A stretch of 64,000 nt of DNA from an uncultured Phycisphaerales bacterium (GTDB lineage Bacteria > Planctomycetota > Phycisphaerae > Tepidisphaerales > Tepidisphaeraceae), in the NCBI GenBank assembly GCA_963755915.1, contig CAVWLP010000002.1:1568001-1632000 (forward strand). Reading direction: 5' to 3'. Each line of letters starts with the position of its first letter. The stretch's first letter is position 1. Made by a program: the position numbers and the translations under genes. The notes beneath the pieces were generated by a model that worked only from the letters and a program-made list of their open reading frames with translations, was not told where the DNA came from and did no database searches. Positions 1-64,000 of the stretch are shown here, one piece after another.

Positions 1-1169
1 ACCGCGGATCTCATCATAGCTGACGGCTCCGGCGTCACGGAGAAGGCCATCGCGAACGGTCCGCCGGCCGGCGGCAGCCACGACCCGCTGATCTTGGCAG
101 CGACGGCGGAACTCTTCGGCCAATTCCGCCAACGATCTTCCCAGCAGCGGGGGGGTCTCCTTGCCTTCGGCGACCCGACGGCGGTGGAATAGCAGGCCAA
201 AACGGTTAGTTCGGCCGATCAACCCGCGCAAAGCGGGAAGGAGTGGTAGCCGCTTATCTCGTTTACCCTTGGTCTTGTACGCCAATTCCGGAAGATTGAG
301 CACCTTCAGCCATCCATCATCCATGTGTTCTGCGAATAGGAACACAGGTTCGGCGGCGCAGAGCCGAGAAAAAGGATTGGGGCTAGCAGCCGCAGCTGGT
401 GCGCATCGGCGTATTTCAGCATCTTGACCGCCATGTCGATCGATATATCCGGCTCGCCGAACGGATCGACTGACAAAACCCGATTTGAACCCGCTTGCCG
501 GAATGGATAGCGGAAACCTTCGGGAAGTTGTGCGCCTCGATCGGGATCGGCCGCCCATGCGTACATCGCCCGTGCCGCGCCCATTACGTTGCTGGGGTCC
601 TTTAGTGGATACTGTGTAGAAGATGTGGCGGCGCAATTTTGGGACGGAGTCACCAGGAACGCCCGCAGCTGCTGCGCAAAGACGCGATCAACACCGACAA
701 CGAAACGATAGCCATGGGCGATCCGACGCTGGGCTGCAAATTTTCGGTAGTGCGAAAGGGCGGAAGCGATTCTTCGGACGCTTGAGGGTTCAATCTCACC
801 GGCATTAGCCCGCAAGTCCAAGTCGGCCAGAAAGCGGTTCACCAGTTGGTCATGTCCGATTTTTCCGCTCCTGTGGCCGGACGCGCTGAAGTGCTCGAGG
901 CGCCGTTCAATCTCCCGGGCGCGGGCGATCGCCGAGATCAGATCCCCGACGATCGACTCGGCGACGTTTTTCCTCTGCTTCGGTTCCCACCACTGCAAAA
1001 GCCAGTGATCGCGCCGCCAGTAGATTCTTACCCGCCTCGGTGGGTCGATACCCGGCGGCCAATTTGTGATCCGCCGCATCCGATGGCGCTCCCCATATCG
1101 GTTGGTCCAGGTCCTTAGAGATCCGTCGCCACCAGGTGAGGATTTAGGTACCGGAATAATCTCGTTCAC
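1..1169 (-). CDS. Divergent tyrosine recombinase/integrase-like protein, frameshifted near 360, runs off the left edge
   Basis: ORF 306..1169 ends ...LLAPILFLG; a frame change near 360 continues (R)AAEPVFLFAEHMDDGWLKVLNLPELAYKTKGKRDKRLPLLP, matching the G-x-R-x-x-E and KTK..R.LPL segments of tyrosine recombinases; frame stays open to base 1. Confidence 0.6.
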
Positions 1170-1421
1170 GCTACACCTTGGATCAGACCGGATTCCGCTG
1201 TTGGCGATGCTTCCAATGGCATACCATTGGCTCTGACGACGAGATCGTTCATCGCAGCTTGCCCTGACAAATGAGGTGGGTATGGTTCCCCTTTTCGGGA
1301 ACGCAAAGCCCTTCCATCAACCGTGTAGGCAATTGCGCAAAGGTTTTTCGTGGTATTCATCCTTGGTCGTGCTGGAGCGACGCGAAGTTGAGGCGACTGT
1401 AAGACTTTGCTATGAAAGGAA

Positions 1422-2539
1422 TTGTCTGTGTCAGAGCTATCCGCGGTGGAGTTACGGGTCGACGATCAAACTTTTCAGTTTGAGATCAACACGAAATACG
1501 TGCAGATGGGCTCGGTGCCGATAAAGCAGGTTTGGATGGACACCCGGACCCTCTACAATCCGCGGCCGGGAACATCCGGAAACTCGATGGCGATCGTCGA
1601 CTGCTTCTGGGCTTTGTGCCGGCAAGGCGGCACAACCGGCGATCCGAGCGTCCAGGAAAGCTACCTTCTGGCGCGGCTGCTGCCGTACAGTCGCCAGTAC
1701 GGCGCTCGGCGGATTGTGCCTGACAGCCGCTTCGGGCATGGGGGCAAAGGTTTATACGATCCAACGCCGAAGGGGGCGGTGGGGAAATTGGAGGCGATGC
1801 TTGTCGAAGAGCGGACAAACGTCTGCGATGCGGAAACGTTTCGACAAAAGACCGCTGATATTCTTGGGGTTCCGAGACTCGACGAGTCGACACAGCGATT
1901 TTACGCCGAGTTTTGCGAGAATCTTTTTGAATTGCCTCGCCGCCTGCTGGCGAGCGGCGATACGAAGGGTGCGGTAAGCTCGCTCCTGCAAAAGTGGGAA
2001 TCGGCGATGCGGGTCTGGGGGCGCGGCGCGGTAAAGCCGAGGAGAAGCGGGTGCTTGACGTCCTCAGCTACGAGTGCCGGGCAGCATTTCATCGTTGCTA
2101 CTCGGCAGTCTGGTTGGAGTTGCTGCGAGAGAACGGGCCGCTGCAATCTGGCCACGGCCTGGGTGTTCCGGACATGTGCTTCCTATGCCTGTGGCACCTG
2201 GACCACAACTGGTCCTCCGGTAGATCTGACGCGAACTGTCACCTTTTCCACGGGCATATTCCGAGCTTGCACCCCGCGTTCAGCTTGCTGGTTCAGACGC
2301 AGGCCGGAAGGGAACTCATAGGCAATTACATCTCATGCGAGCCCGAAGCAAAACGGCTCGAAGCGTTCGCAAAGTTGCTGCACGCCGCACTATTGGCAGT
2401 TTATATATATATGGACAAGAGAGAGCTGCTTGCAGAAGAGCGGCGATCTGCGCTTCCGATGGATCCCGAGCAGTTGGAGCGCTTGAAAGAAGAGCGGGTT
2501 GATCGGCATAAAGGAAAGACGCGGCACGGGCGAAAATAG
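1422..2539 (+). CDS. Hypothetical protein (~370 aa), frameshifted in a G-run near 2020
   Basis: ORF 1422..2321 is protein-like up to ...WESAMRVWG; ORF 1994..2539 continues RRGKAEEKRVLDVLSYECRAAF...; putative RBS (aaagga) before the start. Confidence 0.5.
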
Positions 2540-2574
2540 TTGATGTAGTTGTAACGGACGTTGCTCATTTCGCA

Positions 2575-4163
2575 TCGGATAACTGATATCTGAAAAAACA
2601 GAAACCCGTCAAGTGCGCGGACCAACTCGGTTCACTTGGCTGTATAACCGCCATCAACCGCGATATTCGTCCCCGTGATATACGCCGACGCGTCCGATGC
2701 AAGGAAAACCACAGCCCCCGCCAGATCCGTATCATTAGCCATACGGCCCAGAAAAGTCCTGCGGGAATACCGCTCCACAAAAACCGGATCCTGCCCAGCC
2801 AGAAAACCGCCCGGGCTGATCGCATTGACCCGCACTCCCCGCGGCCCGAGCTTGGCCGCCGCAAACCGCGTCAGTTGCAACAGCCCCCCCTTATGAAAGA
2901 AGTAATCGGGCGGCGTCTCCCAGCCCAATTCCTCATAAAGCGTGAAGTCGGGCCCTACCGAGCCCTGAATCGAGCTGACATTGATGATGCTCCCCCGCCC
3001 GCGCTGCGCCATGTGATCGCCGAAGATTCGCGTCATCATGAACAGCCCCGTCGCGTTGACCGCCATACTTTTTGCGAAATCCGCGCTCGGCGAAGCCCAA
3101 TCTTTCATCGTTCTCAGAACCGCATTGTTCACCAGTACGTCAACCCCTCCCGCCTGGCGCACGATAAAGTCCAGCGTTTCCTGAATTGATGCTTCCTCCG
3201 CCTGGTCCAACCGGAGCGCTTCGGCGCGGAGTCCTTCTTTTGCGAACTGATCGGCAAGCTGCCGCAAGCCGTGCACGTTTCGGCTGGCCATATAAAGTGT
3301 CGCCGCCGCCTGCCCCAATGCCCGCGCGATTTGCCTGCCGAACAGTCCCGCCGCGCCGGTCACCAGAGCAACTTTTCCATCGAGCCGAAAGGAGTCCATC
3401 ACTGTCATTGCAACTCCTCAAAAGGAAACAGCGGGCGTCGCCGTTGCTTAAATGGTAGCCGCGCCATGTTCGCCGTCGTCACACCGGGCGTGTCCACGCG
3501 GATAAACGTCCGGCACACTGGCGAATACGCCGCGATTGGCGCATTAACGCCTTTTGCAACCAGAACCGAAAATTTCTCCGGCTCAATCCCGCACGATGTC
3601 AATTGATTCAAGCTAAAAGGCGGCGTGCGCTGTGAGTGCACCAGCAAAGTTAACGACTCCCATTCAATCACCGCGGTCTTACCCATATCAAAGCGCCCCT
3701 GCCCACCGTGGCGAATCTGGTTTTCGTGAAATACTCCATCGTGAAGACTTCGAACGCGTCCTTTGACCGGTAACGGCTCGCCGTGCATTTTGTTGTTCTT
3801 TCCCCCGACAAACCCTTCAAACATCGCGCCCGTGCCCAGAGAGATCGCCGCCTTGGCCGCGTCCGCATCGCAAATCGCAACAAAGCTATGTTCAAACCTG
3901 CGCCGTTGCAGAGCGTGCGCTATGATCGTCCCATCCCCTGGTGAGCCGCCGCCGACGTTGTCTCCCAAATCCAGAAGGCATACGGGCTTTTCAGATCGCG
4001 TTGCAATGTCGATTGCTTCTTCGACGTTCGGCAAATGGGCGACGAAATCCTGTCGATATGAGACGAGATAATCGCCTAACTGATCTGCCAAGCGGCCTGC
4101 CTGCTCGTGATCGTTGTTCGTCACGGCGACAAAACTTGAACCCATTTCTTGCACGTCGGCATA
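2575..4163. repeat. Direct repeat copy 1 (~1.59 kb) of 44203..45790
   Basis: Identity runs from tcggataactgatatctg to gcacgtcggcata; differences seen are a 1-nt indel (near 3222 vs 44849) and a synonymous SNP (3921 vs 45548). Confidence 0.95.
2632..3408 (-). CDS. SDR family oxidoreductase (intact duplicate copy)
   Basis: TGAAGLFG Rossmann motif, LVNNA, YFFHK (YxxxK), VNAISPGG, VDGGY. Confidence 0.9.
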   Translation of the reverse strand: MTVMDSFRLDGKVALVTGAAGLFGRQIARALGQAAATLYMASRNVHGLRQLADQFAKEGLRAEALRLDQAEEASIQETLDFIVRQAGGVDVLVNNAVLRTMKDWASPSADFAKSMAVNATGLFMMTRIFGDHMAQRGRGSIINVSSIQGSVGPDFTLYEELGWETPPDYFFHKGGLLQLTRFAAAKLGPRGVRVNAISPGGFLAGQDPVFVERYSRRTFLGRMANDTDLAGAVVFLASDASAYITGTNIAVDGGYTAK

Positions 4164-4170
4164 CGGAAAT
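3405..4170 (-). pseudogene. 5'-truncated duplicate of the MlrC/M81 gene (C-terminal half only)
   Basis: Identical to the C-terminal half of 45032..46498; N-terminal half replaced by the IS66 fragment. Confidence 0.85.
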
Positions 4171-4573
4171 ACCCAGCGACGGGAAGCCGATCATGCTATC
4201 GCCTCCAGTGTGCGGACTAGATCCATCAGCAGATCGGGGTCAAATCCACGCCGCACCAGCAGGCGACGCTCGCCATTGAGGCGAATCTCGATAGCTTCAG
4301 ACGCCGAGGTTTTCGGAGGCTTCACCTCGACGAACACAGGCGTCAGCGAACGATTCGGCTTCGCCGGCGAGCGCAATCGCCGTTTCCAGGCATAGAAGGC
4401 GCTGTCTTTGATTCCGCGATCGCGACAATAGGCTGTCACGGTCAGCCCGCTGGGCCGCTGCCCGTCGATGATCTGCCGCCATTCTTCGGGACCAGGGCGA
4501 TGTGATTTGTTCATGCCGCGTCAGTGTGCCGGCGGTACGCCGAAGAAAAAAGATGTGGTTGGTGTATCGCACA
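4170..4573 (-). mobile_element. Truncated IS66 left end (tnpA plus the first codons of tnpB)
   Basis: tnpA intact; tnpB cut after ~8 codons; upstream GTGTGCGATACACCAACCACATCTTT is a degenerate IS66-like terminus. Confidence 0.65.
4191..4514 (-). CDS. tnpA: IS66 family accessory protein TnpA (HTH)
   Basis: WRQIIDGQRPSGLTVTAYCRDRGIKDSAFYAWKRRL...FVEV...IEIRL, typical of IS66 TnpA; followed by an overlapping ATG (MIGFPSLG) resembling a TnpB start. Confidence 0.85.
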   Translation of the reverse strand: MNKSHRPGPEEWRQIIDGQRPSGLTVTAYCRDRGIKDSAFYAWKRRLRSPAKPNRSLTPVFVEVKPPKTSASEAIEIRLNGERRLLVRRGFDPDLLMDLVRTLEAIA

Positions 4574-4648
4574 CCTGGTGTCCAACGCCTGCATTACGTC
4601 GGTAATGGACGACTCAAAATTAAGACTCGATCCGTTACGGCTTATTAG

Positions 4649-5096
4649 CTAAAGCGCGGCGCCATATTTTGCTCCGGTCTGCTCTACGTTTGTCCAGGTT
4701 TTCTCAACATCGGCGTCGGTGAGGATGCGAGCCTTTCCTTCGTCGGGTTCACCTTCGATATAGTTTTCCAGTCTTTGGAGGAGCCCTCGGTAAACGTATC
4801 CGGTAACTCGCGATAGGCTGCGCCGACCTCGCGCCATGCCCGCATGTGTTCTCGGTACGCCACTCGGAAATCGGCCGGGCAATCTGACATGTTGAGTTTC
4901 TCCAAGTCGTCACAGTATTGATCAACGGCCTGGGCCATGACTGATGGGGGAGGGTTCTTTGCAAAAGCGAGCTGTGGATTTGCTCATACAGTTCCGAATC
5001 AGCACGCATAATCCGAATTATGTCTTCTTTAGTGCGATCGGATGCGAAAGTCCGACAGAATAATTCGATGACGCCAACAAGGAGCAGGATCGCCAC
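4649..5096 (-). CDS. Hypothetical membrane-anchored helical protein split by two frameshifts; true start may lie further upstream
   Basis: ORFs 4749..5096 (hydrophobic N-terminus), 4684..4938 (CPADFRVAYREHMRAWREV) and 4649..4882 (C-terminus) join into one plausible protein. Confidence 0.4.
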
Positions 5097-5780
5097 GCTG
5101 GCGAGGCCATAACGCGCTCCGCGGTTTTGGATCCAGTTTGGAGAACCGAACTAAACCGGACGGTTAGGACAAAAACCTGTCGCGCGGCTAAAGACCGCGG
5201 GCACCGATGTCGATCTGGATTTGGAATGGAGGACGGCGGAGCGCGTTAGGATGGTTGAAGGGCTCCCCCCAGGGACCCCCGTGCGAGAAAAAAGTTGTCT
5301 TCCATTGAGAAGATACTTATCAAACTCACATGGGGCTAGTTCTTTCCAAGGAATATTGCCAGTTCGAGTCGATTTTGCCCAGCTTGTCAAATAATACATT
5401 TGCAATGATTATCCGTACATTTATCGAGGCGATATTTAAAAGACGATCTTTTATTAAGGAATTGCGATTAACAAGAGAGATATATCGGACAAAAATCTGT
5501 AAATAATCGATTACAAGCCTAGAACCCGGTATGAACCAGTTCGATCCCGATCAAGAATAATTGCGCCATCGACCAAACAATTGAACCATCATTGACTTTT
5601 TGTGCGTATTGTTTTGGATTTTTCTTGACGGGCAATGAGCAAAAGGTATGGTTGTGCGGATAAATCGCTCCGGTGAATTGGTAACCAACTGTCGCAGAAA
5701 ACTGGCTTGCTTTCTAGTGGTGTGAAACCTGAGATTGCCAATTGATTTGGTGATTGGCCCCACATTTAAGAAGGTGGAAA

Positions 5781-7616
5781 ATGCGATCTCGCTTGGTGCG
5801 AATTAGTTTACCTCTATTTACTGGTACATGTTGCTCGGTGGCGGGTGCTTCCCAAGTCTGGCAGTATAATTTCAGCTCGGGGACCAATGGAGTAACACAA
5901 TATCAAACGGGCCCCAATCAGATGGTTGGACCGGCCGGCCCTGCCAACAACAACCAGTTGCAGATTACCACGATTGATAACGGTTCGGAATCGCCGTACG
6001 TGCCCAGCCGGGCGGGTGAACCGCTGGGCTCCACTGTCTTGTCATCCAGCGATTCGTACAGCGGACTCGTAGATTTTACGTGGGCAAGCACGAACAACGT
6101 GACCGGAACCAGCGATACCGAATTCGATTGGTTCGGGTTCATGGGATCCAACGCTCCGGCCACCACGTACCAGACTCGGCAGATTTCCGGCGTGGCACTG
6201 GAGCATTGGTATGACAACGGAGATTACTACGTTTCGATGCTTCCCGAATTCGCATCTGTTGGAATCACCGACGTCGCGGAAATCCGCGGGCTGGCTTCAG
6301 TTGATCTTGGTCCGACGATTCCGTCGGATATGCAGATTGTGGTGAGTTGGAACGCGGCGACGGAGACGGTGGACGACGCGTTTTATGTCGGTGGAACCGT
6401 GATGATTCAGGGAAGCGCTAACATTGACAACATGTACGGTGCGCATCCTCCGTCCTATGATCAGCCTCCATACCCGCAGGACGAGATCAATAATCAAAAC
6501 CTGACCTACCTCGGCTGGCAGGATTACACAGGCAACGGCAACGATCTGGAAACCGTTTGGGAAGTGAACTCCCTGGCCTACTGGAACGATCCCAACGGAG
6601 CGTTTAACGCCCTCGCCGGCAGCAGCGCGTTGACGTGGAACAATTCCGGTGGAACCGGTGATGGAATGACCTGGGACACAACAAATCAGAATTGGAACAA
6701 CGGAACCGCTGCCACAACGTATTCTGATGGCTCCAGCGTGGTCTTCAACGACAGCAACAGCGGGAATTATGCGGTAACGCTCAACACGACGGTCAGCCCC
6801 GCATCCGTCACCTTCGACAACAGCTCCGGCAATTACACCGTTACCGGCAGCGGCAAAATCGCCGACGCCGGCGCCTTCGTCATGGCCGGCAACGATACCG
6901 TCACCCTCGGCGTCGCCCTCTCCGCTCCCAGCGTCACCATCAGCAGCGGAACCGTCAAGCTCGCCTCCGGCGTCTCCGGCGGCACCGGGCCTTCCGTTAA
7001 CAGCGCCATTGATCTCGGCTCCCTCACCATCAGCGGCAATGGCACGCTCGATATCAATAACGACCACATCATCATCTCTTACGGCGCCAGCGATCCGATG
7101 TCGACTATCATTGGATACCTCCAATCCGGCTACAACAACGGAAACTGGAACGGGCCGGGCATCATCTCCTCCGAAGCCCGAACGCCCACCAACGGCCATG
7201 CCTACGGCATCGGATTCGCCGATGGCGCTGACAACGTTGTTAAGGGATTGTCCTCCGGACAAATTGAAGTCGCCTACACCCTGCTGGGCGATGCCAATCT
7301 TGACGGAGCGGTCAACGGCAGCGATTTCAGCATCCTTGCCGCCAACTTCGGTCTGGGCCACACCAACTGGGACCAGGGCAACTTCCTCTTCGGAAGCTCG
7401 GTCAACGGCAGTGACTTCAGCGCCCTGGCGGCCAATTTCGGACAGGGCGACAACGGCGCCGCCGTCACCGTCACTCCGGCCGACTATGCCGCACTCGACG
7501 CCTTCGCCGCTGCTAACGGGCTGCTCGCCGATGTGCCGGAACCGGGATCCATTGGACTTGGTATCCTGGGTGTGACGGGCATTTTAGCGCGGCGACGGCA
7601 GCGATCGAGCAAATGA
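5781..7616 (+). CDS. PEP-CTERM surface protein 1 (unknown N-terminal domain A + beta-strand stalk + dockerin-like repeats)
   Basis: Signal peptide; GDANLDGAVNGSDFSILAANFG dockerin-like repeats; C-terminal VPEPGSIGLGILGVTGILARRRQR. Confidence 0.9.
   Translation: MRSRLVRISLPLFTGTCCSVAGASQVWQYNFSSGTNGVTQYQTGPNQMVGPAGPANNNQLQITTIDNGSESPYVPSRAGEPLGSTVLSSSDSYSGLVDFTWASTNNVTGTSDTEFDWFGFMGSNAPATTYQTRQISGVALEHWYDNGDYYVSMLPEFASVGITDVAEIRGLASVDLGPTIPSDMQIVVSWNAATETVDDAFYVGGTVMIQGSANIDNMYGAHPPSYDQPPYPQDEINNQNLTYLGWQDYTGNGNDLETVWEVNSLAYWNDPNGAFNALAGSSALTWNNSGGTGDGMTWDTTNQNWNNGTAATTYSDGSSVVFNDSNSGNYAVTLNTTVSPASVTFDNSSGNYTVTGSGKIADAGAFVMAGNDTVTLGVALSAPSVTISSGTVKLASGVSGGTGPSVNSAIDLGSLTISGNGTLDINNDHIIISYGASDPMSTIIGYLQSGYNNGNWNGPGIISSEARTPTNGHAYGIGFADGADNVVKGLSSGQIEVAYTLLGDANLDGAVNGSDFSILAANFGLGHTNWDQGNFLFGSSVNGSDFSALAANFGQGDNGAAVTVTPADYAALDAFAAANGLLADVPEPGSIGLGILGVTGILARRRQRSSK
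6741..7528. repeat. ~788-bp direct repeat copy 1 (PEP-CTERM stalk/dockerin module)
   Basis: Matches 11488..12275 at offset 4747; the ORF-track translations in several frames are identical across the interval. Confidence 0.95.
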
Positions 7617-7647
7617 ATATCAAATAAAATTATTCAACCGCGGCTCG

Positions 7648-7676
7648 AACCCCAGCGCCAAGGCTGGGGTTTTTTT
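7648..7676 (+). terminator. Rho-independent terminator
   Basis: aaccccagc-gccaag-gctggggtt hairpin followed by a T-run, ~30 nt after the stop codon. Confidence 0.85.
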
Positions 7677-7929
7677 GTACGCAAATCTGAATCGAACCAA
7701 TCGATGCGCAGGGGCACATGGGAAACGAAGAGACAAAAGAAATTCTAACGCCAACGGCGATTCACTGGTCGCCCGCCACGTCGCCGGTATTTGTGTCTCC
7801 GATTCTCTTTGTACTCATTGGCAAACAATTTGATTCGCCTATGTCGCTTCGTTGGAAACGGATGGCACAAACTGCCGCTACTATTTCGTCAATTTACGGC
7901 GTGTTTGTAAGAAAATGACCGGAATTCAG

Positions 7930-7964
7930 TTGAACTAAAAAAACAATGTATTATTATCAGTACA
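7930..7964 (+). promoter_or_regulatory. Candidate sigma70 promoter with overlapping GntR-type operator
   Basis: TTGAAC (7930), TATTAT (7952); TGTATTATTATCAGTACA (7947..7964) resembles 21101..21118. Confidence 0.45.
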
Positions 7965-8049
7965 ATCTTGCGCTCGGCAGAATATTTTTGATCAACCGCC
8001 GCCTGAATTTGTTAGCTCGACTCAAGGATTTAATCGGAGAGGGATCCTG

Positions 8050-10547
8050 ATGTCAAAAAATTTGGCTGGGCGCCAAAGTAAGCTTGCGGGATTTCGGGGG
8101 CTTCGCAGAACGCGCGTGCTCTCTGCGGCGATTGCTGCACTGGCGCTACCGATGCTGAGCCATCGGGCGCTGGGCCAGATGACGTGGGGCGGTCAGACAT
8201 GGGACGGAGGCTTCGATGGCATCAACAGCGCCGCGGATGACGTTCCCAATTATCTTCGCTGGGACAGTGCAATCGATGACGACTGGGACGAACCCAACGA
8301 TACATTCCAGCTCAATACCCCGACGGTCGGTTACATGACCGTGGATCGCGTAGCGAACGCGGAGGAGGGGGTAACAGATCTGAACGGCAACATCTGGATT
8401 CGCGATCCAATTCTGTCGCACGCCGACGGTTTCACGATGGAGGTGACCGTCAAGATAAATCCGGATAGCGATGCGAATGCGTTTTCGATGACGTATTTGG
8501 ATCAGGACGGTTCCTTCGGAGTCCAACTATCGCCTGATGCAATCAAGGTTGGAGGTTTGGCGCCAACGGATCCGGGAACCACGGTCACCTATAACACGAC
8601 GGATGATTTTAACACCTATTGGATGGAGCAGCTTCCCAACAGCCATACGGTTCTTCTGTATGTCAATGGGGTGCTCGTGGATCAAGGACAGGGCACCTCC
8701 GCTTATGCAGTGGGATCGAACGTCGATCTGCAATATCCGCGCGTTCTGATCGGCGACAATTCGGTGCCTCGACGACGAATGCGGATTACGTGCTGGAGAA
8801 CGTGTATTACCGGCGTGGGGCCACGGCGCCGGGAAAGCCGCAGGAGAGTTTTCCGGCGCGCGTCCTGCCGGCGGCACCTACGCCGGCGGTCAACGAAACC
8901 TGGAACACGGGCTTTCTGGGATCGAGCGGAAATCCCGCCAATTCGGGCTGGGAAGTGGCCGGCGGCGGAAGCTATACACTGGAGCCCAACGGCTCGACGC
9001 GGCTTCAGGGCGATACCAATGCGATGATCAACAGTCCAACCGACTGGACCAACATGACCGCGCTCACGCTGGAGATCAGTTGCAAGGTCATGCCGGACAG
9101 TCAGGAGAACGGTTTTCAATTGGTCGCCAACGACACCTTCGGAGACATGGCCCTGGTGCTGTCGCCGGATAAAGTCACCCTGGAAGAGGCCTATTCATTT
9201 GTCGGCCAGGCTTCGGTGGAGATGAACACGACGAACGAGTTCCATACGTATCGATTGACCCGCGGCGCGGACGGTTTGTATTGGGACCTTTACGTCGACA
9301 ACAATCCAAATCCGGTCATCGTCGATCAAAAATCGGGCGGAGAGGAGATCAGCACCAGCCGCATCTGGTTCGGCGATATCGATTTTCCTGACCCGGGAAA
9401 CACCCCCGATGTGGAGATTAACTACATTCGCTGGCATGAAGGGGCCAATGCCCCTGCGGAAGCCGCAGTAGGCCCCGTTTTCTGGGACGACTCCGGCGGT
9501 TCCGGCGATGGCCAGACGTGGGATGTAAATAACAATCTTAACTGGGATAACGGGACGAACGCCACCACCTATCTTGATGGCGATGCGGTGACTTTCAACG
9601 ATACCAACAATGGAAGTTACGCGGTCACACTAAACACGACCGTGACTCCCGCATCGGTGACGGTCAACAACAGCCTAGGCGATTACACGATCAGCGGCAG
9701 TGGAAGCATAACCGGCAGCGGCAGCTTTACGAAATCGGGAACCCGCAGCCTGACGCTTTCAACGGTCAACATCTATACTGGAGGGACGAGGGTCAGCGGT
9801 GGCACGCTGCTGGAGGCGATAAGCGGCGCCTTGCCCGCCAACTCCGCGGTGACAGTGAACGGCACCGGCGATCTGGTGCTGGGTTCGAACACGGGCGTGC
9901 AGCTTCTGTCATCGCTGGGCGTCTCGGGAAATGGGCAGTTCGACATCAACAGCAATGAAGTCATCATCAGCTATGGTTCGTCCGACCCGATCGCCACGAT
10001 CGCCGGTTACATCGCATCGGGCTACAACAACGGCCACTGGACCGGTCCCGGGATTATTTCGTCCGCGGCGCAGCAGCGGTACAACGGGCTCTATTATGGC
10101 GTAGGGTATGCCGACGGAGCGGATGGCGTGGTTGCGGGACTTTCTTCCGGACAGATCGAACTGAAATTTACGCTGTACGGCGATGCGAACCTTGACGGCG
10201 TTGTCAACGGCACTGATTTCAGCATCCTGGCCTCAAACTTCGGCCAAGGTGATAATGGCTGGGACCAGGGCGATTTTGACTACGGGGGCGTGGTTAACGG
10301 CAGCGATTTTGCCTTGCTAGCGGCCAACTTCGGTCAAGGCGACGACATTGCCGCCGGGGTAACCGCCGCCGACTGGACCGCTTTAGATGCCTTCGCGGCG
10401 GCCAATGGATTGATCGCCGATGTTCCGGAACCTTCCTCTGCTGGATTGTTGACCCTGAGCGTAATCGGAATATTGGCCAAACGGCGACGAAACTTGGCGA
10501 CGTCTGCCCCGCGGACTGTGGAAAGGCACCATGTGCAGCAAAGGTAA
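8050..10547 (+). CDS. PEP-CTERM surface protein 2 (tandem ConA/LamG-like domains, autotransporter-associated beta-strand repeat, dockerin-like repeats); frameshift near 8765
   Basis: ORFs 8050..9027 and 8619..10547 join at ...VLIGDNS/GASTTNADY; FTKSGTRSLTLSTVNIYTGGTRVSGGTL repeat; GDANLDGVVNGTDF; VPEPSSAGLLTLSVIGILAKRRR. Confidence 0.85.
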
Positions 10548-12360
10548 AGCCCGCCAAGCCAGGGTCACTTTGCGGCGACGCGACGCTGTGAAAAGCGCCG
10601 TCTTTGTGGCCGCAGGTTCGTTGTTTGTTCCCTTCGCGGCGCATGCACAGATTTTTGTCGCCAATTCGCTTAGCGGAACGATTAGTGAATATAGCACGTC
10701 CGGAAGCTTAACCAGCGCGTCGCTGGTCTCCGGTTTGAGCAACCCGTCAAATATCGCGGTCTCCGGGTCGGATTTGTTCGTCACCAACTTTGCCACGGGA
10801 ACGATCGGCGAATACACCACCTCGGGAGGGACTGTCAGCACTTCGCTGATTTCAAGTTTGAATGAACCGGTTGGAATCGCGCTGTCCGGATCGGACCTTT
10901 TCGTGGCGAATTACGGCTCGGGCACCATCGGCGAATACACAACGTCGGGAAGCCCTCTGAGTACTTCGTTGATTACCGGTCTGAGCGACGTCACCGCCCT
11001 TGTCGTATCGGGATCAGACCTGTTCGTCCTGAACAATAACGCGGTAAGTGAATACACGACTTCCGGCACCCAGGTGAGTTCCTCCCTGGCCTCCGGCTTC
11101 GCACACGCGGCGGGGCTCGCCGTATCGGGGTCGGACATATTTGTCACCGACATGTACATGAGCACCGTGGGCGAATTCACCACATCGGGAACGACGGTAA
11201 CCACGTCGCTCATCAACGGCATATATCAACCCTTTGCCATCGCCGCGTCGGGATCGGACTTGTATGTTGTCAGTAACGGCGGCGATACGATCGGCGAGTA
11301 CACGACGTCCGGCTCCGTCGTGCAGGCGCCTCTGGTGTCTGGATTGACCGCGCCGGCGGGCATCGCGGTGGTGGCGTCTGACCCTGATGTGGTGTGGGAT
11401 CCTGCATCCGACAATCCAGTCTGGAACACAACCAGCCAGGATTGGAGCGATGGGGCCGGAGACCTTTACAGCAACGGCTCGAGCGTCGTCTTCAACGACA
11501 GCAACAGCGGGAATTATGCGGTAACGCTCAACACGACGGTCAGCCCCGCATCCGTCACCTTCGACAACAGCTCCGGCAATTACACCGTTACCGGCAGCGG
11601 CAAAATCGCCGACGCCGGCGCCTTCGTCATGGCCGGCAACGATACCGTCACCCTCGGCGTCGCCCTCTCCGCTCCCAGCGTCACCATCAGCAGCGGAACC
11701 GTCAAGCTCGCCTCCGGCGTCTCCGGCGGCACCGGGCCTTCCGTTAACAGCGCCATTGATCTCGGCTCCCTCACCATCAGCGGCAATGGCACGCTCGATA
11801 TCAATAACGACCACATCATCATCTCTTACGGCGCCAGCGATCCGATGTCGACTATCATTGGATACCTCCAATCCGGCTACAACAACGGAAACTGGAACGG
11901 GCCGGGCATCATCTCCTCCGAAGCCCGAACGCCCACCAACGGCCATGCCTACGGCATCGGATTCGCCGATGGCGCTGACAACGTTGTTAAGGGATTGTCC
12001 TCCGGACAAATTGAAGTCGCCTACACCCTGCTGGGCGATGCCAATCTTGACGGAGCGGTCAACGGCAGCGATTTCAGCATCCTTGCCGCCAACTTCGGTC
12101 TGGGCCACACCAACTGGGACCAGGGCAACTTCCTCTTCGGAAGCTCGGTCAACGGCAGTGACTTCAGCGCCCTGGCGGCCAATTTCGGACAGGGCGACAA
12201 CGGCGCCGCCGTCACCGTCACTCCGGCCGACTATGCCGCACTCGACGCCTTCGCCGCTGCTAACGGGCTGCTCGCTGATGTCCCCGAACCGGGATCCATC
12301 GCAATGCTTCTGATGACAGGGTTGGGTTTGTTCCGCCGGATCCGCCGATCCCGAGATTAA
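10531..12360 (+). CDS. PEP-CTERM surface protein 3 (six ~41-aa NHL-like beta-propeller repeats + the same stalk/dockerin as protein 1)
   Basis: Six SGSDLFV...GTIGEYTTSG repeats; C-terminal VPEPGSIAMLLMTGLGLFRRIRR. Confidence 0.9.
   Translation: MCSKGKARQARVTLRRRDAVKSAVFVAAGSLFVPFAAHAQIFVANSLSGTISEYSTSGSLTSASLVSGLSNPSNIAVSGSDLFVTNFATGTIGEYTTSGGTVSTSLISSLNEPVGIALSGSDLFVANYGSGTIGEYTTSGSPLSTSLITGLSDVTALVVSGSDLFVLNNNAVSEYTTSGTQVSSSLASGFAHAAGLAVSGSDIFVTDMYMSTVGEFTTSGTTVTTSLINGIYQPFAIAASGSDLYVVSNGGDTIGEYTTSGSVVQAPLVSGLTAPAGIAVVASDPDVVWDPASDNPVWNTTSQDWSDGAGDLYSNGSSVVFNDSNSGNYAVTLNTTVSPASVTFDNSSGNYTVTGSGKIADAGAFVMAGNDTVTLGVALSAPSVTISSGTVKLASGVSGGTGPSVNSAIDLGSLTISGNGTLDINNDHIIISYGASDPMSTIIGYLQSGYNNGNWNGPGIISSEARTPTNGHAYGIGFADGADNVVKGLSSGQIEVAYTLLGDANLDGAVNGSDFSILAANFGLGHTNWDQGNFLFGSSVNGSDFSALAANFGQGDNGAAVTVTPADYAALDAFAAANGLLADVPEPGSIAMLLMTGLGLFRRIRRSRD
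11488..12275. repeat. ~788-bp direct repeat copy 2
   Basis: Matches 6741..7528. Confidence 0.95.
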
Positions 12361-12383
12361 TCATTCAATTCGCGAAATAGACT

Positions 12384-13328
12384 TCAGTATCCAGCCTTCT
12401 TGTCGACCAGACCGAGAAGCGCCTCGTGGTTTCGGTAGCGTTGCAGGTTCTCCGCAAATAATTCGTTGCAGCGGCGGCCTTCCTCTTCCGAGTTGGCAGA
12501 CCATTGCGACATGATGAGGTTTTCCATTGACCAGGCCGGGGAATCGGCCGGCGGCGCGGTGGGGAACTGCAAATCCGCACCGGCGATTGTGCCATTCATC
12601 AGCGCAGCGATGACTGCCGCTTCGTCCACAAGGGCGGGCCGGCCCGAAATGTCGATGAACCACGCCGACGGTTTCATCATCTCGAGCTGCGGCGCCCCGA
12701 TCAGCCCGCGCGTCCGTGGGGTCAACGGAAGCGCCAGCACGACAAAATCGGAACGCCCGAGCAGTTGGGGAAGCTGTTCCATCGAAAGCAATTCATCAGC
12801 GGGCGCGGGATTTGGGCGGGGGTTTCGCGCCAGCGCGATAATGCGCATTCCAAGCGGTCTGGCCAGTTTGGCGAGGGTCGCTCCGATGTTGCCGAACCCG
12901 ATGATGCCGAGCGTTTTTCCCTGGAGCTCTCGAGGCAAGCGCCAGTCGTGGGTTTTCCGGGATCGCTGCCACCAGTAGTCGATAAGCCGCGAGTTGACGG
13001 CAAGCATCGAAGCCAGCGCGTGCTGCGCTCCAGGCATGGCGAAGCACTCTTTAACGCAGGTCAGGGGGATCGGGCTTTCGATGAATTCGGGAAAGAGAAT
13101 ATTCTCGACGCCGCCCATCATCGCATGCACCCAGCGGATGTTTCGCGCCGCTTGGAAAAGCTCGGCGTCGAATCGCGCAACGCAAAGGACTTCGGCTTCA
13201 GGTGCGCGGCGCAGCGCCGATTCGCGATCGTATGCCTTGATGATCTCGAATCCGGGAACGGCCTGCGCCAGCTCGGCCAGGCCCTCAAGGTCCGTAACGA
13301 TTACAACTGGGATTGTTTTTCCACTCAT
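12384..13328 (-). CDS. D-2-hydroxyacid dehydrogenase family protein
   Basis: GIIGFGNIG, SDFVVLALPLTPRTRGLIG, MKPSA; the canonical RG and PH motifs are altered (ISGRP, SQW). Confidence 0.85.
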   Translation of the reverse strand: MSGKTIPVVIVTDLEGLAELAQAVPGFEIIKAYDRESALRRAPEAEVLCVARFDAELFQAARNIRWVHAMMGGVENILFPEFIESPIPLTCVKECFAMPGAQHALASMLAVNSRLIDYWWQRSRKTHDWRLPRELQGKTLGIIGFGNIGATLAKLARPLGMRIIALARNPRPNPAPADELLSMEQLPQLLGRSDFVVLALPLTPRTRGLIGAPQLEMMKPSAWFIDISGRPALVDEAAVIAALMNGTIAGADLQFPTAPPADSPAWSMENLIMSQWSANSEEEGRRCNELFAENLQRYRNHEALLGLVDKKAGY

Positions 13329-14494
13329 CGCTCAAATCCTTCAGCGGCCAATGCTTCAACTCGCGCGATCGCGTCATGATTCAACTGTCCCACTCCCAGA
13401 CCCGCCTGCTGCGGAAGCGAAACGTATCCACCATTCAGCACAAGCGGGCTGGAAATGATCTGCTGGTTGTTGATTCGAACCAGTTCGCCATGCCGGCGTG
13501 TGTCACGAAATAGGCTCGGAGCTGGATACTCCATCATGATTCCGCACGCCACGGTGGCCAGCACATGAACGTGTGCCGCCAGCGCTAATGCCGACCAGGG
13601 GCTGTGGGGCACGCAGAAGATGCCAAGCTCATTGGCGCGCCTCGCCACCCGCAATAGTTGCGAGACCCCGATTCGATAAGCATCGGGCTGGATAACATCA
13701 ACGGCATGGCGATCCAAAAAGCGATCGAACTCATAGCCATGGCAAAGCATTTCACCGCTGGCCATCAGCGTGCGGGAATTTCGCGTCAGCTCGGCATGGC
13801 CCTCGTAATCGTGTGGAGGCAACGGTTCTTCGAGAAAGTAGACGTCGTATTTTTCCAGGAGCGCGGCGATTTTCGCGGCACTCTTCGAGGATACGCCGGG
13901 GCCGAAAAATGCCGGGCAGCCGAAATCGACCATCAGGCGGACCCTAGGGCCGATTGCCTCGCGGATTGCCGCCAATCGCTCTTCATCTTCCGCCGCGAAG
14001 TGATTGCCCCAGCCAAATTTTATTGCGTGGAACCCGGCGGCAACGCATTCGCGGCTCTCGGAGGCAAGACGCTGCGGAGATTTCAGCGGCGGTTCGATGC
14101 CGGGTTTGTAATCGGTGAGGTCAAACGCGGTTCCGCTGGCGTAGACCATCACGTTCTCCTGAACAGCTCCGCCAAACAGCTTGTAAAGCGGTACGCCGCG
14201 CACTTTACCCAGGAGATCCCAGATCGCCATATCCAGAGCACCGGCAGCATATACAACCAGGCCGCCCTGCCACTGCGTCGCCTCGACCAGATCGGCCCAG
14301 ATGCGGGCGACATCTTCGGGTGATCGGTGCGCGACGATGTCAGCCAGCCGCCATGGATAATTCTCGATGATCGGCCGGATCACTGAAACGGGCGCCTCGC
14401 AACCCCCGATGCCGACATGGCCGTCGTCGGATTTGACCTCGACGAGCGTCATTGGAAGTTTCTGACCCAGGATTCTGATGCTGCTGATCTTCAT
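13325..14494 (-). CDS. Mandelate racemase/muconate lactonizing enzyme family (probable acid-sugar dehydratase)
   Basis: ALDMAIWDLLGK, LMVD, FLEEP, ASGE, IQPD, VPHS. Confidence 0.9.
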   Translation of the reverse strand: MKISSIRILGQKLPMTLVEVKSDDGHVGIGGCEAPVSVIRPIIENYPWRLADIVAHRSPEDVARIWADLVEATQWQGGLVVYAAGALDMAIWDLLGKVRGVPLYKLFGGAVQENVMVYASGTAFDLTDYKPGIEPPLKSPQRLASESRECVAAGFHAIKFGWGNHFAAEDEERLAAIREAIGPRVRLMVDFGCPAFFGPGVSSKSAAKIAALLEKYDVYFLEEPLPPHDYEGHAELTRNSRTLMASGEMLCHGYEFDRFLDRHAVDVIQPDAYRIGVSQLLRVARRANELGIFCVPHSPWSALALAAHVHVLATVACGIMMEYPAPSLFRDTRRHGELVRINNQQIISSPLVLNGGYVSLPQQAGLGVGQLNHDAIARVEALAAEGFER

Positions 14495-14527
14495 CGATTA
14501 TGCTATGAAAAAGGAAATAGTGAGGCC

Positions 14528-15583
14528 CTAGCGCAATGAGATTTCACTGATACGATTGGTGCGATTTTCGTTGGAATCGGGCTCCCCACCGATCAGCCAC
14601 CAGGTGTCGTTGGAAACCTTGATCAGCGGCGCGCAACTGGCCTGGATAACCGTTCGGCCGATGAGCGATGCGCCAAGCGTACGGAGGTCGAGCAGCCAGA
14701 CTTCATCGTGTATATGGCCGTCGGCGCGTCCTGTAAGCAAAATGTGATGGGTGTCGATTGGATCGGCGCTCCAGCAATAGCCGTCGATGGGAAGGGTACC
14801 CAAAACAGACCAATGACCTGTTTTGGGGTCATAGCGGAGGGCATCACTGAGAGTCCGGTCGTGGACGCTTCCGGTTCCATCAGCCAATCCACCGAGGACG
14901 TAGATAGAGCCGCCGCACACGACGACGCCCGGATAGGCGCGGCCAGCGCCAGGGAGCGGCGTTGATTCAGTCCACTTCGAATCTTTGGAGGATAGATCGA
15001 GGGACCAGACTCGGTTCGTTGCCGTCCGACCGTCGAGCTGGCCGCAGATCACGTAGAACTTTCCGTCGGCGATGGCTCCATCACAGGCACTGATCGCGAC
15101 GGGAAAATCGGGCAATCTGCGAACTTCCAGATTTCCATCGACGGATGTGAGATAGCAGGCGACCTTGGTGGCGGTGTCCGGAGCGCTCAGACCACCCGCA
15201 AGATACAGGCCGGTATCGTCCTGGGCGAAGGCGCCTTCGGCCAAGCCCGTGGGAAGATCCGGACCGTTTGACCACGCATCTTTTTCGAAAACCTCCGTGC
15301 CTTTTAGGAAGCTTTTTATAGTGCGCTGCGCGTTCCAGGAAGTCCCCCCTGCTACGATGACTTTTCCAGCCACCAAGCCACCGGCGTGACTGCCGCGGCC
15401 GATTTGAATCGGCGGACCTTCGACTACCTGGGCCGTCCACTCGGAATTCTGCAAGTCGATCTGAACGGCCTTTATTGATTTGCTGTTCAACTCGTTGAAT
15501 AGTAACCCCATAGCAACTCCTACCGCCAGTGTCGAAACCGAACACCGCTCAACGGCCCGAACTATGAAACTATTTCGAATCAT
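14528..15583 (-). CDS. Secreted Kelch-repeat protein (NanM-like fold)
   Basis: Repeated VAGG/LAGG/VLGG/LIGG and W motifs of Kelch blades; RBS gggagga before ATG 15583; hydrophobic N-terminus. Confidence 0.8.
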   Translation of the reverse strand: MIRNSFIVRAVERCSVSTLAVGVAMGLLFNELNSKSIKAVQIDLQNSEWTAQVVEGPPIQIGRGSHAGGLVAGKVIVAGGTSWNAQRTIKSFLKGTEVFEKDAWSNGPDLPTGLAEGAFAQDDTGLYLAGGLSAPDTATKVACYLTSVDGNLEVRRLPDFPVAISACDGAIADGKFYVICGQLDGRTATNRVWSLDLSSKDSKWTESTPLPGAGRAYPGVVVCGGSIYVLGGLADGTGSVHDRTLSDALRYDPKTGHWSVLGTLPIDGYCWSADPIDTHHILLTGRADGHIHDEVWLLDLRTLGASLIGRTVIQASCAPLIKVSNDTWWLIGGEPDSNENRTNRISEISLR

Positions 15584-15693
15584 TGGGTGTTCCTCCCAAT
15601 CAGACCCTTTCCGGAGAATGAGGAAGCTCGATTTTTTCCCGTGCGAATGATCAGAACGAGGCGCGACAAAAGCGCGACAAAACACGTTCAATG

Positions 15694-16794
15694 TCACCCG
15701 TCTTCGCGCGACGCCGGCCCGGTTAAATGCATGAAAGCTTCCTCCAGATTTGCTTCGAGCTCGGCAAACCTGGCAACCCTGATGCCGGCCTCGATTAAAA
15801 GACGCAGCGCGGTTTCCAATTGAGCGTCGTCGGCATCCACCTCGTATCGGAGCGTCTTGGCGCCACTGGCGGCAGTGTCATTGGCGCGCATGGGCCTCCA
15901 ATTGCCGGGTGCATCGCGAAGAACGCGCTGCGCGCCGGCGCAATCTCCGGCCACCTTGATTTCCATCAACCGTGTCGGCCGAACCTGGCGCAGAACGTCG
16001 CGCACGGTTCCGGACGCGACCATCTTTCCGCCAACAAGGATTCCAATTCCGTCGCAGACATCCGCGAGCTCGGGAAGAATATGGCTGCTGACCAGAACGG
16101 CCTTACCGACCTTGGCCAGTTCTCTCAGTAGCTGGCGCATCTGCACGCGCGCCCTGGGATCGATCGTCGCGGCGGGTTCGTCGAGAATTAAAATGGCCGG
16201 GTCGTGAAGCAGCGTTTTTGCGATTCCCACGCGCTGCTTCATCCCGCGCGACAATCCACCCATGTCTTTATCGCGGAATTCCGCAGCGTTGGCGATGCTC
16301 AGACAATAACCAATCCGGTCAATGCGGGCCTTTCGCGGGATACGATACGCCGCGGCAAAAAAATCCAGATATTCCTGAACGGTGAGCTGGGGATAAATGC
16401 CAAAATTGTCCGGTAGATAGCCAACGAGCCGCTTGATTCGATCTCGATTGCCGGTGACGTCCTTCCCGTCGATCATGGCGACGCCACTGGTCGGCTGGAG
16501 GAGCCCGGAAAGTATCCGAAAGGTAGTGGTCTTTCCGGCGCCGTTGGGACCGATATATCCGAAGACCTCGCCCGCTTTGACCGTCAGATTCAAGTCGCGA
16601 AGAGCATAGTGTTCGCCATATTTCTTGGTCAGACCGCGCGTGATGAGGATTGGCTGCGGCGCGGGCGCCGATGCGTCGACTTCCGGCTTGGGTTCAGTTC
16701 GCGGCGGTTGTCCGGGCTTTGGCATGGACAAGTCCCTGCCAGCCTCAATTGCCAATGGATTCCGTTGCATGGCTTCCCTTTGGACGCTGTTCAT
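15694..16794 (-). CDS. ABC transporter ATP-binding protein (ABC-2 exporter type)
   Basis: GPNGAGKTT, LSRGMKQR, ILDEP, SSH. Confidence 0.95.
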   Translation of the reverse strand: MNSVQREAMQRNPLAIEAGRDLSMPKPGQPPRTEPKPEVDASAPAPQPILITRGLTKKYGEHYALRDLNLTVKAGEVFGYIGPNGAGKTTTFRILSGLLQPTSGVAMIDGKDVTGNRDRIKRLVGYLPDNFGIYPQLTVQEYLDFFAAAYRIPRKARIDRIGYCLSIANAAEFRDKDMGGLSRGMKQRVGIAKTLLHDPAILILDEPAATIDPRARVQMRQLLRELAKVGKAVLVSSHILPELADVCDGIGILVGGKMVASGTVRDVLRQVRPTRLMEIKVAGDCAGAQRVLRDAPGNWRPMRANDTAASGAKTLRYEVDADDAQLETALRLLIEAGIRVARFAELEANLEEAFMHLTGPASREDG

Positions 16795-17732
16795 TTGGTG
16801 GCGTGAAGCTTTCGCGCTTTGGGTGACTTTCGATAAGTGTCTCCATCACCCGAATCCTGCAGCAACTCGCGCACGACCGGCTCGTCCAAAACTTGAGCGA
16901 TTTGCGCTTCGGTCAGACTTGCGAACGGAGCGGGCATAAAATTTCCCGGGATCTCCCGAGCATTGGCAAGCAGCGTAAAGGTCGGAAAGACTCCATATTT
17001 ATGCAGGACGGCCAAAAGCGCGGACAACCGTTTTTGCGCGGCAGCCGCCGCAACCCAATCCTCAGCCTCGGCCGCCGTCTTGATCGCTTTGACCCACGAC
17101 GGGGCGAGTGAAAATACTCCATCCAAATGTTCGCGAATCCCATGCCGAAGGAGCAAGTCGACCAGGTGAGCCTGGGCAACCACCACCCTGAAATCCGACG
17201 GTACGGAATCAATCAGTTGCCGAGTGAGCGAAGAATCTCCCGAGCACTTGATCCCACCAATCTTGGGATGCGTGGCGAGTTCGCGGACGGTATCGAGTTC
17301 GAGCCCGGTTTTCGTAAGCACGGGCAGGTCGTAAAGGAAAACGGGATTTCGCGAACGGTCGGCGAGGGATTTAAAATAGGCGATCAGTTCCGCCTGGCTG
17401 AAGCGAAAGAAGTAAGGAGTAAGCACGACAACAGCGTCGACTTTACGCTCGTTGAGAAACTGAATTCGCTCGAGGGTTCGGCTTTGGCCGGTGTCACCGA
17501 CGCCGACCATCACCTCGCCTCGCCCGCGGGAAAACTCGATGCAATGGTCTACCAGCGAACGATAGGTGGCGTCGGTCAGCATTTGCATGGCGCCCATCGT
17601 TCCGCCGACCAGAACGCCGGTCATTCCGCCAGTCCATTGGTCTGCCAAATGTGCTTCGAGGCCTTCAATGTGCAGGGATTCCCCGTCAGTAAGCGGAGTC
17701 CCTATTGCGGCAATTAGTGATATTTCATCCAT
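16791..17732 (-). CDS. DHDPS/N-acetylneuraminate lyase family aldolase (paralog 1)
   Basis: AIGTP, GGTMG, LTPYF, LYDLP, GIKCS Schiff-base lysine. Confidence 0.88.
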   Translation of the reverse strand: MDEISLIAAIGTPLTDGESLHIEGLEAHLADQWTGGMTGVLVGGTMGAMQMLTDATYRSLVDHCIEFSRGRGEVMVGVGDTGQSRTLERIQFLNERKVDAVVVLTPYFFRFSQAELIAYFKSLADRSRNPVFLYDLPVLTKTGLELDTVRELATHPKIGGIKCSGDSSLTRQLIDSVPSDFRVVVAQAHLVDLLLRHGIREHLDGVFSLAPSWVKAIKTAAEAEDWVAAAAAQKRLSALLAVLHKYGVFPTFTLLANAREIPGNFMPAPFASLTEAQIAQVLDEPVVRELLQDSGDGDTYRKSPKARKLHATK

Positions 17733-17833
17733 TTATGCCATTATCCCAGAAGGCAGACCATTGTACCAACCCTTTGTCAAATTCAGTCAAAAAAGGTGCT
17801 TGAAGTTTGTCTGAATGTCTTTGAATGATTACG

Positions 17834-17859
17834 TTGACAATTCTTTCATTAATTGTCAA
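17834..17859. promoter_or_regulatory. Palindromic operator candidate TTGACAA-N12-TTGTCAA
   Basis: TTGACAATTCTTTCATTAATTGTCAA in the divergent aldolase/pilin intergenic region; same geometry at 31969..31994. Confidence 0.65.
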
Positions 17860-17945
17860 GATAAATCCGTTGTTTCGGGTACGGGTCGGCATAGGTGACC
17901 CCGATTGTTGTGAGTCGGGTCTATTTTTCTGCGGTGAGGTGGCAC

Positions 17946-18707
17946 ATGCCGGGCATCACACACAAGCGACCGATGTCAGCGGGGTTTACGTTGGTTGAGC
18001 TGTTGGTTGTTATCGGGATCATTGCCATCCTGATCGGAGTGCTGCTTCCCGTGATCAGCCGGGCGCGAGACGCCGCGCTGACGACACAGTGCGCAAGCAA
18101 TCTGCGCCAGGACGGTATCGCTGTGAATCAATACCTGAGCGACTACCACGGATTTTTGCCGCCCTACATGCAAGCCGGCACTTTTCCGCTTCCCCAGCCG
18201 CCTTATATTTTCCAATATCTCCCGGCGCTTTACCAGACACCGAATGCGAATACCTGGGTGTGTCCTTCGGATAACTTTCAATTGGCGCTCGGTACCTCCG
18301 GAGAAGTGGGCCCCGAACGCGGGCCCTATCCCGAGGTGAACGATCAGGCGACAGATATTTATTACAGCTATGCACAGAATGGGTGCGAGCCGATGGGACA
18401 CGGATATGTCTATCCAGGAATGAATTCATATCTCAATCCGGGGCTCGGTATGAAAGTGCGTCAGTCGGGAGATTTTATGTTCCTGTTTGAGACCGGCCAG
18501 GACGGACTTCAGGTGTACTCTCAGCCGACGAATTACTTTCGCTTTAATCACCTGCACAACACCGCAATGAATGTCCTGTTCATGGATGGACATGTTGACA
18601 CAAGAACTGCCAACCAGATGCTTCCCAGCGCCACAAATCCATGGACGGCAGACCTGCGGGCCCTGTGGTTCGGACAGGCTGATGCAATTTCGCAATTGAC
18701 GTTCTAG
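17946..18707 (+). CDS. Prepilin-type N-terminal cleavage/methylation protein with H-X9-DG motif (DUF1559-like), paralog 1
   Basis: [47 protein letters not shown]. Confidence 0.9.
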
Positions 18708-18715
18708 ATGGGTTC

Positions 18716-19750
18716 TAGAGCATTTTCACGTGGCCTCTAGCGCCAGCGGCAAGGATGCGATAAGTTGAATGCCGACAGGAGGTCGTCGGCATGGAAGCGT
18801 ATTCTTTGGATCTTCGTAAGCGAGTTCTGGCCGCGTGCGATGCGGGCCAGCCCACCAAAAAAGTCGCGGAGCAATTCGAGGTGTCGCCGGCCTGGGTGCG
18901 ACGTTTAAAACAACGTCGCCGGGAAGACGGCAGCATCGAGCCGCGGCCCATCCCGGGCGCCAAACCCAAGCTGGATCAGGCCGCTCGCGATTGGCTGCTG
19001 GAGAAGGTGCGTTGTCAGCCCGATGCGACGTTGGAGGAACTGAGACACCGGCTCAAAACGGAATTGGGGATCGGCATCAGCATCGGCGCGTTGTGGATGG
19101 CGCTGCGGAAGCAGAAGTTCTCTTTTAAAAAAAGTCGGTCCACGCCGCCGAACAGGAGCGGCCCGACGTCCAGGCGCAGCGGGCAGTCTGGTTCGAGCAG
19201 TTGAAGGACATACCGCTGAAAAACCTTGTGGTGATCGATGAAAGCTGCGCCGTGACCAACATGATGCGGACGCGTGGACGATGCCTCAGGTCCGATCGTC
19301 TGGTCAGCGCCGTGCCGCATGGGCATTGGAAGGTGCTGACCATCATCGCGGCCATGACGCTTCGCGGCGTTCAAACCGCCGTGACCGTCGACGCTCCTTG
19401 CGATGGCGAGATCTTCCGCAACTTTGTCCAGGACGCCCTGGTCCTCACGCTGCGGCCCGGGCAGGTGGTGATCATGGATAATCTGCAATCCCACAAAGTC
19501 AGCGGGATTCGCCAGGCGATCGAGGCCACGGGGGCCCGTCTGCTGTATCTGCCGCCGTACAGTCCCGACTTCAGCCCCATCGAACCGATGTGGTCCAAGG
19601 TGAAGCAGAAGCTTCGTTCACTGGCGGCCCGGACGGTGGAGACATTGGGCCAAGCGGTGGAGGAAGCACTGGCCGCGGTCACCGCCTCCGACTGCGAAGG
19701 TTTCTTCAGGCACACAGGGTATACGCTACATGATAAATGAAAATGCTCTA
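18716..19750 (+). mobile_element. Complete IS630-family element
   Basis: Terminal IRs TAGAGCATTTTCA / TGAAAATGCTCTA with TA target dinucleotide; split transposase. Confidence 0.92.
18791..19740 (+). CDS. IS630 transposase (HTH ORF 18791..19204 + DDE ORF ..19740, joined at an A7 slippery site near 19130)
   Basis: YSLDLRKRV HTH; IDES, MDNLQSHK, LPPYSPDFSPIEPMWSK. Confidence 0.92.
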
Positions 19751-20908
19751 ATCGCGCGGACTGGACTTTGTCGGCAGAGTGCGAACGGATTCTCCTTCGA
19801 CGAGCTTTCCCTGAATAAACAGAGGCTCGGCGGGCACGATCTGATTGTCCACAAATTCCGTGATAATACGTGCCAACGCCTGCCCGATGCCGTCCGCATC
19901 AGGCACATAGCTGGTGATCGATACCGAGCCGGATAAATGCTGCACGTTCTGACCATAGCCAACGAGGGACAGATCTTCGGGGATCTTCAGACCGAGTTGG
20001 TTGGCGGCGCCCATCGTTGCCTGACAGACCCGCCAGTTCTCTGCAAAGATCACAGTCGGGCGCGTACGGCTGGACAGAATCTCGGTGATCATTTGCGGCA
20101 AAGATTCTCCAGCATAGGCGTGGAAGAATAGGTGGCGGTTGATTGGCAGGCCGAGCGAGGCAAAAGCTTCTCGATACCCGGCGGCAAAAATGCCGATCGC
20201 TTCCTGATCGATGGCGGCGCTGCACACCATCGCAATTTCCCGGTGTCCTCGATCCAGCAGATATCTCACCGATTCGCGGCTTACCGCTTTCACATCCTGT
20301 CCCACCCACGGCGCTTTGAGCGGCGAGAATGTGCACGAGCTGACAACAAGAAAATCGGGAGGAACGATCTGGCGATAAGCCTCGAAACAGTTCCCAATGG
20401 CGCAAATGCCTCTGATGCGCACCTGGTGGATGATTCGCCGCAGACGTGCCTGGTCCTCCTGAGGATTTTCGCCCAGACTCAGAATCTGCACGCCGAAGCT
20501 CTGTTTCGCCAGTGAGCGTTCGATGAATCGCAGCATTGTCGCGAAAGCATAGTCTTCATCGAGGTGAGTGGTTTGGGCGTTGGAGCAGACGACGAGAATT
20601 GTTCCGCGGGACAATCGCGATTCTGCCATCGAATCGACGATGCGATTAACAAACGTGCCGCGAGCGCGCTTGCGAGAGATATACCCGTCGCGTTCCAGGA
20701 CGGCCAAAGCCTGACGGACCGTCGAACGGCTCAGATGATGCAGATCGACAAGCTCCGTTTCGGTTCCCAGGAGGTCGCCCGGCTTAAGACCGCGTTCAGC
20801 GATATCGCTCAGGAGCTTTTGAGCCAATTCCAGGTATTTTGGCGCAAAATTGCGCTGATCAATCCGCAGGAGCGACTGACCGTCATCTATGCTCAATTGA
20901 TCTACCAT
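19748..20908 (-). CDS. GntR wHTH + LacI-type sensor domain transcriptional regulator (A)
   Basis: LGTETEL...SRSTVRQALAVLERDGYISRKRARGTFV; C-terminal GLKIPEDLSLVGY. Confidence 0.9.
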   Translation of the reverse strand: MVDQLSIDDGQSLLRIDQRNFAPKYLELAQKLLSDIAERGLKPGDLLGTETELVDLHHLSRSTVRQALAVLERDGYISRKRARGTFVNRIVDSMAESRLSRGTILVVCSNAQTTHLDEDYAFATMLRFIERSLAKQSFGVQILSLGENPQEDQARLRRIIHQVRIRGICAIGNCFEAYRQIVPPDFLVVSSCTFSPLKAPWVGQDVKAVSRESVRYLLDRGHREIAMVCSAAIDQEAIGIFAAGYREAFASLGLPINRHLFFHAYAGESLPQMITEILSSRTRPTVIFAENWRVCQATMGAANQLGLKIPEDLSLVGYGQNVQHLSGSVSITSYVPDADGIGQALARIITEFVDNQIVPAEPLFIQGKLVEGESVRTLPTKSSPRD

Positions 20909-21079
20909 GACTCCCTATTGATACGCTTAGTCACGCCTTTGATATCAAATCATCCGCTTCGGCCATACTATACCATCGGTCAGGAATATATGAATCTGGT
21001 CTTGCCACCAAATTTGTCTGATCGAAACACCTTTTACCAATCGGTGCAACGGGTGGATATGGAACCGGTCTTATTTTGC

Positions 21080-21121
21080 TTGAATCCTATTATATCTATT
21101 AGTATCATGATTAGTACAAAT
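21080..21121 (+). promoter_or_regulatory. Candidate sigma70 promoter and operator upstream of the PhyH gene
   Basis: TTGAAT-17 bp-TATCAT; AGTATCATGATTAGTACAAAT overlaps the -10. Confidence 0.5.
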
Positions 21122-21194
21122 AGGCCGATCTCGATCTTTTGAACAAAACTCGCTTTCAGTCAAATATACCCATTTTACCGGAGAGTTCAGTCCC

Positions 21195-21965
21195 ATGGCG
21201 GCACACAATGAGAAGGCTGGTTTGAGTCAGGCCCGGGATGATTTCCAACGTGACGGCTTCGTCATCCTCCGTCAGTTCCTTGCCCCAAAAGAGCTGTCCG
21301 AACTGAAGTCCAACCTCGATCGCTATGTGCGGGAGGTGGTCCCGGAAATCCCCGCCACGGACGTGATGTACGAAGACAAGCAGGATCCCAATACGCTCAA
21401 GCAATTGGCGCACATTCGAATGCACGATGCCTTTTTCAGGGATCTGATTGAGAGCCCGAAATGGCTGGGGCTGGCAGAATCGCTTTTGAAGGACAATGCG
21501 TTGCCGCAAGAGTTGGAATGGTTCAATAAACCGCCCAAGGTGGGGAAGGCCACTCCTCCGCATCAGGATGGCTACTACTTCATGCTCGAGCCAAATGAAG
21601 CAGTCACTATGTGGCTCGCCCTGGACGATGTGGACGAGTCCAACGGCTGCATGAGATACATTGCCGGCTCCAATCGCACCGGAATGCGGCCCCACGGGCG
21701 CACTGGCGTGCTCGGATTTTCGCAGGGAATCTCCGACTACGGCGACACCGACCGCGCCGCCGAGATTCCAATATCAGCCAAACCTGGCGATCTGCTCGTC
21801 CATCATTCTCTAACCATCCATCGCGCCGATGCCAATCCCAGTTCGCGGCATCGCAGATCCCTTGGCTTTGTCTACTACGCCGCCAAGGCGCGCCAGGATA
21901 AACAGAAGCTCGCAAGCTATCAGGATGGGCTCTACAAAGAGCTTGCCGCAGCTAAGAAAATCTAA
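21195..21965 (+). CDS. Phytanoyl-CoA dioxygenase (PhyH) family Fe(II)/2OG enzyme
   Basis: FQRDGF, PPHQDG (HxD), WLALDD..SNGC, GDLLVHHSLTIHRA..N.S..RR. Confidence 0.92.
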   Translation: MAAHNEKAGLSQARDDFQRDGFVILRQFLAPKELSELKSNLDRYVREVVPEIPATDVMYEDKQDPNTLKQLAHIRMHDAFFRDLIESPKWLGLAESLLKDNALPQELEWFNKPPKVGKATPPHQDGYYFMLEPNEAVTMWLALDDVDESNGCMRYIAGSNRTGMRPHGRTGVLGFSQGISDYGDTDRAAEIPISAKPGDLLVHHSLTIHRADANPSSRHRRSLGFVYYAAKARQDKQKLASYQDGLYKELAAAKKI

Positions 21966-22084
21966 TCTGACGCCCAAAATAAAAGTCACTGCCCGGCCAA
22001 CTGCACCTTGGTTCTGATCTGCGTTGACGCCATTCAACTTCCGCGCACCGAAAGCAGGTTCCACATCGGTTGATCTCTTTGGCC

Positions 22085-23131
22085 TCAATTTCCCGGGCTA
22101 ATATAAGTGCCGCCGCTTGCCGCCGAACCGACTGCGTCGCCGGGAAAATGATCGGGGCCGCCGGAGACTTGGATCACGGAGTTTGATTGAACGATGTACC
22201 GGGTTCCAGTGACGGGTGTTCCGGGAAATTTGTTGCCATAAGAAGAAATCAGCGCGAGGTTTTCCGCAACGGCGAAAGCGGCCGTAAAGCGCAGGGCGCC
22301 GGAGATGGTAACAACCTTGTTGTCGATATCGATTCTCGATCCGGGCGTGTTTGAAAGCATGTGATAGCCGGCGCCGCCGGTGATCTGGTAGTCGCTAAAG
22401 GCCTTGATGATCCCCCCATAGGCGGAGAGATGGATGCCGGTCCCCATCGGTCCGAAGCTGACGTGGTAGAACGTTATTCGGCTGCCGAAATAGGAGAGCA
22501 TTCCGACGGTTGAACCGGTGCCGGTGAGGGTCATTCCGTCGATATTCACCCTCGTGTTCATGATCTCGAAGATATTGTTCGACCTGCCGGTGATCACGAC
22601 ATTTTCGGGATGATCAGGATTTCCGACGAACCGGACATCGGAGACCTGGCCGACGATGTATCCGTCACAAACAACGGTGTTATCCTTCCCTTTGACGGGG
22701 CCATACGTTCCATCGGCAAGCTTGATAACTACGACGTTACCGGCAAGATCGTAATTGTTTTTGATGGTGTCATAAGCGTGCTGCAATGTTTGCCAGGGGG
22801 TGCTGGCCGTGAGCCCGTCGGCCTGGTCACTTCCCGAGGGGCTCACGTAGAATTCGGCGTCGCTCGTGAGCCGAATTCGCGCCCCGCTTTGGACGGCGGC
22901 CGGTGTGCCGCCCGCAATCGGCGCGGACTCACCGTTTTGAGTGGCGGCACAACCGCAAAGGAGAAGAGCAGTAAGAAATACCCCGGCTATGCCGGCTGGT
23001 CCCCAGATTCGATTAGCCACAAAATTAATGCTCCTTCCACCGGTCCGGCTGTATGCCGTCGGCGCAAATATAAAAAAGATGGAGTTGTTGAAACGGCCAC
23101 GAATCGATTGCTTCAGAATGCCGATGAACAT
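22085..23131 (-). CDS. Putative lipoprotein with a beta-helix/DUF1565-like domain; start uncertain
   Basis: Lipobox-like LLLCGC; FYVSPSGSDQADGLTASTPWQTLQHA and IKLADGTY motifs typical of parallel beta-helix N-termini. Confidence 0.6.
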   Translation of the reverse strand: MFIGILKQSIRGRFNNSIFFIFAPTAYSRTGGRSINFVANRIWGPAGIAGVFLTALLLCGCAATQNGESAPIAGGTPAAVQSGARIRLTSDAEFYVSPSGSDQADGLTASTPWQTLQHAYDTIKNNYDLAGNVVVIKLADGTYGPVKGKDNTVVCDGYIVGQVSDVRFVGNPDHPENVVITGRSNNIFEIMNTRVNIDGMTLTGTGSTVGMLSYFGSRITFYHVSFGPMGTGIHLSAYGGIIKAFSDYQITGGAGYHMLSNTPGSRIDIDNKVVTISGALRFTAAFAVAENLALISSYGNKFPGTPVTGTRYIVQSNSVIQVSGGPDHFPGDAVGSAASGGTYISPGN

Positions 23132-23261
23132 TGAAACCGCACAATACGCGACGATTCAGCCGCATTGAGTTCCCAATGCAGCCTGATCGCCAAAAGAAAA
23201 AGCGAAGCCAGAGTCTTTCGGGTCTTCGCTTCAGTACAAATGATATTGACGATGAATGCAC

Positions 23262-24158
23262 TTACCCGGCGTGCGCCCTGCAGCGTCGCCTCAAACCGAG
23301 TAAGCAGGCACCGGCAACGAGTGCAATAGATGCAGGTTCGGGCACCGCGGTAAGAGCACCGCCCGAATCACTGAAATAGGCCATCGAATTCACTTCCCAT
23401 ACCGTCTGGAGATTGTTCGCATTGCCGGTGTAATCCTGCCAGCCAAGATACGAAAGCGACTGATTGTTCACCTCATCCTGCGGATAAGGCGGCTGGTCGT
23501 AGCTCGGCGGATGGGCTCCATACATGTTGTTGATGTTTGCACTGGCCGACTGAGCCAGTACACCGCCGATGAGAAAGTCGTCGCTGACCGTTTCCGTTGG
23601 CTGGTCCCAACCGATGACAAACTGCATGTCCGAGGGGATTGTGGAGCCAAGATTGATAGCCGGCAGCCCCTTGATTTCCGCGACGTCGGTAATGCCTACC
23701 GATGCAAACTCGGGAATCATCTGGAGATAGTAATCCCCGCCGGTGTACCAGTGCACCAGCGCGATGCCTGATATCTGGCGTGTTTGGGGCGTGACGGCTC
23801 CCATGAAGCCGACCCAGTCGTATTCCGCGTCAGAGTTCGCGGTCGTGTTATCGGTGCTGGCCCAGGTGAAATCGACAAGCCCGCTGTAGGATTCCGTGGC
23901 CGCCGTCACCGTCGAACCGAGCGGTTCGCCCGCTTTGCTTGGGACGTACGCGTCCGTACCGTTATCCATCGTCGTGATCTGCATCTGATTGTTGTTCGAC
24001 GGGCCGGCGGGACCAATCATACTGTTCGGACCCGTTTCGAATTGGGTCGTACCATTTGTGCCGGAACTGAAATTATAGTCCCAGACTTCCGAGGCGCTGG
24101 CGGAAGCTGCCAGGCTGCATAGCAGCACGGGAATAGAACGTTTGATGCGGCGAGACAT
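23262..24158 (-). CDS. PEP-CTERM surface protein 4 (domain A only)
   Basis: Signal peptide; body closely paralogous to the N-terminal domain of 5781..7616; AVPEPASIALVAGACLLGLRRR. Confidence 0.9.
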   Translation of the reverse strand: MSRRIKRSIPVLLCSLAASASASEVWDYNFSSGTNGTTQFETGPNSMIGPAGPSNNNQMQITTMDNGTDAYVPSKAGEPLGSTVTAATESYSGLVDFTWASTDNTTANSDAEYDWVGFMGAVTPQTRQISGIALVHWYTGGDYYLQMIPEFASVGITDVAEIKGLPAINLGSTIPSDMQFVIGWDQPTETVSDDFLIGGVLAQSASANINNMYGAHPPSYDQPPYPQDEVNNQSLSYLGWQDYTGNANNLQTVWEVNSMAYFSDSGGALTAVPEPASIALVAGACLLGLRRRCRAHAG

Positions 24159-24276
24159 TTTCTACCTCCTAAAGGTGTATTGCCACTGCGTGGCGCGAGA
24201 AGTTCCAAAGTGTTGGTCAATGAATTGAAGCGTTGGCCCACTTATCGAACGACCATGGGAGGCGGTTGCAGGTTGG

Positions 24277-24312
24277 CATGTACTATTAGTATGCATGTCG
24301 TAATTTGTCAAC
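24277..24312 (-). promoter_or_regulatory. Candidate promoter/operator for PEP-CTERM 4
   Basis: Minus strand TTGACA followed by CATGCATACTAATAGTACATG, a near-palindrome containing the AGTACA half-site also at 7959 and 21113. Confidence 0.4.
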
Positions 24313-24661
24313 TACAAAGTCGCATAAGACCACCCAAAAATCACCTTTGTCGGGACAATAGTACCAATTGTCCCCCAAAGATCAATAAAAAAGCGCTAAT
24401 TATGCAACAACTTATAAAATATATACTTATAAACACCGTGAGGTCATAAGGACGATTCGCGGCGGAAGTATCCCGCTATCCTGAAATCGGTTCCCGTATA
24501 AAAAACGCACCCAGAGACCAAAATCGCTGAATTAATGTCATGCTTAATATAAACACTTCTATGTGGAGGGCGGGAATCTGGAAAATGTCGGTTTGATGCC
24601 CCTTCGCGAACACGTTGCGCCGTACGCCTTTAACCAAGGTTGTCTTGTGGATGGCGCGGCC

Positions 24662-25165
24662 CTATGGCAGCACTGGCTGCGCCGGGGCGCCGCCCGGACC
24701 TGTGATTTGTCGTATTGATTTGGCCCGCGGATCGGCAACGTTTATCCAGTCGTTACCGCCCGGCTTTTTCACTTCAACTCCTGATCTGGAAATTGATTCG
24801 TTCACTCCCGCCGGTGGAGGACCGCTTGCCGCCATCTGCTGTGCCCACAGCAGCATTTGCAGGGCATGTGGCGTATAGCGCCTTAGGTAGCCAACGAAAC
24901 ACGTTTTGCCCCCGTCGGTGGTGAAGACATAGGCGCGATAGGCGGTTTTCCCATCGTGATTGAATGGTGGCCTTGTCATTCGAAAGTCCTGCGAGAACCA
25001 GGTCTGTCCTTCGTCGTCGCTGTACCACGCCAGCGTCCTTGACTCGATCTCTCTGCGCTCGACTGCCTTATCGTGCCAGAGCGAACCGATTGCGATCGCG
25101 GGCCCCAAAATCGCGATCGCGAAGCCGATCCATCGGTGCTGGTTGATCATATCTCTTACTGCCAT
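24662..25165 (-). CDS. Hypothetical single-TM protein
   Basis: N-terminal TM; AWYSDDEGQTWF...PPFNHDGK...FTTDGGKTCFVGYL; overlaps the end of the upstream gene. Confidence 0.75.
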   Translation of the reverse strand: MAVRDMINQHRWIGFAIAILGPAIAIGSLWHDKAVERREIESRTLAWYSDDEGQTWFSQDFRMTRPPFNHDGKTAYRAYVFTTDGGKTCFVGYLRRYTPHALQMLLWAQQMAASGPPPAGVNESISRSGVEVKKPGGNDWINVADPRAKSIRQITGPGGAPAQPVLP

Positions 25166-28100
25166 GTCAAACTCCTGTGCATCATCGCAAGTTTGGTGAT
25201 TTGAAGATTACCCCTGGCTTCGGTGCAGATGGCGTGATAGCTCATTTCAAGCCGCCGAAAGAACCACGGTGAAGGCGATGCTGACGTCGCTTCAATTCGA
25301 AGCATCAGCCAGACGTGACCTTCAGAATCATAGTCATCAGACCTGCAATCAAACTCAAAACTCTGCGGCGTGATCACCCGTGTCCAGTTTGCGGCCTCAT
25401 CCCCCTGTGGATTTATAGCTGCAATTCCCGCCCGGCACTGATCGCGAAAAAACGCAATCGTCTGGGTGGGCGCCGACAGGTCTGCATCGATTTGGACGTG
25501 AACGGGGCGCAGCCGGCCGATTTTCTCAGGCACTGCAAAACCAATGAGCCACTGTCCCGGTTGATTGGTTGGTACCCAGCGCCGCTGCGAAGGATCGTAA
25601 GGCAACCCTCGCGCCGCCCCCTGGATGATGCGACTGAAAGCGCCGTCGATGAAAATATCGGAACCGATCTCCGAACTCTGGATTAGAACGGGGGCTTCCA
25701 ACAACGTCTGAGACTCCATCGCAATGGGATAATTCGTATCGACAATCGTCGGTGGGTTGTCCAACCATGCCAGCAATTTCGGCGGGCCCGATTCTGCCGA
25801 ATCCATCGATCCGGCCGACATGACGGACGAAGCGATAATGTCGGCCCGAAGGTCATCGGTTTGGGTGCGAATCGCGCCGGTGCTGGTGAAATCGTTGTCC
25901 GCGTTACGGTGAAGAATGATCGGCGTCGATTGGCCGACGGGTATCTCCCCGAGCGCAAATACTCCGCTCCAAGCCAGAAGCGGGGAGTGGAGAGCCTGCC
26001 CTGCACCATTTTCCACGCTCAATTCCAGGCCTTCCGGGCCGAAACGTCCCGTCGCTTTCAATTGAAGATCCGACCCGACCGGCCTCTGCGCGCTCCATAT
26101 TCGGCGGACTTGCTTGGCATAGACGTCGGCGTCTTTTACGGCGAAAGGAAATTCCTCGATCTCGGCCGGCATCGATTCCGAAGATTCGACCGGCACAATA
26201 GTCGCCCCACCCGTAGCACTGAGCGTAAGCGACGATTCATCGCGCCCAACGAACGTCAGAAGCTGCTTTTCAATCCCCCCGCCGCCGGAACCGATCCGGA
26301 TGGTCGTTATCTGTCCCCCGCGCACGATGCTGCTGGACTCGCCGCGCGCGCTGGCGACCATCAGTCCCACAAACCCAAGCAGCGCCACGGCAACCAGACA
26401 CAGATAAACCCTTGGCCGCAGCCGCGCGGGACTTAGTAAATGACCCAGAAATGCAACGACAATATAAAGTCCGACAATGACGGCAGCGATACTGAATGGC
26501 ACAGTGGGCACGCCCACCATATGCTCGAGCGGGCGAGTGAGCGACACCGATTCGGCCCGCGGCGAAACGTCCCACTGCAGAATCCGATGCCACGTTTGAA
26601 CGAAATGAGGATCTGCGGGATCCAGCGCGTAGATCGGGAAACTCGTGAAAATGACATGCCCAAGACCAATCTGCTTTTGTGCTGCAAAAATTAACCCCTG
26701 ACTTTGACCTGCTACTTCGACGTCTGCACCGGTGACGTCGCTGGCTTCGACAAGGCTTACGGGATGCGATAGCTGGATCTCATCATTTTCCGTCGCGAGG
26801 GCACTGATCTGGCGACTGCCGATTTGAACGACCGGCAAATATCCTGCGAGCCAGCAGCTTTGTTCAATTGGATGCCCGCACAATAGCAGCGTTCCACCGA
26901 CGCTTAAATAATCGAGCAGCGCCCGCCGCTGCGCCATGTCGAGTTCCTGTGGGTTTGTGGAAAACAGGATAAATTTGTAGCCGTCATAACCGTCAGCTCT
27001 TCGCGGAGCATCGGCTGCATCGATTGATTGGACGCCCAGCGCAAATCCAGAATGTTTCAGCAATTGGCCTGCAAAACCGGCGGGATTGTCGCCTGCGGAA
27101 TCTGCAATTTCGGAATGGCCGATTTGCAGTAGCATTGCCGTCGGACGAATCCTTTTGCCGCCGATTGCCGCCGCGGCGCCCGGCACTTCACTTCGCCCGA
27201 TGCGCTGCGCGTTGCCGGCATACCACTCGACGACACAAGCCTGGTTGGGCGCTCCGCCGGCGCCGCTGCCAAAATATGCCAGCTCATCGAGATCAATCAC
27301 ACAGTGCGCCGGTATGAGGCACGGAACATGCAGAAGCGCCGGGCCGGCCGCGTTATTCATTTCGACGGACGCGTAACCGGCAACGTCCTTACCAGAGCCG
27401 TTTTGGAATTTGAGCCTCAGCGGCGTCCAACAGTCCGGCAGATATGAGGGGCCGAGACTAAGCATTCCCGCAATCGTCTGCTGGTCGGCCATGCCTGGCG
27501 CATCGGCGATGCACACCTGCTGGGCAGACGAAATCGTCGGAATTTGCAGCGGTGTCTGCTGCCCGGCAATCCGGTCATACGCCCAGTTCGCCAGCCAGCG
27601 AAGCTGCAGGTTGAGTTCCGATTCCGAAATCGCCTTTAACTCCGCCAATCTTGATTCAACGCGAAGATTCCCCAGGGCCTTTATTGCCTCCGCCTTCACA
27701 TCGGGTGCCTCATATTGATCATATATGATCCCCAAAAGCTCCTCGGAGGTTTGGTCGTCCGTGCGGTCTCCCAACAAGCCGTATGCATAGATGCTTGCCC
27801 TGCGAATCTCGTCAGGCGCCTGGCCCTGCGGGATCAGCGGGAGCGTTGCCTTCACAATCGGGGAGTAACCGACCAATCCCGCCGCAACGATCGCATTGGC
27901 AACGGCGTGGATTTCCAATTCGGCCTGCGCCTTATCATTGTCCGCAAGCATCTGCGGGAGCTTTTTGACGACGCCGAGCAGCGCGTTGCCAGCATGTCCC
28001 TGACCGATGCGACCTAAAGAATCCGCGGCCTGCGCCACGACCGACCAGTTCGAATCCGACAAAAGCGCGAGATGATCGGAAAGCGAATCGGAATTGCGCA

Positions 28101-29162
28101 ATTGACCAAGAATATACGATCCATCGACGCGTCGATCGGCGTCGGCATCATGCAGCAAATCGATTGCCGCCGGCAGGGCCGTTTGCCCGATAGCAACAAG
28201 CGCATTGCGCGCCGCGAATCGAAGGGCCTGATCGAATTTTAACTGGTCCTGCAGAAGGTGTATTGCCGTCGGAGTTGGCGAATTTCGAAGCACATCCGCC
28301 GCGGCGCAGCGCACCGTTGTGTCGGGGTCTTGCAGCGCATCCATCGCCGCGCGTGAGCCCTGGCCGTTGGCAGAATGCGGCCAAGGGCAGTTACTGCGTT
28401 CCTGCGCACCACCGAATTCGAATCCTGGAGCAACGGGAGAACCGACGACGCGGAATCTGCAGCGCCCATCGCAGCCAACGCCTGCAGCGCCGCAGATTTT
28501 TCCGAAGCCGAGCCTCTCAAGCAATCCACCGCAACACGCCAGTCGTCACGATTTCCAGCCCGGGCCAGTGTTTCCAGTGCGCACAACCGGCACGGCGGAA
28601 CCATCGAATGCAGAGCGTCGGCAACCGCCTTGATCTCCGCTGGCTTTGAAGCCGCGGAACATGCCGCCATCTGAACGCTTGCGCTGGAATCGCGCAGCCC
28701 CAGAAAAACGGCCTGTGAATCGCCGAGGCCGGCGCATGCGCTAACCGCCTCTCGGCGCACGGCGTCGTCAACATCGCCCAGCCGTCCCTGAAGCGCGGGA
28801 AGGATCGATCGTCCCCCAATCGCCGCCAGTGATATCACAGACTGGGCCCGAAGATCCGCGGATGGGTCAGCAAGCAGCGACTCCAATTTTGGTATTGACG
28901 CCGGGCTGCGGCATTTCCCCAAATCGTGGACCAATTGCACTCGGCGTACGTCGTCGCCGCGATCGATGGCATCGATCAGCAGTTGCACAGTGCGCGGCGA
29001 GGTCGCGTCAATCTGGTTTGGCTGGGGCGATGGAACCTGGTCGAGGCCGAAATCCAGCGGAGGGAGCGCAGTCGTTGCCGCCAACGCGGTCTTACTCCCC
29101 GCAATGAGGATCAGCGTCAACGCAAAATGGATGAAAGAGCAACGCATTTCAATCAAGCGCAT
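25156..29162 (-). CDS. Large HEAT-repeat + membrane protein (~1330 aa), frameshift near 28365
   Basis: ATG overlaps the permease stop (TGATG); signal peptide; many HEAT repeats (LGDVDDAVRREA, LQDPDTTVRCAA); then ALLDYLSVGGTLL...IGLGHVIF domain, two TM helices and a C-terminal domain. Confidence 0.75.
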
Positions 29163-30834
29163 CAATCGCGGCGCAGCAAATAACCTACACGAAAACGAGC
29201 CAACACCAGCATGAGGACAATAATCCCGGCCATCGTCCACAGGTGTGCCGACCAGATCCACGGGCTGGCGGCCGGGGTCATGCTGCGATTCATGAGACCC
29301 AATGAGACCGCCAGGGGACTGGGCATGGATAGCCAGGCGACGAGCGACGGCGCCAATTGGCGCTGCGCGATCCACGCGACCAGAACCGGGGCCAACACTG
29401 TCGTGCCGCTGACGAGATAGCTCGCCACCGTCGCCCGAGCGGTGTGGGCCGCAAAGGCCGAGCACATCAGCCCAACCGTGCACCCAAAAATGGCCGCCAG
29501 AACCAATACGGGCACCAACTGAAGGAACGACGGCCAATATCCAGGGTCGAGAAAACAAATCGCCGCGTAGAGCGGGAGCAGCGCGACAATCGGCAGCATC
29601 GTACAACCGAGCGCGGGGACCAGTTTTCCGAAAAATATCTGTCCCGGCCCCAGCGGTGTAACCCGCAGCAGTTCAAACGTATCCATTTCAATTTCGCTGC
29701 TGATCGTCGCGCTGGTTATTCCCGGCGCCACCAGCGCTATCACGGCGATCTGCAGACCGACGACGATCCGCGTCACATAATTCAAAAGTCCCGCATCTTC
29801 GGTTCCGCCGTAAAGCGAAATCAGCATCAGCGCCAAGGCCATTACCAGGCAGCCGTAAAATATCCGCGTGGTCCAGCGCCCGAGCGCAGGAGATTGATCC
29901 GTGACTCATTGGCCAGAAGCGGATTGAAAACCGCGATCGGTTTGCGGTGCTTATGTTTCCGGGCTCCGAGCAGCAGCCTCCGCCAGATCGACGGTCGTGA
30001 TTGCGCTCCACTGTCCTGCCCTCGGTTTCGGACATCGGGCGCGTCAGCTTGCTGGCGAGCAGCGCAGCGCAAAATAACGTAAGTGCCGACCCCGCCACCA
30101 GGAACAGCGGACCGAGCGAGATAAACCCGTGGACGTGCCCGTCGAAATCTCCCGGGGAAGGGCGCAGGATCGCGAAAATCGCCGACGCCGGGCTGAGCGC
30201 GAGCGTAATGCAGCGCTGCCGCAACCTGACCCGCCGAACTGTCCAGGAGTATCGCCGCTGGAACGAGCGATACGCCGCAGAGCGCTGTCACAAGGGAATA
30301 GGAGATTACCAGCGCGGTTGAAGCCCGCTGGCAAAATGCCGAAACGCTCAGACCGAGGGTTGCGAGCATTATTCCCGTCTCCAGCAGCACCGCATAGGAA
30401 AGAATCAGGCGATCGAAGCTGATTGCGCCGCGTAAGAGAAGCAGGCCCGCGAAGGGTAAACCCGAAATCAGCAGCAACAAGGGAAAAAACAGCGCCCCGA
30501 TCGCCTTACCGAATAAGATTTGCCATTTCGAAAGCAGCGACGCCGAGAGCATTTCCAGCGTGTTGGCTTCGCGCTCGCTCGCGATGGCCACGGCCGCGAT
30601 GCCGGGCACAAACAATATGAGCAGAATGACCTGGCCAAGAATCAGGCTGAAGAGAAGCCCGTCATCGGCACTGTCAGCGATACTGACGAAACCGCGCTGG
30701 GGCCAATATTCCAGAACCGCCGCCCCTAGAACGATCAGCCAGAGAAGTTGAACCACCGCCACGCGCTTCAAACGCAGCGTTTGCCGAAGATCTTTCATCA
30801 GGACCGCGTTCACGGGGTATTCCAATCCGACCAC
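29162..30834 (-). CDS. ABC-2 type permease with two permease halves; several frameshifts (~30190, ~30040, ~29845)
   Basis: IASEREANTLEMLSASLLSKWQILFGK and ISSEIEMDTFELLRVTPLGPGQIFFGKL motifs; multiple TMs over ORFs 29842..30834, 29688..30224 and 29162..29842. Confidence 0.8.
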
Positions 30835-30964
30835 AAGCCAGGGTTGAGGCCGAGCGATCGCTCACCGAGACAGCTCGCCAAATCGCGGCGCAACCGCCAT
30901 GGCGGCGTCATGCGTTTGTTCCGATTCTGTCAGCCGATGGACAACTCGACTGAGATTCATCACC

Positions 30965-31906
30965 TTACGACGCTGATTGAGTCTCCACGGAAACGGTTCG
31001 ATCCAGTTGGGCGGCGGCTGCTCTTGAATCACTCATCAATTGCTGAACGACAGGCTCAGAGGATAACCCCGTGCGCTCCACATCGGATAACCTGCGCATC
31101 GGCGCCGGTGCATAGTTGCCGGATATGTGTCGCATATTTAGAAGATATGTGAAAGACTGAAAGACACCGTAACGTTTTACGACGCGAAGCAGTTCCGACA
31201 ACTGTTGCTGGCGCTTCGCCGCCAGTTCCCACTTCTTTTCCCCCGCGGCCTTGGCAATGCCACTCACCCAGAATGGCGCCAGTGAAAAGATGCCGTCGAG
31301 ATGTTCGCGTATTCCGTGCTTGAGCAGCGCGTCAATTAGATCAGCCTGGGCGAAGACGACTCGGAAATGACCAGGGGCCGCGTCTTGCAATTGCCGCGCC
31401 GATGCGAGATCGCCCACGCATTTGATTCCGCGGATATTCGGATGCCGGGAAAGGCGAAGAACAGTGGCATTCTCCAGCCTGTTTCCCGTAAGCCCTGGAG
31501 AATCGTATAGATATAGCGGATTGCGTGACAAGTCAGCCAGGGTCGCAAAGTAAAATTCCAGCTCGGACTGATTGAATGACAGGAAATAAGGAGTCAAAAC
31601 CACGGCGCCAGCGGCTTGAAATTCGTTTAGAAAATTGATGCGTTCTCTCGTCCGGGCGACACTCGTATCCGAGGCCCCCACCAGCACCTCACCTTTGCCC
31701 TTGCTCACCAGAATGGCCCGTTCGACGAGCTGGTGATAAGTCCCATCCCGCAGCATTGGCATCAGCCCCATGGTCCCGGCAACGAGCACGCCCGCCATGC
31801 CATTCCGCCATTGGTCCGCCATGTGCTTGTCAAACGCTTCGATATCAAGAGTTTCACGAAGTGTCAGAGGAGTTCCAACCGCAGAGATCAACGAAACCTT
31901 GTTCAT
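30965..31906 (-). CDS. DHDPS/N-acetylneuraminate lyase family aldolase (paralog 2)
   Basis: AVGTP, AGTMG, LTPYF, LYDSP, GIKC; colinear with 16791..17732. Confidence 0.88.
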   Translation of the reverse strand: MNKVSLISAVGTPLTLRETLDIEAFDKHMADQWRNGMAGVLVAGTMGLMPMLRDGTYHQLVERAILVSKGKGEVLVGASDTSVARTRERINFLNEFQAAGAVVLTPYFLSFNQSELEFYFATLADLSRNPLYLYDSPGLTGNRLENATVLRLSRHPNIRGIKCVGDLASARQLQDAAPGHFRVVFAQADLIDALLKHGIREHLDGIFSLAPFWVSGIAKAAGEKKWELAAKRQQQLSELLRVVKRYGVFQSFTYLLNMRHISGNYAPAPMRRLSDVERTGLSSEPVVQQLMSDSRAAAAQLDRTVSVETQSAS

Positions 31907-31968
31907 TTGCTTCCTAAGCGTGTTTATTGACCCTGAGACACTTTTGAATCATTTCGGAAAGATTTAGT

Positions 31969-31994
31969 TTGACAAGTCATCCAAACATTGTCAA
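31969..31994. promoter_or_regulatory. Palindromic operator candidate TTGACAA-N12-TTGTCAA
   Basis: TTGACAAGTCATCCAAACATTGTCAA between aldolase 2 and the divergent regulator. Confidence 0.65.
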
Positions 31995-32003
31995 CATAAA
32001 AGC

Positions 32004-33098
32004 GTGAACATTACCTCGGCCAAAGGCTCAAAACTTGGGCACCTCGCCAGGCAGATTGAAGGCGATATTCGAGCCCGCGGTCTCCGGCCGGGCGATCGAT
32101 ACCATAGCTGCGCAAATGTCGGCATGCTTCTGGGCGTCAGCGCGGCCACGGCCCACCGGGCGATGAATGTCCTCGTCCAGGAACAGGTTCTCACCCGCGA
32201 GCATGGCAGAGGAACCTTCGTTGGACACGGAGTCGAACCAGCCCCATCCGTTGCCGTTCGCACCGTCTATATTCTGATCGAAGAACAACAGCGCGATCTG
32301 ACCAGCGTTCCGCTTGATGTCCTTGTCTCTTCCGTCCGTGCGGAGCTTCCGCAAACCAATGTCCAGTTCAGCTTTATCTCAGGCCGATCGAGCCTGGAAT
32401 TTCTGAGACAATTGGTCGAGGTTGCCCAGCTTGCGGGGCAGTTCGCCGGCGCTATTCCGATCAGTTGCTCGCGAGAGGTCTACAAGTATTTGTCGGAGAC
32501 CGGGGAACCGGTCGTGGTGCTCGGCTCCCTTTATCCCGATCAGTGGCAACTGCCGTCCGTCGATCTCGACTACCAGCAGTCGGGATACCTGATGAGTAAT
32601 TTCCTGGCCTCGCGCGGGCATCGCAAGCTCGCGCTGCTGACCACCGGTGGCGGCCGGCCGGGCGACAACGCATTTTACGACGGCGTCGTTGAGGCAATCA
32701 CCGCAGCCCATCTGCCTCCCAATTCCCTGTTGCTGCGCATTTTCCCCCAGGATTTTGACGGATTTCACAGCCAGATCCGCGAAATGCTCCAGCGCGACGA
32801 CAGGCCGACAGGCATCATGTGTGCCAGCGATCGCCTGGTAAGCGCCGTGGCGTTTGCCGCCCGCGAAATGGGATTGAAGATTCCGGGCGATCTCGAACTG
32901 GTGTTTGAAAGCCAATCAGCTCCAAGCGAGGCCCTGGGCAAATATCCGTACGTCAAACCCAGACTCTCTTTTTATGAGATTGCCAGGACCGTCGCCCGGA
33001 TGCTGAACCAGGTCTCTAACCGGATTCCGCTCGAGAACAAACGGGTGGTGATTCCGGTGGAGTTGCATTCCGAGACTAAAACAGCCGGCGTTTTTTGA
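32004..33098 (+). CDS. GntR wHTH + LacI-type sensor regulator (B)
   Basis: GLRPGDR...GVSAATAHRAM...HGRGTFV; GHRKLALL, RPTGI, GLKIPGDL. Confidence 0.88.
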   Translation: MNITSAKGSKLGHLARQIEGDIRARGLRPGDRYHSCANVGMLLGVSAATAHRAMNVLVQEQVLTREHGRGTFVGHGVEPAPSVAVRTVYILIEEQQRDLTSVPLDVLVSSVRAELPQTNVQFSFISGRSSLEFLRQLVEVAQLAGQFAGAIPISCSREVYKYLSETGEPVVVLGSLYPDQWQLPSVDLDYQQSGYLMSNFLASRGHRKLALLTTGGGRPGDNAFYDGVVEAITAAHLPPNSLLLRIFPQDFDGFHSQIREMLQRDDRPTGIMCASDRLVSAVAFAAREMGLKIPGDLELVFESQSAPSEALGKYPYVKPRLSFYEIARTVARMLNQVSNRIPLENKRVVIPVELHSETKTAGVF

Positions 33099-33278
33099 AC
33101 CGAAACGACCGCTGTAATGGGTGGCACATTTCCGCCCCGACTGCTGAAAGCCGCGTCTTGCATGTTTGTTGTTTCTTGAGTTGTCGTCAGTATCGCTCCT
33201 GCGACCGTAGCGCGTTTTCGTTGAAAGGGCGCTGAGCCGAAACCGAGCCGTAGGGCTCGCTAAATGCAGAGGTGAGCT

Positions 33279-34151
33279 ATGCTGTGCACTTCGTCCACTT
33301 CTTTCAAAAAAATGCGGGATCGCAGGACCTCGAATTACCGGGGATTTACGCTGGTGGAATTGCTGGTGGTTATTGGGATTATTGCACTATTAATTTCCAT
33401 GCTGCTGCCGGCGCTGAACAAGGCAAGAGACGCCGCGGTAACCACCCAATGCATGAGCAACATGCGCCAGGATGGCCTGGCGATGGCGATGTATGCCTCA
33501 GACAATCCTTGCTGCTTCCCTCCCTATCGTACCGCCCTCAAATTCGGCGCTGTGAGTTACCCCTATTTCTTTGAATACCTGCCGGGATTGTACCAGGCTC
33601 CGAACTCACAGACGTTTCGATGCCCCGCAGACCAGATGCTTGAGGATGATCCTTCGTATCCCACCGGCTCGATGCGCGGCACGTATGACGAGTTAAATCT
33701 CAGCCCGACCGGTCAGCCGATTTCAGATTTGTACTTTAGCTATTGCCTCAATGCAGACGGCCCGCAACTGGGGTATCCCCTATATCCCATAAGTTTATTT
33801 CCACTAACTTCGCCGGCCAGAATCGATGACTTGGGTCTACCCAATCGGTACAATCCGATTATGACAACGTACGTGACTGATTCCACCCATTTTGCGGTAA
33901 TGCTCGAAACTCAGGACGCCGCGCAGCAAGGTTACGATACCAATTGGACGTCCTACCGGTTCGATCACCGCAAAGGGACGTCGCAAAACGTCTTATTTCT
34001 AGACGGCCATGTGGAGACCCTGGTCTTGAAACAATTCCTGCCACCCTCGGCCAATCTTGCTGACCTTGAGCAATACCGTCCCCCTGGATTCCACAGTTTC
34101 TGGTTCGGGCGGGCTGACGCGCTCGACATTTATTTCATTGACGAGCCGTAG
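33279..34151 (+). CDS. Prepilin-type N-terminal cleavage/methylation protein (DUF1559-like), paralog 2
   Basis: [49 protein letters not shown]. Confidence 0.9.
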
Positions 34152-34210
34152 ACATCGCCCTGACATCCCATTTGCCCTCGGTATCGCTTTTTCATGTTGG
34201 TTTGCGAGAA

Positions 34211-35410
34211 ATGCTTCGGATTCCCTCCGGCCGCCGTACGCGAAGGAACCGCGTCGTGAGACGCAAGCAGTATTGCCTGATATTTGCATTAGTATCGATC
34301 ATCTTTAGAAGCGCAACTGCGCAATCGAATACCACCACCTCATCTGCTCCCGTCCTGTTGTCGCGCTCGGTCATCTTTAATTATCCTGAAACCGATCCAT
34401 ACGACCCGACTAATCGTTACGGCTACAACCATGCGCCCAGCATCGTGACTTTGGCAAACGGCGATCTACTCTGCGCCTGGTTTTCTGGGCCCTACGAGGC
34501 GGCAGTAAATCAGGTGATCCTCGCTTCCCGCTCGCGCGATCACGGCCTGACGTGGGAAAAAGCATACGTGCTGAACAGAACTGTACATCAGTCTGATTTC
34601 GATCCCGCCTTCATCGCCGACGCCGATCGCACCTGGATTTTTTTCACCAACGGACGTTGGGACAAGTACCCGCTTCTCAAGCACGAACTTGAGGGCGCCG
34701 TCGGAATCGCATCGTATCACACCAATTGCATGTTGACGTTCGACAGTGGACTGACATGGACCGATCCCTTTCAGTTTCCCGACACTTTTTTCTGCCGAAG
34801 CAACGGCATCAGACTCAGCTCCGGCGAACTGCTGCTCCCGGTATACAAGGTGAGGCCCACGGGCAAAGACGGCGAAGCTTACGCCTTTCGCTCCATTGAC
34901 GGCGGCAAGCATTGGGCCATGGGAAACGGCATTTGGTCGTCAGCTGGCGCCGACGAACCCAGCATCGCGGAAGTTTCCGGTGGAAGGGTCATCATGATCC
35001 TTCGCACGGTGGACGGGCTCCTGTGGCGGTGTTATTCCTCCGACAAAGGACAAACATGGTCGCAGCCGATCAAATCGGACATACCCGCCGCCTGGTCATC
35101 GCATAACATTTTTCGGCTTCGCGACGGACGCCTTGCACTCACCCACAGCCCGTGCCCGGCGAAATTCAGGACGCCGTTGACCATTCGGATTTCCGATGAC
35201 GACGGCCAGACCTGGGGGCACCCGTTGCTACTTGCCCAGGTGTCGCCGCCGCCACTGGCCCGCGAGCACCAGGTGACGTATCCATCCGTAACGCAACTGT
35301 CAGACGACACGCTGGTCGTTGTGTGGGCTGAAATCGTACTCAACGACAACCAGCAATATGGAAATATCTGGTCCGCCCGTGTAAGCGTTCCGCCGATCGG
35401 CCGTTCTTAA
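34211..35410 (+). CDS. Secreted sialidase-family (BNR/Asp-box) protein
   Basis: Five Asp-boxes (SRDHGLTW, TFDSGLTW, SIDGGKHW, SSDKGQTW, SDDDGQTW); ADEP, LRT, TYPS; start uncertain. Confidence 0.85.
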   Translation: MLRIPSGRRTRRNRVVRRKQYCLIFALVSIIFRSATAQSNTTTSSAPVLLSRSVIFNYPETDPYDPTNRYGYNHAPSIVTLANGDLLCAWFSGPYEAAVNQVILASRSRDHGLTWEKAYVLNRTVHQSDFDPAFIADADRTWIFFTNGRWDKYPLLKHELEGAVGIASYHTNCMLTFDSGLTWTDPFQFPDTFFCRSNGIRLSSGELLLPVYKVRPTGKDGEAYAFRSIDGGKHWAMGNGIWSSAGADEPSIAEVSGGRVIMILRTVDGLLWRCYSSDKGQTWSQPIKSDIPAAWSSHNIFRLRDGRLALTHSPCPAKFRTPLTIRISDDDGQTWGHPLLLAQVSPPPLAREHQVTYPSVTQLSDDTLVVVWAEIVLNDNQQYGNIWSARVSVPPIGRS

Positions 35411-35418
35411 GTCTGGAT

Positions 35419-36174
35419 TCACTGAATCACTTTCAAAACACCGTCAGCGATGATCCGGTGCCCTGCGGCATTGGGATGCATGCCGTCCATAAGTAGATCG
35501 GCGAGCTGATGCCCGGGCGCCGCAGCATAAGCGCGAAACATCTTATCAACGTCCACCAGCGACACCCCCTCCCCCGCCGCCACTCGCCGAACCGCCTCCG
35601 CATATCGCTTCAGGTAAACATTCCACCCATCCGGATCGTCCGGCCGATAAGGAGCACGACCATAGAGCTTGAGAATCTCCGGCGTCCACGCGACAGGATT
35701 TGGCGTCAGCAAAGTCGGCCTCCCCCCGGCCGCGCGAACCCGCTCCACAATCGTCCGCAAGTTCGATTCATATTCTGCCAGCGGAACCCGCGGCTCCGTC
35801 GCGCCCTTCCATACATCCACCGCGGAATCGTTAATCCCAAAAAAGATCGTGACGATGTCCGGATGCCGAGAGATCACATCGCGATCGAGCCGCGCCAGCG
35901 CGCTTCGTGTCGTGTTTCCCGGCACGCCGGCGTTGATAATTGCCACCGAAGGCATCCGATCGTGAAGGATGGTCGCAAATACACGAATATTTCCCCGAGG
36001 CGCACTCGTTGAATCGCCAAAAATCACAATGACGCGCGGCAAAGGCGGTGGCCCCGGATGAGAAGCACTGCTGCACGAGGGTGCAAACATCAGAAAGCCC
36101 AGTGGCAGCGACCAGATTACCCCCGGGATTCGAAAAACCGCTTGAACGCGAGACAAAGCTTCGATGCGCTTCAA
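35419..36174 (-). CDS. SGNH/GDSL hydrolase (probable O-acetylesterase)
   Basis: FGDS, NAGVPG, FGIND, DGMHPN. Confidence 0.92.
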   Translation of the reverse strand: MKRIEALSRVQAVFRIPGVIWSLPLGFLMFAPSCSSASHPGPPPLPRVIVIFGDSTSAPRGNIRVFATILHDRMPSVAIINAGVPGNTTRSALARLDRDVISRHPDIVTIFFGINDSAVDVWKGATEPRVPLAEYESNLRTIVERVRAAGGRPTLLTPNPVAWTPEILKLYGRAPYRPDDPDGWNVYLKRYAEAVRRVAAGEGVSLVDVDKMFRAYAAAPGHQLADLLMDGMHPNAAGHRIIADGVLKVIQ

Positions 36175-36183
36175 AATGAACCT

Positions 36184-37209
36184 TCAATCGCCATGCACTT
36201 TCGGCTGAATCGCGATGTCCACCGCCGTGCGTCGGCCGCTTTCGGAGCTGCTTTCGGCCGCCGCCAGCGTGGCCGTCGCCCATGCCGAGGCCTGATAAGC
36301 TTGCGGCCACTGGGCGCCGCGTTGAATTGCATCAATAAATAAACTGATCTCCCGACGATAGCTTTCTTCCAGAACGTCTTTCATCGCACCCAGGTTTCTC
36401 ACATCGCGCGCACCCTTGCGATATTCCCGGCGAATTTCCCCGGAAAACAAATCGAAAAACACCTGCCCCGCATCCCCGAAGCACCACCCTTGCCGCAGCG
36501 AGCCGGGACATCCCATGAGCACCATGAGCTGTCCGGCCCCGCCATTTTCGAGACGCATTTCCAGCGACCACGTGTCCTCGACCACCCCCGGCAGGCTCCC
36601 GCCGCAGGTCACAACTCCCATGACGTCACGCGGCATGCCAAATACAAAATCGAGCCACAGCAATTCGAACGGAACCATCTCGCGCCCCGCCGCCGTGTTG
36701 CGGTGCCGCGCATAAAACTCCGGACCTTCGCTCGGGTGCCAGTCCGGCATAAAGGTGTTCAACACCATCTGATATCCCTGCATACGGCCAAGTTCTTCCC
36801 GCACGATGCGCGACAACTCCTGAACAGCTGGAAGAAAATAGAGCGACGATGAAGGCGCACTGATCAGCGATTTAGCTTCGGAAACCTGCCGAACGAGCTG
36901 CGGATCGATCGTCCAGATATTCGCTTCGCAAAAATGGTGAAGTCCCGTTTCCAGGGCCAGATGGACGTACTGGTCATGCGACTGGGGCGGCGTGGATATC
37001 GACAAGGCCTGTGGCGCCCACCGCAGCGCTTCGTTCAAATCGCCGAACGTCGTGAGCCTGGAATTGAGCGAAGCCGCCTGCTGCCGGCGATCCTGCCGAG
37101 TTTCGAAAAGTGCCAACTCGACATCATCGCGATCCTTCAGGTTGCGCAGCCGGCGCTTGCCCATCGATCCGGCTCCTATCTGCAGCACCCGTATTTTTTC
37201 GCCCGTCAT
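36184..37209 (-). CDS. Gfo/Idh/MocA family oxidoreductase
   Basis: IGAGSMG, ISTPPQSH, HFCE. Confidence 0.85.
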   Translation of the reverse strand: MTGEKIRVLQIGAGSMGKRRLRNLKDRDDVELALFETRQDRRQQAASLNSRLTTFGDLNEALRWAPQALSISTPPQSHDQYVHLALETGLHHFCEANIWTIDPQLVRQVSEAKSLISAPSSSLYFLPAVQELSRIVREELGRMQGYQMVLNTFMPDWHPSEGPEFYARHRNTAAGREMVPFELLWLDFVFGMPRDVMGVVTCGGSLPGVVEDTWSLEMRLENGGAGQLMVLMGCPGSLRQGWCFGDAGQVFFDLFSGEIRREYRKGARDVRNLGAMKDVLEESYRREISLFIDAIQRGAQWPQAYQASAWATATLAAAESSSESGRRTAVDIAIQPKVHGD

Positions 37210-37226
37210 GAAATCTTCCCGTCACA

Positions 37227-38581
37227 TCAGGTCAATCGGCTGAAGCCGCTGTGGGCGACAGGCCCGCGCAGCCGGGTGGTCACATCCCCTTTTGCCGCAG
37301 CGTCGGCGAGAACCGCAAAGGTTTCATCCAGCGCGGCGATATAACTATCGAGAATCGGTCTTTCGTGCGCGACGGTCGGATAGAACACCACGTTGGCCAG
37401 GAAACCGCGATCCAGCATCTCCTGCGTCAGCAGCGTGCGCAGCGCCGGATTTTTCGCCGTAATTGAGCGAGAACGTGCACAGCGCGGACCAGCCCGATAC
37501 CGTCAAATCCAATCCATGCCGGCTTGCCAGGGATTTCCACGCCGCCTGAACAGTTGCCCCCGCTTCCTGCACCAGCCCGCTGGCGTTGATCCGCTGCATT
37601 TTCGAGAGCGTCGCCAGCGCCGCCGCCGGCCCGATTGCTTCGGTCCAGAAGCTGCTGCTGATGAACGAATCCTGAGCGGCCTGCATGACCTCGGCGGTGC
37701 CCAGAACTGCTGCCATTGGCAATCCATTGCTGAACGACTTGGCGAATACAGCAATATCAGGATTAACCCTCAATCGCAGGTGAACGCCGCCCAGGCAATG
37801 CCGCCACCCCGCTGTGATCTCGTCGAAAATGAGCACCGCCCCGGTCCGGTCGGCGACTTCGCGAACGCGCTGGAGAAAATTGTCGCTCGGCTCAGAAAAT
37901 CGCATCGGCTCCATGACAATGGCCGCCAACGACGATCCCGCACGCGAAGCAATCGCTTCAAGCTCCTCAATATGGTTGTAGCGGAAGGTCAGCGCGGTGC
38001 CGGTCAATTCGCGCGGAACTCCGCTCGGTTGAAGACCCGGCAGCAGATGCCCGTCGAGGGCACGATCCGTCGAAAGATTCGCGGCGATATACCAGTCGGC
38101 CCACCCGTGATACCCGCAGCACGCGATAACCGAACGCTCCGTAAACGCGCGGGCGATGCGCACCGCGACGGCCATGGCCTCGCCGCCAGTCCGCGTAAAC
38201 CGAGCCATCGCCGCCCAGGGATGCAAATCGCACAGCCGCTGCGCGAGCTCCACCTCATCCGGCGGGTTCAGCGTGGTCATGTTCCCGCAATCGATTGCGC
38301 GCTTTCGCAGCAGCATTCACATCGTCGTCCGCATAACCCAGCAGGCACGCGCCGATGCCCGTCGTTGTCATGTCGATGAAGCGGCGGCCCTCCAGGTCCC
38401 AGATCTCACACCCTTTGGCACGCGTGTAGTAAACCGGCCATCCGTCCGGAAGAAACAGTTCCGGCCGCTTGCTCAGCAATTGCGTACCGCCGGGAATCAG
38501 CTCTTTGGCCTGCTCATAGCGCTTCCATCCCTTGTTGCGCTGCTCCTCGGCAGCCTCAGGCGTTATTGAATGAGTTGGCAT
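37227..38581 (-). CDS. Class III aminotransferase (GSA-aminomutase-like), frameshifts near 38300 and 37445
   Basis: IPGGTQLLSKRPELF, GCEIWDLEG, TGGEA, GYHGW, IFDEITAG, FAKSFSNG over ORFs 38255..38602, 37345..38316 and 37227..37418. Confidence 0.88.
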
Positions 38582-38632
38582 AAAACTTTCCTTGATTCGC
38601 AACGAAATAGAGCCGGCGTAAAATATTCACCA

Positions 38633-39778
38633 TCACTTTTGAACGGTCTTAACGGACTCCCTCTCAACAAGCCGGCCGGGAACAAAGACCGGCTCCGTTG
38701 GCACCGAGCGGCGCTCGGCAAAGCTGGTAAGAATGTTTGCGACCTGTTCGCCGATCAATTCTGCTTGCGGGACATAGCTTGTTATAGCGACCGGCGCCGA
38801 AAGATGCTGAACATTCTGGCCGTAACCGACCAACGAGATGTCTTCAGGAATTCTCAGACGCAACTGATTCGCCGCGGCCAGCATCGCCTGGCAGACTCGC
38901 CAGCTTTCGGCAAATATCGCCGTGGGCCTTGACGGCCCGCTCAGCAACTCTGCAAACAATTGCATCAGCGGTTCCCCCGTGTACGCCTGACAGAGCAGTT
39001 GTCGATTGAGTGGCACCGACGCCTCCGCAAACGCATCGCGATACCCGCTGGCAAACAGTGCATACGCCGCCTGATCGATGGTTGATCCACAAACCATTGC
39101 GATTCGCCGATGACCGCGGTCGATCAGATGCTTAACGCATTCCCTGCTCACAGCTCGAATGTCGGGACCCACCCACGGCGCCGCCAGCGGTGAGAACGAG
39201 CACGAAGAGACCACCGGCAATTCTTCCTTCACAAGCGAGCGATACGGTTCAAAGCAGGTTCCGATGGCGCAAATGCCTTCGAGATGTCCGCGTTCCAGTA
39301 ATCGCCGCAAGCGAGCCTCGTCGTCCGGCCGGTTTTCACCGACCCCAAGGATCTGAACAGCAAATTCCTTGTTTGCCAGCGATCTTTCGATCAAACGCAA
39401 AACGGTCGCGAAGGCAAAATCTTCGTTCAACTGGGCGGTTTGTTCGTTCGAGCAAATGACCAGAACCGTTCCGCGAAGCAGATGGCTCCTGGAAATCGAC
39501 CCCGTCACATTCCCCACAAACGTTCCGCGCGCCTGCTTGCGCGATACGTACCCATCCTGCTCCAGCACCGCCAGAGCCTGACGCACTGTGGCCCGGCTAA
39601 GGCGGTGTCGCGCAATCAATTCCGTTTCAGTCCCGATTAAGTCTCCGGGTTTCAGCCCGCGAGTTGTGATGTCCAGCAAAACTTTTTGAGCGAGATGGAG
39701 GTACTTCGGCGTGAAATGAAAATCACCCCGGTGAAGTAGTGATGATTTGCCGTCTCCACTCGACGAACCCATAGACAA
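38633..39778 (-). CDS. GntR wHTH + LacI-type sensor regulator (C), close paralog of 19748..20908
   Basis: PKYLHLAQK...GTETEL...SRATVRQALAVLEQDGY; IPEDISLVGYGQNVQHLS. Confidence 0.9.
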   Translation of the reverse strand: MSMGSSSGDGKSSLLHRGDFHFTPKYLHLAQKVLLDITTRGLKPGDLIGTETELIARHRLSRATVRQALAVLEQDGYVSRKQARGTFVGNVTGSISRSHLLRGTVLVICSNEQTAQLNEDFAFATVLRLIERSLANKEFAVQILGVGENRPDDEARLRRLLERGHLEGICAIGTCFEPYRSLVKEELPVVSSCSFSPLAAPWVGPDIRAVSRECVKHLIDRGHRRIAMVCGSTIDQAAYALFASGYRDAFAEASVPLNRQLLCQAYTGEPLMQLFAELLSGPSRPTAIFAESWRVCQAMLAAANQLRLRIPEDISLVGYGQNVQHLSAPVAITSYVPQAELIGEQVANILTSFAERRSVPTEPVFVPGRLVERESVKTVQK

Positions 39779-40021
39779 ACCCGCCGCTAATACCTGTACT
39801 CTTGCCGCGACCTCGTCAGATTATACCAATTATGTATCGAATTTCGACTTATTTGTCCGTATTTTTGGCCAAATCGGAAATCCATCGAATTATTTCCTCT
39901 ATTCAACCGAAATTCCTCCGAGAGATGCCCGCCAACCGCCAAATCAACACGTACATATCTTTTTACTATATCAGCAACTACGAAACAATCTCCGCGACTC
40001 TGTTGCGGACAGACTTTTTTC

Positions 40022-40062
40022 TTGACTTCGAATCGCGCAAAAGTAGCATCGTACGGACAAAT
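40022..40062 (+). promoter_or_regulatory. Candidate promoter/operator for the FG-GAP-symporter operon
   Basis: TTGACT...TAGCAT; TACGGACAAAT (40052..40062) is the reverse complement of ATTTGTCCGTA (39851..39861). Confidence 0.45.
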
Positions 40063-40090
40063 GGTATCTATTGCGCGGGAGAACCCCTGT

Positions 40091-42525
40091 TTGAGGCGAC
40101 ATAGGTTGACGAAAGGTATGTCAGTTATCGCGGGTCTGCTGTTAGCCCTGGCAGCTCTTGGATTGCCCGTGGCTCGGGCCGCCGAGCCCTCCTGGCCAGC
40201 GGACCGCAAGTACCGGATTTTCGTACGCGTAGATCCAATCGATATGGGAAATCACCCGCGGGAGGCCATGGTTGCCTCTATTCATGTCGATTTCAGCAAA
40301 TACCTCTCCGGCAAGTGCGATCTATCCAGTCTCCTGATTCAGCAGTATGACCCCGACACCGGTCAAATCATCGATACGCACGACAATGCCCTCGCGACTG
40401 TTCCCGGTGAACTTCCCCTTCGCTTTTATGACGATCAGGTTCCCTGGATGTACCCCGATTACCAGGGATATTCTGATCCCAAGACCGGTATGGCACTGCC
40501 GATCCGCATCATTCCCGGCGGTGGCCGATTCTTTAACACAATCGGCGACGGGCGCACCGGAAAAATCGCCTGGGCTCACATACAGACCGGAAACAACCCG
40601 AGCTACTACGAAATATCATTCAGCGAGCTTCCGCCTGGCGCCGGCGATCGCCCGCCACCGGCCGGAATGCTCGGCGATGGTGTAAATCGCTGCCTTCCCA
40701 TGGGCGGTGACACCTCCGTTCCCGTCATCCACGCCCGCGTTGCCGTGGGCGATCTCAGCGGAACCGGAATGTTCGACATGGTCGTCGGCAACGGTACCGG
40801 CACGCTTCTCTGGTACCAGAACCATGGAACCCCAGGACATCCGGTTTTTGACACGGCACGCCTGCTTTGCACCGAAGACGGTACGCCGATCGATGTCGGC
40901 TGGAGTTCGGCGCCCGATCTTGTCGACTGGTACCATCATGGCCTGCTCGACCTCATCGTTGGGGCCGAAAAAGAATCGGTGATCCTTTTTAAGAATGTCG
41001 GGGATAAACATCATCCGGTGTTCCGGTTGATCGGACCGCTGCAGGCCGACGGCAAGCCGCTTCGCGTGCCTCACAATTATTGTGACACGGATCCACAGAA
41101 CAAAATTTATCCGGTCGACTACGAGCCCGTGCCCCAGGCCGTTGACTGGACCGGCAACGGCAAACTCGATCTTCTGGTCGGCGGCTATATCACCGGCAGA
41201 GTCTTCTATTACGAGAACACAGCCGATTCACCGGATGATCCTCCGAAGCTGTCCTATCGCGGCCCCCTCCAGGCAGATGGCAAAGACGTCGATGTAACCT
41301 GGTGCCGCCCCCTGCGCCGCCGATTTCCGTCACTGCGGAAAGCTCGATCTCATCAGCGGCGCAATGCAGGTCACGGCCGGCGGCGCGGACTGGGCCGATC
41401 CAGCCAGGGCCATGTGGTACTACGAAAACGTCGGCACCCGCCAGAACCCCGTGCTGCACCACGTTCCTTTCCCCTCCTCCGGGCAATTTCCCTTTGGAGC
41501 TTTGGCTACCCCGCGCGGTCGACATCACCGGCAATGGCATGCTCGACCTGGTTACCAGCGTCGATCAGGAAATTTACCTTATTCGCAATATCGGCACACC
41601 AACCAATCCCTTATTCGATGCCAGCTCCAAGCCGATCAAGATGCCCTGGGGTGCAGCAAACCTGATGTTCGACCCCCAGTTCATCGATTTCAGGCACAGC
41701 GGATGGCCCGATATCTTCTACAGGGATGAAATACAGCTCAACAGCCAGCGCGGCACTCCGGGTTTCTTTGATCAGATCGTCCCGCTGCCTGGTGCCGAGT
41801 CAATTCACCATCCCGCGCCTCGCGGCGATCCATGGGACACGCGCGTATTGGCTGACGTCGACGGCGACGGCAAGCCCGACATCCTCGTCACCGACAACGA
41901 CGGGTGCATTTGGTTTCACAAGAACATCGGAACCGCCGATCAACCCCGATTCGATTCCGAAGGCGTGCGATTGAAGCTCACCGACGGCAACTTCGTACAG
42001 GTCGGCATTCCAGCCAAAGGCGCCGCTGCATTCGATGTGCTGCAAGGCGCGCGCCCCTGGGCGGCAGTGATCGACATGAACCACACCGGCTTCGGCGATC
42101 TGGCAATTTCCGACGAGTATGGGCAAGTTCATTTGTTCCTTCACGATCCCAGTGACAAACCCGGCGAAACCCCGAGATTTCTACCCGGAATCGCCCTCCC
42201 CAGCATGGAGCCGGTTCGTTTGGTCGTGCGAAAAATCGATTGGAATCACGACGGCTGGGACGACCTGATCTTCGCCTACGCCGACGATCACTATTACATT
42301 CTCTTGAACGAGCCCGGCCCCAATGGCACGCGCCAATTTTCTGCCCCGCAGAAAATAGACGTCCCCGGCTGCTATGGCGATCCATTCATTTCCGTCGTCG
42401 ATTGGAACCGTGACGGTGACGCCGATCTGATGATAAACCAATACGGCTACATACGTTTCGTCGAACAATCGTTTATCCAGCACGGTTACATCAACGGGGA
42501 GCCGCTGACCGCAGAATCCCGTTAA
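40091..42525 (+). CDS. Secreted FG-GAP/VCBS repeat protein 1, frameshifts near 41305 and 41510
   Basis: Signal peptide; DWTGNGKLDLLVG, DVDGDGKPDIL, DWNRDGDADL repeats over ORFs 40022..41665, 41364..41729 and 41302..42525. Confidence 0.85.
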
Positions 42526-42631
42526 CGCGTCGCGCGGCGCAAGATGTTTTCATCGTCCCGGCAGGTCGTTCCAGCCAAACGCCGGCGCTGCGATATACTG
42601 ATCGCCAGCGCTTTCGACTTTCTCGAACCAC

Positions 42632-44214
42632 ATGCACTTTGCGCATCCCATCTTTCTACCACTCGCCAGCCTGGCATACGGCAACTCGTTGGGAAGGCTC
42701 GACTACGCCGTGCTGCTGGCCTACCTGGCCGCGAGCATTTTCGTCGCTACGTACGCCTCACGTGGCAAAAAAAAATCGTTTGACGACTACTGTGTTGCCG
42801 ACCGCGCAATTCCCTGGTGGGCCGCATGCGTCTCCATCGTAGCAACCGATCTGAGCGGAGTGAGCTACATTGGGGTGCCCGCCTGGATTTACCAGCACGA
42901 TCTGAAATACAACTTCGGCACCATTCTGATGCCGCTGGTCATGCTCGCGGTGGTGCTGATTTTCGTGCCGGTTCTCTGCCGCCTGGGGGTTTACACCATT
43001 TACCAATACCTCGAGCAGCGCTTCCACAGTGCGCTCGAACAGTGACAGCCTGCCTGTTTCTCATGAAGGGGCTCATCCACCTCGGCGGCGCGATCTATAC
43101 CCCGTCGCTTGCCCTCACCGCCGCCACAGGCATTCCCCTGTGGACCTGCATCCTCATCATCGGTCTCTCCACAACACTCTACACGATGAAAGGCGGCATG
43201 CGCGCCGTCATCTGGACCGACCTCACCCAATTCATCGTCCTCGTCGGTGGGCTGGTCCTGATGATCTGCGTCGCCATGGCCGGCCTCGGCTGGGACTGGG
43301 CCGGAATGTGGCACACCGCCTCCCAGCTCCGCGCCCCCGCCACCGGAACGCCCTACACAACTCTGCTTGACTGGCATCTGAGTTTGAAGACCGAGGCCAC
43401 CGTCTGGTCGCTCCTCGCCTTCTATTTCGTTTTCAATCTCGGAACCTATGGCACCGACCAAATCGCCGTTCAGCGCTACTTCACAGTCAAAAATTTCCGC
43501 GAGATTTTCAAATCGGTTATCGGATCGGGATTCGTCAACGTCGCCGCCGTTGCCATGATGGCCGGCCTTGGCTTGGTCCTGGTCGTTTACTATCACGCAC
43601 ATCCAAGTCTCGCCGGCACATTGACGCGAGCCGACGACGTTCTGCCCCATTTTGTGATGAACGTACTCCCCCCCGGCGCCCGCGGCATCATTTTCGCCGC
43701 GATTTTCGCGGCCACCATGTCGTGCGTCAGCGCCGGGCTCAACTCCTTTTCCACCGTCGGCGCCGTGGACCTCTACCGCGAACTCGTCAAGCCCGACGCC
43801 ACCGACAACCACTACCTTTTCGTCGCCAAGGTCCTGACCGCCGTGAGCGGAATCATCACCACGTGCCTCGGCTTGCTAGTGAGTTTATCCCACACCACGA
43901 TTTTACAGACGATCAATTCGCTTCTTTCGATTTTCATCGGCCCGATTACCGCGATGTTCTTCCTCGGCGTTCTGACGCGCCGGGCAAATATCGTGGGATT
44001 AATGATTGGTGTCGTCGCCGGACTGCTTTGTGGAGGACTGCTCCAGTGGACATCGCTCGGCAACGACGTCAATTGGCTATGGCTCGCCCCCTTCGGTTGC
44101 GCGATCACCTTTGTTGTGGGCTATGTCACAAGCCTTCCTTTTGCAGCGAGAATCCCGCCGCGCCAGGATGAACTTCCCAGCTCCGTGGCGATCCGGGCGC
44201 TTTCGGATAACTGA
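42632..44214 (+). CDS. Sodium:solute symporter (SSS), frameshift near 43030
   Basis: IPWWA..SIVATDLS, YQYLEQRF, YTMKGGMRAVIWTD, GTDQIAVQRY, AATMS; many TMs. Confidence 0.92.
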
Positions 44215-45790
44215 TATCTGAAAAAACAGAAACCCGTCAAGTGCGCGGACCAACTCGGTTCACTTGGCTGTATAACCGCCATCAACCGCGATATTCGTCC
44301 CCGTGATATACGCCGACGCGTCCGATGCAAGGAAAACCACAGCCCCCGCCAGATCCGTATCATTAGCCATACGGCCCAGAAAAGTCCTGCGGGAATACCG
44401 CTCCACAAAAACCGGATCCTGCCCAGCCAGAAAACCGCCCGGGCTGATCGCATTGACCCGCACTCCCCGCGGCCCGAGCTTGGCCGCCGCAAACCGCGTC
44501 AGTTGCAACAGCCCCCCCTTATGAAAGAAGTAATCGGGCGGCGTCTCCCAGCCCAATTCCTCATAAAGCGTGAAGTCGGGCCCTACCGAGCCCTGAATCG
44601 AGCTGACATTGATGATGCTCCCCCGCCCGCGCTGCGCCATGTGATCGCCGAAGATTCGCGTCATCATGAACAGCCCCGTCGCGTTGACCGCCATACTTTT
44701 TGCGAAATCCGCGCTCGGCGAAGCCCAATCTTTCATCGTTCTCAGAACCGCATTGTTCACCAGTACGTCAACCCCTCCCGCCTGGCGCACGATAAAGTCC
44801 AGCGTTTCCTGAATTGATGCTTCCTCCGCCTGGTCCAACCGGAGCGCTTTGCGCGGAGTCCTTCTTTTGCGAACTGATCGGCAAGCTGCCGCAAGCCGTG
44901 CACGTTTCGGCTGGCCATATAAAGTGTCGCCGCCGCCTGCCCCAATGCCCGCGCGATTTGCCTGCCGAACAGTCCCGCCGCGCCGGTCACCAGAGCAACT
45001 TTTCCATCGAGCCGAAAGGAGTCCATCACTGTCATTGCAACTCCTCAAAAGGAAACAGCGGGCGTCGCCGTTGCTTAAATGGTAGCCGCGCCATGTTCGC
45101 CGTCGTCACACCGGGCGTGTCCACGCGGATAAACGTCCGGCACACTGGCGAATACGCCGCGATTGGCGCATTAACGCCTTTTGCAACCAGAACCGAAAAT
45201 TTCTCCGGCTCAATCCCGCACGATGTCAATTGATTCAAGCTAAAAGGCGGCGTGCGCTGTGAGTGCACCAGCAAAGTTAACGACTCCCATTCAATCACCG
45301 CGGTCTTACCCATATCAAAGCGCCCCTGCCCACCGTGGCGAATCTGGTTTTCGTGAAATACTCCATCGTGAAGACTTCGAACGCGTCCTTTGACCGGTAA
45401 CGGCTCGCCGTGCATTTTGTTGTTCTTTCCCCCGACAAACCCTTCAAACATCGCGCCCGTGCCCAGAGAGATCGCCGCCTTGGCCGCGTCCGCATCGCAA
45501 ATCGCAACAAAGCTATGTTCAAACCTGCGCCGTTGCAGAGCGTGCGCGATGATCGTCCCATCCCCTGGTGAGCCGCCGCCGACGTTGTCTCCCAAATCCA
45601 GAAGGCATACGGGCTTTTCAGATCGCGTTGCAATGTCGATTGCTTCTTCGACGTTCGGCAAATGGGCGACGAAATCCTGTCGATATGAGACGAGATAATC
45701 GCCTAACTGATCTGCCAAGCGGCCTGCCTGCTCGTGATCGTTGTTCGTCACGGCGACAAAACTTGAACCCATTTCTTGCACGTCGGCATA
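44203..45790. repeat. Direct repeat copy 2 (native location) of 2575..4163
   Basis: See copy 1. Confidence 0.95.
44260..45035 (-). CDS. SDR oxidoreductase (native copy; 1-nt deletion near 44849)
   Basis: Same protein as 2632..3408, split over ORFs 44757..45035 and 44260..45048. Confidence 0.88.
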
Positions 45791-46498
45791 TGGAAATCCC
45801 AGAACCACTCCGTTGGCCAACACGCCCGGCAATTTCAATTGGGCATCCGCCAATCGCACCAGCTCCAGACAAGGCGGTGCTTCGGTATGTTGTGCGGCAA
45901 TATTGATCGCGACGCGTGGAAAAGCCGCGGCCATTGTCGGCCGCACTTCGCCCCGAAGCGTCCGTACCATCAGCGCCGCCGCTTCAAGGCCCCGAGCGTG
46001 CTGATCGACGTGAGGATTCGTGCGATATGGAATAATCGCCTGGCAGGCACTGACCATTGCCGCCGATAAATTCGCATGTGGATCAATCGTAGCAATGATC
46101 GGCTTGGCCTGGCCCAGGCGCTGGCGAACCAGCCCCAACCAATGCCCATCCATATCCGGAATCTTTTCGCTCACTCCGGCCCCATGGGGCGCCGCCAGTA
46201 TTCCCGCCAGCGGACCAGCGCCATCGAGGCAATCCAGCATCTCCGTCAGAAGATGCCCAAATGCATCGTCGGTGACGACTCCGCCTGGCGTGGCGATCGC
46301 CGCAAACAGCGGAACCGCCTCCATCCCTGCCGACCAAAGCCCGTTGAAAAATCCCCCCACTTCATGATGGCTGTTTCGGAAATGCTCTCGTACTGCTTCT
46401 CCGGTTAACAGCACGTTTCGCCGGAAGTCTTCCAGGCTCGTCGCTTGCGGAAGGAACGTATTCGACTCGTGCTGGAGAGCTATGATTCCGACGCGCAT
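45032..46498 (-). CDS. MlrC/M81 family metallopeptidase or deacylase
   Basis: MRVGIIALQHESNTF, HGA, DPHAN, YRTNPHVD, DNVGGGSPGD. Confidence 0.92.
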   Translation of the reverse strand: MRVGIIALQHESNTFLPQATSLEDFRRNVLLTGEAVREHFRNSHHEVGGFFNGLWSAGMEAVPLFAAIATPGGVVTDDAFGHLLTEMLDCLDGAGPLAGILAAPHGAGVSEKIPDMDGHWLGLVRQRLGQAKPIIATIDPHANLSAAMVSACQAIIPYRTNPHVDQHARGLEAAALMVRTLRGEVRPTMAAAFPRVAINIAAQHTEAPPCLELVRLADAQLKLPGVLANGVVLGFPYADVQEMGSSFVAVTNNDHEQAGRLADQLGDYLVSYRQDFVAHLPNVEEAIDIATRSEKPVCLLDLGDNVGGGSPGDGTIIAHALQRRRFEHSFVAICDADAAKAAISLGTGAMFEGFVGGKNNKMHGEPLPVKGRVRSLHDGVFHENQIRHGGQGRFDMGKTAVIEWESLTLLVHSQRTPPFSLNQLTSCGIEPEKFSVLVAKGVNAPIAAYSPVCRTFIRVDTPGVTTANMARLPFKQRRRPLFPFEELQ

Positions 46499-46531
46499 GC
46501 GATTTTGCCGCGATCTGTCACCGATCTTGTA

Positions 46532-46568
46532 TTCCACGATACGAAACGATATATTCACAATAATGGAA
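46532..46568. promoter_or_regulatory. Two imperfect 15-bp palindromes, candidate IclR operators
   Basis: TTCCACGATACGAAA (46532..46546) and TTCACAATAATGGAA (46554..46568) in the 64-bp divergent gap; the second overlaps the iclR start codon. Confidence 0.5.
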
Positions 46569-47321
46569 TCGACTTCGATTGTCAAAGCCTTTTCCCTGCT
46601 TGAATTATTGGCCGAATTGAAAGGTTCCGGCTCGCTCAACCAGCTCGCCCTCGGTACCGGCACCACAAAGCCAAGCGCTCATCGCATCTTGCGCTGCCTC
46701 GTCGGGCTCGGATATGTTCAGCATGATTCGGGGGGTATATACCGCCTCACCCCGAAGCTTCACTGGGTCGCCCTTGGACGAAGCGATCGCCGGTTGGCAT
46801 CGATCGCCGATTCGCTCCTCCGCCGGCTTCATCAGCAAACCGCAGAAACCGTCAACCTCGGCGTCCTTCGCCGCAATCGCATCGTTTACATCACAGTACT
46901 GGAGTCCTCTCATCCGTTGCGGCGCGTCGTCGAAACCCATGAGAGCGATCCCGTCTTCTCCACCGCTCTCGGCCGCGCAATCGCCGCCTTTCTGCCCGAG
47001 ACAAAGATCGACAACTTGCTCTCTACCGCCGCGATTGAGGTCAGAACTCCTCGAACGACCAGAAACGAGGAAGAGTTGCGGCGAGTTCTCGCCAAGGTCC
47101 GCCGCGTTGGGTACGCCATCGAGCGCGATGAAACTGATCTGGGTGTAACCTGCATTGCCGCACCGGTGATGTCCGACGGACAGCCGATCGCGGCGATCAG
47201 CCTGAGTGTTCCCTCGGCCCGCGTCGATGCAAATTCAGAAAAACGCTGGACTTCCGACGTGCAGTCGACCGCGCAGTCCCTCAGCCGTGAGCTTGCCGCT
47301 TCCGAGCGAGCAACCGCCTAG
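46563..47321 (+). CDS. IclR family transcriptional regulator
   Basis: SIVKAFSLLELL..KPSAHRILRCL..GYV; ETVNLG; STALGRA; GVTCIAAPV. Confidence 0.93.
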   Translation: MESTSIVKAFSLLELLAELKGSGSLNQLALGTGTTKPSAHRILRCLVGLGYVQHDSGGIYRLTPKLHWVALGRSDRRLASIADSLLRRLHQQTAETVNLGVLRRNRIVYITVLESSHPLRRVVETHESDPVFSTALGRAIAAFLPETKIDNLLSTAAIEVRTPRTTRNEEELRRVLAKVRRVGYAIERDETDLGVTCIAAPVMSDGQPIAAISLSVPSARVDANSEKRWTSDVQSTAQSLSRELAASERATA

Positions 47322-47336
47322 GCACAGGGTTCGATT

Positions 47337-47999
47337 ATGGCCAAGACAACTGAAATCACGCTCGGCATGATGAGAGAAAAGCTCTACAGCGCCGTCGTCT
47401 GCGATGCCTTGGACGCCATCGGTCGCCGCAACCAATCCCCTTGTCTCCCCCTGCAACCAATGACCGGAATCTCCCGACTTGTCGGCCGGTGCCGCACCAC
47501 CCTCTGGGCCGATATGGCCCACGAAGATCCCCGCCCTTACGAACTGGAACTTCAAGCGGTGGATGGCTGCCGGCCCGACGAAGTATTGATCTGCGCAGCC
47601 GCGGGATCCATGCGGTCTGGAATCTGGGGCGAACTACTTTCCACCGCCGCGCACAACAGCGGCTGTGTTGGCGCGATTGTTGACGGCGCCGTCCGCGATC
47701 TCCAGAAAATGACGACGATGGGCTTTCCCGTCTTCGCGCGTGGAACCTGCGTTTACGATAGCCTTCACCGCCAGCGCGTGATCGATCTTGACGTACCCGT
47801 CGAAATCGATGGCGTAGCCTTTCGAAGCGGAGATCTTGTTATTGCAGATACCGACGGCGTTGTCGTCATCCCGCGAGAAGTTGAGACCGAAGCAATCCAG
47901 CGAGCCTGGGAAAAGGTCCACGCTGAAGACCACATGCGCAATGAGATTCGCGCCGGGATGAAAGCCACCGCGGCTTTTTCCAAGTACGGAATCCTCTGA
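47337..47999 (+). CDS. RraA/HMG-CHA aldolase family protein
   Basis: VCDALD, WGELLS, VDGAVRD, GDLVIADTDGVVVIP. Confidence 0.9.
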   Translation: MAKTTEITLGMMREKLYSAVVCDALDAIGRRNQSPCLPLQPMTGISRLVGRCRTTLWADMAHEDPRPYELELQAVDGCRPDEVLICAAAGSMRSGIWGELLSTAAHNSGCVGAIVDGAVRDLQKMTTMGFPVFARGTCVYDSLHRQRVIDLDVPVEIDGVAFRSGDLVIADTDGVVVIPREVETEAIQRAWEKVHAEDHMRNEIRAGMKATAAFSKYGIL

Positions 48000-49096
48000 T
48001 GTCCGAGCAATACACTGAGCCAAGCGTCACCCGAGACGGTTGTCAGGCGCGTCAAATGCGCTTTGCCGACTTGCTCGCCGAAAGTGGATATGACGGCGCC
48101 ATCCTGACCCACCCGGGACAAATCTTCTCCCTCAGCGGCCATTGGACGCGCGGCGTCTTCCAATCGCTCCTCTTTGTATGCAGCGAAGGAAAAACCACCC
48201 TTGCCACTCCAATTTCCCCAAGGCTGCCCGTGTTCGTCACCGACACAATAATTTTCCCCGGCGCCAAGCTCGGAACCCTGATCGACGATCAATTGGCAGC
48301 AGGACTGGAAGCACTTTCCCCCCGGACTTCCGCCCTGAAACGAATCGGCTCCGACATGCCGATGGACGCGCTCACCAGCGGACAAATCTCTCCCTACGAC
48401 ATCGCCCCCCTGCTGCGTAAACTTCGACGCACAAAACTCCCCGACGAGATTGAACTAATCCGCCGCGGCATCGCCGGCTGTGAGACCGCCTATGAGGTTG
48501 CAAAGGAAAGCGTCCGTCCCGGGTACTGCGAATGGGAAATGTATTTAGCGCTTCATGCCGCCGCCGTGGCCGCCGTCGGCGAACCCATCGGTGAATTCGG
48601 CAACGATTTTCAGGCCGGCACGCCCGGTGGCCCGCCCCGACGGCGCCCAATGGCCGATGGCGAACTGATGCCCCTCGATTTATCCGTAGTCGTCCGCGGC
48701 TATACGTCCGACATGTGCCGAACGTTTTGCGTCGACAAAGATCCGACTGCCGCGCAAGCCGACGCCCATCAGTGGGTCGCCGACGCTCTCGCTTTCGTCG
48801 AACAAACCGTCAGGCCCGGCGTCAGTTGCCGCCGTCTCTATCTCGACGTCGCCGAAATGCTCCGCAAATCCCCTTGGGACTTCCCCCACCATCTCGGCCA
48901 TGGAATCGGCCTGTCGGCCCACGAAGCTCCGCGGCTGAATCCGAATTGGGACGACACCTTTCAGGAAGGCGATGTCTTCACCGCCGAGCCCGGCCTCTAC
49001 GGCGAAGATCTGCGCGGCGGCGTTCGATTGGAAAATGACTACGTCGTCACCGCCGATGGTGTCCGTTCTTTGTGCCGTTTTCCCCTTGATTTTTAA
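47999..49096 (+). CDS. M24 family (Xaa-Pro peptidase-like) metallohydrolase
   Basis: LD..GYTSDMCRT, HHLGHGIGLSAHEAP, AEPGLY, GVRLEND. Confidence 0.9.
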   Translation: MSEQYTEPSVTRDGCQARQMRFADLLAESGYDGAILTHPGQIFSLSGHWTRGVFQSLLFVCSEGKTTLATPISPRLPVFVTDTIIFPGAKLGTLIDDQLAAGLEALSPRTSALKRIGSDMPMDALTSGQISPYDIAPLLRKLRRTKLPDEIELIRRGIAGCETAYEVAKESVRPGYCEWEMYLALHAAAVAAVGEPIGEFGNDFQAGTPGGPPRRRPMADGELMPLDLSVVVRGYTSDMCRTFCVDKDPTAAQADAHQWVADALAFVEQTVRPGVSCRRLYLDVAEMLRKSPWDFPHHLGHGIGLSAHEAPRLNPNWDDTFQEGDVFTAEPGLYGEDLRGGVRLENDYVVTADGVRSLCRFPLDF

Positions 49097-49114
49097 CTTT
49101 CCAGGTGTGATCCG

Positions 49115-50038
49115 GTGTCACAAGACCAGCTCATTTCGACCATCTATTACGGAGCCGACGGCCCCACCCTTTTGATTACCGCTGGTGTCCACGGTGACGA
49201 ATACGAGCCCATGCTGGCGATCCGGAGCCTCTTTCCCATCCTGGAATCGACGAATTTGCGCGGCAAGGTAATTCTTGTGCCCGTCGTAAACGCCTCCGCC
49301 TACGCGCACGGCGCACGCACCGCCGAAGATGGCCTCGATCTGGCGCGGGTCTGCCCCGGGCAAATCGATGGCTCGATCACCCGGCGCATCGCTCACCATC
49401 TGAGCGAGCTGATTCGCGTCTCCGACTTTTATATCGATCTTCACACCGGCGGCGCCGCTCTGTCGCTGATTCCACTCGCCGGATATCTTTTGCATGCTGA
49501 TCCGGCAATTCTTGAAACCCAGCGTCAAATGGCGCGGGCATTCAACTTGCCCTTTATCTGGGGAACCACTCCCACCCTCAACGGCCGTTCTCTCTCGGTT
49601 GCCCGCGATGCCGGCGTCCCTGCCATCTACGTCGAATACGGCGGCGGCACCGGATTCAACGCAGCCGCCGTCGCCGATCTTGCTTCGGGCTGCCTGAACG
49701 TCATGGCCGAACTCAAGATGATCGATCGGCCCCTGCCCCCGCGACAAAAGCAGCAAATCATCGAAGATCCCAGCCCCCAGAGCGGCCATCTTCAAATCAA
49801 CTATCCTTCGCCGTTAAATGGGACCTTCGAACCTGCCGCGACACTGAGCCAATGCATTGAGCCTGGCGAAGTCATCGGCCGCATCACCGATCCTAACACC
49901 GGTGCTTCTGCCGCAATTCGCGCCGAGAAAGCCGGCTTGCTCGTGATGCTCCGCGCAATGCCGCGCGTTCAAGTCGGCGACGCCCTCGCCACGATCGTCC
50001 CCCGGCAATCGCCGGCAACTGGAGGAACCCATGCCTGA
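49115..50038 (+). CDS. Succinylglutamate desuccinylase/aspartoacylase (M14-like) family protein
   Basis: AGVHGDE, DLARVCPG, IDLHTG, VEYGGG. Confidence 0.9.
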   Translation: MSQDQLISTIYYGADGPTLLITAGVHGDEYEPMLAIRSLFPILESTNLRGKVILVPVVNASAYAHGARTAEDGLDLARVCPGQIDGSITRRIAHHLSELIRVSDFYIDLHTGGAALSLIPLAGYLLHADPAILETQRQMARAFNLPFIWGTTPTLNGRSLSVARDAGVPAIYVEYGGGTGFNAAAVADLASGCLNVMAELKMIDRPLPPRQKQQIIEDPSPQSGHLQINYPSPLNGTFEPAATLSQCIEPGEVIGRITDPNTGASAAIRAEKAGLLVMLRAMPRVQVGDALATIVPRQSPATGGTHA

Positions 50039-50846
50039 AAAACGCGTCGCACTTATCACCGGCGCCCCGACGGGAATCGGTCGGGCCACCGCATTCGAAT
50101 TTGCCGCCAATGGATACGATCTCGGTATCACCGCATTCGAAGCTGAATCGCTCAATAATGTCGCTGAGCAACTTCGTGCCAAAGGCGCCACCGTGCTGGC
50201 CCGCCCAGGCGATCTGGCGGATTTGCGCTTCGCACAGTCTTTTGTTGAGGCTGCTGCTGCCGAGCTGGGCGCGCCGCACGTCCTCGTCAACAATGCCGCG
50301 TGGCGCGAGCTCGTCACCATGCGCGAAATCTCCACCGATTCCTGGGAACGAACCCTCCGCGTCTGCGTCACCGCCCCCGCCTTTATGGCTCGCTGGGCCG
50401 CCGAGCAAATGGAACCGCTGCGCCGCGGCGTGATCATCAACGTCTCCAGCATCATGTCCGGCCAGGCCCATGGATTTGCCCCCGCCTATGTCGCGTCAAA
50501 AGGTGCAATCGATTCCCTCACCTACGACCTCGCCGCCCTCTACGGCCCCTCGGGCATCCGCGTCTTGTCCGTGCAACCCGGCGCGGTGGACACCGCCATG
50601 AGCGCCGACATCGCCCCCCAGGATTCCCAGCCCGCCGCCGATCTGCGCCAGTGGACCGAGCAAATGATCAGCCTCCGCCGTTGGGCCCAGCCTCAGGAAA
50701 TCGCCCGCGCCATCGTCTGGCTCGCCGGCGATGAAGCTTCGTACATCACCGGAACCTCCATCGCTCTCGACGGCGGTTGGAGCCGCCAGTTGTATCCCTA
50801 CGGCCTCAAAACTGCCCTCCGCCCCGGGCAATTTCCCAATGGATGA
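50031..50846 (+). CDS. SDR family oxidoreductase
   Basis: ITGAPTGIG, LVNNA, YVASK, PGAVDT. Confidence 0.92.
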   Translation: MPEKRVALITGAPTGIGRATAFEFAANGYDLGITAFEAESLNNVAEQLRAKGATVLARPGDLADLRFAQSFVEAAAAELGAPHVLVNNAAWRELVTMREISTDSWERTLRVCVTAPAFMARWAAEQMEPLRRGVIINVSSIMSGQAHGFAPAYVASKGAIDSLTYDLAALYGPSGIRVLSVQPGAVDTAMSADIAPQDSQPAADLRQWTEQMISLRRWAQPQEIARAIVWLAGDEASYITGTSIALDGGWSRQLYPYGLKTALRPGQFPNG

Positions 50847-51929
50847 TCAAATGTCCAATTCGCACTCTCCCAAACTCGCCCCAAAAATGAGGCCGAATCT
50901 CAAATCAGCCTCGGCGAGGGCGAAACTCCCCTGCTTCTGTCGCGCTGCATAGGTCCCTCCATCGGCCTGCCCAATCTCTATTTCAAACTCGAAACCGTCA
51001 ATCCTTCAGGATCCTACAAAGATCGCTTCGCCGCCGCCGCCATCTCCCAGATGCTGAAAGATGGCAAAAAACGCTGCCTCGCAACTTCCAGCGGAAACAC
51101 CGGCTCTGCTCTGGCCGCCTATTGCGCAGCGGCTGGAATATCCTGCGAAATCGTCACCGTCGAAACCGCCCCCAGCGAAAAGCTCCGCCAAATGGCCGCC
51201 TATGGCGCTCGAATCTTCAAGGTCCACGGCTTCGGCCCCGATCCCGATACCACTCGTCGCGTTTTCGCCTGGGTTCAGCAGACAGGAAATCGCAACGATT
51301 CCTCGCTGCAAATCAGCGCCTACTGCTTCTCTCCAGTCGGAATGGCCGGTGTCGAAACAATCAGCCATGAATTAACCGCCCAATTGCCCACGGGCATCGA
51401 TCACGTTTTCGTTCCTGCCGGTGGTGGTGGACTAACGCTCGCCGTAGCCCGTGGATTCGATCGCGCGCCCTCGAACTTTTCCCGCCCGCGCATTCATTGC
51501 GTCCAGCCCGAAGGAAACGACACCATCGCAACCCCCCTTCGATCCGGCGCACCAAAGGCTCGCTCAGTCACCTGCACGACAAAAATCAGCGGACTGCAGG
51601 TCGCCAGCGTCCTCGACGGCGACGCCGTCATTTCCGCCTGCCGAAACTCTGGTGGAACCGGCCATCTGGTCTCAGATAACGCCGTTTGGGAAACACAGCG
51701 GCGACTGGCCCGCGAGGAGGGAATATTCTGCGAACCCGCTGCGGCCGTCGCGCTCGTGGGGGCCCTGAACGCATTTTCCGCCCGTGAAATTCCCCCTGAC
51801 GATCGCGTTGTTTGCATCGTCACCGGTATCGGATTCAAGGATCTTCAGTCCATCGACCGAATGGTCGCCGACAACGACTGGCCTGTTTTCGATCTCTCAC
51901 AACTCGAGCAAATGTTAGGACAACAATAG
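50839..51929 (+). CDS. Threonine-synthase-like fold type II PLP enzyme; probable frameshift near 50880
   Basis: Frame of ORF 51051..51929 extends upstream as ISLGEGETPLL...YFKLETVNPSGSYKDR; SSGNTG, VPAGGGG, CEPAAA. Confidence 0.88.
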
Positions 51930-51948
51930 GGAAGGAGCTCCTTCAAGT

Positions 51949-52707
51949 ATGTTCGATCTCAGCGGAAAATTTGCAGTGGTAACCGGCGCGGGCTCCGGGA
52001 TTGGAGAGGCGATTGCCCGCGTTTTCGCCCATGCCGGCGCACTAGTCTTTTTGTTTGATCGCGACGCCTCGGCCGCGCAACGCGCCGCCGAAAAGCTCCC
52101 CAATGCCAAGACGATTCTCGCCGATGTATCGGATGAAAACTCCGTCAATGAAGCCGTTAACCAGGTTCTTGAGCAAACCAGTCGCCGAATCGACGTGCTG
52201 GTCAACAACGCCGGTATCGGCCACGTCGGTACCGTCCTCACCACCACCCCGGCAGATCTCGACCGCCTCTATCGCGTCAACGTCCAGGGAATTCTGATGA
52301 TGACCCGCGCCGTCCTACCTTCGATGATCGCCCGAAGCGCGGGCTCGGTCATCAACCTCGCCTCCATCGGCGGCATCGTCGGCATCCGCGACAGGCTCGC
52401 CTACTGCACAACCAAATTTGCCGTCGTCGGAATGACCAAGTGCATGGCGCTCGACCATGCGACAACCGGCGTCCGATTCAACGCCATTTGTCCCGGCCGG
52501 GTCGAAACGCCTTTCGTCACCGCACGCCTTGCCGAATACCCCGACCCGCAAAAAGCCCGCCAGGAAATGGCCGCGTCCCAGGCCATCGGCCGAATGGGCC
52601 AACCTGACGAAATTGCCGCCGCCGCGCTCTATCTTGGTTCCGATGAATCCCGGTTCGTCACCGGCAGTTCATTCATCATCGATGGGGGATTCTCCGCAGG
52701 GAAATAG
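51949..52707 (+). CDS. SDR oxidoreductase (resembles 2-keto-3-deoxy sugar-acid dehydrogenases/BDH2 type)
   Basis: TGAGSGIG, NNAGI, YCTTK, NAICPGRVETP. Confidence 0.9.
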   Translation: MFDLSGKFAVVTGAGSGIGEAIARVFAHAGALVFLFDRDASAAQRAAEKLPNAKTILADVSDENSVNEAVNQVLEQTSRRIDVLVNNAGIGHVGTVLTTTPADLDRLYRVNVQGILMMTRAVLPSMIARSAGSVINLASIGGIVGIRDRLAYCTTKFAVVGMTKCMALDHATTGVRFNAICPGRVETPFVTARLAEYPDPQKARQEMAASQAIGRMGQPDEIAAAALYLGSDESRFVTGSSFIIDGGFSAGK

Positions 52708-52718
52708 GAGGTATCGTT

Positions 52719-54479
52719 ATGACATACAGCATCAAGCACCGCATTAGTACCACTTTTGTCGTCCTGACATTTTTGTCGGCAAGTCGCATCTTCGCACAGG
52801 ATGCCTCGGATAAAATCCCCGCCGCTTCGCCCACGATCGTCTCCACATTCACAGCCGCCCCAGGAGCGAAATATCCCTTCCGGGAAAACATGTACGAGCC
52901 CCTGCTCCTCCCCGACGGCCGCATCCTCGCGCTTTCGGTAGCGCGCACCAACGGCCAGCAAACCATGCAAGGCCGGTATTCCAATGATGAAGGTCGCACC
53001 TGGACCTCACCCGTCGATCTCTTCCAGTTTCCCCGCGAGGCGGGCGGTTTTGCAATCTTCAATCGGCTCATCGACCGCAATGGAGACATTCATATTTTCA
53101 TTCTTGGCGACGCCAACTCCGGCACACTCTATCCCGCCTCCCAGGAAGCCCCCGCAACTCGCCCCGGAACAATTCTTGAAACCTGGTATGTGAAGTCCTC
53201 CGATCACATGCAGCATTGGAGCACCCCGCGCCGCATCTCCGAGCACGGCGACGACCTCCTTTCCGTCATCCAATTGCGCAGCGGCCGAATCGTCCTCCCC
53301 CTTTCCTTCCAGCGCATCGCCGACTACAACGCCAAGCGCTCCGGCCTCGAGGGATTCACCTACTACGGCAGCTACGGCGTCACCAGTCTCTACTCCGACG
53401 ATGACGGAGACACCTGGAATCAATCACCCGACGTCCTCACCGCCGAAGCCCCCGATCTCAGCACCTATGGCCTCAACGAACCGGTCGCCATTCAACTGAA
53501 CGACGGGCGCGTCTGGATGTTGATGCGCTCACAGTACGGCCGATTTTTCGATTCGTATTCTCCCGACGGTGCCCATTGGTCGCCCGCCGAGCCAACCGAT
53601 CTCATTTCCTCCGACTCCCCCGCGGCCCTGCTTCGCCTCAAAGACGGAAGCATTCTCCTCTTTTCCAACGCCTGCCTGCGCTACCCCTACGCCTACGGCG
53701 GGCGCGAGGTTTTGCACGGCGCCATCTCAACCGACGAAGGCAAAACCTGGCGCGGATTTCGCGAAATACTTCGCGATCCGCTCCGCGCCCAGCCCAGGGA
53801 CTTCCACGGCGACTATGGATATTCCTACACCTTCCCCGTGCTCACCGCGCAGGGAAACGTCCTCTTCACAAATTGGGTCGAACCCGACTGCGGCCAAACG
53901 CGCACTTTCAAACTGCTCGACCCAAACTGGCTACTCCAAACCCATCAGGAAACAGATTTCTCCAACGGACTCGACGACTGGTCGACCTTCGGCACCAAGG
54001 GCGTCGAATGGCGGCAGAACCCGGACAACAAGGACGCTCACGTGCTTTCCGTCCAAAGGGCCGACACCGCCTGGCCGGCCGCCGCCATCTTCAATTTCCC
54101 CATGGGATCCAAAGGCACGCTGAAAATCCGCCTCCAAATAAGGAGCGGATTCCAGGGCGCTCAACTGGGTCTCACCGATCACTTTTCCGTCCCGTGGGAT
54201 AACCAGGACAAGTTCTTTAACGCCTTCAATCTTCAAATCGACCCATCCGGCAGGCTTAGCACCGGCCAATCTCTTTCAACCGATCAGTGGCACGATCTCC
54301 AGTTCAGTTGGGATAGCAACACCGGCGAATGCCAGATCACCGTCGATGGAAACCAGGCCGGATTCGTGCAGGAAAACCGTCGTCCCCTTGGAATAAACTA
54401 TCTCCGGATTCGATCGACTAGCGACGAGCCCGATGCGGGTCTTCTGGTCTCGCATGTCACCGCCGACGTCTCCAACTGA
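52719..54479 (+). CDS. Secreted sialidase-family (BNR) protein with a C-terminal beta-sandwich
   Basis: Signal peptide; SNDEGRTW, SDDDGDTW, STDEGKTW Asp-boxes; LNEP, LMRS, YSY. Confidence 0.85.
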   Translation: MTYSIKHRISTTFVVLTFLSASRIFAQDASDKIPAASPTIVSTFTAAPGAKYPFRENMYEPLLLPDGRILALSVARTNGQQTMQGRYSNDEGRTWTSPVDLFQFPREAGGFAIFNRLIDRNGDIHIFILGDANSGTLYPASQEAPATRPGTILETWYVKSSDHMQHWSTPRRISEHGDDLLSVIQLRSGRIVLPLSFQRIADYNAKRSGLEGFTYYGSYGVTSLYSDDDGDTWNQSPDVLTAEAPDLSTYGLNEPVAIQLNDGRVWMLMRSQYGRFFDSYSPDGAHWSPAEPTDLISSDSPAALLRLKDGSILLFSNACLRYPYAYGGREVLHGAISTDEGKTWRGFREILRDPLRAQPRDFHGDYGYSYTFPVLTAQGNVLFTNWVEPDCGQTRTFKLLDPNWLLQTHQETDFSNGLDDWSTFGTKGVEWRQNPDNKDAHVLSVQRADTAWPAAAIFNFPMGSKGTLKIRLQIRSGFQGAQLGLTDHFSVPWDNQDKFFNAFNLQIDPSGRLSTGQSLSTDQWHDLQFSWDSNTGECQITVDGNQAGFVQENRRPLGINYLRIRSTSDEPDAGLLVSHVTADVSN

Positions 54480-54496
54480 CCGAGCCCGCAATAACG

Positions 54497-56347
54497 TCAT
54501 TCTGCATCGGCAGGCAGCCCCAACGCCTCAAATAGCGGCCCCAGATGCCGCCGGTAATGTCGCCAGCGCCCCACAGATCCGCTGTAAATCGGCTGGCGAA
54601 CCTGCCAGGAACTGATCGTCTGCACCGTCCTCTCCGTTCGATGGAACTCCAGGCATTTGGGATCCCACGCCAAATCCAAAAAGCTGATAATCCGCCGGCT
54701 CTGCCCCTCCAGATCCCCCACGAGTTGCTCGTATTGCACCTGGAGCATCCGCAGCGGAAGCACCTTCAGCCAGTGCTCGATCAGTCGATCCGTCTGCACG
54801 TGATGCCGCCCGCAATCCCGCAGATCCAGCGAAAAAAGACTCCCCGCAATAAATTCCTGAAAAAAACATGAGAGACACGTGTCGCGAGCATCACGCCGGC
54901 AGAAAATAATCCGCGCCGTTGGAAAAAGTGTGGCTATCAATCCCAGCCGCTCCACGTTAGAGGGCATCTTGTCGATCACACGCTTCGCCGCTCTGCCCAA
55001 ATTCCGCAACCGATCCAACTGCTTACCGGCCGCCGCCCTGATCGGACCCGGTCGCCCCTTCGTCGCGCTCAGCGCCACCGCAATATTGCCGATATCCCGC
55101 AGCTCCCCAGCTCCGAAAACCTCCGGATGACTCGACGCAATCTGCTCAACCAGGCTTGTCCCCGAACGCGGCATCCCCACGATGAACACCGGCAATTCCG
55201 AACTCTCCCCCCAACCCCGCGTGAGCTCGAAAAATTTCGCGGTAAACATCTCAATGGCCCCGTCCACCTGTCGCGCAAACTCGCTGCTGCTGTACCGTGC
55301 CCCCGCCGCCTGCCGCATCTTCAGCACAATCGAATTAGCCCGCGAGAATTGCGCGAAGGCCTCATCATATCGATCTGTCTTGTCCAGCATCTTTCCCAGC
55401 GCGTAACTCAGTTTCGATCGATCGCGCAGCGAAATTCTCGGATCCTCCACCAGCGCAAGCAGCTCCTTCAGTTCCGTCTGATTGATGGCTGCCCCCACGC
55501 TGGCCATCAACGCATACGCCTGCACGGCTCCCGGCTCCCGGATAAGGATCTGCCGACAACATTCAGCCGCCTCCTTAAACTGCCCGATCTGCCGCAAGGC
55601 ATACGCAAGATTGATCCACGCAGAGCTTAACTCCGGCGCGATTTCCACCGCCCGGCGAAAGTTAGTCACCGCCTCGCTTCCTCGACCCTGACGCGACAGG
55701 ATCATTCCCCGCGCCGCATGGGTCAGCGGAGAATTCGGCTCCATCGCCGCTCCCCGATTTAAGGTGGTCAGCGCCTCGTCGAATCGATGCAAATCCGCCA
55801 GTGCCGTGGCCACAAAACTGACCGCATCGACGTTTTGCGGCTCGATCCGCATCGCTCGCTGAAAAGCCGAAAGGGCTTCCTCCGCTCGCCCTTGCTCGCG
55901 GAATAGCTGCCCCAAATTAAGTTGCGGCGTCGCCCAATCAGGCTTGTGCCTGCTGGCATCGGTAAAGGCGATTATCGCTTCTTCGAGTTGTCCCAGATCC
56001 TTTAGCGAAAGCCCCAGATTGTTGTGTGCTTCCGAAAAGTTGGATCTGATTAGAATCGCCTCTCGATATGCCTCCACCGCCCCCTCAAGTTCCCTCTTTT
56101 TCATGAACACATTTCCAAGGCTGTTGTGGGCTTCCGCGTAGTCCGGCAGGAAACGGATAGCCCTTCGAATTAATTCCAGGGCCGCGTCCAACTGCCCCGT
56201 ATGGCCCATGACAACTCCCAGGAGATGCAGCGCGTCAGGATTATTCGGCTCCTCTGCCAGAGCCTTGCGGTAGATTCTCTCCGCCTCGTTCAGCTGTCCT
56301 GCCTGCTGTCGTGACATGCCGGATTTAAGCTGCTGTTCCAACGTCAT
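54497..56347 (-). CDS. TPR-repeat sulfotransferase family protein
   Basis: N-terminal TPRs; FIVGMPRSGTSLVEQI PAPS-binding motif; IDKMP; QVRQPIY. Confidence 0.92.
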   Translation of the reverse strand: MTLEQQLKSGMSRQQAGQLNEAERIYRKALAEEPNNPDALHLLGVVMGHTGQLDAALELIRRAIRFLPDYAEAHNSLGNVFMKKRELEGAVEAYREAILIRSNFSEAHNNLGLSLKDLGQLEEAIIAFTDASRHKPDWATPQLNLGQLFREQGRAEEALSAFQRAMRIEPQNVDAVSFVATALADLHRFDEALTTLNRGAAMEPNSPLTHAARGMILSRQGRGSEAVTNFRRAVEIAPELSSAWINLAYALRQIGQFKEAAECCRQILIREPGAVQAYALMASVGAAINQTELKELLALVEDPRISLRDRSKLSYALGKMLDKTDRYDEAFAQFSRANSIVLKMRQAAGARYSSSEFARQVDGAIEMFTAKFFELTRGWGESSELPVFIVGMPRSGTSLVEQIASSHPEVFGAGELRDIGNIAVALSATKGRPGPIRAAAGKQLDRLRNLGRAAKRVIDKMPSNVERLGLIATLFPTARIIFCRRDARDTCLSCFFQEFIAGSLFSLDLRDCGRHHVQTDRLIEHWLKVLPLRMLQVQYEQLVGDLEGQSRRIISFLDLAWDPKCLEFHRTERTVQTISSWQVRQPIYSGSVGRWRHYRRHLGPLFEALGLPADAE

Positions 56348-56489
56348 ATGCGCTCCTTGGGACCAGAACGGAGCCATGGAGTTTAACGGGAATGACGGAA
56401 TTTAATCTAGACGGTCTCACCCGCGGGGTCATTCCAATATCCGATGAGGAGAGGATCAAAGTCAAAACGATCCGCGACGTCTGTGCGAG

Positions 56490-56603
56490 ATCGGACATAT
56501 CCAGAGATTTAACGAGAAATCCAGACATGAGCTCCTGGAGCGGGAGATCCTTTACAGTTTGAAGGAGCTGAAAGTGCTGATCGAGATGTGGCGGAAGCAT
56601 TGG
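56490..56603 (+). pseudogene. IS3-family transposase C-terminal remnant
   Basis: Translates IGHIQRFNEKSRHELLEREILYSLKELKVLIEMWRKH, a decayed NGYIESFNGKLRDELL...IE.WR motif. Confidence 0.7.
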
Positions 56604-56723
56604 TTGACTCCGTCCAGTGTAAAGGCGAAATCAACCCCGCTCCAATGAGCAGGCCATATATCGGTCATCCCTCGTAATTTGGGCGATCATGCCTCCGGCT
56701 TCGGCGTGGTAGAATCTTCCTCC

Positions 56724-57320
56724 GTGAACCACCGCCGGCCACTCTTCGTGATGCTCGCCGCGCTTTCACTATCGGTGTCGGTATTGGTCGGGGCTCTGAC
56801 GCTGCGGAGCTTCTCCATCTCAGACGGCATCTCGCATTCAATCGGATCCCGCTTCGCGATCGTTTCCTCCCGCGGAGCCATAAACTTCACATCGTTTAGA
56901 TTTGGACGAGAAAGCCTGCATGAGTCCACCAAGGGTATTATTACCTATTCGTTCGTCGAGGTGTACGCACCGCATCCACGCACAATCGAATACAGCCGCA
57001 CAATCGCAAAACCGCCTGCCCATGCGCTGGTTCATTTTGAACGACTGAAACACACGCCGCTGGCCCTGCCATCGTGGCAGCCAGGTAGAACCGCCGATGT
57101 CGGTTCCTTTCAAACTTTGATGGGCTGGACGGTCTGTGTCCCGTACTGGATAATTTTTGTCGCTGGCGCCGGGTCGACCTGGTTCTTCTGGACGCGGCGT
57201 GCTCCTGTGGACGCGCCGGGCCGCTGCCAAGCCTGCGGATATGATTTGCGAGCAACGCCAGACCGATGCGCGGAGTGTGGCACATTCCCGCCGCCTCAAA
57301 AGGAGATTGCCGCGACCTGA
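56724..57320 (+). CDS. Two-TM membrane protein with C-terminal Zn ribbon (copy 1)
   Basis: N-terminal TM, variable middle, VPYW TM, CQACGYDLRATPDRCAECG; GTG 8 nt after TAGAAT. Confidence 0.8.
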   Translation: MNHRRPLFVMLAALSLSVSVLVGALTLRSFSISDGISHSIGSRFAIVSSRGAINFTSFRFGRESLHESTKGIITYSFVEVYAPHPRTIEYSRTIAKPPAHALVHFERLKHTPLALPSWQPGRTADVGSFQTLMGWTVCVPYWIIFVAGAGSTWFFWTRRAPVDAPGRCQACGYDLRATPDRCAECGTFPPPQKEIAAT

Positions 57321-57463
57321 ACCACGCGGCGCAAGTTGCCCTGCACTTCATGTACTACAACGACTGCCGCGTTCACCAAACGCTTCGCGTGACGCCAGCC
57401 ATGCAAGCCGGGCTGGCCGATCATGTTTTGGAGATTGGCGAATTGGTGGGGATGATCGACTGA
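57320..57463 (+). pseudogene. IS1-like transposase C-terminal remnant
   Basis: NHAAQVALHFMYYNDCRVHQTLRVTPAMQAGLADHVLEIGELV. Confidence 0.75.
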
Positions 57464-57484
57464 GACGCGGTACAATTCTCGGCA

Positions 57485-58129
57485 ATGAAACGCTTCGCGC
57501 GACCGGTGTTCAATGCAACTGCAATGATCTCACTGGTGCTCTGTTTGGCCACGATGGCGCTGTGGGCGCAGAGCTATTGGCGATTCCTTGATTTCGGAAG
57601 GATTAGCACGTCGCGCGACGCGGTGGCTTATACGCAGCACCTTATACGTATCGGCTCTAACGACGGTCGATATCTCTTTACGTGGCGTGACATCATTTGG
57701 GCTTGGTCCAATCCGTCAACAGCCTACACAAGCAAAACATGGGACGCGTCCAACGGCGTTTATCTGACGCAAAAAAAACCTTTTGATCTTTTCCACAAGT
57801 TTCCGAAGCAGCCGGACTCCGTCGATCGATCTTGGGAACTGGCTTTTGGGGGCTGGCACTACACACGTCTTATCCAGGATTCAATTATCCCCCCTCTGCA
57901 CATGAGCCCGGGTCCCGGTACGAGGGGGATGCTAATTATCGTGCCACACGCCTACATATGCGCCGCTCTGGCAATTCCTCCCATTGTTTTCATGTTGAAG
58001 TGGCGACGGAAGCGCATGGCTGCTCGATTTGGCCTGTGCTCAAATTGCGGCTACGACCTCCGCTCCACACCTGACCGATGCCCGGAATGCGGAACGATCC
58101 CCCCAACAAAAGAAATCATTTCAAACTGA
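57485..58129 (+). CDS. Two-TM membrane protein with C-terminal Zn ribbon (copy 2)
   Basis: N-terminal TM..WAQSY, variable middle, TM, CSNCGYDLRSTPDRCPECG. Confidence 0.85.
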   Translation: MKRFARPVFNATAMISLVLCLATMALWAQSYWRFLDFGRISTSRDAVAYTQHLIRIGSNDGRYLFTWRDIIWAWSNPSTAYTSKTWDASNGVYLTQKKPFDLFHKFPKQPDSVDRSWELAFGGWHYTRLIQDSIIPPLHMSPGPGTRGMLIIVPHAYICAALAIPPIVFMLKWRRKRMAARFGLCSNCGYDLRSTPDRCPECGTIPPTKEIISN

Positions 58130-58138
58130 CTCACTACC
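58118..58138 (-). mobile_element. Putative IS1-like terminal inverted repeat overlapping the stop of the Zn-ribbon gene
   Basis: ATTTCAAACTGACTCACTACC (reverse complement GGTAGTGAGTCAGTTTGAAAT; GGnnnTG start as in IS1 ends), downstream of a transposase remnant. Confidence 0.6.
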
Positions 58139-58474
58139 GAATCTTCGGCAAACTCGACAAGGAGGGCATACCCTGTTTGCCCTTGCCCTGCCTCGTTGCC
58201 AGCGGAAGCCGGGCATGTCGTATTCGATTGTCAAAGATCAAATAGTCTATGCAGGAATCGAACACACTGCCTTTCCATTCAACCGTGCGCGTTTCCTCCG
58301 AAGCGCGGCGCACTTTGGGTCGCCCTCAGGCAGAAACCGAATACGGACCGAACCTCCCAATGATCATTTCAACCTAACTTCAGTGATGAAAGTACGATAC
58401 GCGTCCTCGTCTCAGCCATTGTCTGTAATATAGACCTATTGCGAACAAATCTATAGATTCATTTCATAAATGCA

Positions 58475-60772
58475 ATGAGGAGTTTAGCAATGCGGCAATC
58501 GTGTATTTTGATTTGTCTTCTTTTTATCTGTCATTTTGCCTTTGCTGATTCGCTGCCGCTGGAATTGCGGATCAGTGTCGATAACACAGGTTTGGGGCCG
58601 ACTGGCGCGAAAATGCCCGCGCGAGTGAGAATAGATTTCCGTGAAATCCTGCACGACCCCACCGCTCGAATTCGGCCCGAAACGCTGAAGCTTTGGCATT
58701 TGAAAAAAGATGGCGTAACCGCGGAGAGCGATCCCGTTCCCGTCCGTTTCGATGATCCCGATCCCAAGCCTGAGAGCTTCTTTTGGGATTTCGTTGGCGG
58801 CGGGGGACAGAGCGGGGATCTGGTCTTTCAGCACCGTGTCGATTCCAGCCCTGTGAGCCATTACCGCCTCGAATTCGAGCAATGGCATCCGCAGGATGGC
58901 CCGGTGTTGCCCTCTCCCACGCCTCAGATCGGCGACTATGACATTCTTCGATACGAAACCGGCGGTCCGATGAGCGGAATATTCCAGACGAAGATCGCCA
59001 TCGCCGACTGGTATGGAGACGGCAATTTGGACATCCTCGCCGGCGACGGCCTGGGACATATCACTATTTATCGCCGGCTCGGCAAGGACTCCTTTGCCTT
59101 TGGGGTGCCGGAACTTCTCAAGGTCAATGGAAAGCCGATCAAGTTCGATTACATGACCGATCTCGACGTCGTCGATTGGAAGGACTCAGGAAAGCTCGAC
59201 CTCATCGTGGCGGATGAAACATCGAATCTGTGGTATGTCGAAAATATCGGCACGAGAACGAACCCGGAATTGGCTCCGCCCGTGCCCCTGCTGGACGCAA
59301 CAGGGCAACAAATCAAGTCCCCCAAAGATCCTTGCAAGGAATTGGACTTCTTCAAAAAAGATTATGCCCCGCTTCCGACCGTTTATGACTATTTCGGTCA
59401 CGGCAAACACGACCTGATATTGGGCGGATACATCACAGGTCAGATGTTCCTATATGAAAACGTAGCAAAAACCGCGCATGAAGCGCCGGTACTCGTATCC
59501 CGAGGCCCTATTCCGGGCGCCGATGGTAATCCGATCGACGTCACATGGTGCGCGTCTCCATCCTTTGGAGATTTGGAAGGCAATGGATTGCCCGTAATGG
59601 TCAGTGGCCATATCGCAGAAAATAAGGCCGCCTTTCATTGGACGAACGAGCCATCACTCTATTTCTTCAGAAACACGGGCACTCGGGATCATCCCGTCTG
59701 GACCCCCGCGGAAATGGGTTTTCCGAAGCACTGGACTGATTTTCCGCCTGACGTCACAACGCCGCGTTTTGTGGATTGGACCGGCGATGGCCGGCTCGAC
59801 ATCATCATGAGCGGACGTTCGGAAATCTTCTTCTTTAAGAATGTGGGCACGCGCACAAAGCCGAAGTTCGAATACCGCGGCCGCTTTCAAATGGCGCACG
59901 GGCCGATGCTGCTTTGCTACAACTACAACGCCATCGCTCCATGCTTCGGCGATCTCGATGGAGATGGCCTGCCCGATTTGATCAGGGGCGGATCCGGAAA
60001 TGATCCCTGGGCCCACATGGTCAGCTTCGACAATGCTCCGCGTTTTGAAGATCGTGGATTGCTCACTGCCGATGGGAAACCCATCTACCACGAATTTCCT
60101 CCCGGCGACGATACCTCGTTTCCCTACCTCTACGATTGGACAAACCACGGATTGCTTGACCTGATTCTGGGGGACGGCGATGGATACGTCTGGTATTACA
60201 AAAACATCGGGACGCGAGCGTCCCCACAATTTGCGGCGGGTACAAAGTTGCTGATGACGGACGGACAACCCCTCTGCGTGGGTCCACCCACTTCAAACGT
60301 CATCAACACGTTCGAAGCGCACAGCGGCAATCGCGCAGTGCCCGCGCCGGCAGACTACGGAAACGGAAAGACCGATCTCATATGCTCCAACGCCAATGGA
60401 GATATTTTCTATTACCGCAATGCGGGGAACGGACGCTTTGAGCCGGGTGTCAAACTCGCCTCCGGCAATAACCGCGCCTTCGTCTGCCCGGTGGATTGGA
60501 ATCATGACGGCAGGATGGGGTTTGTTGCCGTTTGGAGCTCGGGACCCAAGGCAAAATTGTTCCTGAATCGTGGTATTGGGCCCAACGGAATCCCTGATTT
60601 TGACGTCAAAGACATCACCATGCCCTGGATTCCCACGCCACGGCCGCTGGCGATGGATTGGAATCACGATGGGCAGGTCGATCTTCTTTTCGCATCGTCT
60701 TACGCGCTTCTACATTTCGCGGAACATCATTTCGTCGAACATGGGTATGTTGAAGCAACGCTGGAGCGATGA
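58475..60772 (+). CDS. Secreted FG-GAP/VCBS repeat protein 2
   Basis: Signal peptide; DWYGDGNLDIL, DWTGDGRLDII, DLDGDGLPDL, DWNHDGQVDLL; colinear with 40091..42525. Confidence 0.9.
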   Translation: MRSLAMRQSCILICLLFICHFAFADSLPLELRISVDNTGLGPTGAKMPARVRIDFREILHDPTARIRPETLKLWHLKKDGVTAESDPVPVRFDDPDPKPESFFWDFVGGGGQSGDLVFQHRVDSSPVSHYRLEFEQWHPQDGPVLPSPTPQIGDYDILRYETGGPMSGIFQTKIAIADWYGDGNLDILAGDGLGHITIYRRLGKDSFAFGVPELLKVNGKPIKFDYMTDLDVVDWKDSGKLDLIVADETSNLWYVENIGTRTNPELAPPVPLLDATGQQIKSPKDPCKELDFFKKDYAPLPTVYDYFGHGKHDLILGGYITGQMFLYENVAKTAHEAPVLVSRGPIPGADGNPIDVTWCASPSFGDLEGNGLPVMVSGHIAENKAAFHWTNEPSLYFFRNTGTRDHPVWTPAEMGFPKHWTDFPPDVTTPRFVDWTGDGRLDIIMSGRSEIFFFKNVGTRTKPKFEYRGRFQMAHGPMLLCYNYNAIAPCFGDLDGDGLPDLIRGGSGNDPWAHMVSFDNAPRFEDRGLLTADGKPIYHEFPPGDDTSFPYLYDWTNHGLLDLILGDGDGYVWYYKNIGTRASPQFAAGTKLLMTDGQPLCVGPPTSNVINTFEAHSGNRAVPAPADYGNGKTDLICSNANGDIFYYRNAGNGRFEPGVKLASGNNRAFVCPVDWNHDGRMGFVAVWSSGPKAKLFLNRGIGPNGIPDFDVKDITMPWIPTPRPLAMDWNHDGQVDLLFASSYALLHFAEHHFVEHGYVEATLER

Positions 60773-60810
60773 GCTGACCTTCCCCACGTTCGGTGGGCGC
60801 GGCCAAATCG

Positions 60811-61671
60811 TCAGTTCAGGCTGGCCTCGAACGCTTCGGGGCTTTGGTAGCCTATCGCCGAGTGACGTCTCTGGCGATTGTAAAACACTTCAATGTACTC
60901 AAAGATCGAACGCCGAGCCTCCGCTTGCGTTGCGTAGTGCTCGTGATAAATGAGCTCCGTCTTCAGCGTGCTGAAAAAGCTCTCCATCACCGCGTTGTCG
61001 TAGCAATTGCCGGTGCGGCTCATGCTCCGCTCCATCCCATGCTCCGCCAGCATCTGTCGATAAGTCTCGCAGGCGTATTGGACACCGCGATCGGAGTGGT
61101 GCAGCAAACCTCGCTCCGGTCGGCGATGTGTCAGCGCCATCGATATCGCTTCCAGACACAGCTCACTTCGCAGATGATCGGCCATCGACCAGCCGACTAT
61201 TTTCCGACTGCACAGGTCGATCACGGCCGCCAGGTATAGGAATCCTTCATCCGTCGGAACGTAGGTGATGTCGCAGCACCACTTGCGGTTGGGCGCCTCA
61301 GTTGCGAACTGGCGGTCCAGCACATTGGCCGCGACCGGCTCATCGTGATTCGAATCGGTGGTATGGACGACGAATCGCCGGCGAATCCGCGATTGCAATC
61401 CGGCCTGTTTCATCAGACGCGCCACCGTGTTCACGCAGACGCTCACCTGCCGATCCGCCAGCTCCGCGTGCACCCGCGGGCTGCCGTAGGTATAGCGACT
61501 CTCCTCATGAACCTCGCGGATCTTCTCAGTCAGCTCTTCCCGGCGCTTGTGCCGCGGGCTGGCTGGACGTTTCAGCCAGGCGTAATACCCGCTGCGGCTG
61601 ACTTCCAGCGCATCGCACAATGCGGCCAGATCGAACGGGTCCCAATGTTCTTTGATCCAGGCGAATCTCAT
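60811..61671 (-). CDS. IS3 transposase OrfB (DDE)
   Basis: YGSPR, WCCDITY, HHSDRGVQY, GNCYDNAVMESFF. Confidence 0.95.
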   Translation of the reverse strand: MRFAWIKEHWDPFDLAALCDALEVSRSGYYAWLKRPASPRHKRREELTEKIREVHEESRYTYGSPRVHAELADRQVSVCVNTVARLMKQAGLQSRIRRRFVVHTTDSNHDEPVAANVLDRQFATEAPNRKWCCDITYVPTDEGFLYLAAVIDLCSRKIVGWSMADHLRSELCLEAISMALTHRRPERGLLHHSDRGVQYACETYRQMLAEHGMERSMSRTGNCYDNAVMESFFSTLKTELIYHEHYATQAEARRSIFEYIEVFYNRQRRHSAIGYQSPEAFEASLN

Positions 61672-61970
61672 GGGTTCTGGCTGGCGAAGTAGGCCGTCGC
61701 TTTTTTTAAAATCTCCTTCTCGGTTTCGACCCGCCGCAATTGCTTTTGCAACTCGCGGATGCGGGCCTTGAGCAGCGTCGGATCGTTGGTGTCTGGAAAC
61801 GCGGGCTCCTCAGCCGCGGGCTTGATCAGTCCACGTTTTTTCATCCAGTGATGCACGATGTGCACCGGAAGGCCCAGTTCCTGGGCCGCTTTCCTTTGTG
61901 TGTAGCCTTGATCGGTGACGAGTTTGCAGGCTTCGTCCTGAAACTCCCTGGAATAATGTTTGCGTCCCAT
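61668..61970 (-). CDS. IS3 transposase OrfA (HTH)
   Basis: RKHYSREFQDEA; EKEILKKATAYFA with a TTTAAAAAAAG -1 frameshift signal near 61700. Confidence 0.93.
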   Translation of the reverse strand: MGRKHYSREFQDEACKLVTDQGYTQRKAAQELGLPVHIVHHWMKKRGLIKPAAEEPAFPDTNDPTLLKARIRELQKQLRRVETEKEILKKATAYFASQNP

Positions 61971-62065
61971 GGCAATTCGCTCCTTCAGCCGGATTATCCG
62001 GCTTCAGGCCGCGCCCACCAAACGTGGGGAAGGTCAGAGCTAGCCTCTTGAGAAATCAAAATGGA

Positions 62066-63085
62066 TCACGGATCGCCTTTCAGATATCTCTGCGCCCAAT
62101 CCCAGGTCATGTCGTAAAAGTTTTCGGTGCTCACTGAGTCTGAGCCGGACGGATGATCCATATTCGGATAAACGGCTAGGGCCTTGATTCCCGGAAGCTG
62201 GTCAAACACCGCCTGGATGGTTTGCGGCGGGCAAGTTGTGTCTTTACCGCCGGCACAAAGGAGCGTGGCGGCATGGTTGCGATGGGCAAGGTTGAGCTGG
62301 TCGAAATAATCGAGCGTTGAAAGATTCTGCGGCGTGAGCGCGTGATATCGGTTCAGCAGCGTCTTGGCGAGAGACTCGTGGGCAACGGCGGCAAGACGCA
62401 TGTCGCACAAAAAAGGTATTCTGGCAACGACCGCCTTGATGCGCGGGTCCAGCGCCGCCACAGCCAGTGCAAGCCCACCGCCCTGGCTTATACCAATCGC
62501 GCCGATGCGGTTCGGATCGACATCGGGCCGTGAGCAGAGATAGTCAACGCCTCGAACCATATCCATGTACGCGCCTTGGTAAAAATATCCTTCCGGGCGA
62601 GAGATGTGCCACGTCAGGAAATCAGGACCGTCGATTTTCCAAAGCTCAGCCGATTCCCCCTGAGACCGCGGGCATACATGCAGAATGACATACCCGCGCA
62701 GCGATTCGCTCAATTCCAGTCCCCATCCGTCGCCGCGATATCCGGGCCCCGTGATAATTGCCGGAAATCTCCGAGGCACTTTGCTTCCGGTGTCGTAAGG
62801 TTTGGCGAGATAGGCGCGAATTTTGACGCCGTCGAGACTTTCATAGGTCACCCTGATTTTCACGTACTGCACCGGCTCATTAACCAGTTCCTCCTGGGCG
62901 TTCAGCGACTTGCTTTCCGTACGCTTTAATGTTCGGCTCCAGAAGTCATCGATTTTGTCACTGCTCGGCCGGTTATCGTTGGCCGGTGGAGTGGATTCAG
63001 CGTGACCAATTTGAGCGACAATTTCTAATAGGGACAGAACGAGCAAGATTGTTCTAATTCGCTCGTTATTTATGAAGCTTCGCAT
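62066..63085 (-). CDS. Secreted acetylxylan esterase/cephalosporin deacetylase-like (CE7) esterase
   Basis: GISQGG nucleophile motif, RIPFLCD, DTTCPP, C-terminal His; signal peptide. Confidence 0.88.
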   Translation of the reverse strand: MRSFINNERIRTILLVLSLLEIVAQIGHAESTPPANDNRPSSDKIDDFWSRTLKRTESKSLNAQEELVNEPVQYVKIRVTYESLDGVKIRAYLAKPYDTGSKVPRRFPAIITGPGYRGDGWGLELSESLRGYVILHVCPRSQGESAELWKIDGPDFLTWHISRPEGYFYQGAYMDMVRGVDYLCSRPDVDPNRIGAIGISQGGGLALAVAALDPRIKAVVARIPFLCDMRLAAVAHESLAKTLLNRYHALTPQNLSTLDYFDQLNLAHRNHAATLLCAGGKDTTCPPQTIQAVFDQLPGIKALAVYPNMDHPSGSDSVSTENFYDMTWDWAQRYLKGDP

Positions 63086-63241
63086 TCGTGGAATTCTACT
63101 TTGAGTTTAGTCCGGTGCGAAAAGCCGCATCTCAACTTCTCTTTCCGCAGCGCAAAAAAGAGATGCTGTTCACATATCGGACACGCAAAACTTACAGATT
63201 GACTGACGGCCTTAATCCATCACACATGAAAAAAAGAGGCT

Positions 63242-63388
63242 GTGACCAACACGTGCAAGCGACACAGGATCAATCCCCAGCGATACCTTGCGCAAATGCT
63301 CTTGAATCTACCGGTGACCCTAATCAGTCAGATTGAGCGGTGGCTGCTGGACAGGTCGAAGTTGCGAAATACCTCGCCGTCAGAATAG
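63242..63388 (+). pseudogene. IS66 TnpC C-terminal remnant
   Basis: Translates VTNTCKRHRINPQRYLAQMLLNLPVTLISQIERWLLDR, resembling the IS66 C-terminal element. Confidence 0.7.
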
Positions 63389-63627
63389 ATTTATCGCTCA
63401 CCAAGATTCCGAAGGCATCCGCCGACGCATGCCGATCTTTGATTTCTCAGATGGTGTCAGCAAATTCCGCAACAAGGTCGGTGACTTAATAATCACCGAA
63501 GAAGCTGTTGTGTCATGGGGCGCGCAAAACCGGCCAATTGAGGGCGCACCAAAACCGGCCATTTTGAGGCACAGGAGATTGGGTTATCGACCTTGGCTTT
63601 CGGCGGTTGCCGCAAGCCAATGGTGGG

Positions 63628-64000
63628 ATGGCCAATCAACTCAAGATGGCGGAAGTACAAGCAATTTTGGCACTTGCGCAGCGGCTGGTCCAATCGGAAC
63701 ATCGCCCGCCAACTCGGCGTTCACCGGGAGACCGTTGGACGCCACATCCGGTTGTCGGGCGGCGATCCTGCGGCGCCCGGATCGGATTCAAAACCGGCCA
63801 GCGCGCCCCTCGGCTCGACGGTGCTCGCCGCAGGCGGCTCGACGGTGCTCGCCGCAGGCGGCTCGACGGTGCTCGCCGCAGGCGGCTCGACGGTGCTCGC
63901 CGCAGGCGGCTCGACGGTGCTCGCCGCAGGCGGCTCGACGGTGCTCGCCGCAGGCGGCTCGACGGTGCTCGCCGCAGGCGGCTCGACGGTGCTCGCCGCA
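63628..64000 (+). CDS. istA: IS21 transposase IstA N-terminus, frameshift near 63681, partial
   Basis: MANQLKMAEVQAILALAQ / GWSNRNIARQLGVHRETVGRHI HTH. Confidence 0.78.
   Translation, partial: MANQLKMAEVQAILALAQRLVQSEHRPPTRRSPGDRWTPHPVVGRRSCGARIGFKTGQRAPRLDGARRRRLDGARRRRLDGARRRRLDGARRRRLDGARRRRLDGARRRRLDGARRRRLDGARR
63812..64000 (+). repeat. Perfect 24-bp tandem repeat (GGCTCGACGGTGCTCGCCGCAGGC), 7 full copies plus a partial one
   Basis: Read directly; no spacers; continues past the window end. Confidence 0.97.

Follow-up and report, generated by a model that had tools for sequence, protein, structure and literature searches.

A scattered and partly disrupted gene cluster of a Tepidisphaeraceae bacterium, possibly for the catabolism of sialic-acid-like sugars

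The DNA analysed here, hereafter the window, is a stretch of 64,000 nt (GCA_963755915.1, contig CAVWLP010000002.1, positions 1,568,001-1,632,000) from an uncultured Phycisphaerales bacterium (GTDB lineage Bacteria; Planctomycetota; Phycisphaerae; Tepidisphaerales; Tepidisphaeraceae) with a genome of roughly 5.0 Mb; our analysis covered the window, in which 48 ORFs were scanned with Pfam and 43 with NCBIfam profiles. Pfam confirmed the domain calls of a first-pass annotation, which had read positions 12384-63085 as one system for scavenging nonulosonic acids or N-acyl amino sugar acids. This region is not one unit, i.e. it comprises at least nine strand blocks, four regulators (by Pfam, three GntR proteins with a periplasmic-binding fold and one IclR protein) and two IS elements (Table 1). 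A core cluster of about 23 kb plus a satellite part correspond to a gene set found again elsewhere, around relatives of the sialidase-fold protein BNR1; the remaining genes are neighbours of the cluster, not members, and had been over-lumped with it.

Table 1. Features of the region (positions are those of the window)
Feature	Position	Strand	Evidence and remarks
Satellite part	12384-18707		minus-strand operon 12384-17732 (genes overlap or abut, all on one strand) and DUF1559a
Core cluster	30965-54479		gene set recurring around BNR1 relatives
2-Hydroxyacid dehydrogenase (2-Hacid_dh)	12384-13328	-	Pfam; satellite operon
MR_MLE enolase superfamily, acid-sugar dehydratase type	13325-14494	-	Pfam; satellite operon
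Kelch, exported	14528-15697	-	Pfam; satellite operon
ABC ATPase	15694-16794	-	Pfam; satellite operon
DHDPS1, DHDPS family	16791-17732	-	Pfam; satellite operon; 55% identical to DHDPS2
Palindrome, second exact copy	17834-17859		between DHDPS1 and DUF1559a
DUF1559a, prepilin-like	17895-18707	+	42% identical to DUF1559b; IS630-type element directly after
IS630-type element	18791-19740		
DHDPS2, DHDPS/NAL superfamily, candidate ulosonate lyase, cytoplasmic	30965-31906	-	Pfam DHDPS 98.7 bits
Palindrome TTGACAA-N12-TTGTCAA, candidate operator/promoter	31969-31994		divergent DHDPS2/GntR2 promoter region
GntR2, GntR-HTH and periplasmic-binding fold	32004-33098	+	Pfam
DUF1559b, prepilin-like	33279-34151	+	Pfam N_methyl and N-terminal part of SBP_bac_10
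BNR1, exported, sialidase fold	34172-35410	+	Pfam BNR_2 121 bits; probable start near 34211
SGNH/GDSL esterase, lipoprotein-type signal	35419-36174	-	Pfam Lipase_GDSL_2 107 bits
GFO/IDH/MocA oxidoreductase, cytoplasmic	36184-37209	-	Pfam
Class-III aminotransferase-fold PLP enzyme	37345-38602	-	Pfam Aminotran_3; split over two frames as assembled
GntR3, GntR and PBP	38633-39778	-	Pfam; 63% identical to GntR1 (19748-20908)
FG-GAP/VCBS beta-propeller, first, exported	40148-42525	+	Pfam FG-GAP_3
SSS (SSF) symporter	42632-44214	+	Pfam SSF in two frames; frameshift near 43027-43033
SDR1, gluconate-5-dehydrogenase-like	44260-45048	-	broken by 1-nt deletion
M81 (MlrC-like) metallohydrolase	45032-46666	-	DUF1485 281 bits, MlrC_C 158 bits; probable start near 46498
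IclR-family regulator	46482-47321	+	Pfam; heads plus-strand run to BNR2
RraA-like, class II pyruvate aldolase/decarboxylase fold	47337-47999	+	Pfam 119 bits
M24 metallohydrolase	47999-49096	+	Pfam 131 bits; operonic in window
AstE/AspA-family N-acyl-amino-acid deacylase	49115-50038	+	Pfam 99.9 bits
SDR2	50031-50846	+	Pfam
PALP, fold-type II PLP enzyme, threonine-synthase/dehydratase-like	about 50847-51929	+	Pfam positions 54-295 from 51051
SDR3	51949-52707	+	Pfam
BNR2, exported, sialidase fold	52719-54479	+	Pfam BNR_2; GH181-type: propeller and C-terminal CBM-like domain
FG-GAP, second, exported	58475-60772	+	Pfam; 31-33% identical to first
IS3-type element	60811-61970		
AXE1/CE7 esterase	62066-63085	-	Pfam

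Among PDB sequences, BNR1 comes closest to the M. viridifaciens sialidase (E 1.4e-9), and a Foldseek search with its predicted model (pLDDT 88.4) placed GH33 sialidases and KDNases on top, the GH33 sialidases with TM 0.67-0.69. Its site reads His-Arg-Arg / Glu-Tyr, with His87 in place of the first triad (RIP) arginine and Glu109 where the acid/base aspartate is expected; H87, E109, E262, R278, R333 and Y370 are invariant across 46 sequences. BNR2, which closes the IclR-headed run 12 nt after SDR3, matches the Amuc_1547 structures with its C-terminal domain included (E 2.2e-26), and the best six Foldseek matches of its model (pLDDT 80.7) are all GH181 over the full length (TM 0.66-0.69), the next one scoring 0.40. 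It shares the GH181 architecture and Glu/Arg/Arg set but has a tyrosine at the probable nucleophile position; across 12 sequences E254, R270, R329 and D365 are invariant, and Tyr370 is found in ten of them.

By eye, a signal peptide or lipobox was recognised on BNR1, BNR2 and the Kelch, SGNH (lipobox), FG-GAP and CE7 proteins, and none was found on the catabolic enzymes of the window, a split that fits a scheme of capture, import and catabolism. The SGNH protein, previously counted with the front end of sialic acid catabolism, matched generic GDSL families only; SGNH genes immediately adjoin BNR1 in four Bryobacterales loci, and in another related locus (L061) FG-GAP is fused to an SGNH domain. 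Cluster membership of the second FG-GAP protein is uncertain.

Both pieces of the symporter have SiaT (PDB 5nv9) as their nearest solved structure (E 1.3e-38 and 1.2e-17). Three of the eight Neu5Ac-coordinating SiaT residues are kept, whereas the essential carboxylate-binding Arg135 is replaced by Gly or His (Trp or His in four homologues) and Thr58 by Asp. NanM-fused SSS transporters are among the predictions reported for nan clusters of Planctomycetes and Verrucomicrobia (PMC8461474).

No protein reached an NCBIfam equivalog cut-off for NanM or NanA, to which the Kelch and DHDPS proteins had been likened earlier: the Kelch protein scored 72.7 bits where NanM requires 416, and DHDPS1 and DHDPS2 scored 59.5 and 49.6 bits where nanA requires 382. 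DHDPS2 likewise stays below dapA (98.8 against 206), and among solved structures NAL is no nearer to either DHDPS protein than DapA or YagE. In DHDPS2, Tyr134 and Lys162 are present and GTMGL replaces G(S/T)TGE, as GTMG does in 28/28 sequences of the subfamily. Hence, the front end is sialic-acid-like in fold and nearest solved relatives, yet each part is non-canonical. As had been noted before, NanK, NanE, NagA and NagB are not recognisable, i.e. these families gave no match in the 48 Pfam-scanned or 43 NCBIfam-scanned ORFs of the window, nor in 71 ORFs of five annotated related loci, each of 17.6-21 kb; they may be encoded elsewhere in the genome.

The AstE-type deacylase, the M81 protein, the PLP enzyme (PALP) and the class-III aminotransferase are referred to below as the amine module. 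The sole NCBIfam match of the AstE protein is DoeB of the ectoine pathway (104 against a cut-off of 402.7), and the best match of the IclR protein is BhcR, far below cut-off. For the GFO protein we found no solved relative below E 0.003 and no similarity to solved NanOx. SDR1 has an intact duplicate at 2632-3408 and is 65-69% identical to SDRs adjoining BNR1 in four Pirellulales/Lacipirellulaceae loci.

In the assembly, five genes are disrupted, namely the aminotransferase (its parts 37345-38316 and 38255-38602 cover Aminotran_3 profile positions 69-333 and 10-55, respectively), the first FG-GAP gene twice (homologues align through frames 2, 3 and 1, which change near 41300 and 41446-41516), the window's only symporter, SDR1, and PALP, which reads open from 50847 but lacks any ATG, GTG or TTG before 51051, the PLP-lysine motif lying upstream of 51051 and the homologue alignment beginning at 50910. 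All lie within 37.3-51.1 kb (5/12 genes there versus 0/17 elsewhere; Fisher p 0.0067, post hoc). As the only symporter is among the five genes broken in the assembly, this bacterium may be losing the pathway.

For comparison, 16 window families were scored in 63 loci around BNR1 relatives, 37 of them at least 20 kb long, from six phyla (Acidobacteriota, Planctomycetota, Verrucomicrobiota, Chloroflexota, Hydrogenedentota and Actinomycetota). At least four families were present in 23/63 loci (15/37 of the long ones) and none in 26/63 (16/37); in three inspected family-free loci the BNR1 relatives lie among housekeeping or otherwise unrelated genes. The counts were DHDPS 22, FG-GAP 21, SDR1 type 21, SGNH 17, Kelch 16, SSF 15, GFO 12, BNR2 type 10, class-III aminotransferase 9, DUF1559 7, M81 6, AstE 5, PALP 4, CE7 3, IclR 3 (including L020 and L025) and RraA 2. 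GntR-FCD regulators, the type to which E. coli NanR belongs, occur in 13/63 loci. M24, enolase-superfamily, 2-Hacid_dh, ABC ATPase, HEAT/ABC-2, PhyH, TPR-sulfotransferase and PEP-CTERM proteins were found in 0/63, the common families among them (ABC ATPase, 2-Hacid_dh, M24 and PhyH) serving as internal controls at equal thresholds. Co-location is above chance for a subset of families only. On the BNR1 tree the cluster label is clustered (0/500 shuffles as low), with at least ten changes needed.

Two Phycisphaerae loci, L041 and L055, hold 15 and 11 cluster genes in tidy arrays, and in both the RraA gene is flanked by BNR and DHDPS genes. L041 reads GntR-PBP, DUF1559, BNR2 type, SGNH, double BNR, RraA, DHDPS, BNR1, Kelch, DHDPS, FG-GAP, GntR-FCD, SDR, GFO and SSF by Pfam, thereby sharing the GntR-DUF1559-BNR order of the window. 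L020 carries, on one strand, SDR, GFO, SDR, BNR1, DHDPS, MBL, AstE, SSF, Kelch, PALP, M81 and aminotransferase; a RidA gene lies close to this run. At least two amine-module genes lie beside BNR1 in six loci (L020, L025, L028, L029, L037 and L039), which come from two lineages of Acidobacteriota and include four that are closely related to one another; an SGNH or DHDPS gene is also present in 5/6, and each M81 gene found stands alongside other amine-module genes. AstE, SGNH and BNR1 are contiguous in four Bryobacterales loci.

The first-pass observation is therefore partly confirmed and its interpretation partly supported: the core set co-occurs elsewhere as proposed, while M24, the enolase-superfamily enzyme, the 2-Hacid_dh dehydrogenase and CE7 are not supported as members on the above counts. 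The PEP-CTERM proteins, described as interleaved in the locus and as part of a capture apparatus, lie outside it at 5754-12360 (weak motif match, E about 7e-4) and, as stated, were not found in the related loci; for DUF1559 the one argument for such a role is adjacency in Planctomycetota loci.

Our data are best explained, with a probability of about 0.55, by a catabolic cluster that is conserved across phyla, acts on a glycan-bound ulosonic (sialic-acid-like) sugar and is present here in a rearranged Planctomycetota version. The cluster, common to several soil and freshwater phyla, probably harvests such sugars by a non-textbook route, and its copy in the window is scattered and partly broken. 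At the cell surface or in the periplasm, O-acyl groups would be removed and the terminal sugar set free by BNR1, the GH181-like BNR2, the SGNH lipoprotein esterase and the FG-GAP propellers, joined in planctomycetes by the DUF1559 pilin-like proteins. The Kelch propeller may speed anomer conversion in a NanM-like manner, the SiaT-related Na+ symporter would import the sugar, and the divergent DHDPS/NAL-family enzyme, with the RraA-type enzyme beside it, would split off pyruvate, leaving an (amino) sugar to be oxidized by the SDR and GFO dehydrogenases. Here and in some Acidobacteriota, de-N-acylation (AstE/AspA type, M81) and deamination by PLP enzymes would stand in place of NanK/NanE phosphorylation; a 2-amino aldonate is described as the substrate of a PLP ammonia-lyase (PMC9529869). 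Given that amine-module genes stand beside BNR1 in six loci, of which five also have SGNH or DHDPS, such a non-phosphorylative back end is plausible, although we only infer it, as we do the substrate class, the reaction order and every enzyme specificity. Legionaminic or pseudaminic acids, proposed earlier, are a minority possibility.

It is less probable, but deserves consideration, that the region is a mosaic without a common substrate, i.e. that an exported glycan-trimming set (BNR1, BNR2, SGNH, FG-GAP and DUF1559) has two unrelated pathways of the cytoplasm as neighbours. One would be an IclR-controlled operon for the catabolism of N-acyl amino acids or small peptides (RraA, M24, AstE, SDR, PALP and SDR, with M81 and an SDR opposite), the other a sugar-acid operon of DHDPS1, the enolase-type dehydratase and the 2-hydroxyacid dehydrogenase. 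The strand blocks, the four regulators and the IS elements speak for such a mosaic, as do the absence of M24, enolase and 2-Hacid_dh from the 63 loci, the low counts of RraA, IclR and PALP, the DoeB and BhcR matches, and the arrays of L041 and L055, which are entirely without the amine module. However, AstE, PALP, M81 and aminotransferase genes are interleaved with BNR1, DHDPS, SSF and Kelch on one strand of L020, and the AstE-SGNH-BNR1 contiguity, the RraA genes between BNR and DHDPS genes, and the position of BNR2 at the end of the IclR-headed run likewise count against it.

Since carboxylate-holding residues are lost or changed in the sialidase-fold proteins, the carrier and the DHDPS enzymes, the same cluster could also serve a non-ulosonic sugar or sugar derivative of microbial or plant polymers, be it neutral, amidated, lactonised or cationic (amino). 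The invariant His87, the missing Arg135 and the Asp at the Thr58 position of the carrier, and the uniform GTMG motif would fit, and Amuc_0623 of A. muciniphila, also of sialidase fold, is described as showing no sialidase activity (PMC10067855; bioRxiv 2024.03.27.586211). We nevertheless regard this as unlikely: GH181 is presented as an active sialidase although only two triad arginines are kept (PMC10067855), BNR1 retains Arg278, Arg333, Glu262 and Tyr370 and BNR2 the GH181 set, and the association with NANM-type Kelch proteins, including BNR_2 and Kelch/NANM domains in a single chain (678-aa database protein P0038), points to an anomerising keto-acid sugar.

Least probable is ordinary Neu5Ac/Kdn utilisation by a divergent standard locus with unrelated neighbours and the NanK/NanE/NagA/NagB or NanE-II/RokA route elsewhere in the genome, for which the nearest solved relatives (Neu5Ac-active enzymes and SiaT), the GntR-FCD regulators and the scattered nan genes documented in other bacteria (PMC8461474) could be adduced, but against which stand the mostly changed Neu5Ac contacts of the symporter, NanA and NanM scores far below cut-off, the missing nanK, nanE, nagA and nagB matches in 5/5 annotated related loci, and a report of far fewer nanE than predicted sialidase genes in soil and floodplain metagenomes (PMC10570557).

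With regard to regulation, the 26-bp palindrome occurs exactly twice in the window, each time upstream of one of the paralogous DHDPS operons, with 0.15 matches expected at up to two mismatches, which may hint at co-regulation of the two operons. GntR2 is 81% identical to a regulator of L062 and 46% identical to that of L041, which heads the DUF1559-BNR array, and in both loci look-alikes of the palindrome precede these GntR2 homologues.

The cluster around the sialidase-fold gene BNR1 is best classed as a variant of the sialic-acid-type utilisation clusters, its substrate probably being a sialic-acid-like sugar. Like the nan clusters, including those predicted in Planctomycetes and Verrucomicrobia with NanM-fused SSS carriers (SiaF; PMC8461474), the window holds genes for exported sialidase-fold hydrolase(s), a Kelch mutarotase-like protein, an SSS carrier nearest SiaT, a DHDPS/NAL-family enzyme, an SGNH esterase, a GFO-type oxidoreductase and GntR regulators. 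In contrast to these clusters, its lyase, its mutarotase-like protein and its carrier either miss the specific models or depart from the contact residues, and no match to the NanK, NanE, NagA or NagB families was found among the window ORFs scanned (Pfam, NCBIfam) or the 71 ORFs scanned in five Pfam-annotated related loci. Kelch and carrier are separate genes, unlike in the SiaF clusters, and FG-GAP, DUF1559, RraA and an amine module (AstE-type deacylase, M81, PALP and class-III aminotransferase genes) come in addition. In the proposed working, exported proteins would trim the glycan and release a sugar, which the SiaT-like carrier would import; a pyruvate-lyase cleavage by the DHDPS-family enzyme would come after import, with oxidation of the cleavage product and, in some lineages, de-N-acylation and then PLP-dependent deamination.

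A scan with the BNR1 alignment over one genome per species, a set from which the window's own genome is absent, returned 63 loci from six phyla. The window proteins were compared with these loci by tblastn, and seeds from the window and the five Pfam-annotated loci were then run by blastp against 5999 ORFs. The spread of the partner families is bimodal: at least four of 16 families were present in 23 of the 63 loci and none in 26, and among the 37 loci of at least 20 kb the corresponding numbers were 15 and 16. In three loci with none of these families, which were inspected, BNR1 lies amid unrelated genes. In a BNR1 tree of the window and 62 loci (the remaining locus, which had no long BNR1 ORF, was omitted), the cluster context is phylogenetically clumped, yet found across at least four lineages. 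Two Phycisphaerae loci, L041 and L055, carry 15 and 11 such genes, respectively, in compact arrays; a Chloracidobacterium locus (L020) has the amine-module genes set among BNR1, DHDPS, SSF and Kelch, all on one strand, as well as RidA; and in four related Bryobacterales loci AstE, SGNH and BNR1 directly adjoin one another, while M81, Kelch, aminotransferase, PALP and DHDPS genes are found close by.

Table. Features of the window and occurrence of their families in the 63 related loci
Feature	Position (strand)	Assignment	Loci (of 63)
Upstream copy of duplication	2575-4170		
Transposase fragment	4191-4514		
PEP-CTERM proteins	5754-7616; 10531-12360		0 (tblastn)
Kelch	14528-15697		16
ABC-2-type ATPase	15694-16794		0
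DHDPS1; DHDPS2	16791-17732 (-); 30965-31906 (-)		22
Palindrome copies	17834-17859; 31969-31994		
IS630-type element	18791-19740		
GntR + periplasmic-binding-fold regulators (GntR-PBP)	19748-20908; 32004-33098; 38633-39778	Pfam	5
Unnamed exported protein	23262-24158		
Small membrane-anchored protein	24662-25165	no Pfam family	
ABC-2 permease gene(s) + HEAT-repeat proteins	29162-30834		0 (each)
BNR1	34172-35410 (+)	Pfam BNR_2/BNR	
SGNH	35419-36174	Lipase_GDSL_2, Lipase_GDSL	17
GFO	36184-37209		12
Symporter (SSF)	42632-44214		15
Main copy of duplication	44203-45797		
IclR regulator	46482-47321	Pfam	3
M24, AstE and PALP genes	47999-51929		0; 5; 4
BNR2	52719-54479 (+)		10 (BNR2 type)
IS3-type element	60811-61970		
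24-nt tandem repeat	63811-64000		
FG-GAP			21
SDR1 type			21
GntR-FCD			13
Class-III aminotransferase			9
DUF1559			7
M81			6
CE7			3
RraA			2
Enolase, 2-Hacid_dh, PhyH, TPR-sulfotransferase			0 (each)

Annotation of the window (ORF listing, Pfam on 48 ORFs and 17 more, NCBIfam on 43 ORFs) confirmed all domain families named in the first-pass annotation, which had read 12384-63085 as one candidate system for scavenging nonulosonic acids or N-acyl amino sugar acids. While these genes and domains are real, a single unit over that interval did not hold, given at least nine strand switches among the window genes in the ORF listing, four regulators and IS elements. The functional interpretation is partly supported, in that a core of the genes recurs in other genomes. 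Since none of the proteins of the 43 ORFs scanned reaches an NCBIfam equivalog cut-off, specific enzyme names are provisional. The supported core extends from DHDPS2 to BNR2 (30965-54479), together with the DHDPS1-Kelch operon and DUF1559a (12384-18707); within it, the non-recurring M24 gene is operonic in the window. At 19.7-30.8 kb and beyond 54.5 kb we found no support for the genes as parts of the cluster. The PEP-CTERM proteins, which had been proposed as part of a capture apparatus, have no counterpart by sequence in the related loci and lie at 5754-12360, outside the very interval claimed. A single PEP-CTERM protein upstream of BNR1 in locus L044 was judged too little for membership. 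Compared with the polysaccharide utilisation loci of Bacteroidota, no SusC/SusD pair was matched by Pfam in the window; the acidobacterial locus L019 has an outer-membrane protein with CarboxypepD_reg and OMP_b-brl_4 domains beside Kelch and BNR1.

BNR1 has a signal-like N-terminus and the fold of a six-bladed Asp-box beta-propeller, and the best Foldseek matches of its model (pLDDT 88.4) are GH33 sialidases and KDNases (TM 0.67-0.69). The sequence likeness to GH33 is weak (E 1e-9), with the M. viridifaciens sialidase (1EUR) as best solved relative at E 1.4e-9. As in GH33 enzymes and KDNases (1EUR; P. acnes 7LBU), two triad arginines (Arg278 and Arg333) are kept, as well as a glutamate (Glu262, aligned with Glu260 of 1EUR) and a probable tyrosine nucleophile, i.e. 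Tyr370, which lies beyond the printed 1EUR alignment and is presumably equivalent. In contrast to GH33, the RIP arginine is replaced by His87, the residue at the first triad position in 46 of 46 sequences, and the acid/base Asp by Glu109. Because the six site residues (H87, E109, E262, R278, R333 and Y370) are invariant in 46 family members, the site is, judged from the alignment, a conserved variant and not decay. The family comprises 716 database proteins at E <= 0.001 among 8000 candidates scored and is compact, with only 26 of the 50%-identity representatives at E <= 1e-30; searches of solved structures and curated families found no characterised member. In one 678-aa protein (P0038) BNR_2 and Kelch/NANM are fused. 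In L062, the locus whose GntR2 regulator is most similar (81% identity), the BNR1 homologue at 10001-11124 is in two pieces (residues 40-188 and 262-407), and a long ORF was not found.

BNR2, which has a signal peptide, resembles a different family, i.e. GH181, described as an inverting sialidase (PMC10067855). It matches the Akkermansia muciniphila GH181 structures by phmmer at E 2.2e-26, covering also residues 385-584, the C-terminal CBM-like domain, and the six best Foldseek matches of its model (pLDDT 80.7) are all GH181 chains (TM 0.66-0.69, next 0.40). With Amuc_1547 (PDB 8AXI, 8AXS, 8HLS, 9EOB; PMC10067855) it shares the propeller, the C-terminal domain and the equivalents of Glu218, Arg234 and Arg305 (E254, R270 and R329 in BNR2, at an offset of 21 from the chain numbering), which are invariant in 12 of 12 BNR2-family sequences, and probably Asp345. 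However, identity is only about 21 %, Trp212 and Trp298 are not kept, and neither is Gln350 (after His349), the residue defining the inverting mechanism. Five residues past the invariant Asp365, a position matched to Gln350 by its spacing (as is Asp365 to Asp345) and not by the printed alignment, ten of the 12 sequences have Tyr (Tyr370 in BNR2) and two have Asn. Since the Glu, the two Arg and the Asp are kept and a Tyr takes the presumed place of Gln350, BNR2 appears to combine the shape of GH181 with chemistry of the GH33 type.

Of the solved structures, SiaT (5NV9) is the best match for each of the two symporter pieces (E 1.3e-38 and 1.2e-17). SiaT coordinates Neu5Ac through eight residues, and its Arg135Glu exchange abolishes transport (PMC5931594). 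At the SiaT contact sites, Ser60 and Asn247 are kept in the symporter, Thr63 and Phe78 are exchanged for Ser and Tyr, and Thr58, Gln82 and Gln250 for Asp, Thr and Thr, respectively, while the Arg135 position holds Gly or His depending on the register, and Trp or His in four homologues from related loci.

The two lyase candidates, DHDPS1 and DHDPS2, are 55% identical paralogues of a family in which the Schiff-base Lys162 and Tyr134 are invariant. The canonical carboxylate-binding motif of DapA and NanA is G(S/T)TGE; here it reads GTMG(A/L), and all 28 sequences have Met46. DHDPS1 and DHDPS2 remain under the cut-off of every curated NCBIfam model, scoring 59.5 and 49.6 bits against NanA TIGR00683 (cut-off 382), 85.2 and 62.6 bits against PRK04147 (281), and 110.8 and 98.8 against dapA (206), i.e. 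above the NanA scores but still too low. In comparisons with solved structures, DapA, YagE, HOGA and NAL are all equally distant from them, and neither these structures nor the curated families yielded a characterised member of the GTMG subfamily.

The Kelch protein reaches 80.6 bits against Pfam NANM (cut-off 45), over profile positions 2-132 of 350 only, and 72.7 against the NCBIfam NanM model (416); its match to YjhT (2UVK, E 1.8e-9) is partial. NanS is assigned to a separate Pfam family. The window's SGNH protein, considered as a NanS-type sialate O-acetylesterase, matches only the two GDSL families and by its domains is a generic GDSL lipoprotein. An SGNH domain is fused to FG-GAP in one 1240-aa protein of locus L061 (14037-17759). 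The reading of GFO as NanOx/NanY was rejected, as no solved relative reached significance: the only two PDB matches (E 0.0036 and 0.0096) include none named NanOx or YjhC. A role like that of the GH109/177/179-type NAD-dependent glycosidases (PMC11535203) was considered as well, and the protein is without a signal peptide. The best solved relatives of SDR1 are gluconate-5-dehydrogenase-like SDRs, giving no specific support for an N-acylmannosamine dehydrogenase, and for M81 the atlas and literature searches gave generic MlrC/M81 labels only.

A more far-reaching reading is that of an undescribed, widespread pathway by which free-living Planctomycetota, Acidobacteriota and others would harvest bacterial nonulosonic acids from microbial surface polymers, the sugars being legionaminic, pseudaminic or otherwise N-acylated or aminated nonulosonic acids. 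BNR1 would then define a novel family of sialidase-fold glycosidases whose site is His-Arg-Arg, the GTMG DHDPS proteins would be the matching lyase, and deacylase, PLP-eliminase and aminotransferase would form a kinase-free back end. We regard this as unlikely, with a probability of slightly less than one in five. Legionaminic and pseudaminic acids have been reported as widespread on environmental bacteria. In the open-access literature a catabolic route for them was not found, the only matches being to 'pseudaminidase' and none to a pathway; likewise, no description of this gene set or of the BNR1-type His variant was found there.

If true, such a pathway would explain the vast excess of predicted sialidases over nanE in soil and floodplain metagenomes. 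Predicted sialidases are described as very common in soil, freshwater and hot-spring metagenomes, where nanE is rare (PMC10570557), and a planctomycete isolate is described with more than 80 predicted sialidase genes and no NanA (PMC11929135). With two non-canonical sialidase-fold families and a SiaT-like carrier, a distinct DHDPS subfamily and a putative kinase-free back end, the conserved cluster would be a testable candidate for what the environmental 'sialidases' feed. Even if the substrate were Neu5Ac or Kdn, the BNR1 family and the GTMG DHDPS subfamily would still stand as groups without a characterised member among the solved structures and curated families searched, and the BNR2 group would bridge GH33 and GH181 chemistry.

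The back-end chemistry of the proposed working appears reasonable. Since N-acyl hexosaminates belong to the N-acyl alpha-amino beta-hydroxy acids, AstE/AspA deacylases and fold-type II PLP eliminases would fit, and a PLP ammonia-lyase acting on a 2-amino aldonate is known (PMC9529869). A known kinase-free route likewise reaches pyruvate by way of a dehydrogenase, then a dehydratase or PLP eliminase, and an aldolase of the DHDPS family; the likeness is one of logic only, the window's PLP enzyme being of fold-type II (threonine-synthase-like) and not of the DgaE type. The alternative of ectoine degradation, whose enzymes DoeA (M24), DoeB (AstE family) and EutB (PALP) belong to the three families found side by side in the window, was rejected, with NCBIfam scores far under the cut-offs (DoeB 104 vs 402.7, DoeA_2 25.6 vs 575, EutB 50.6 vs 413) and AstE and PALP elsewhere travelling with BNR1 and never with M24.

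Several genes of the cluster are broken in the window as assembled. A direct duplication of 1.6 kb takes in the SDR gene and the M81 gene in its 3' half; its copies are 99.8% identical, differing by an indel and three substitutions, and the upstream one breaks off at the transposase fragment. In the main copy the SDR is disrupted by this indel, a frame change also shown by alignment of intact homologues, and the only intact SDR1 gene is that of the upstream copy. The same alignments place a frame change in the symporter near 43027-43033 and, in the first FG-GAP gene, one near 41300 and another near 41446-41516. By Pfam, the aminotransferase N-terminus lies in a different frame. In PALP, the open frame reaches back to 50847 and takes in the PLP-lysine motif, but no start codon (ATG, GTG or TTG) precedes 51051. 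All five damaged genes lie at 37.3-51.1 kb, a stretch with 12 genes, as against none among 17 well-covered genes outside it (Fisher p 0.0067, post hoc and on our own gene classification). These breaks reflect either real decay or assembly error, and the cluster copy is possibly decaying in this genome. Independently of gene strand, the GC skew is strongly negative (-0.09 to -0.21) over the core cluster (34000-56000) and near zero before approximately 26 kb and after 56 kb.

DHDPS1/2, DUF1559a/b (42% identical), GntR1/3 (63%) and the two FG-GAP proteins form paralogue pairs, and therefore the window carries two related modules. The exact palindrome TTGACAA-N12-TTGTCAA has only two copies in the window, in the divergent promoter regions beside DHDPS1 and DHDPS2; about 0.15 matches would be expected even at two mismatches, although the site was noticed post hoc. 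In L062 and L041 only looser versions occur, ahead of the GntR2 homologues, and at up to one substitution the 63 loci gave no match save one unrelated site in L046. The palindrome is a hint at co-regulation, not proof. No shared site was found as a common operator for the GntR1/GntR3 paralogues, and a 14-mer common to 46573-46586 and 58221-58234 was set aside as a chance repeat expected in 64 kb, its first copy lying inside the IclR coding sequence.

Behind DHDPS1 lies a gene for an ABC-2-type ATPase without a permease, and behind DHDPS2 lie ABC-2 permease gene(s) and HEAT-repeat proteins without an ATPase. Between them, the two operons would thus carry the complementary halves of a single transporter; none of the genes involved was seen again in the related loci. 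At 18707-19748, the IS630-type element lies directly 3' of DUF1559a, whereas DUF1559b of the paralogous module is followed by BNR1, so that the insertion may have displaced a sialidase-fold gene. The small membrane-anchored protein has one Asp-box-like motif (SDDEGQTW), and a 46% identical homologue, at 4148-4510 of L062, adjoins the SSF gene there. The two PEP-CTERM proteins are 92% identical over their C-terminal 318 residues and differ in their N-terminal halves, one of which is Vgb-lyase-like; the shared C-terminus suggests a domain cassette that was exchanged or duplicated recently. In its N-terminal part the first of the two is paralogous to the unnamed exported protein, and 6159-6610 and 23347-23798 show inverted similarity (70-73% over approximately 430 nt). 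Finally, the tandem repeat at the end of the window is perfect, with 7.9 copies in an open frame that leaves the window.
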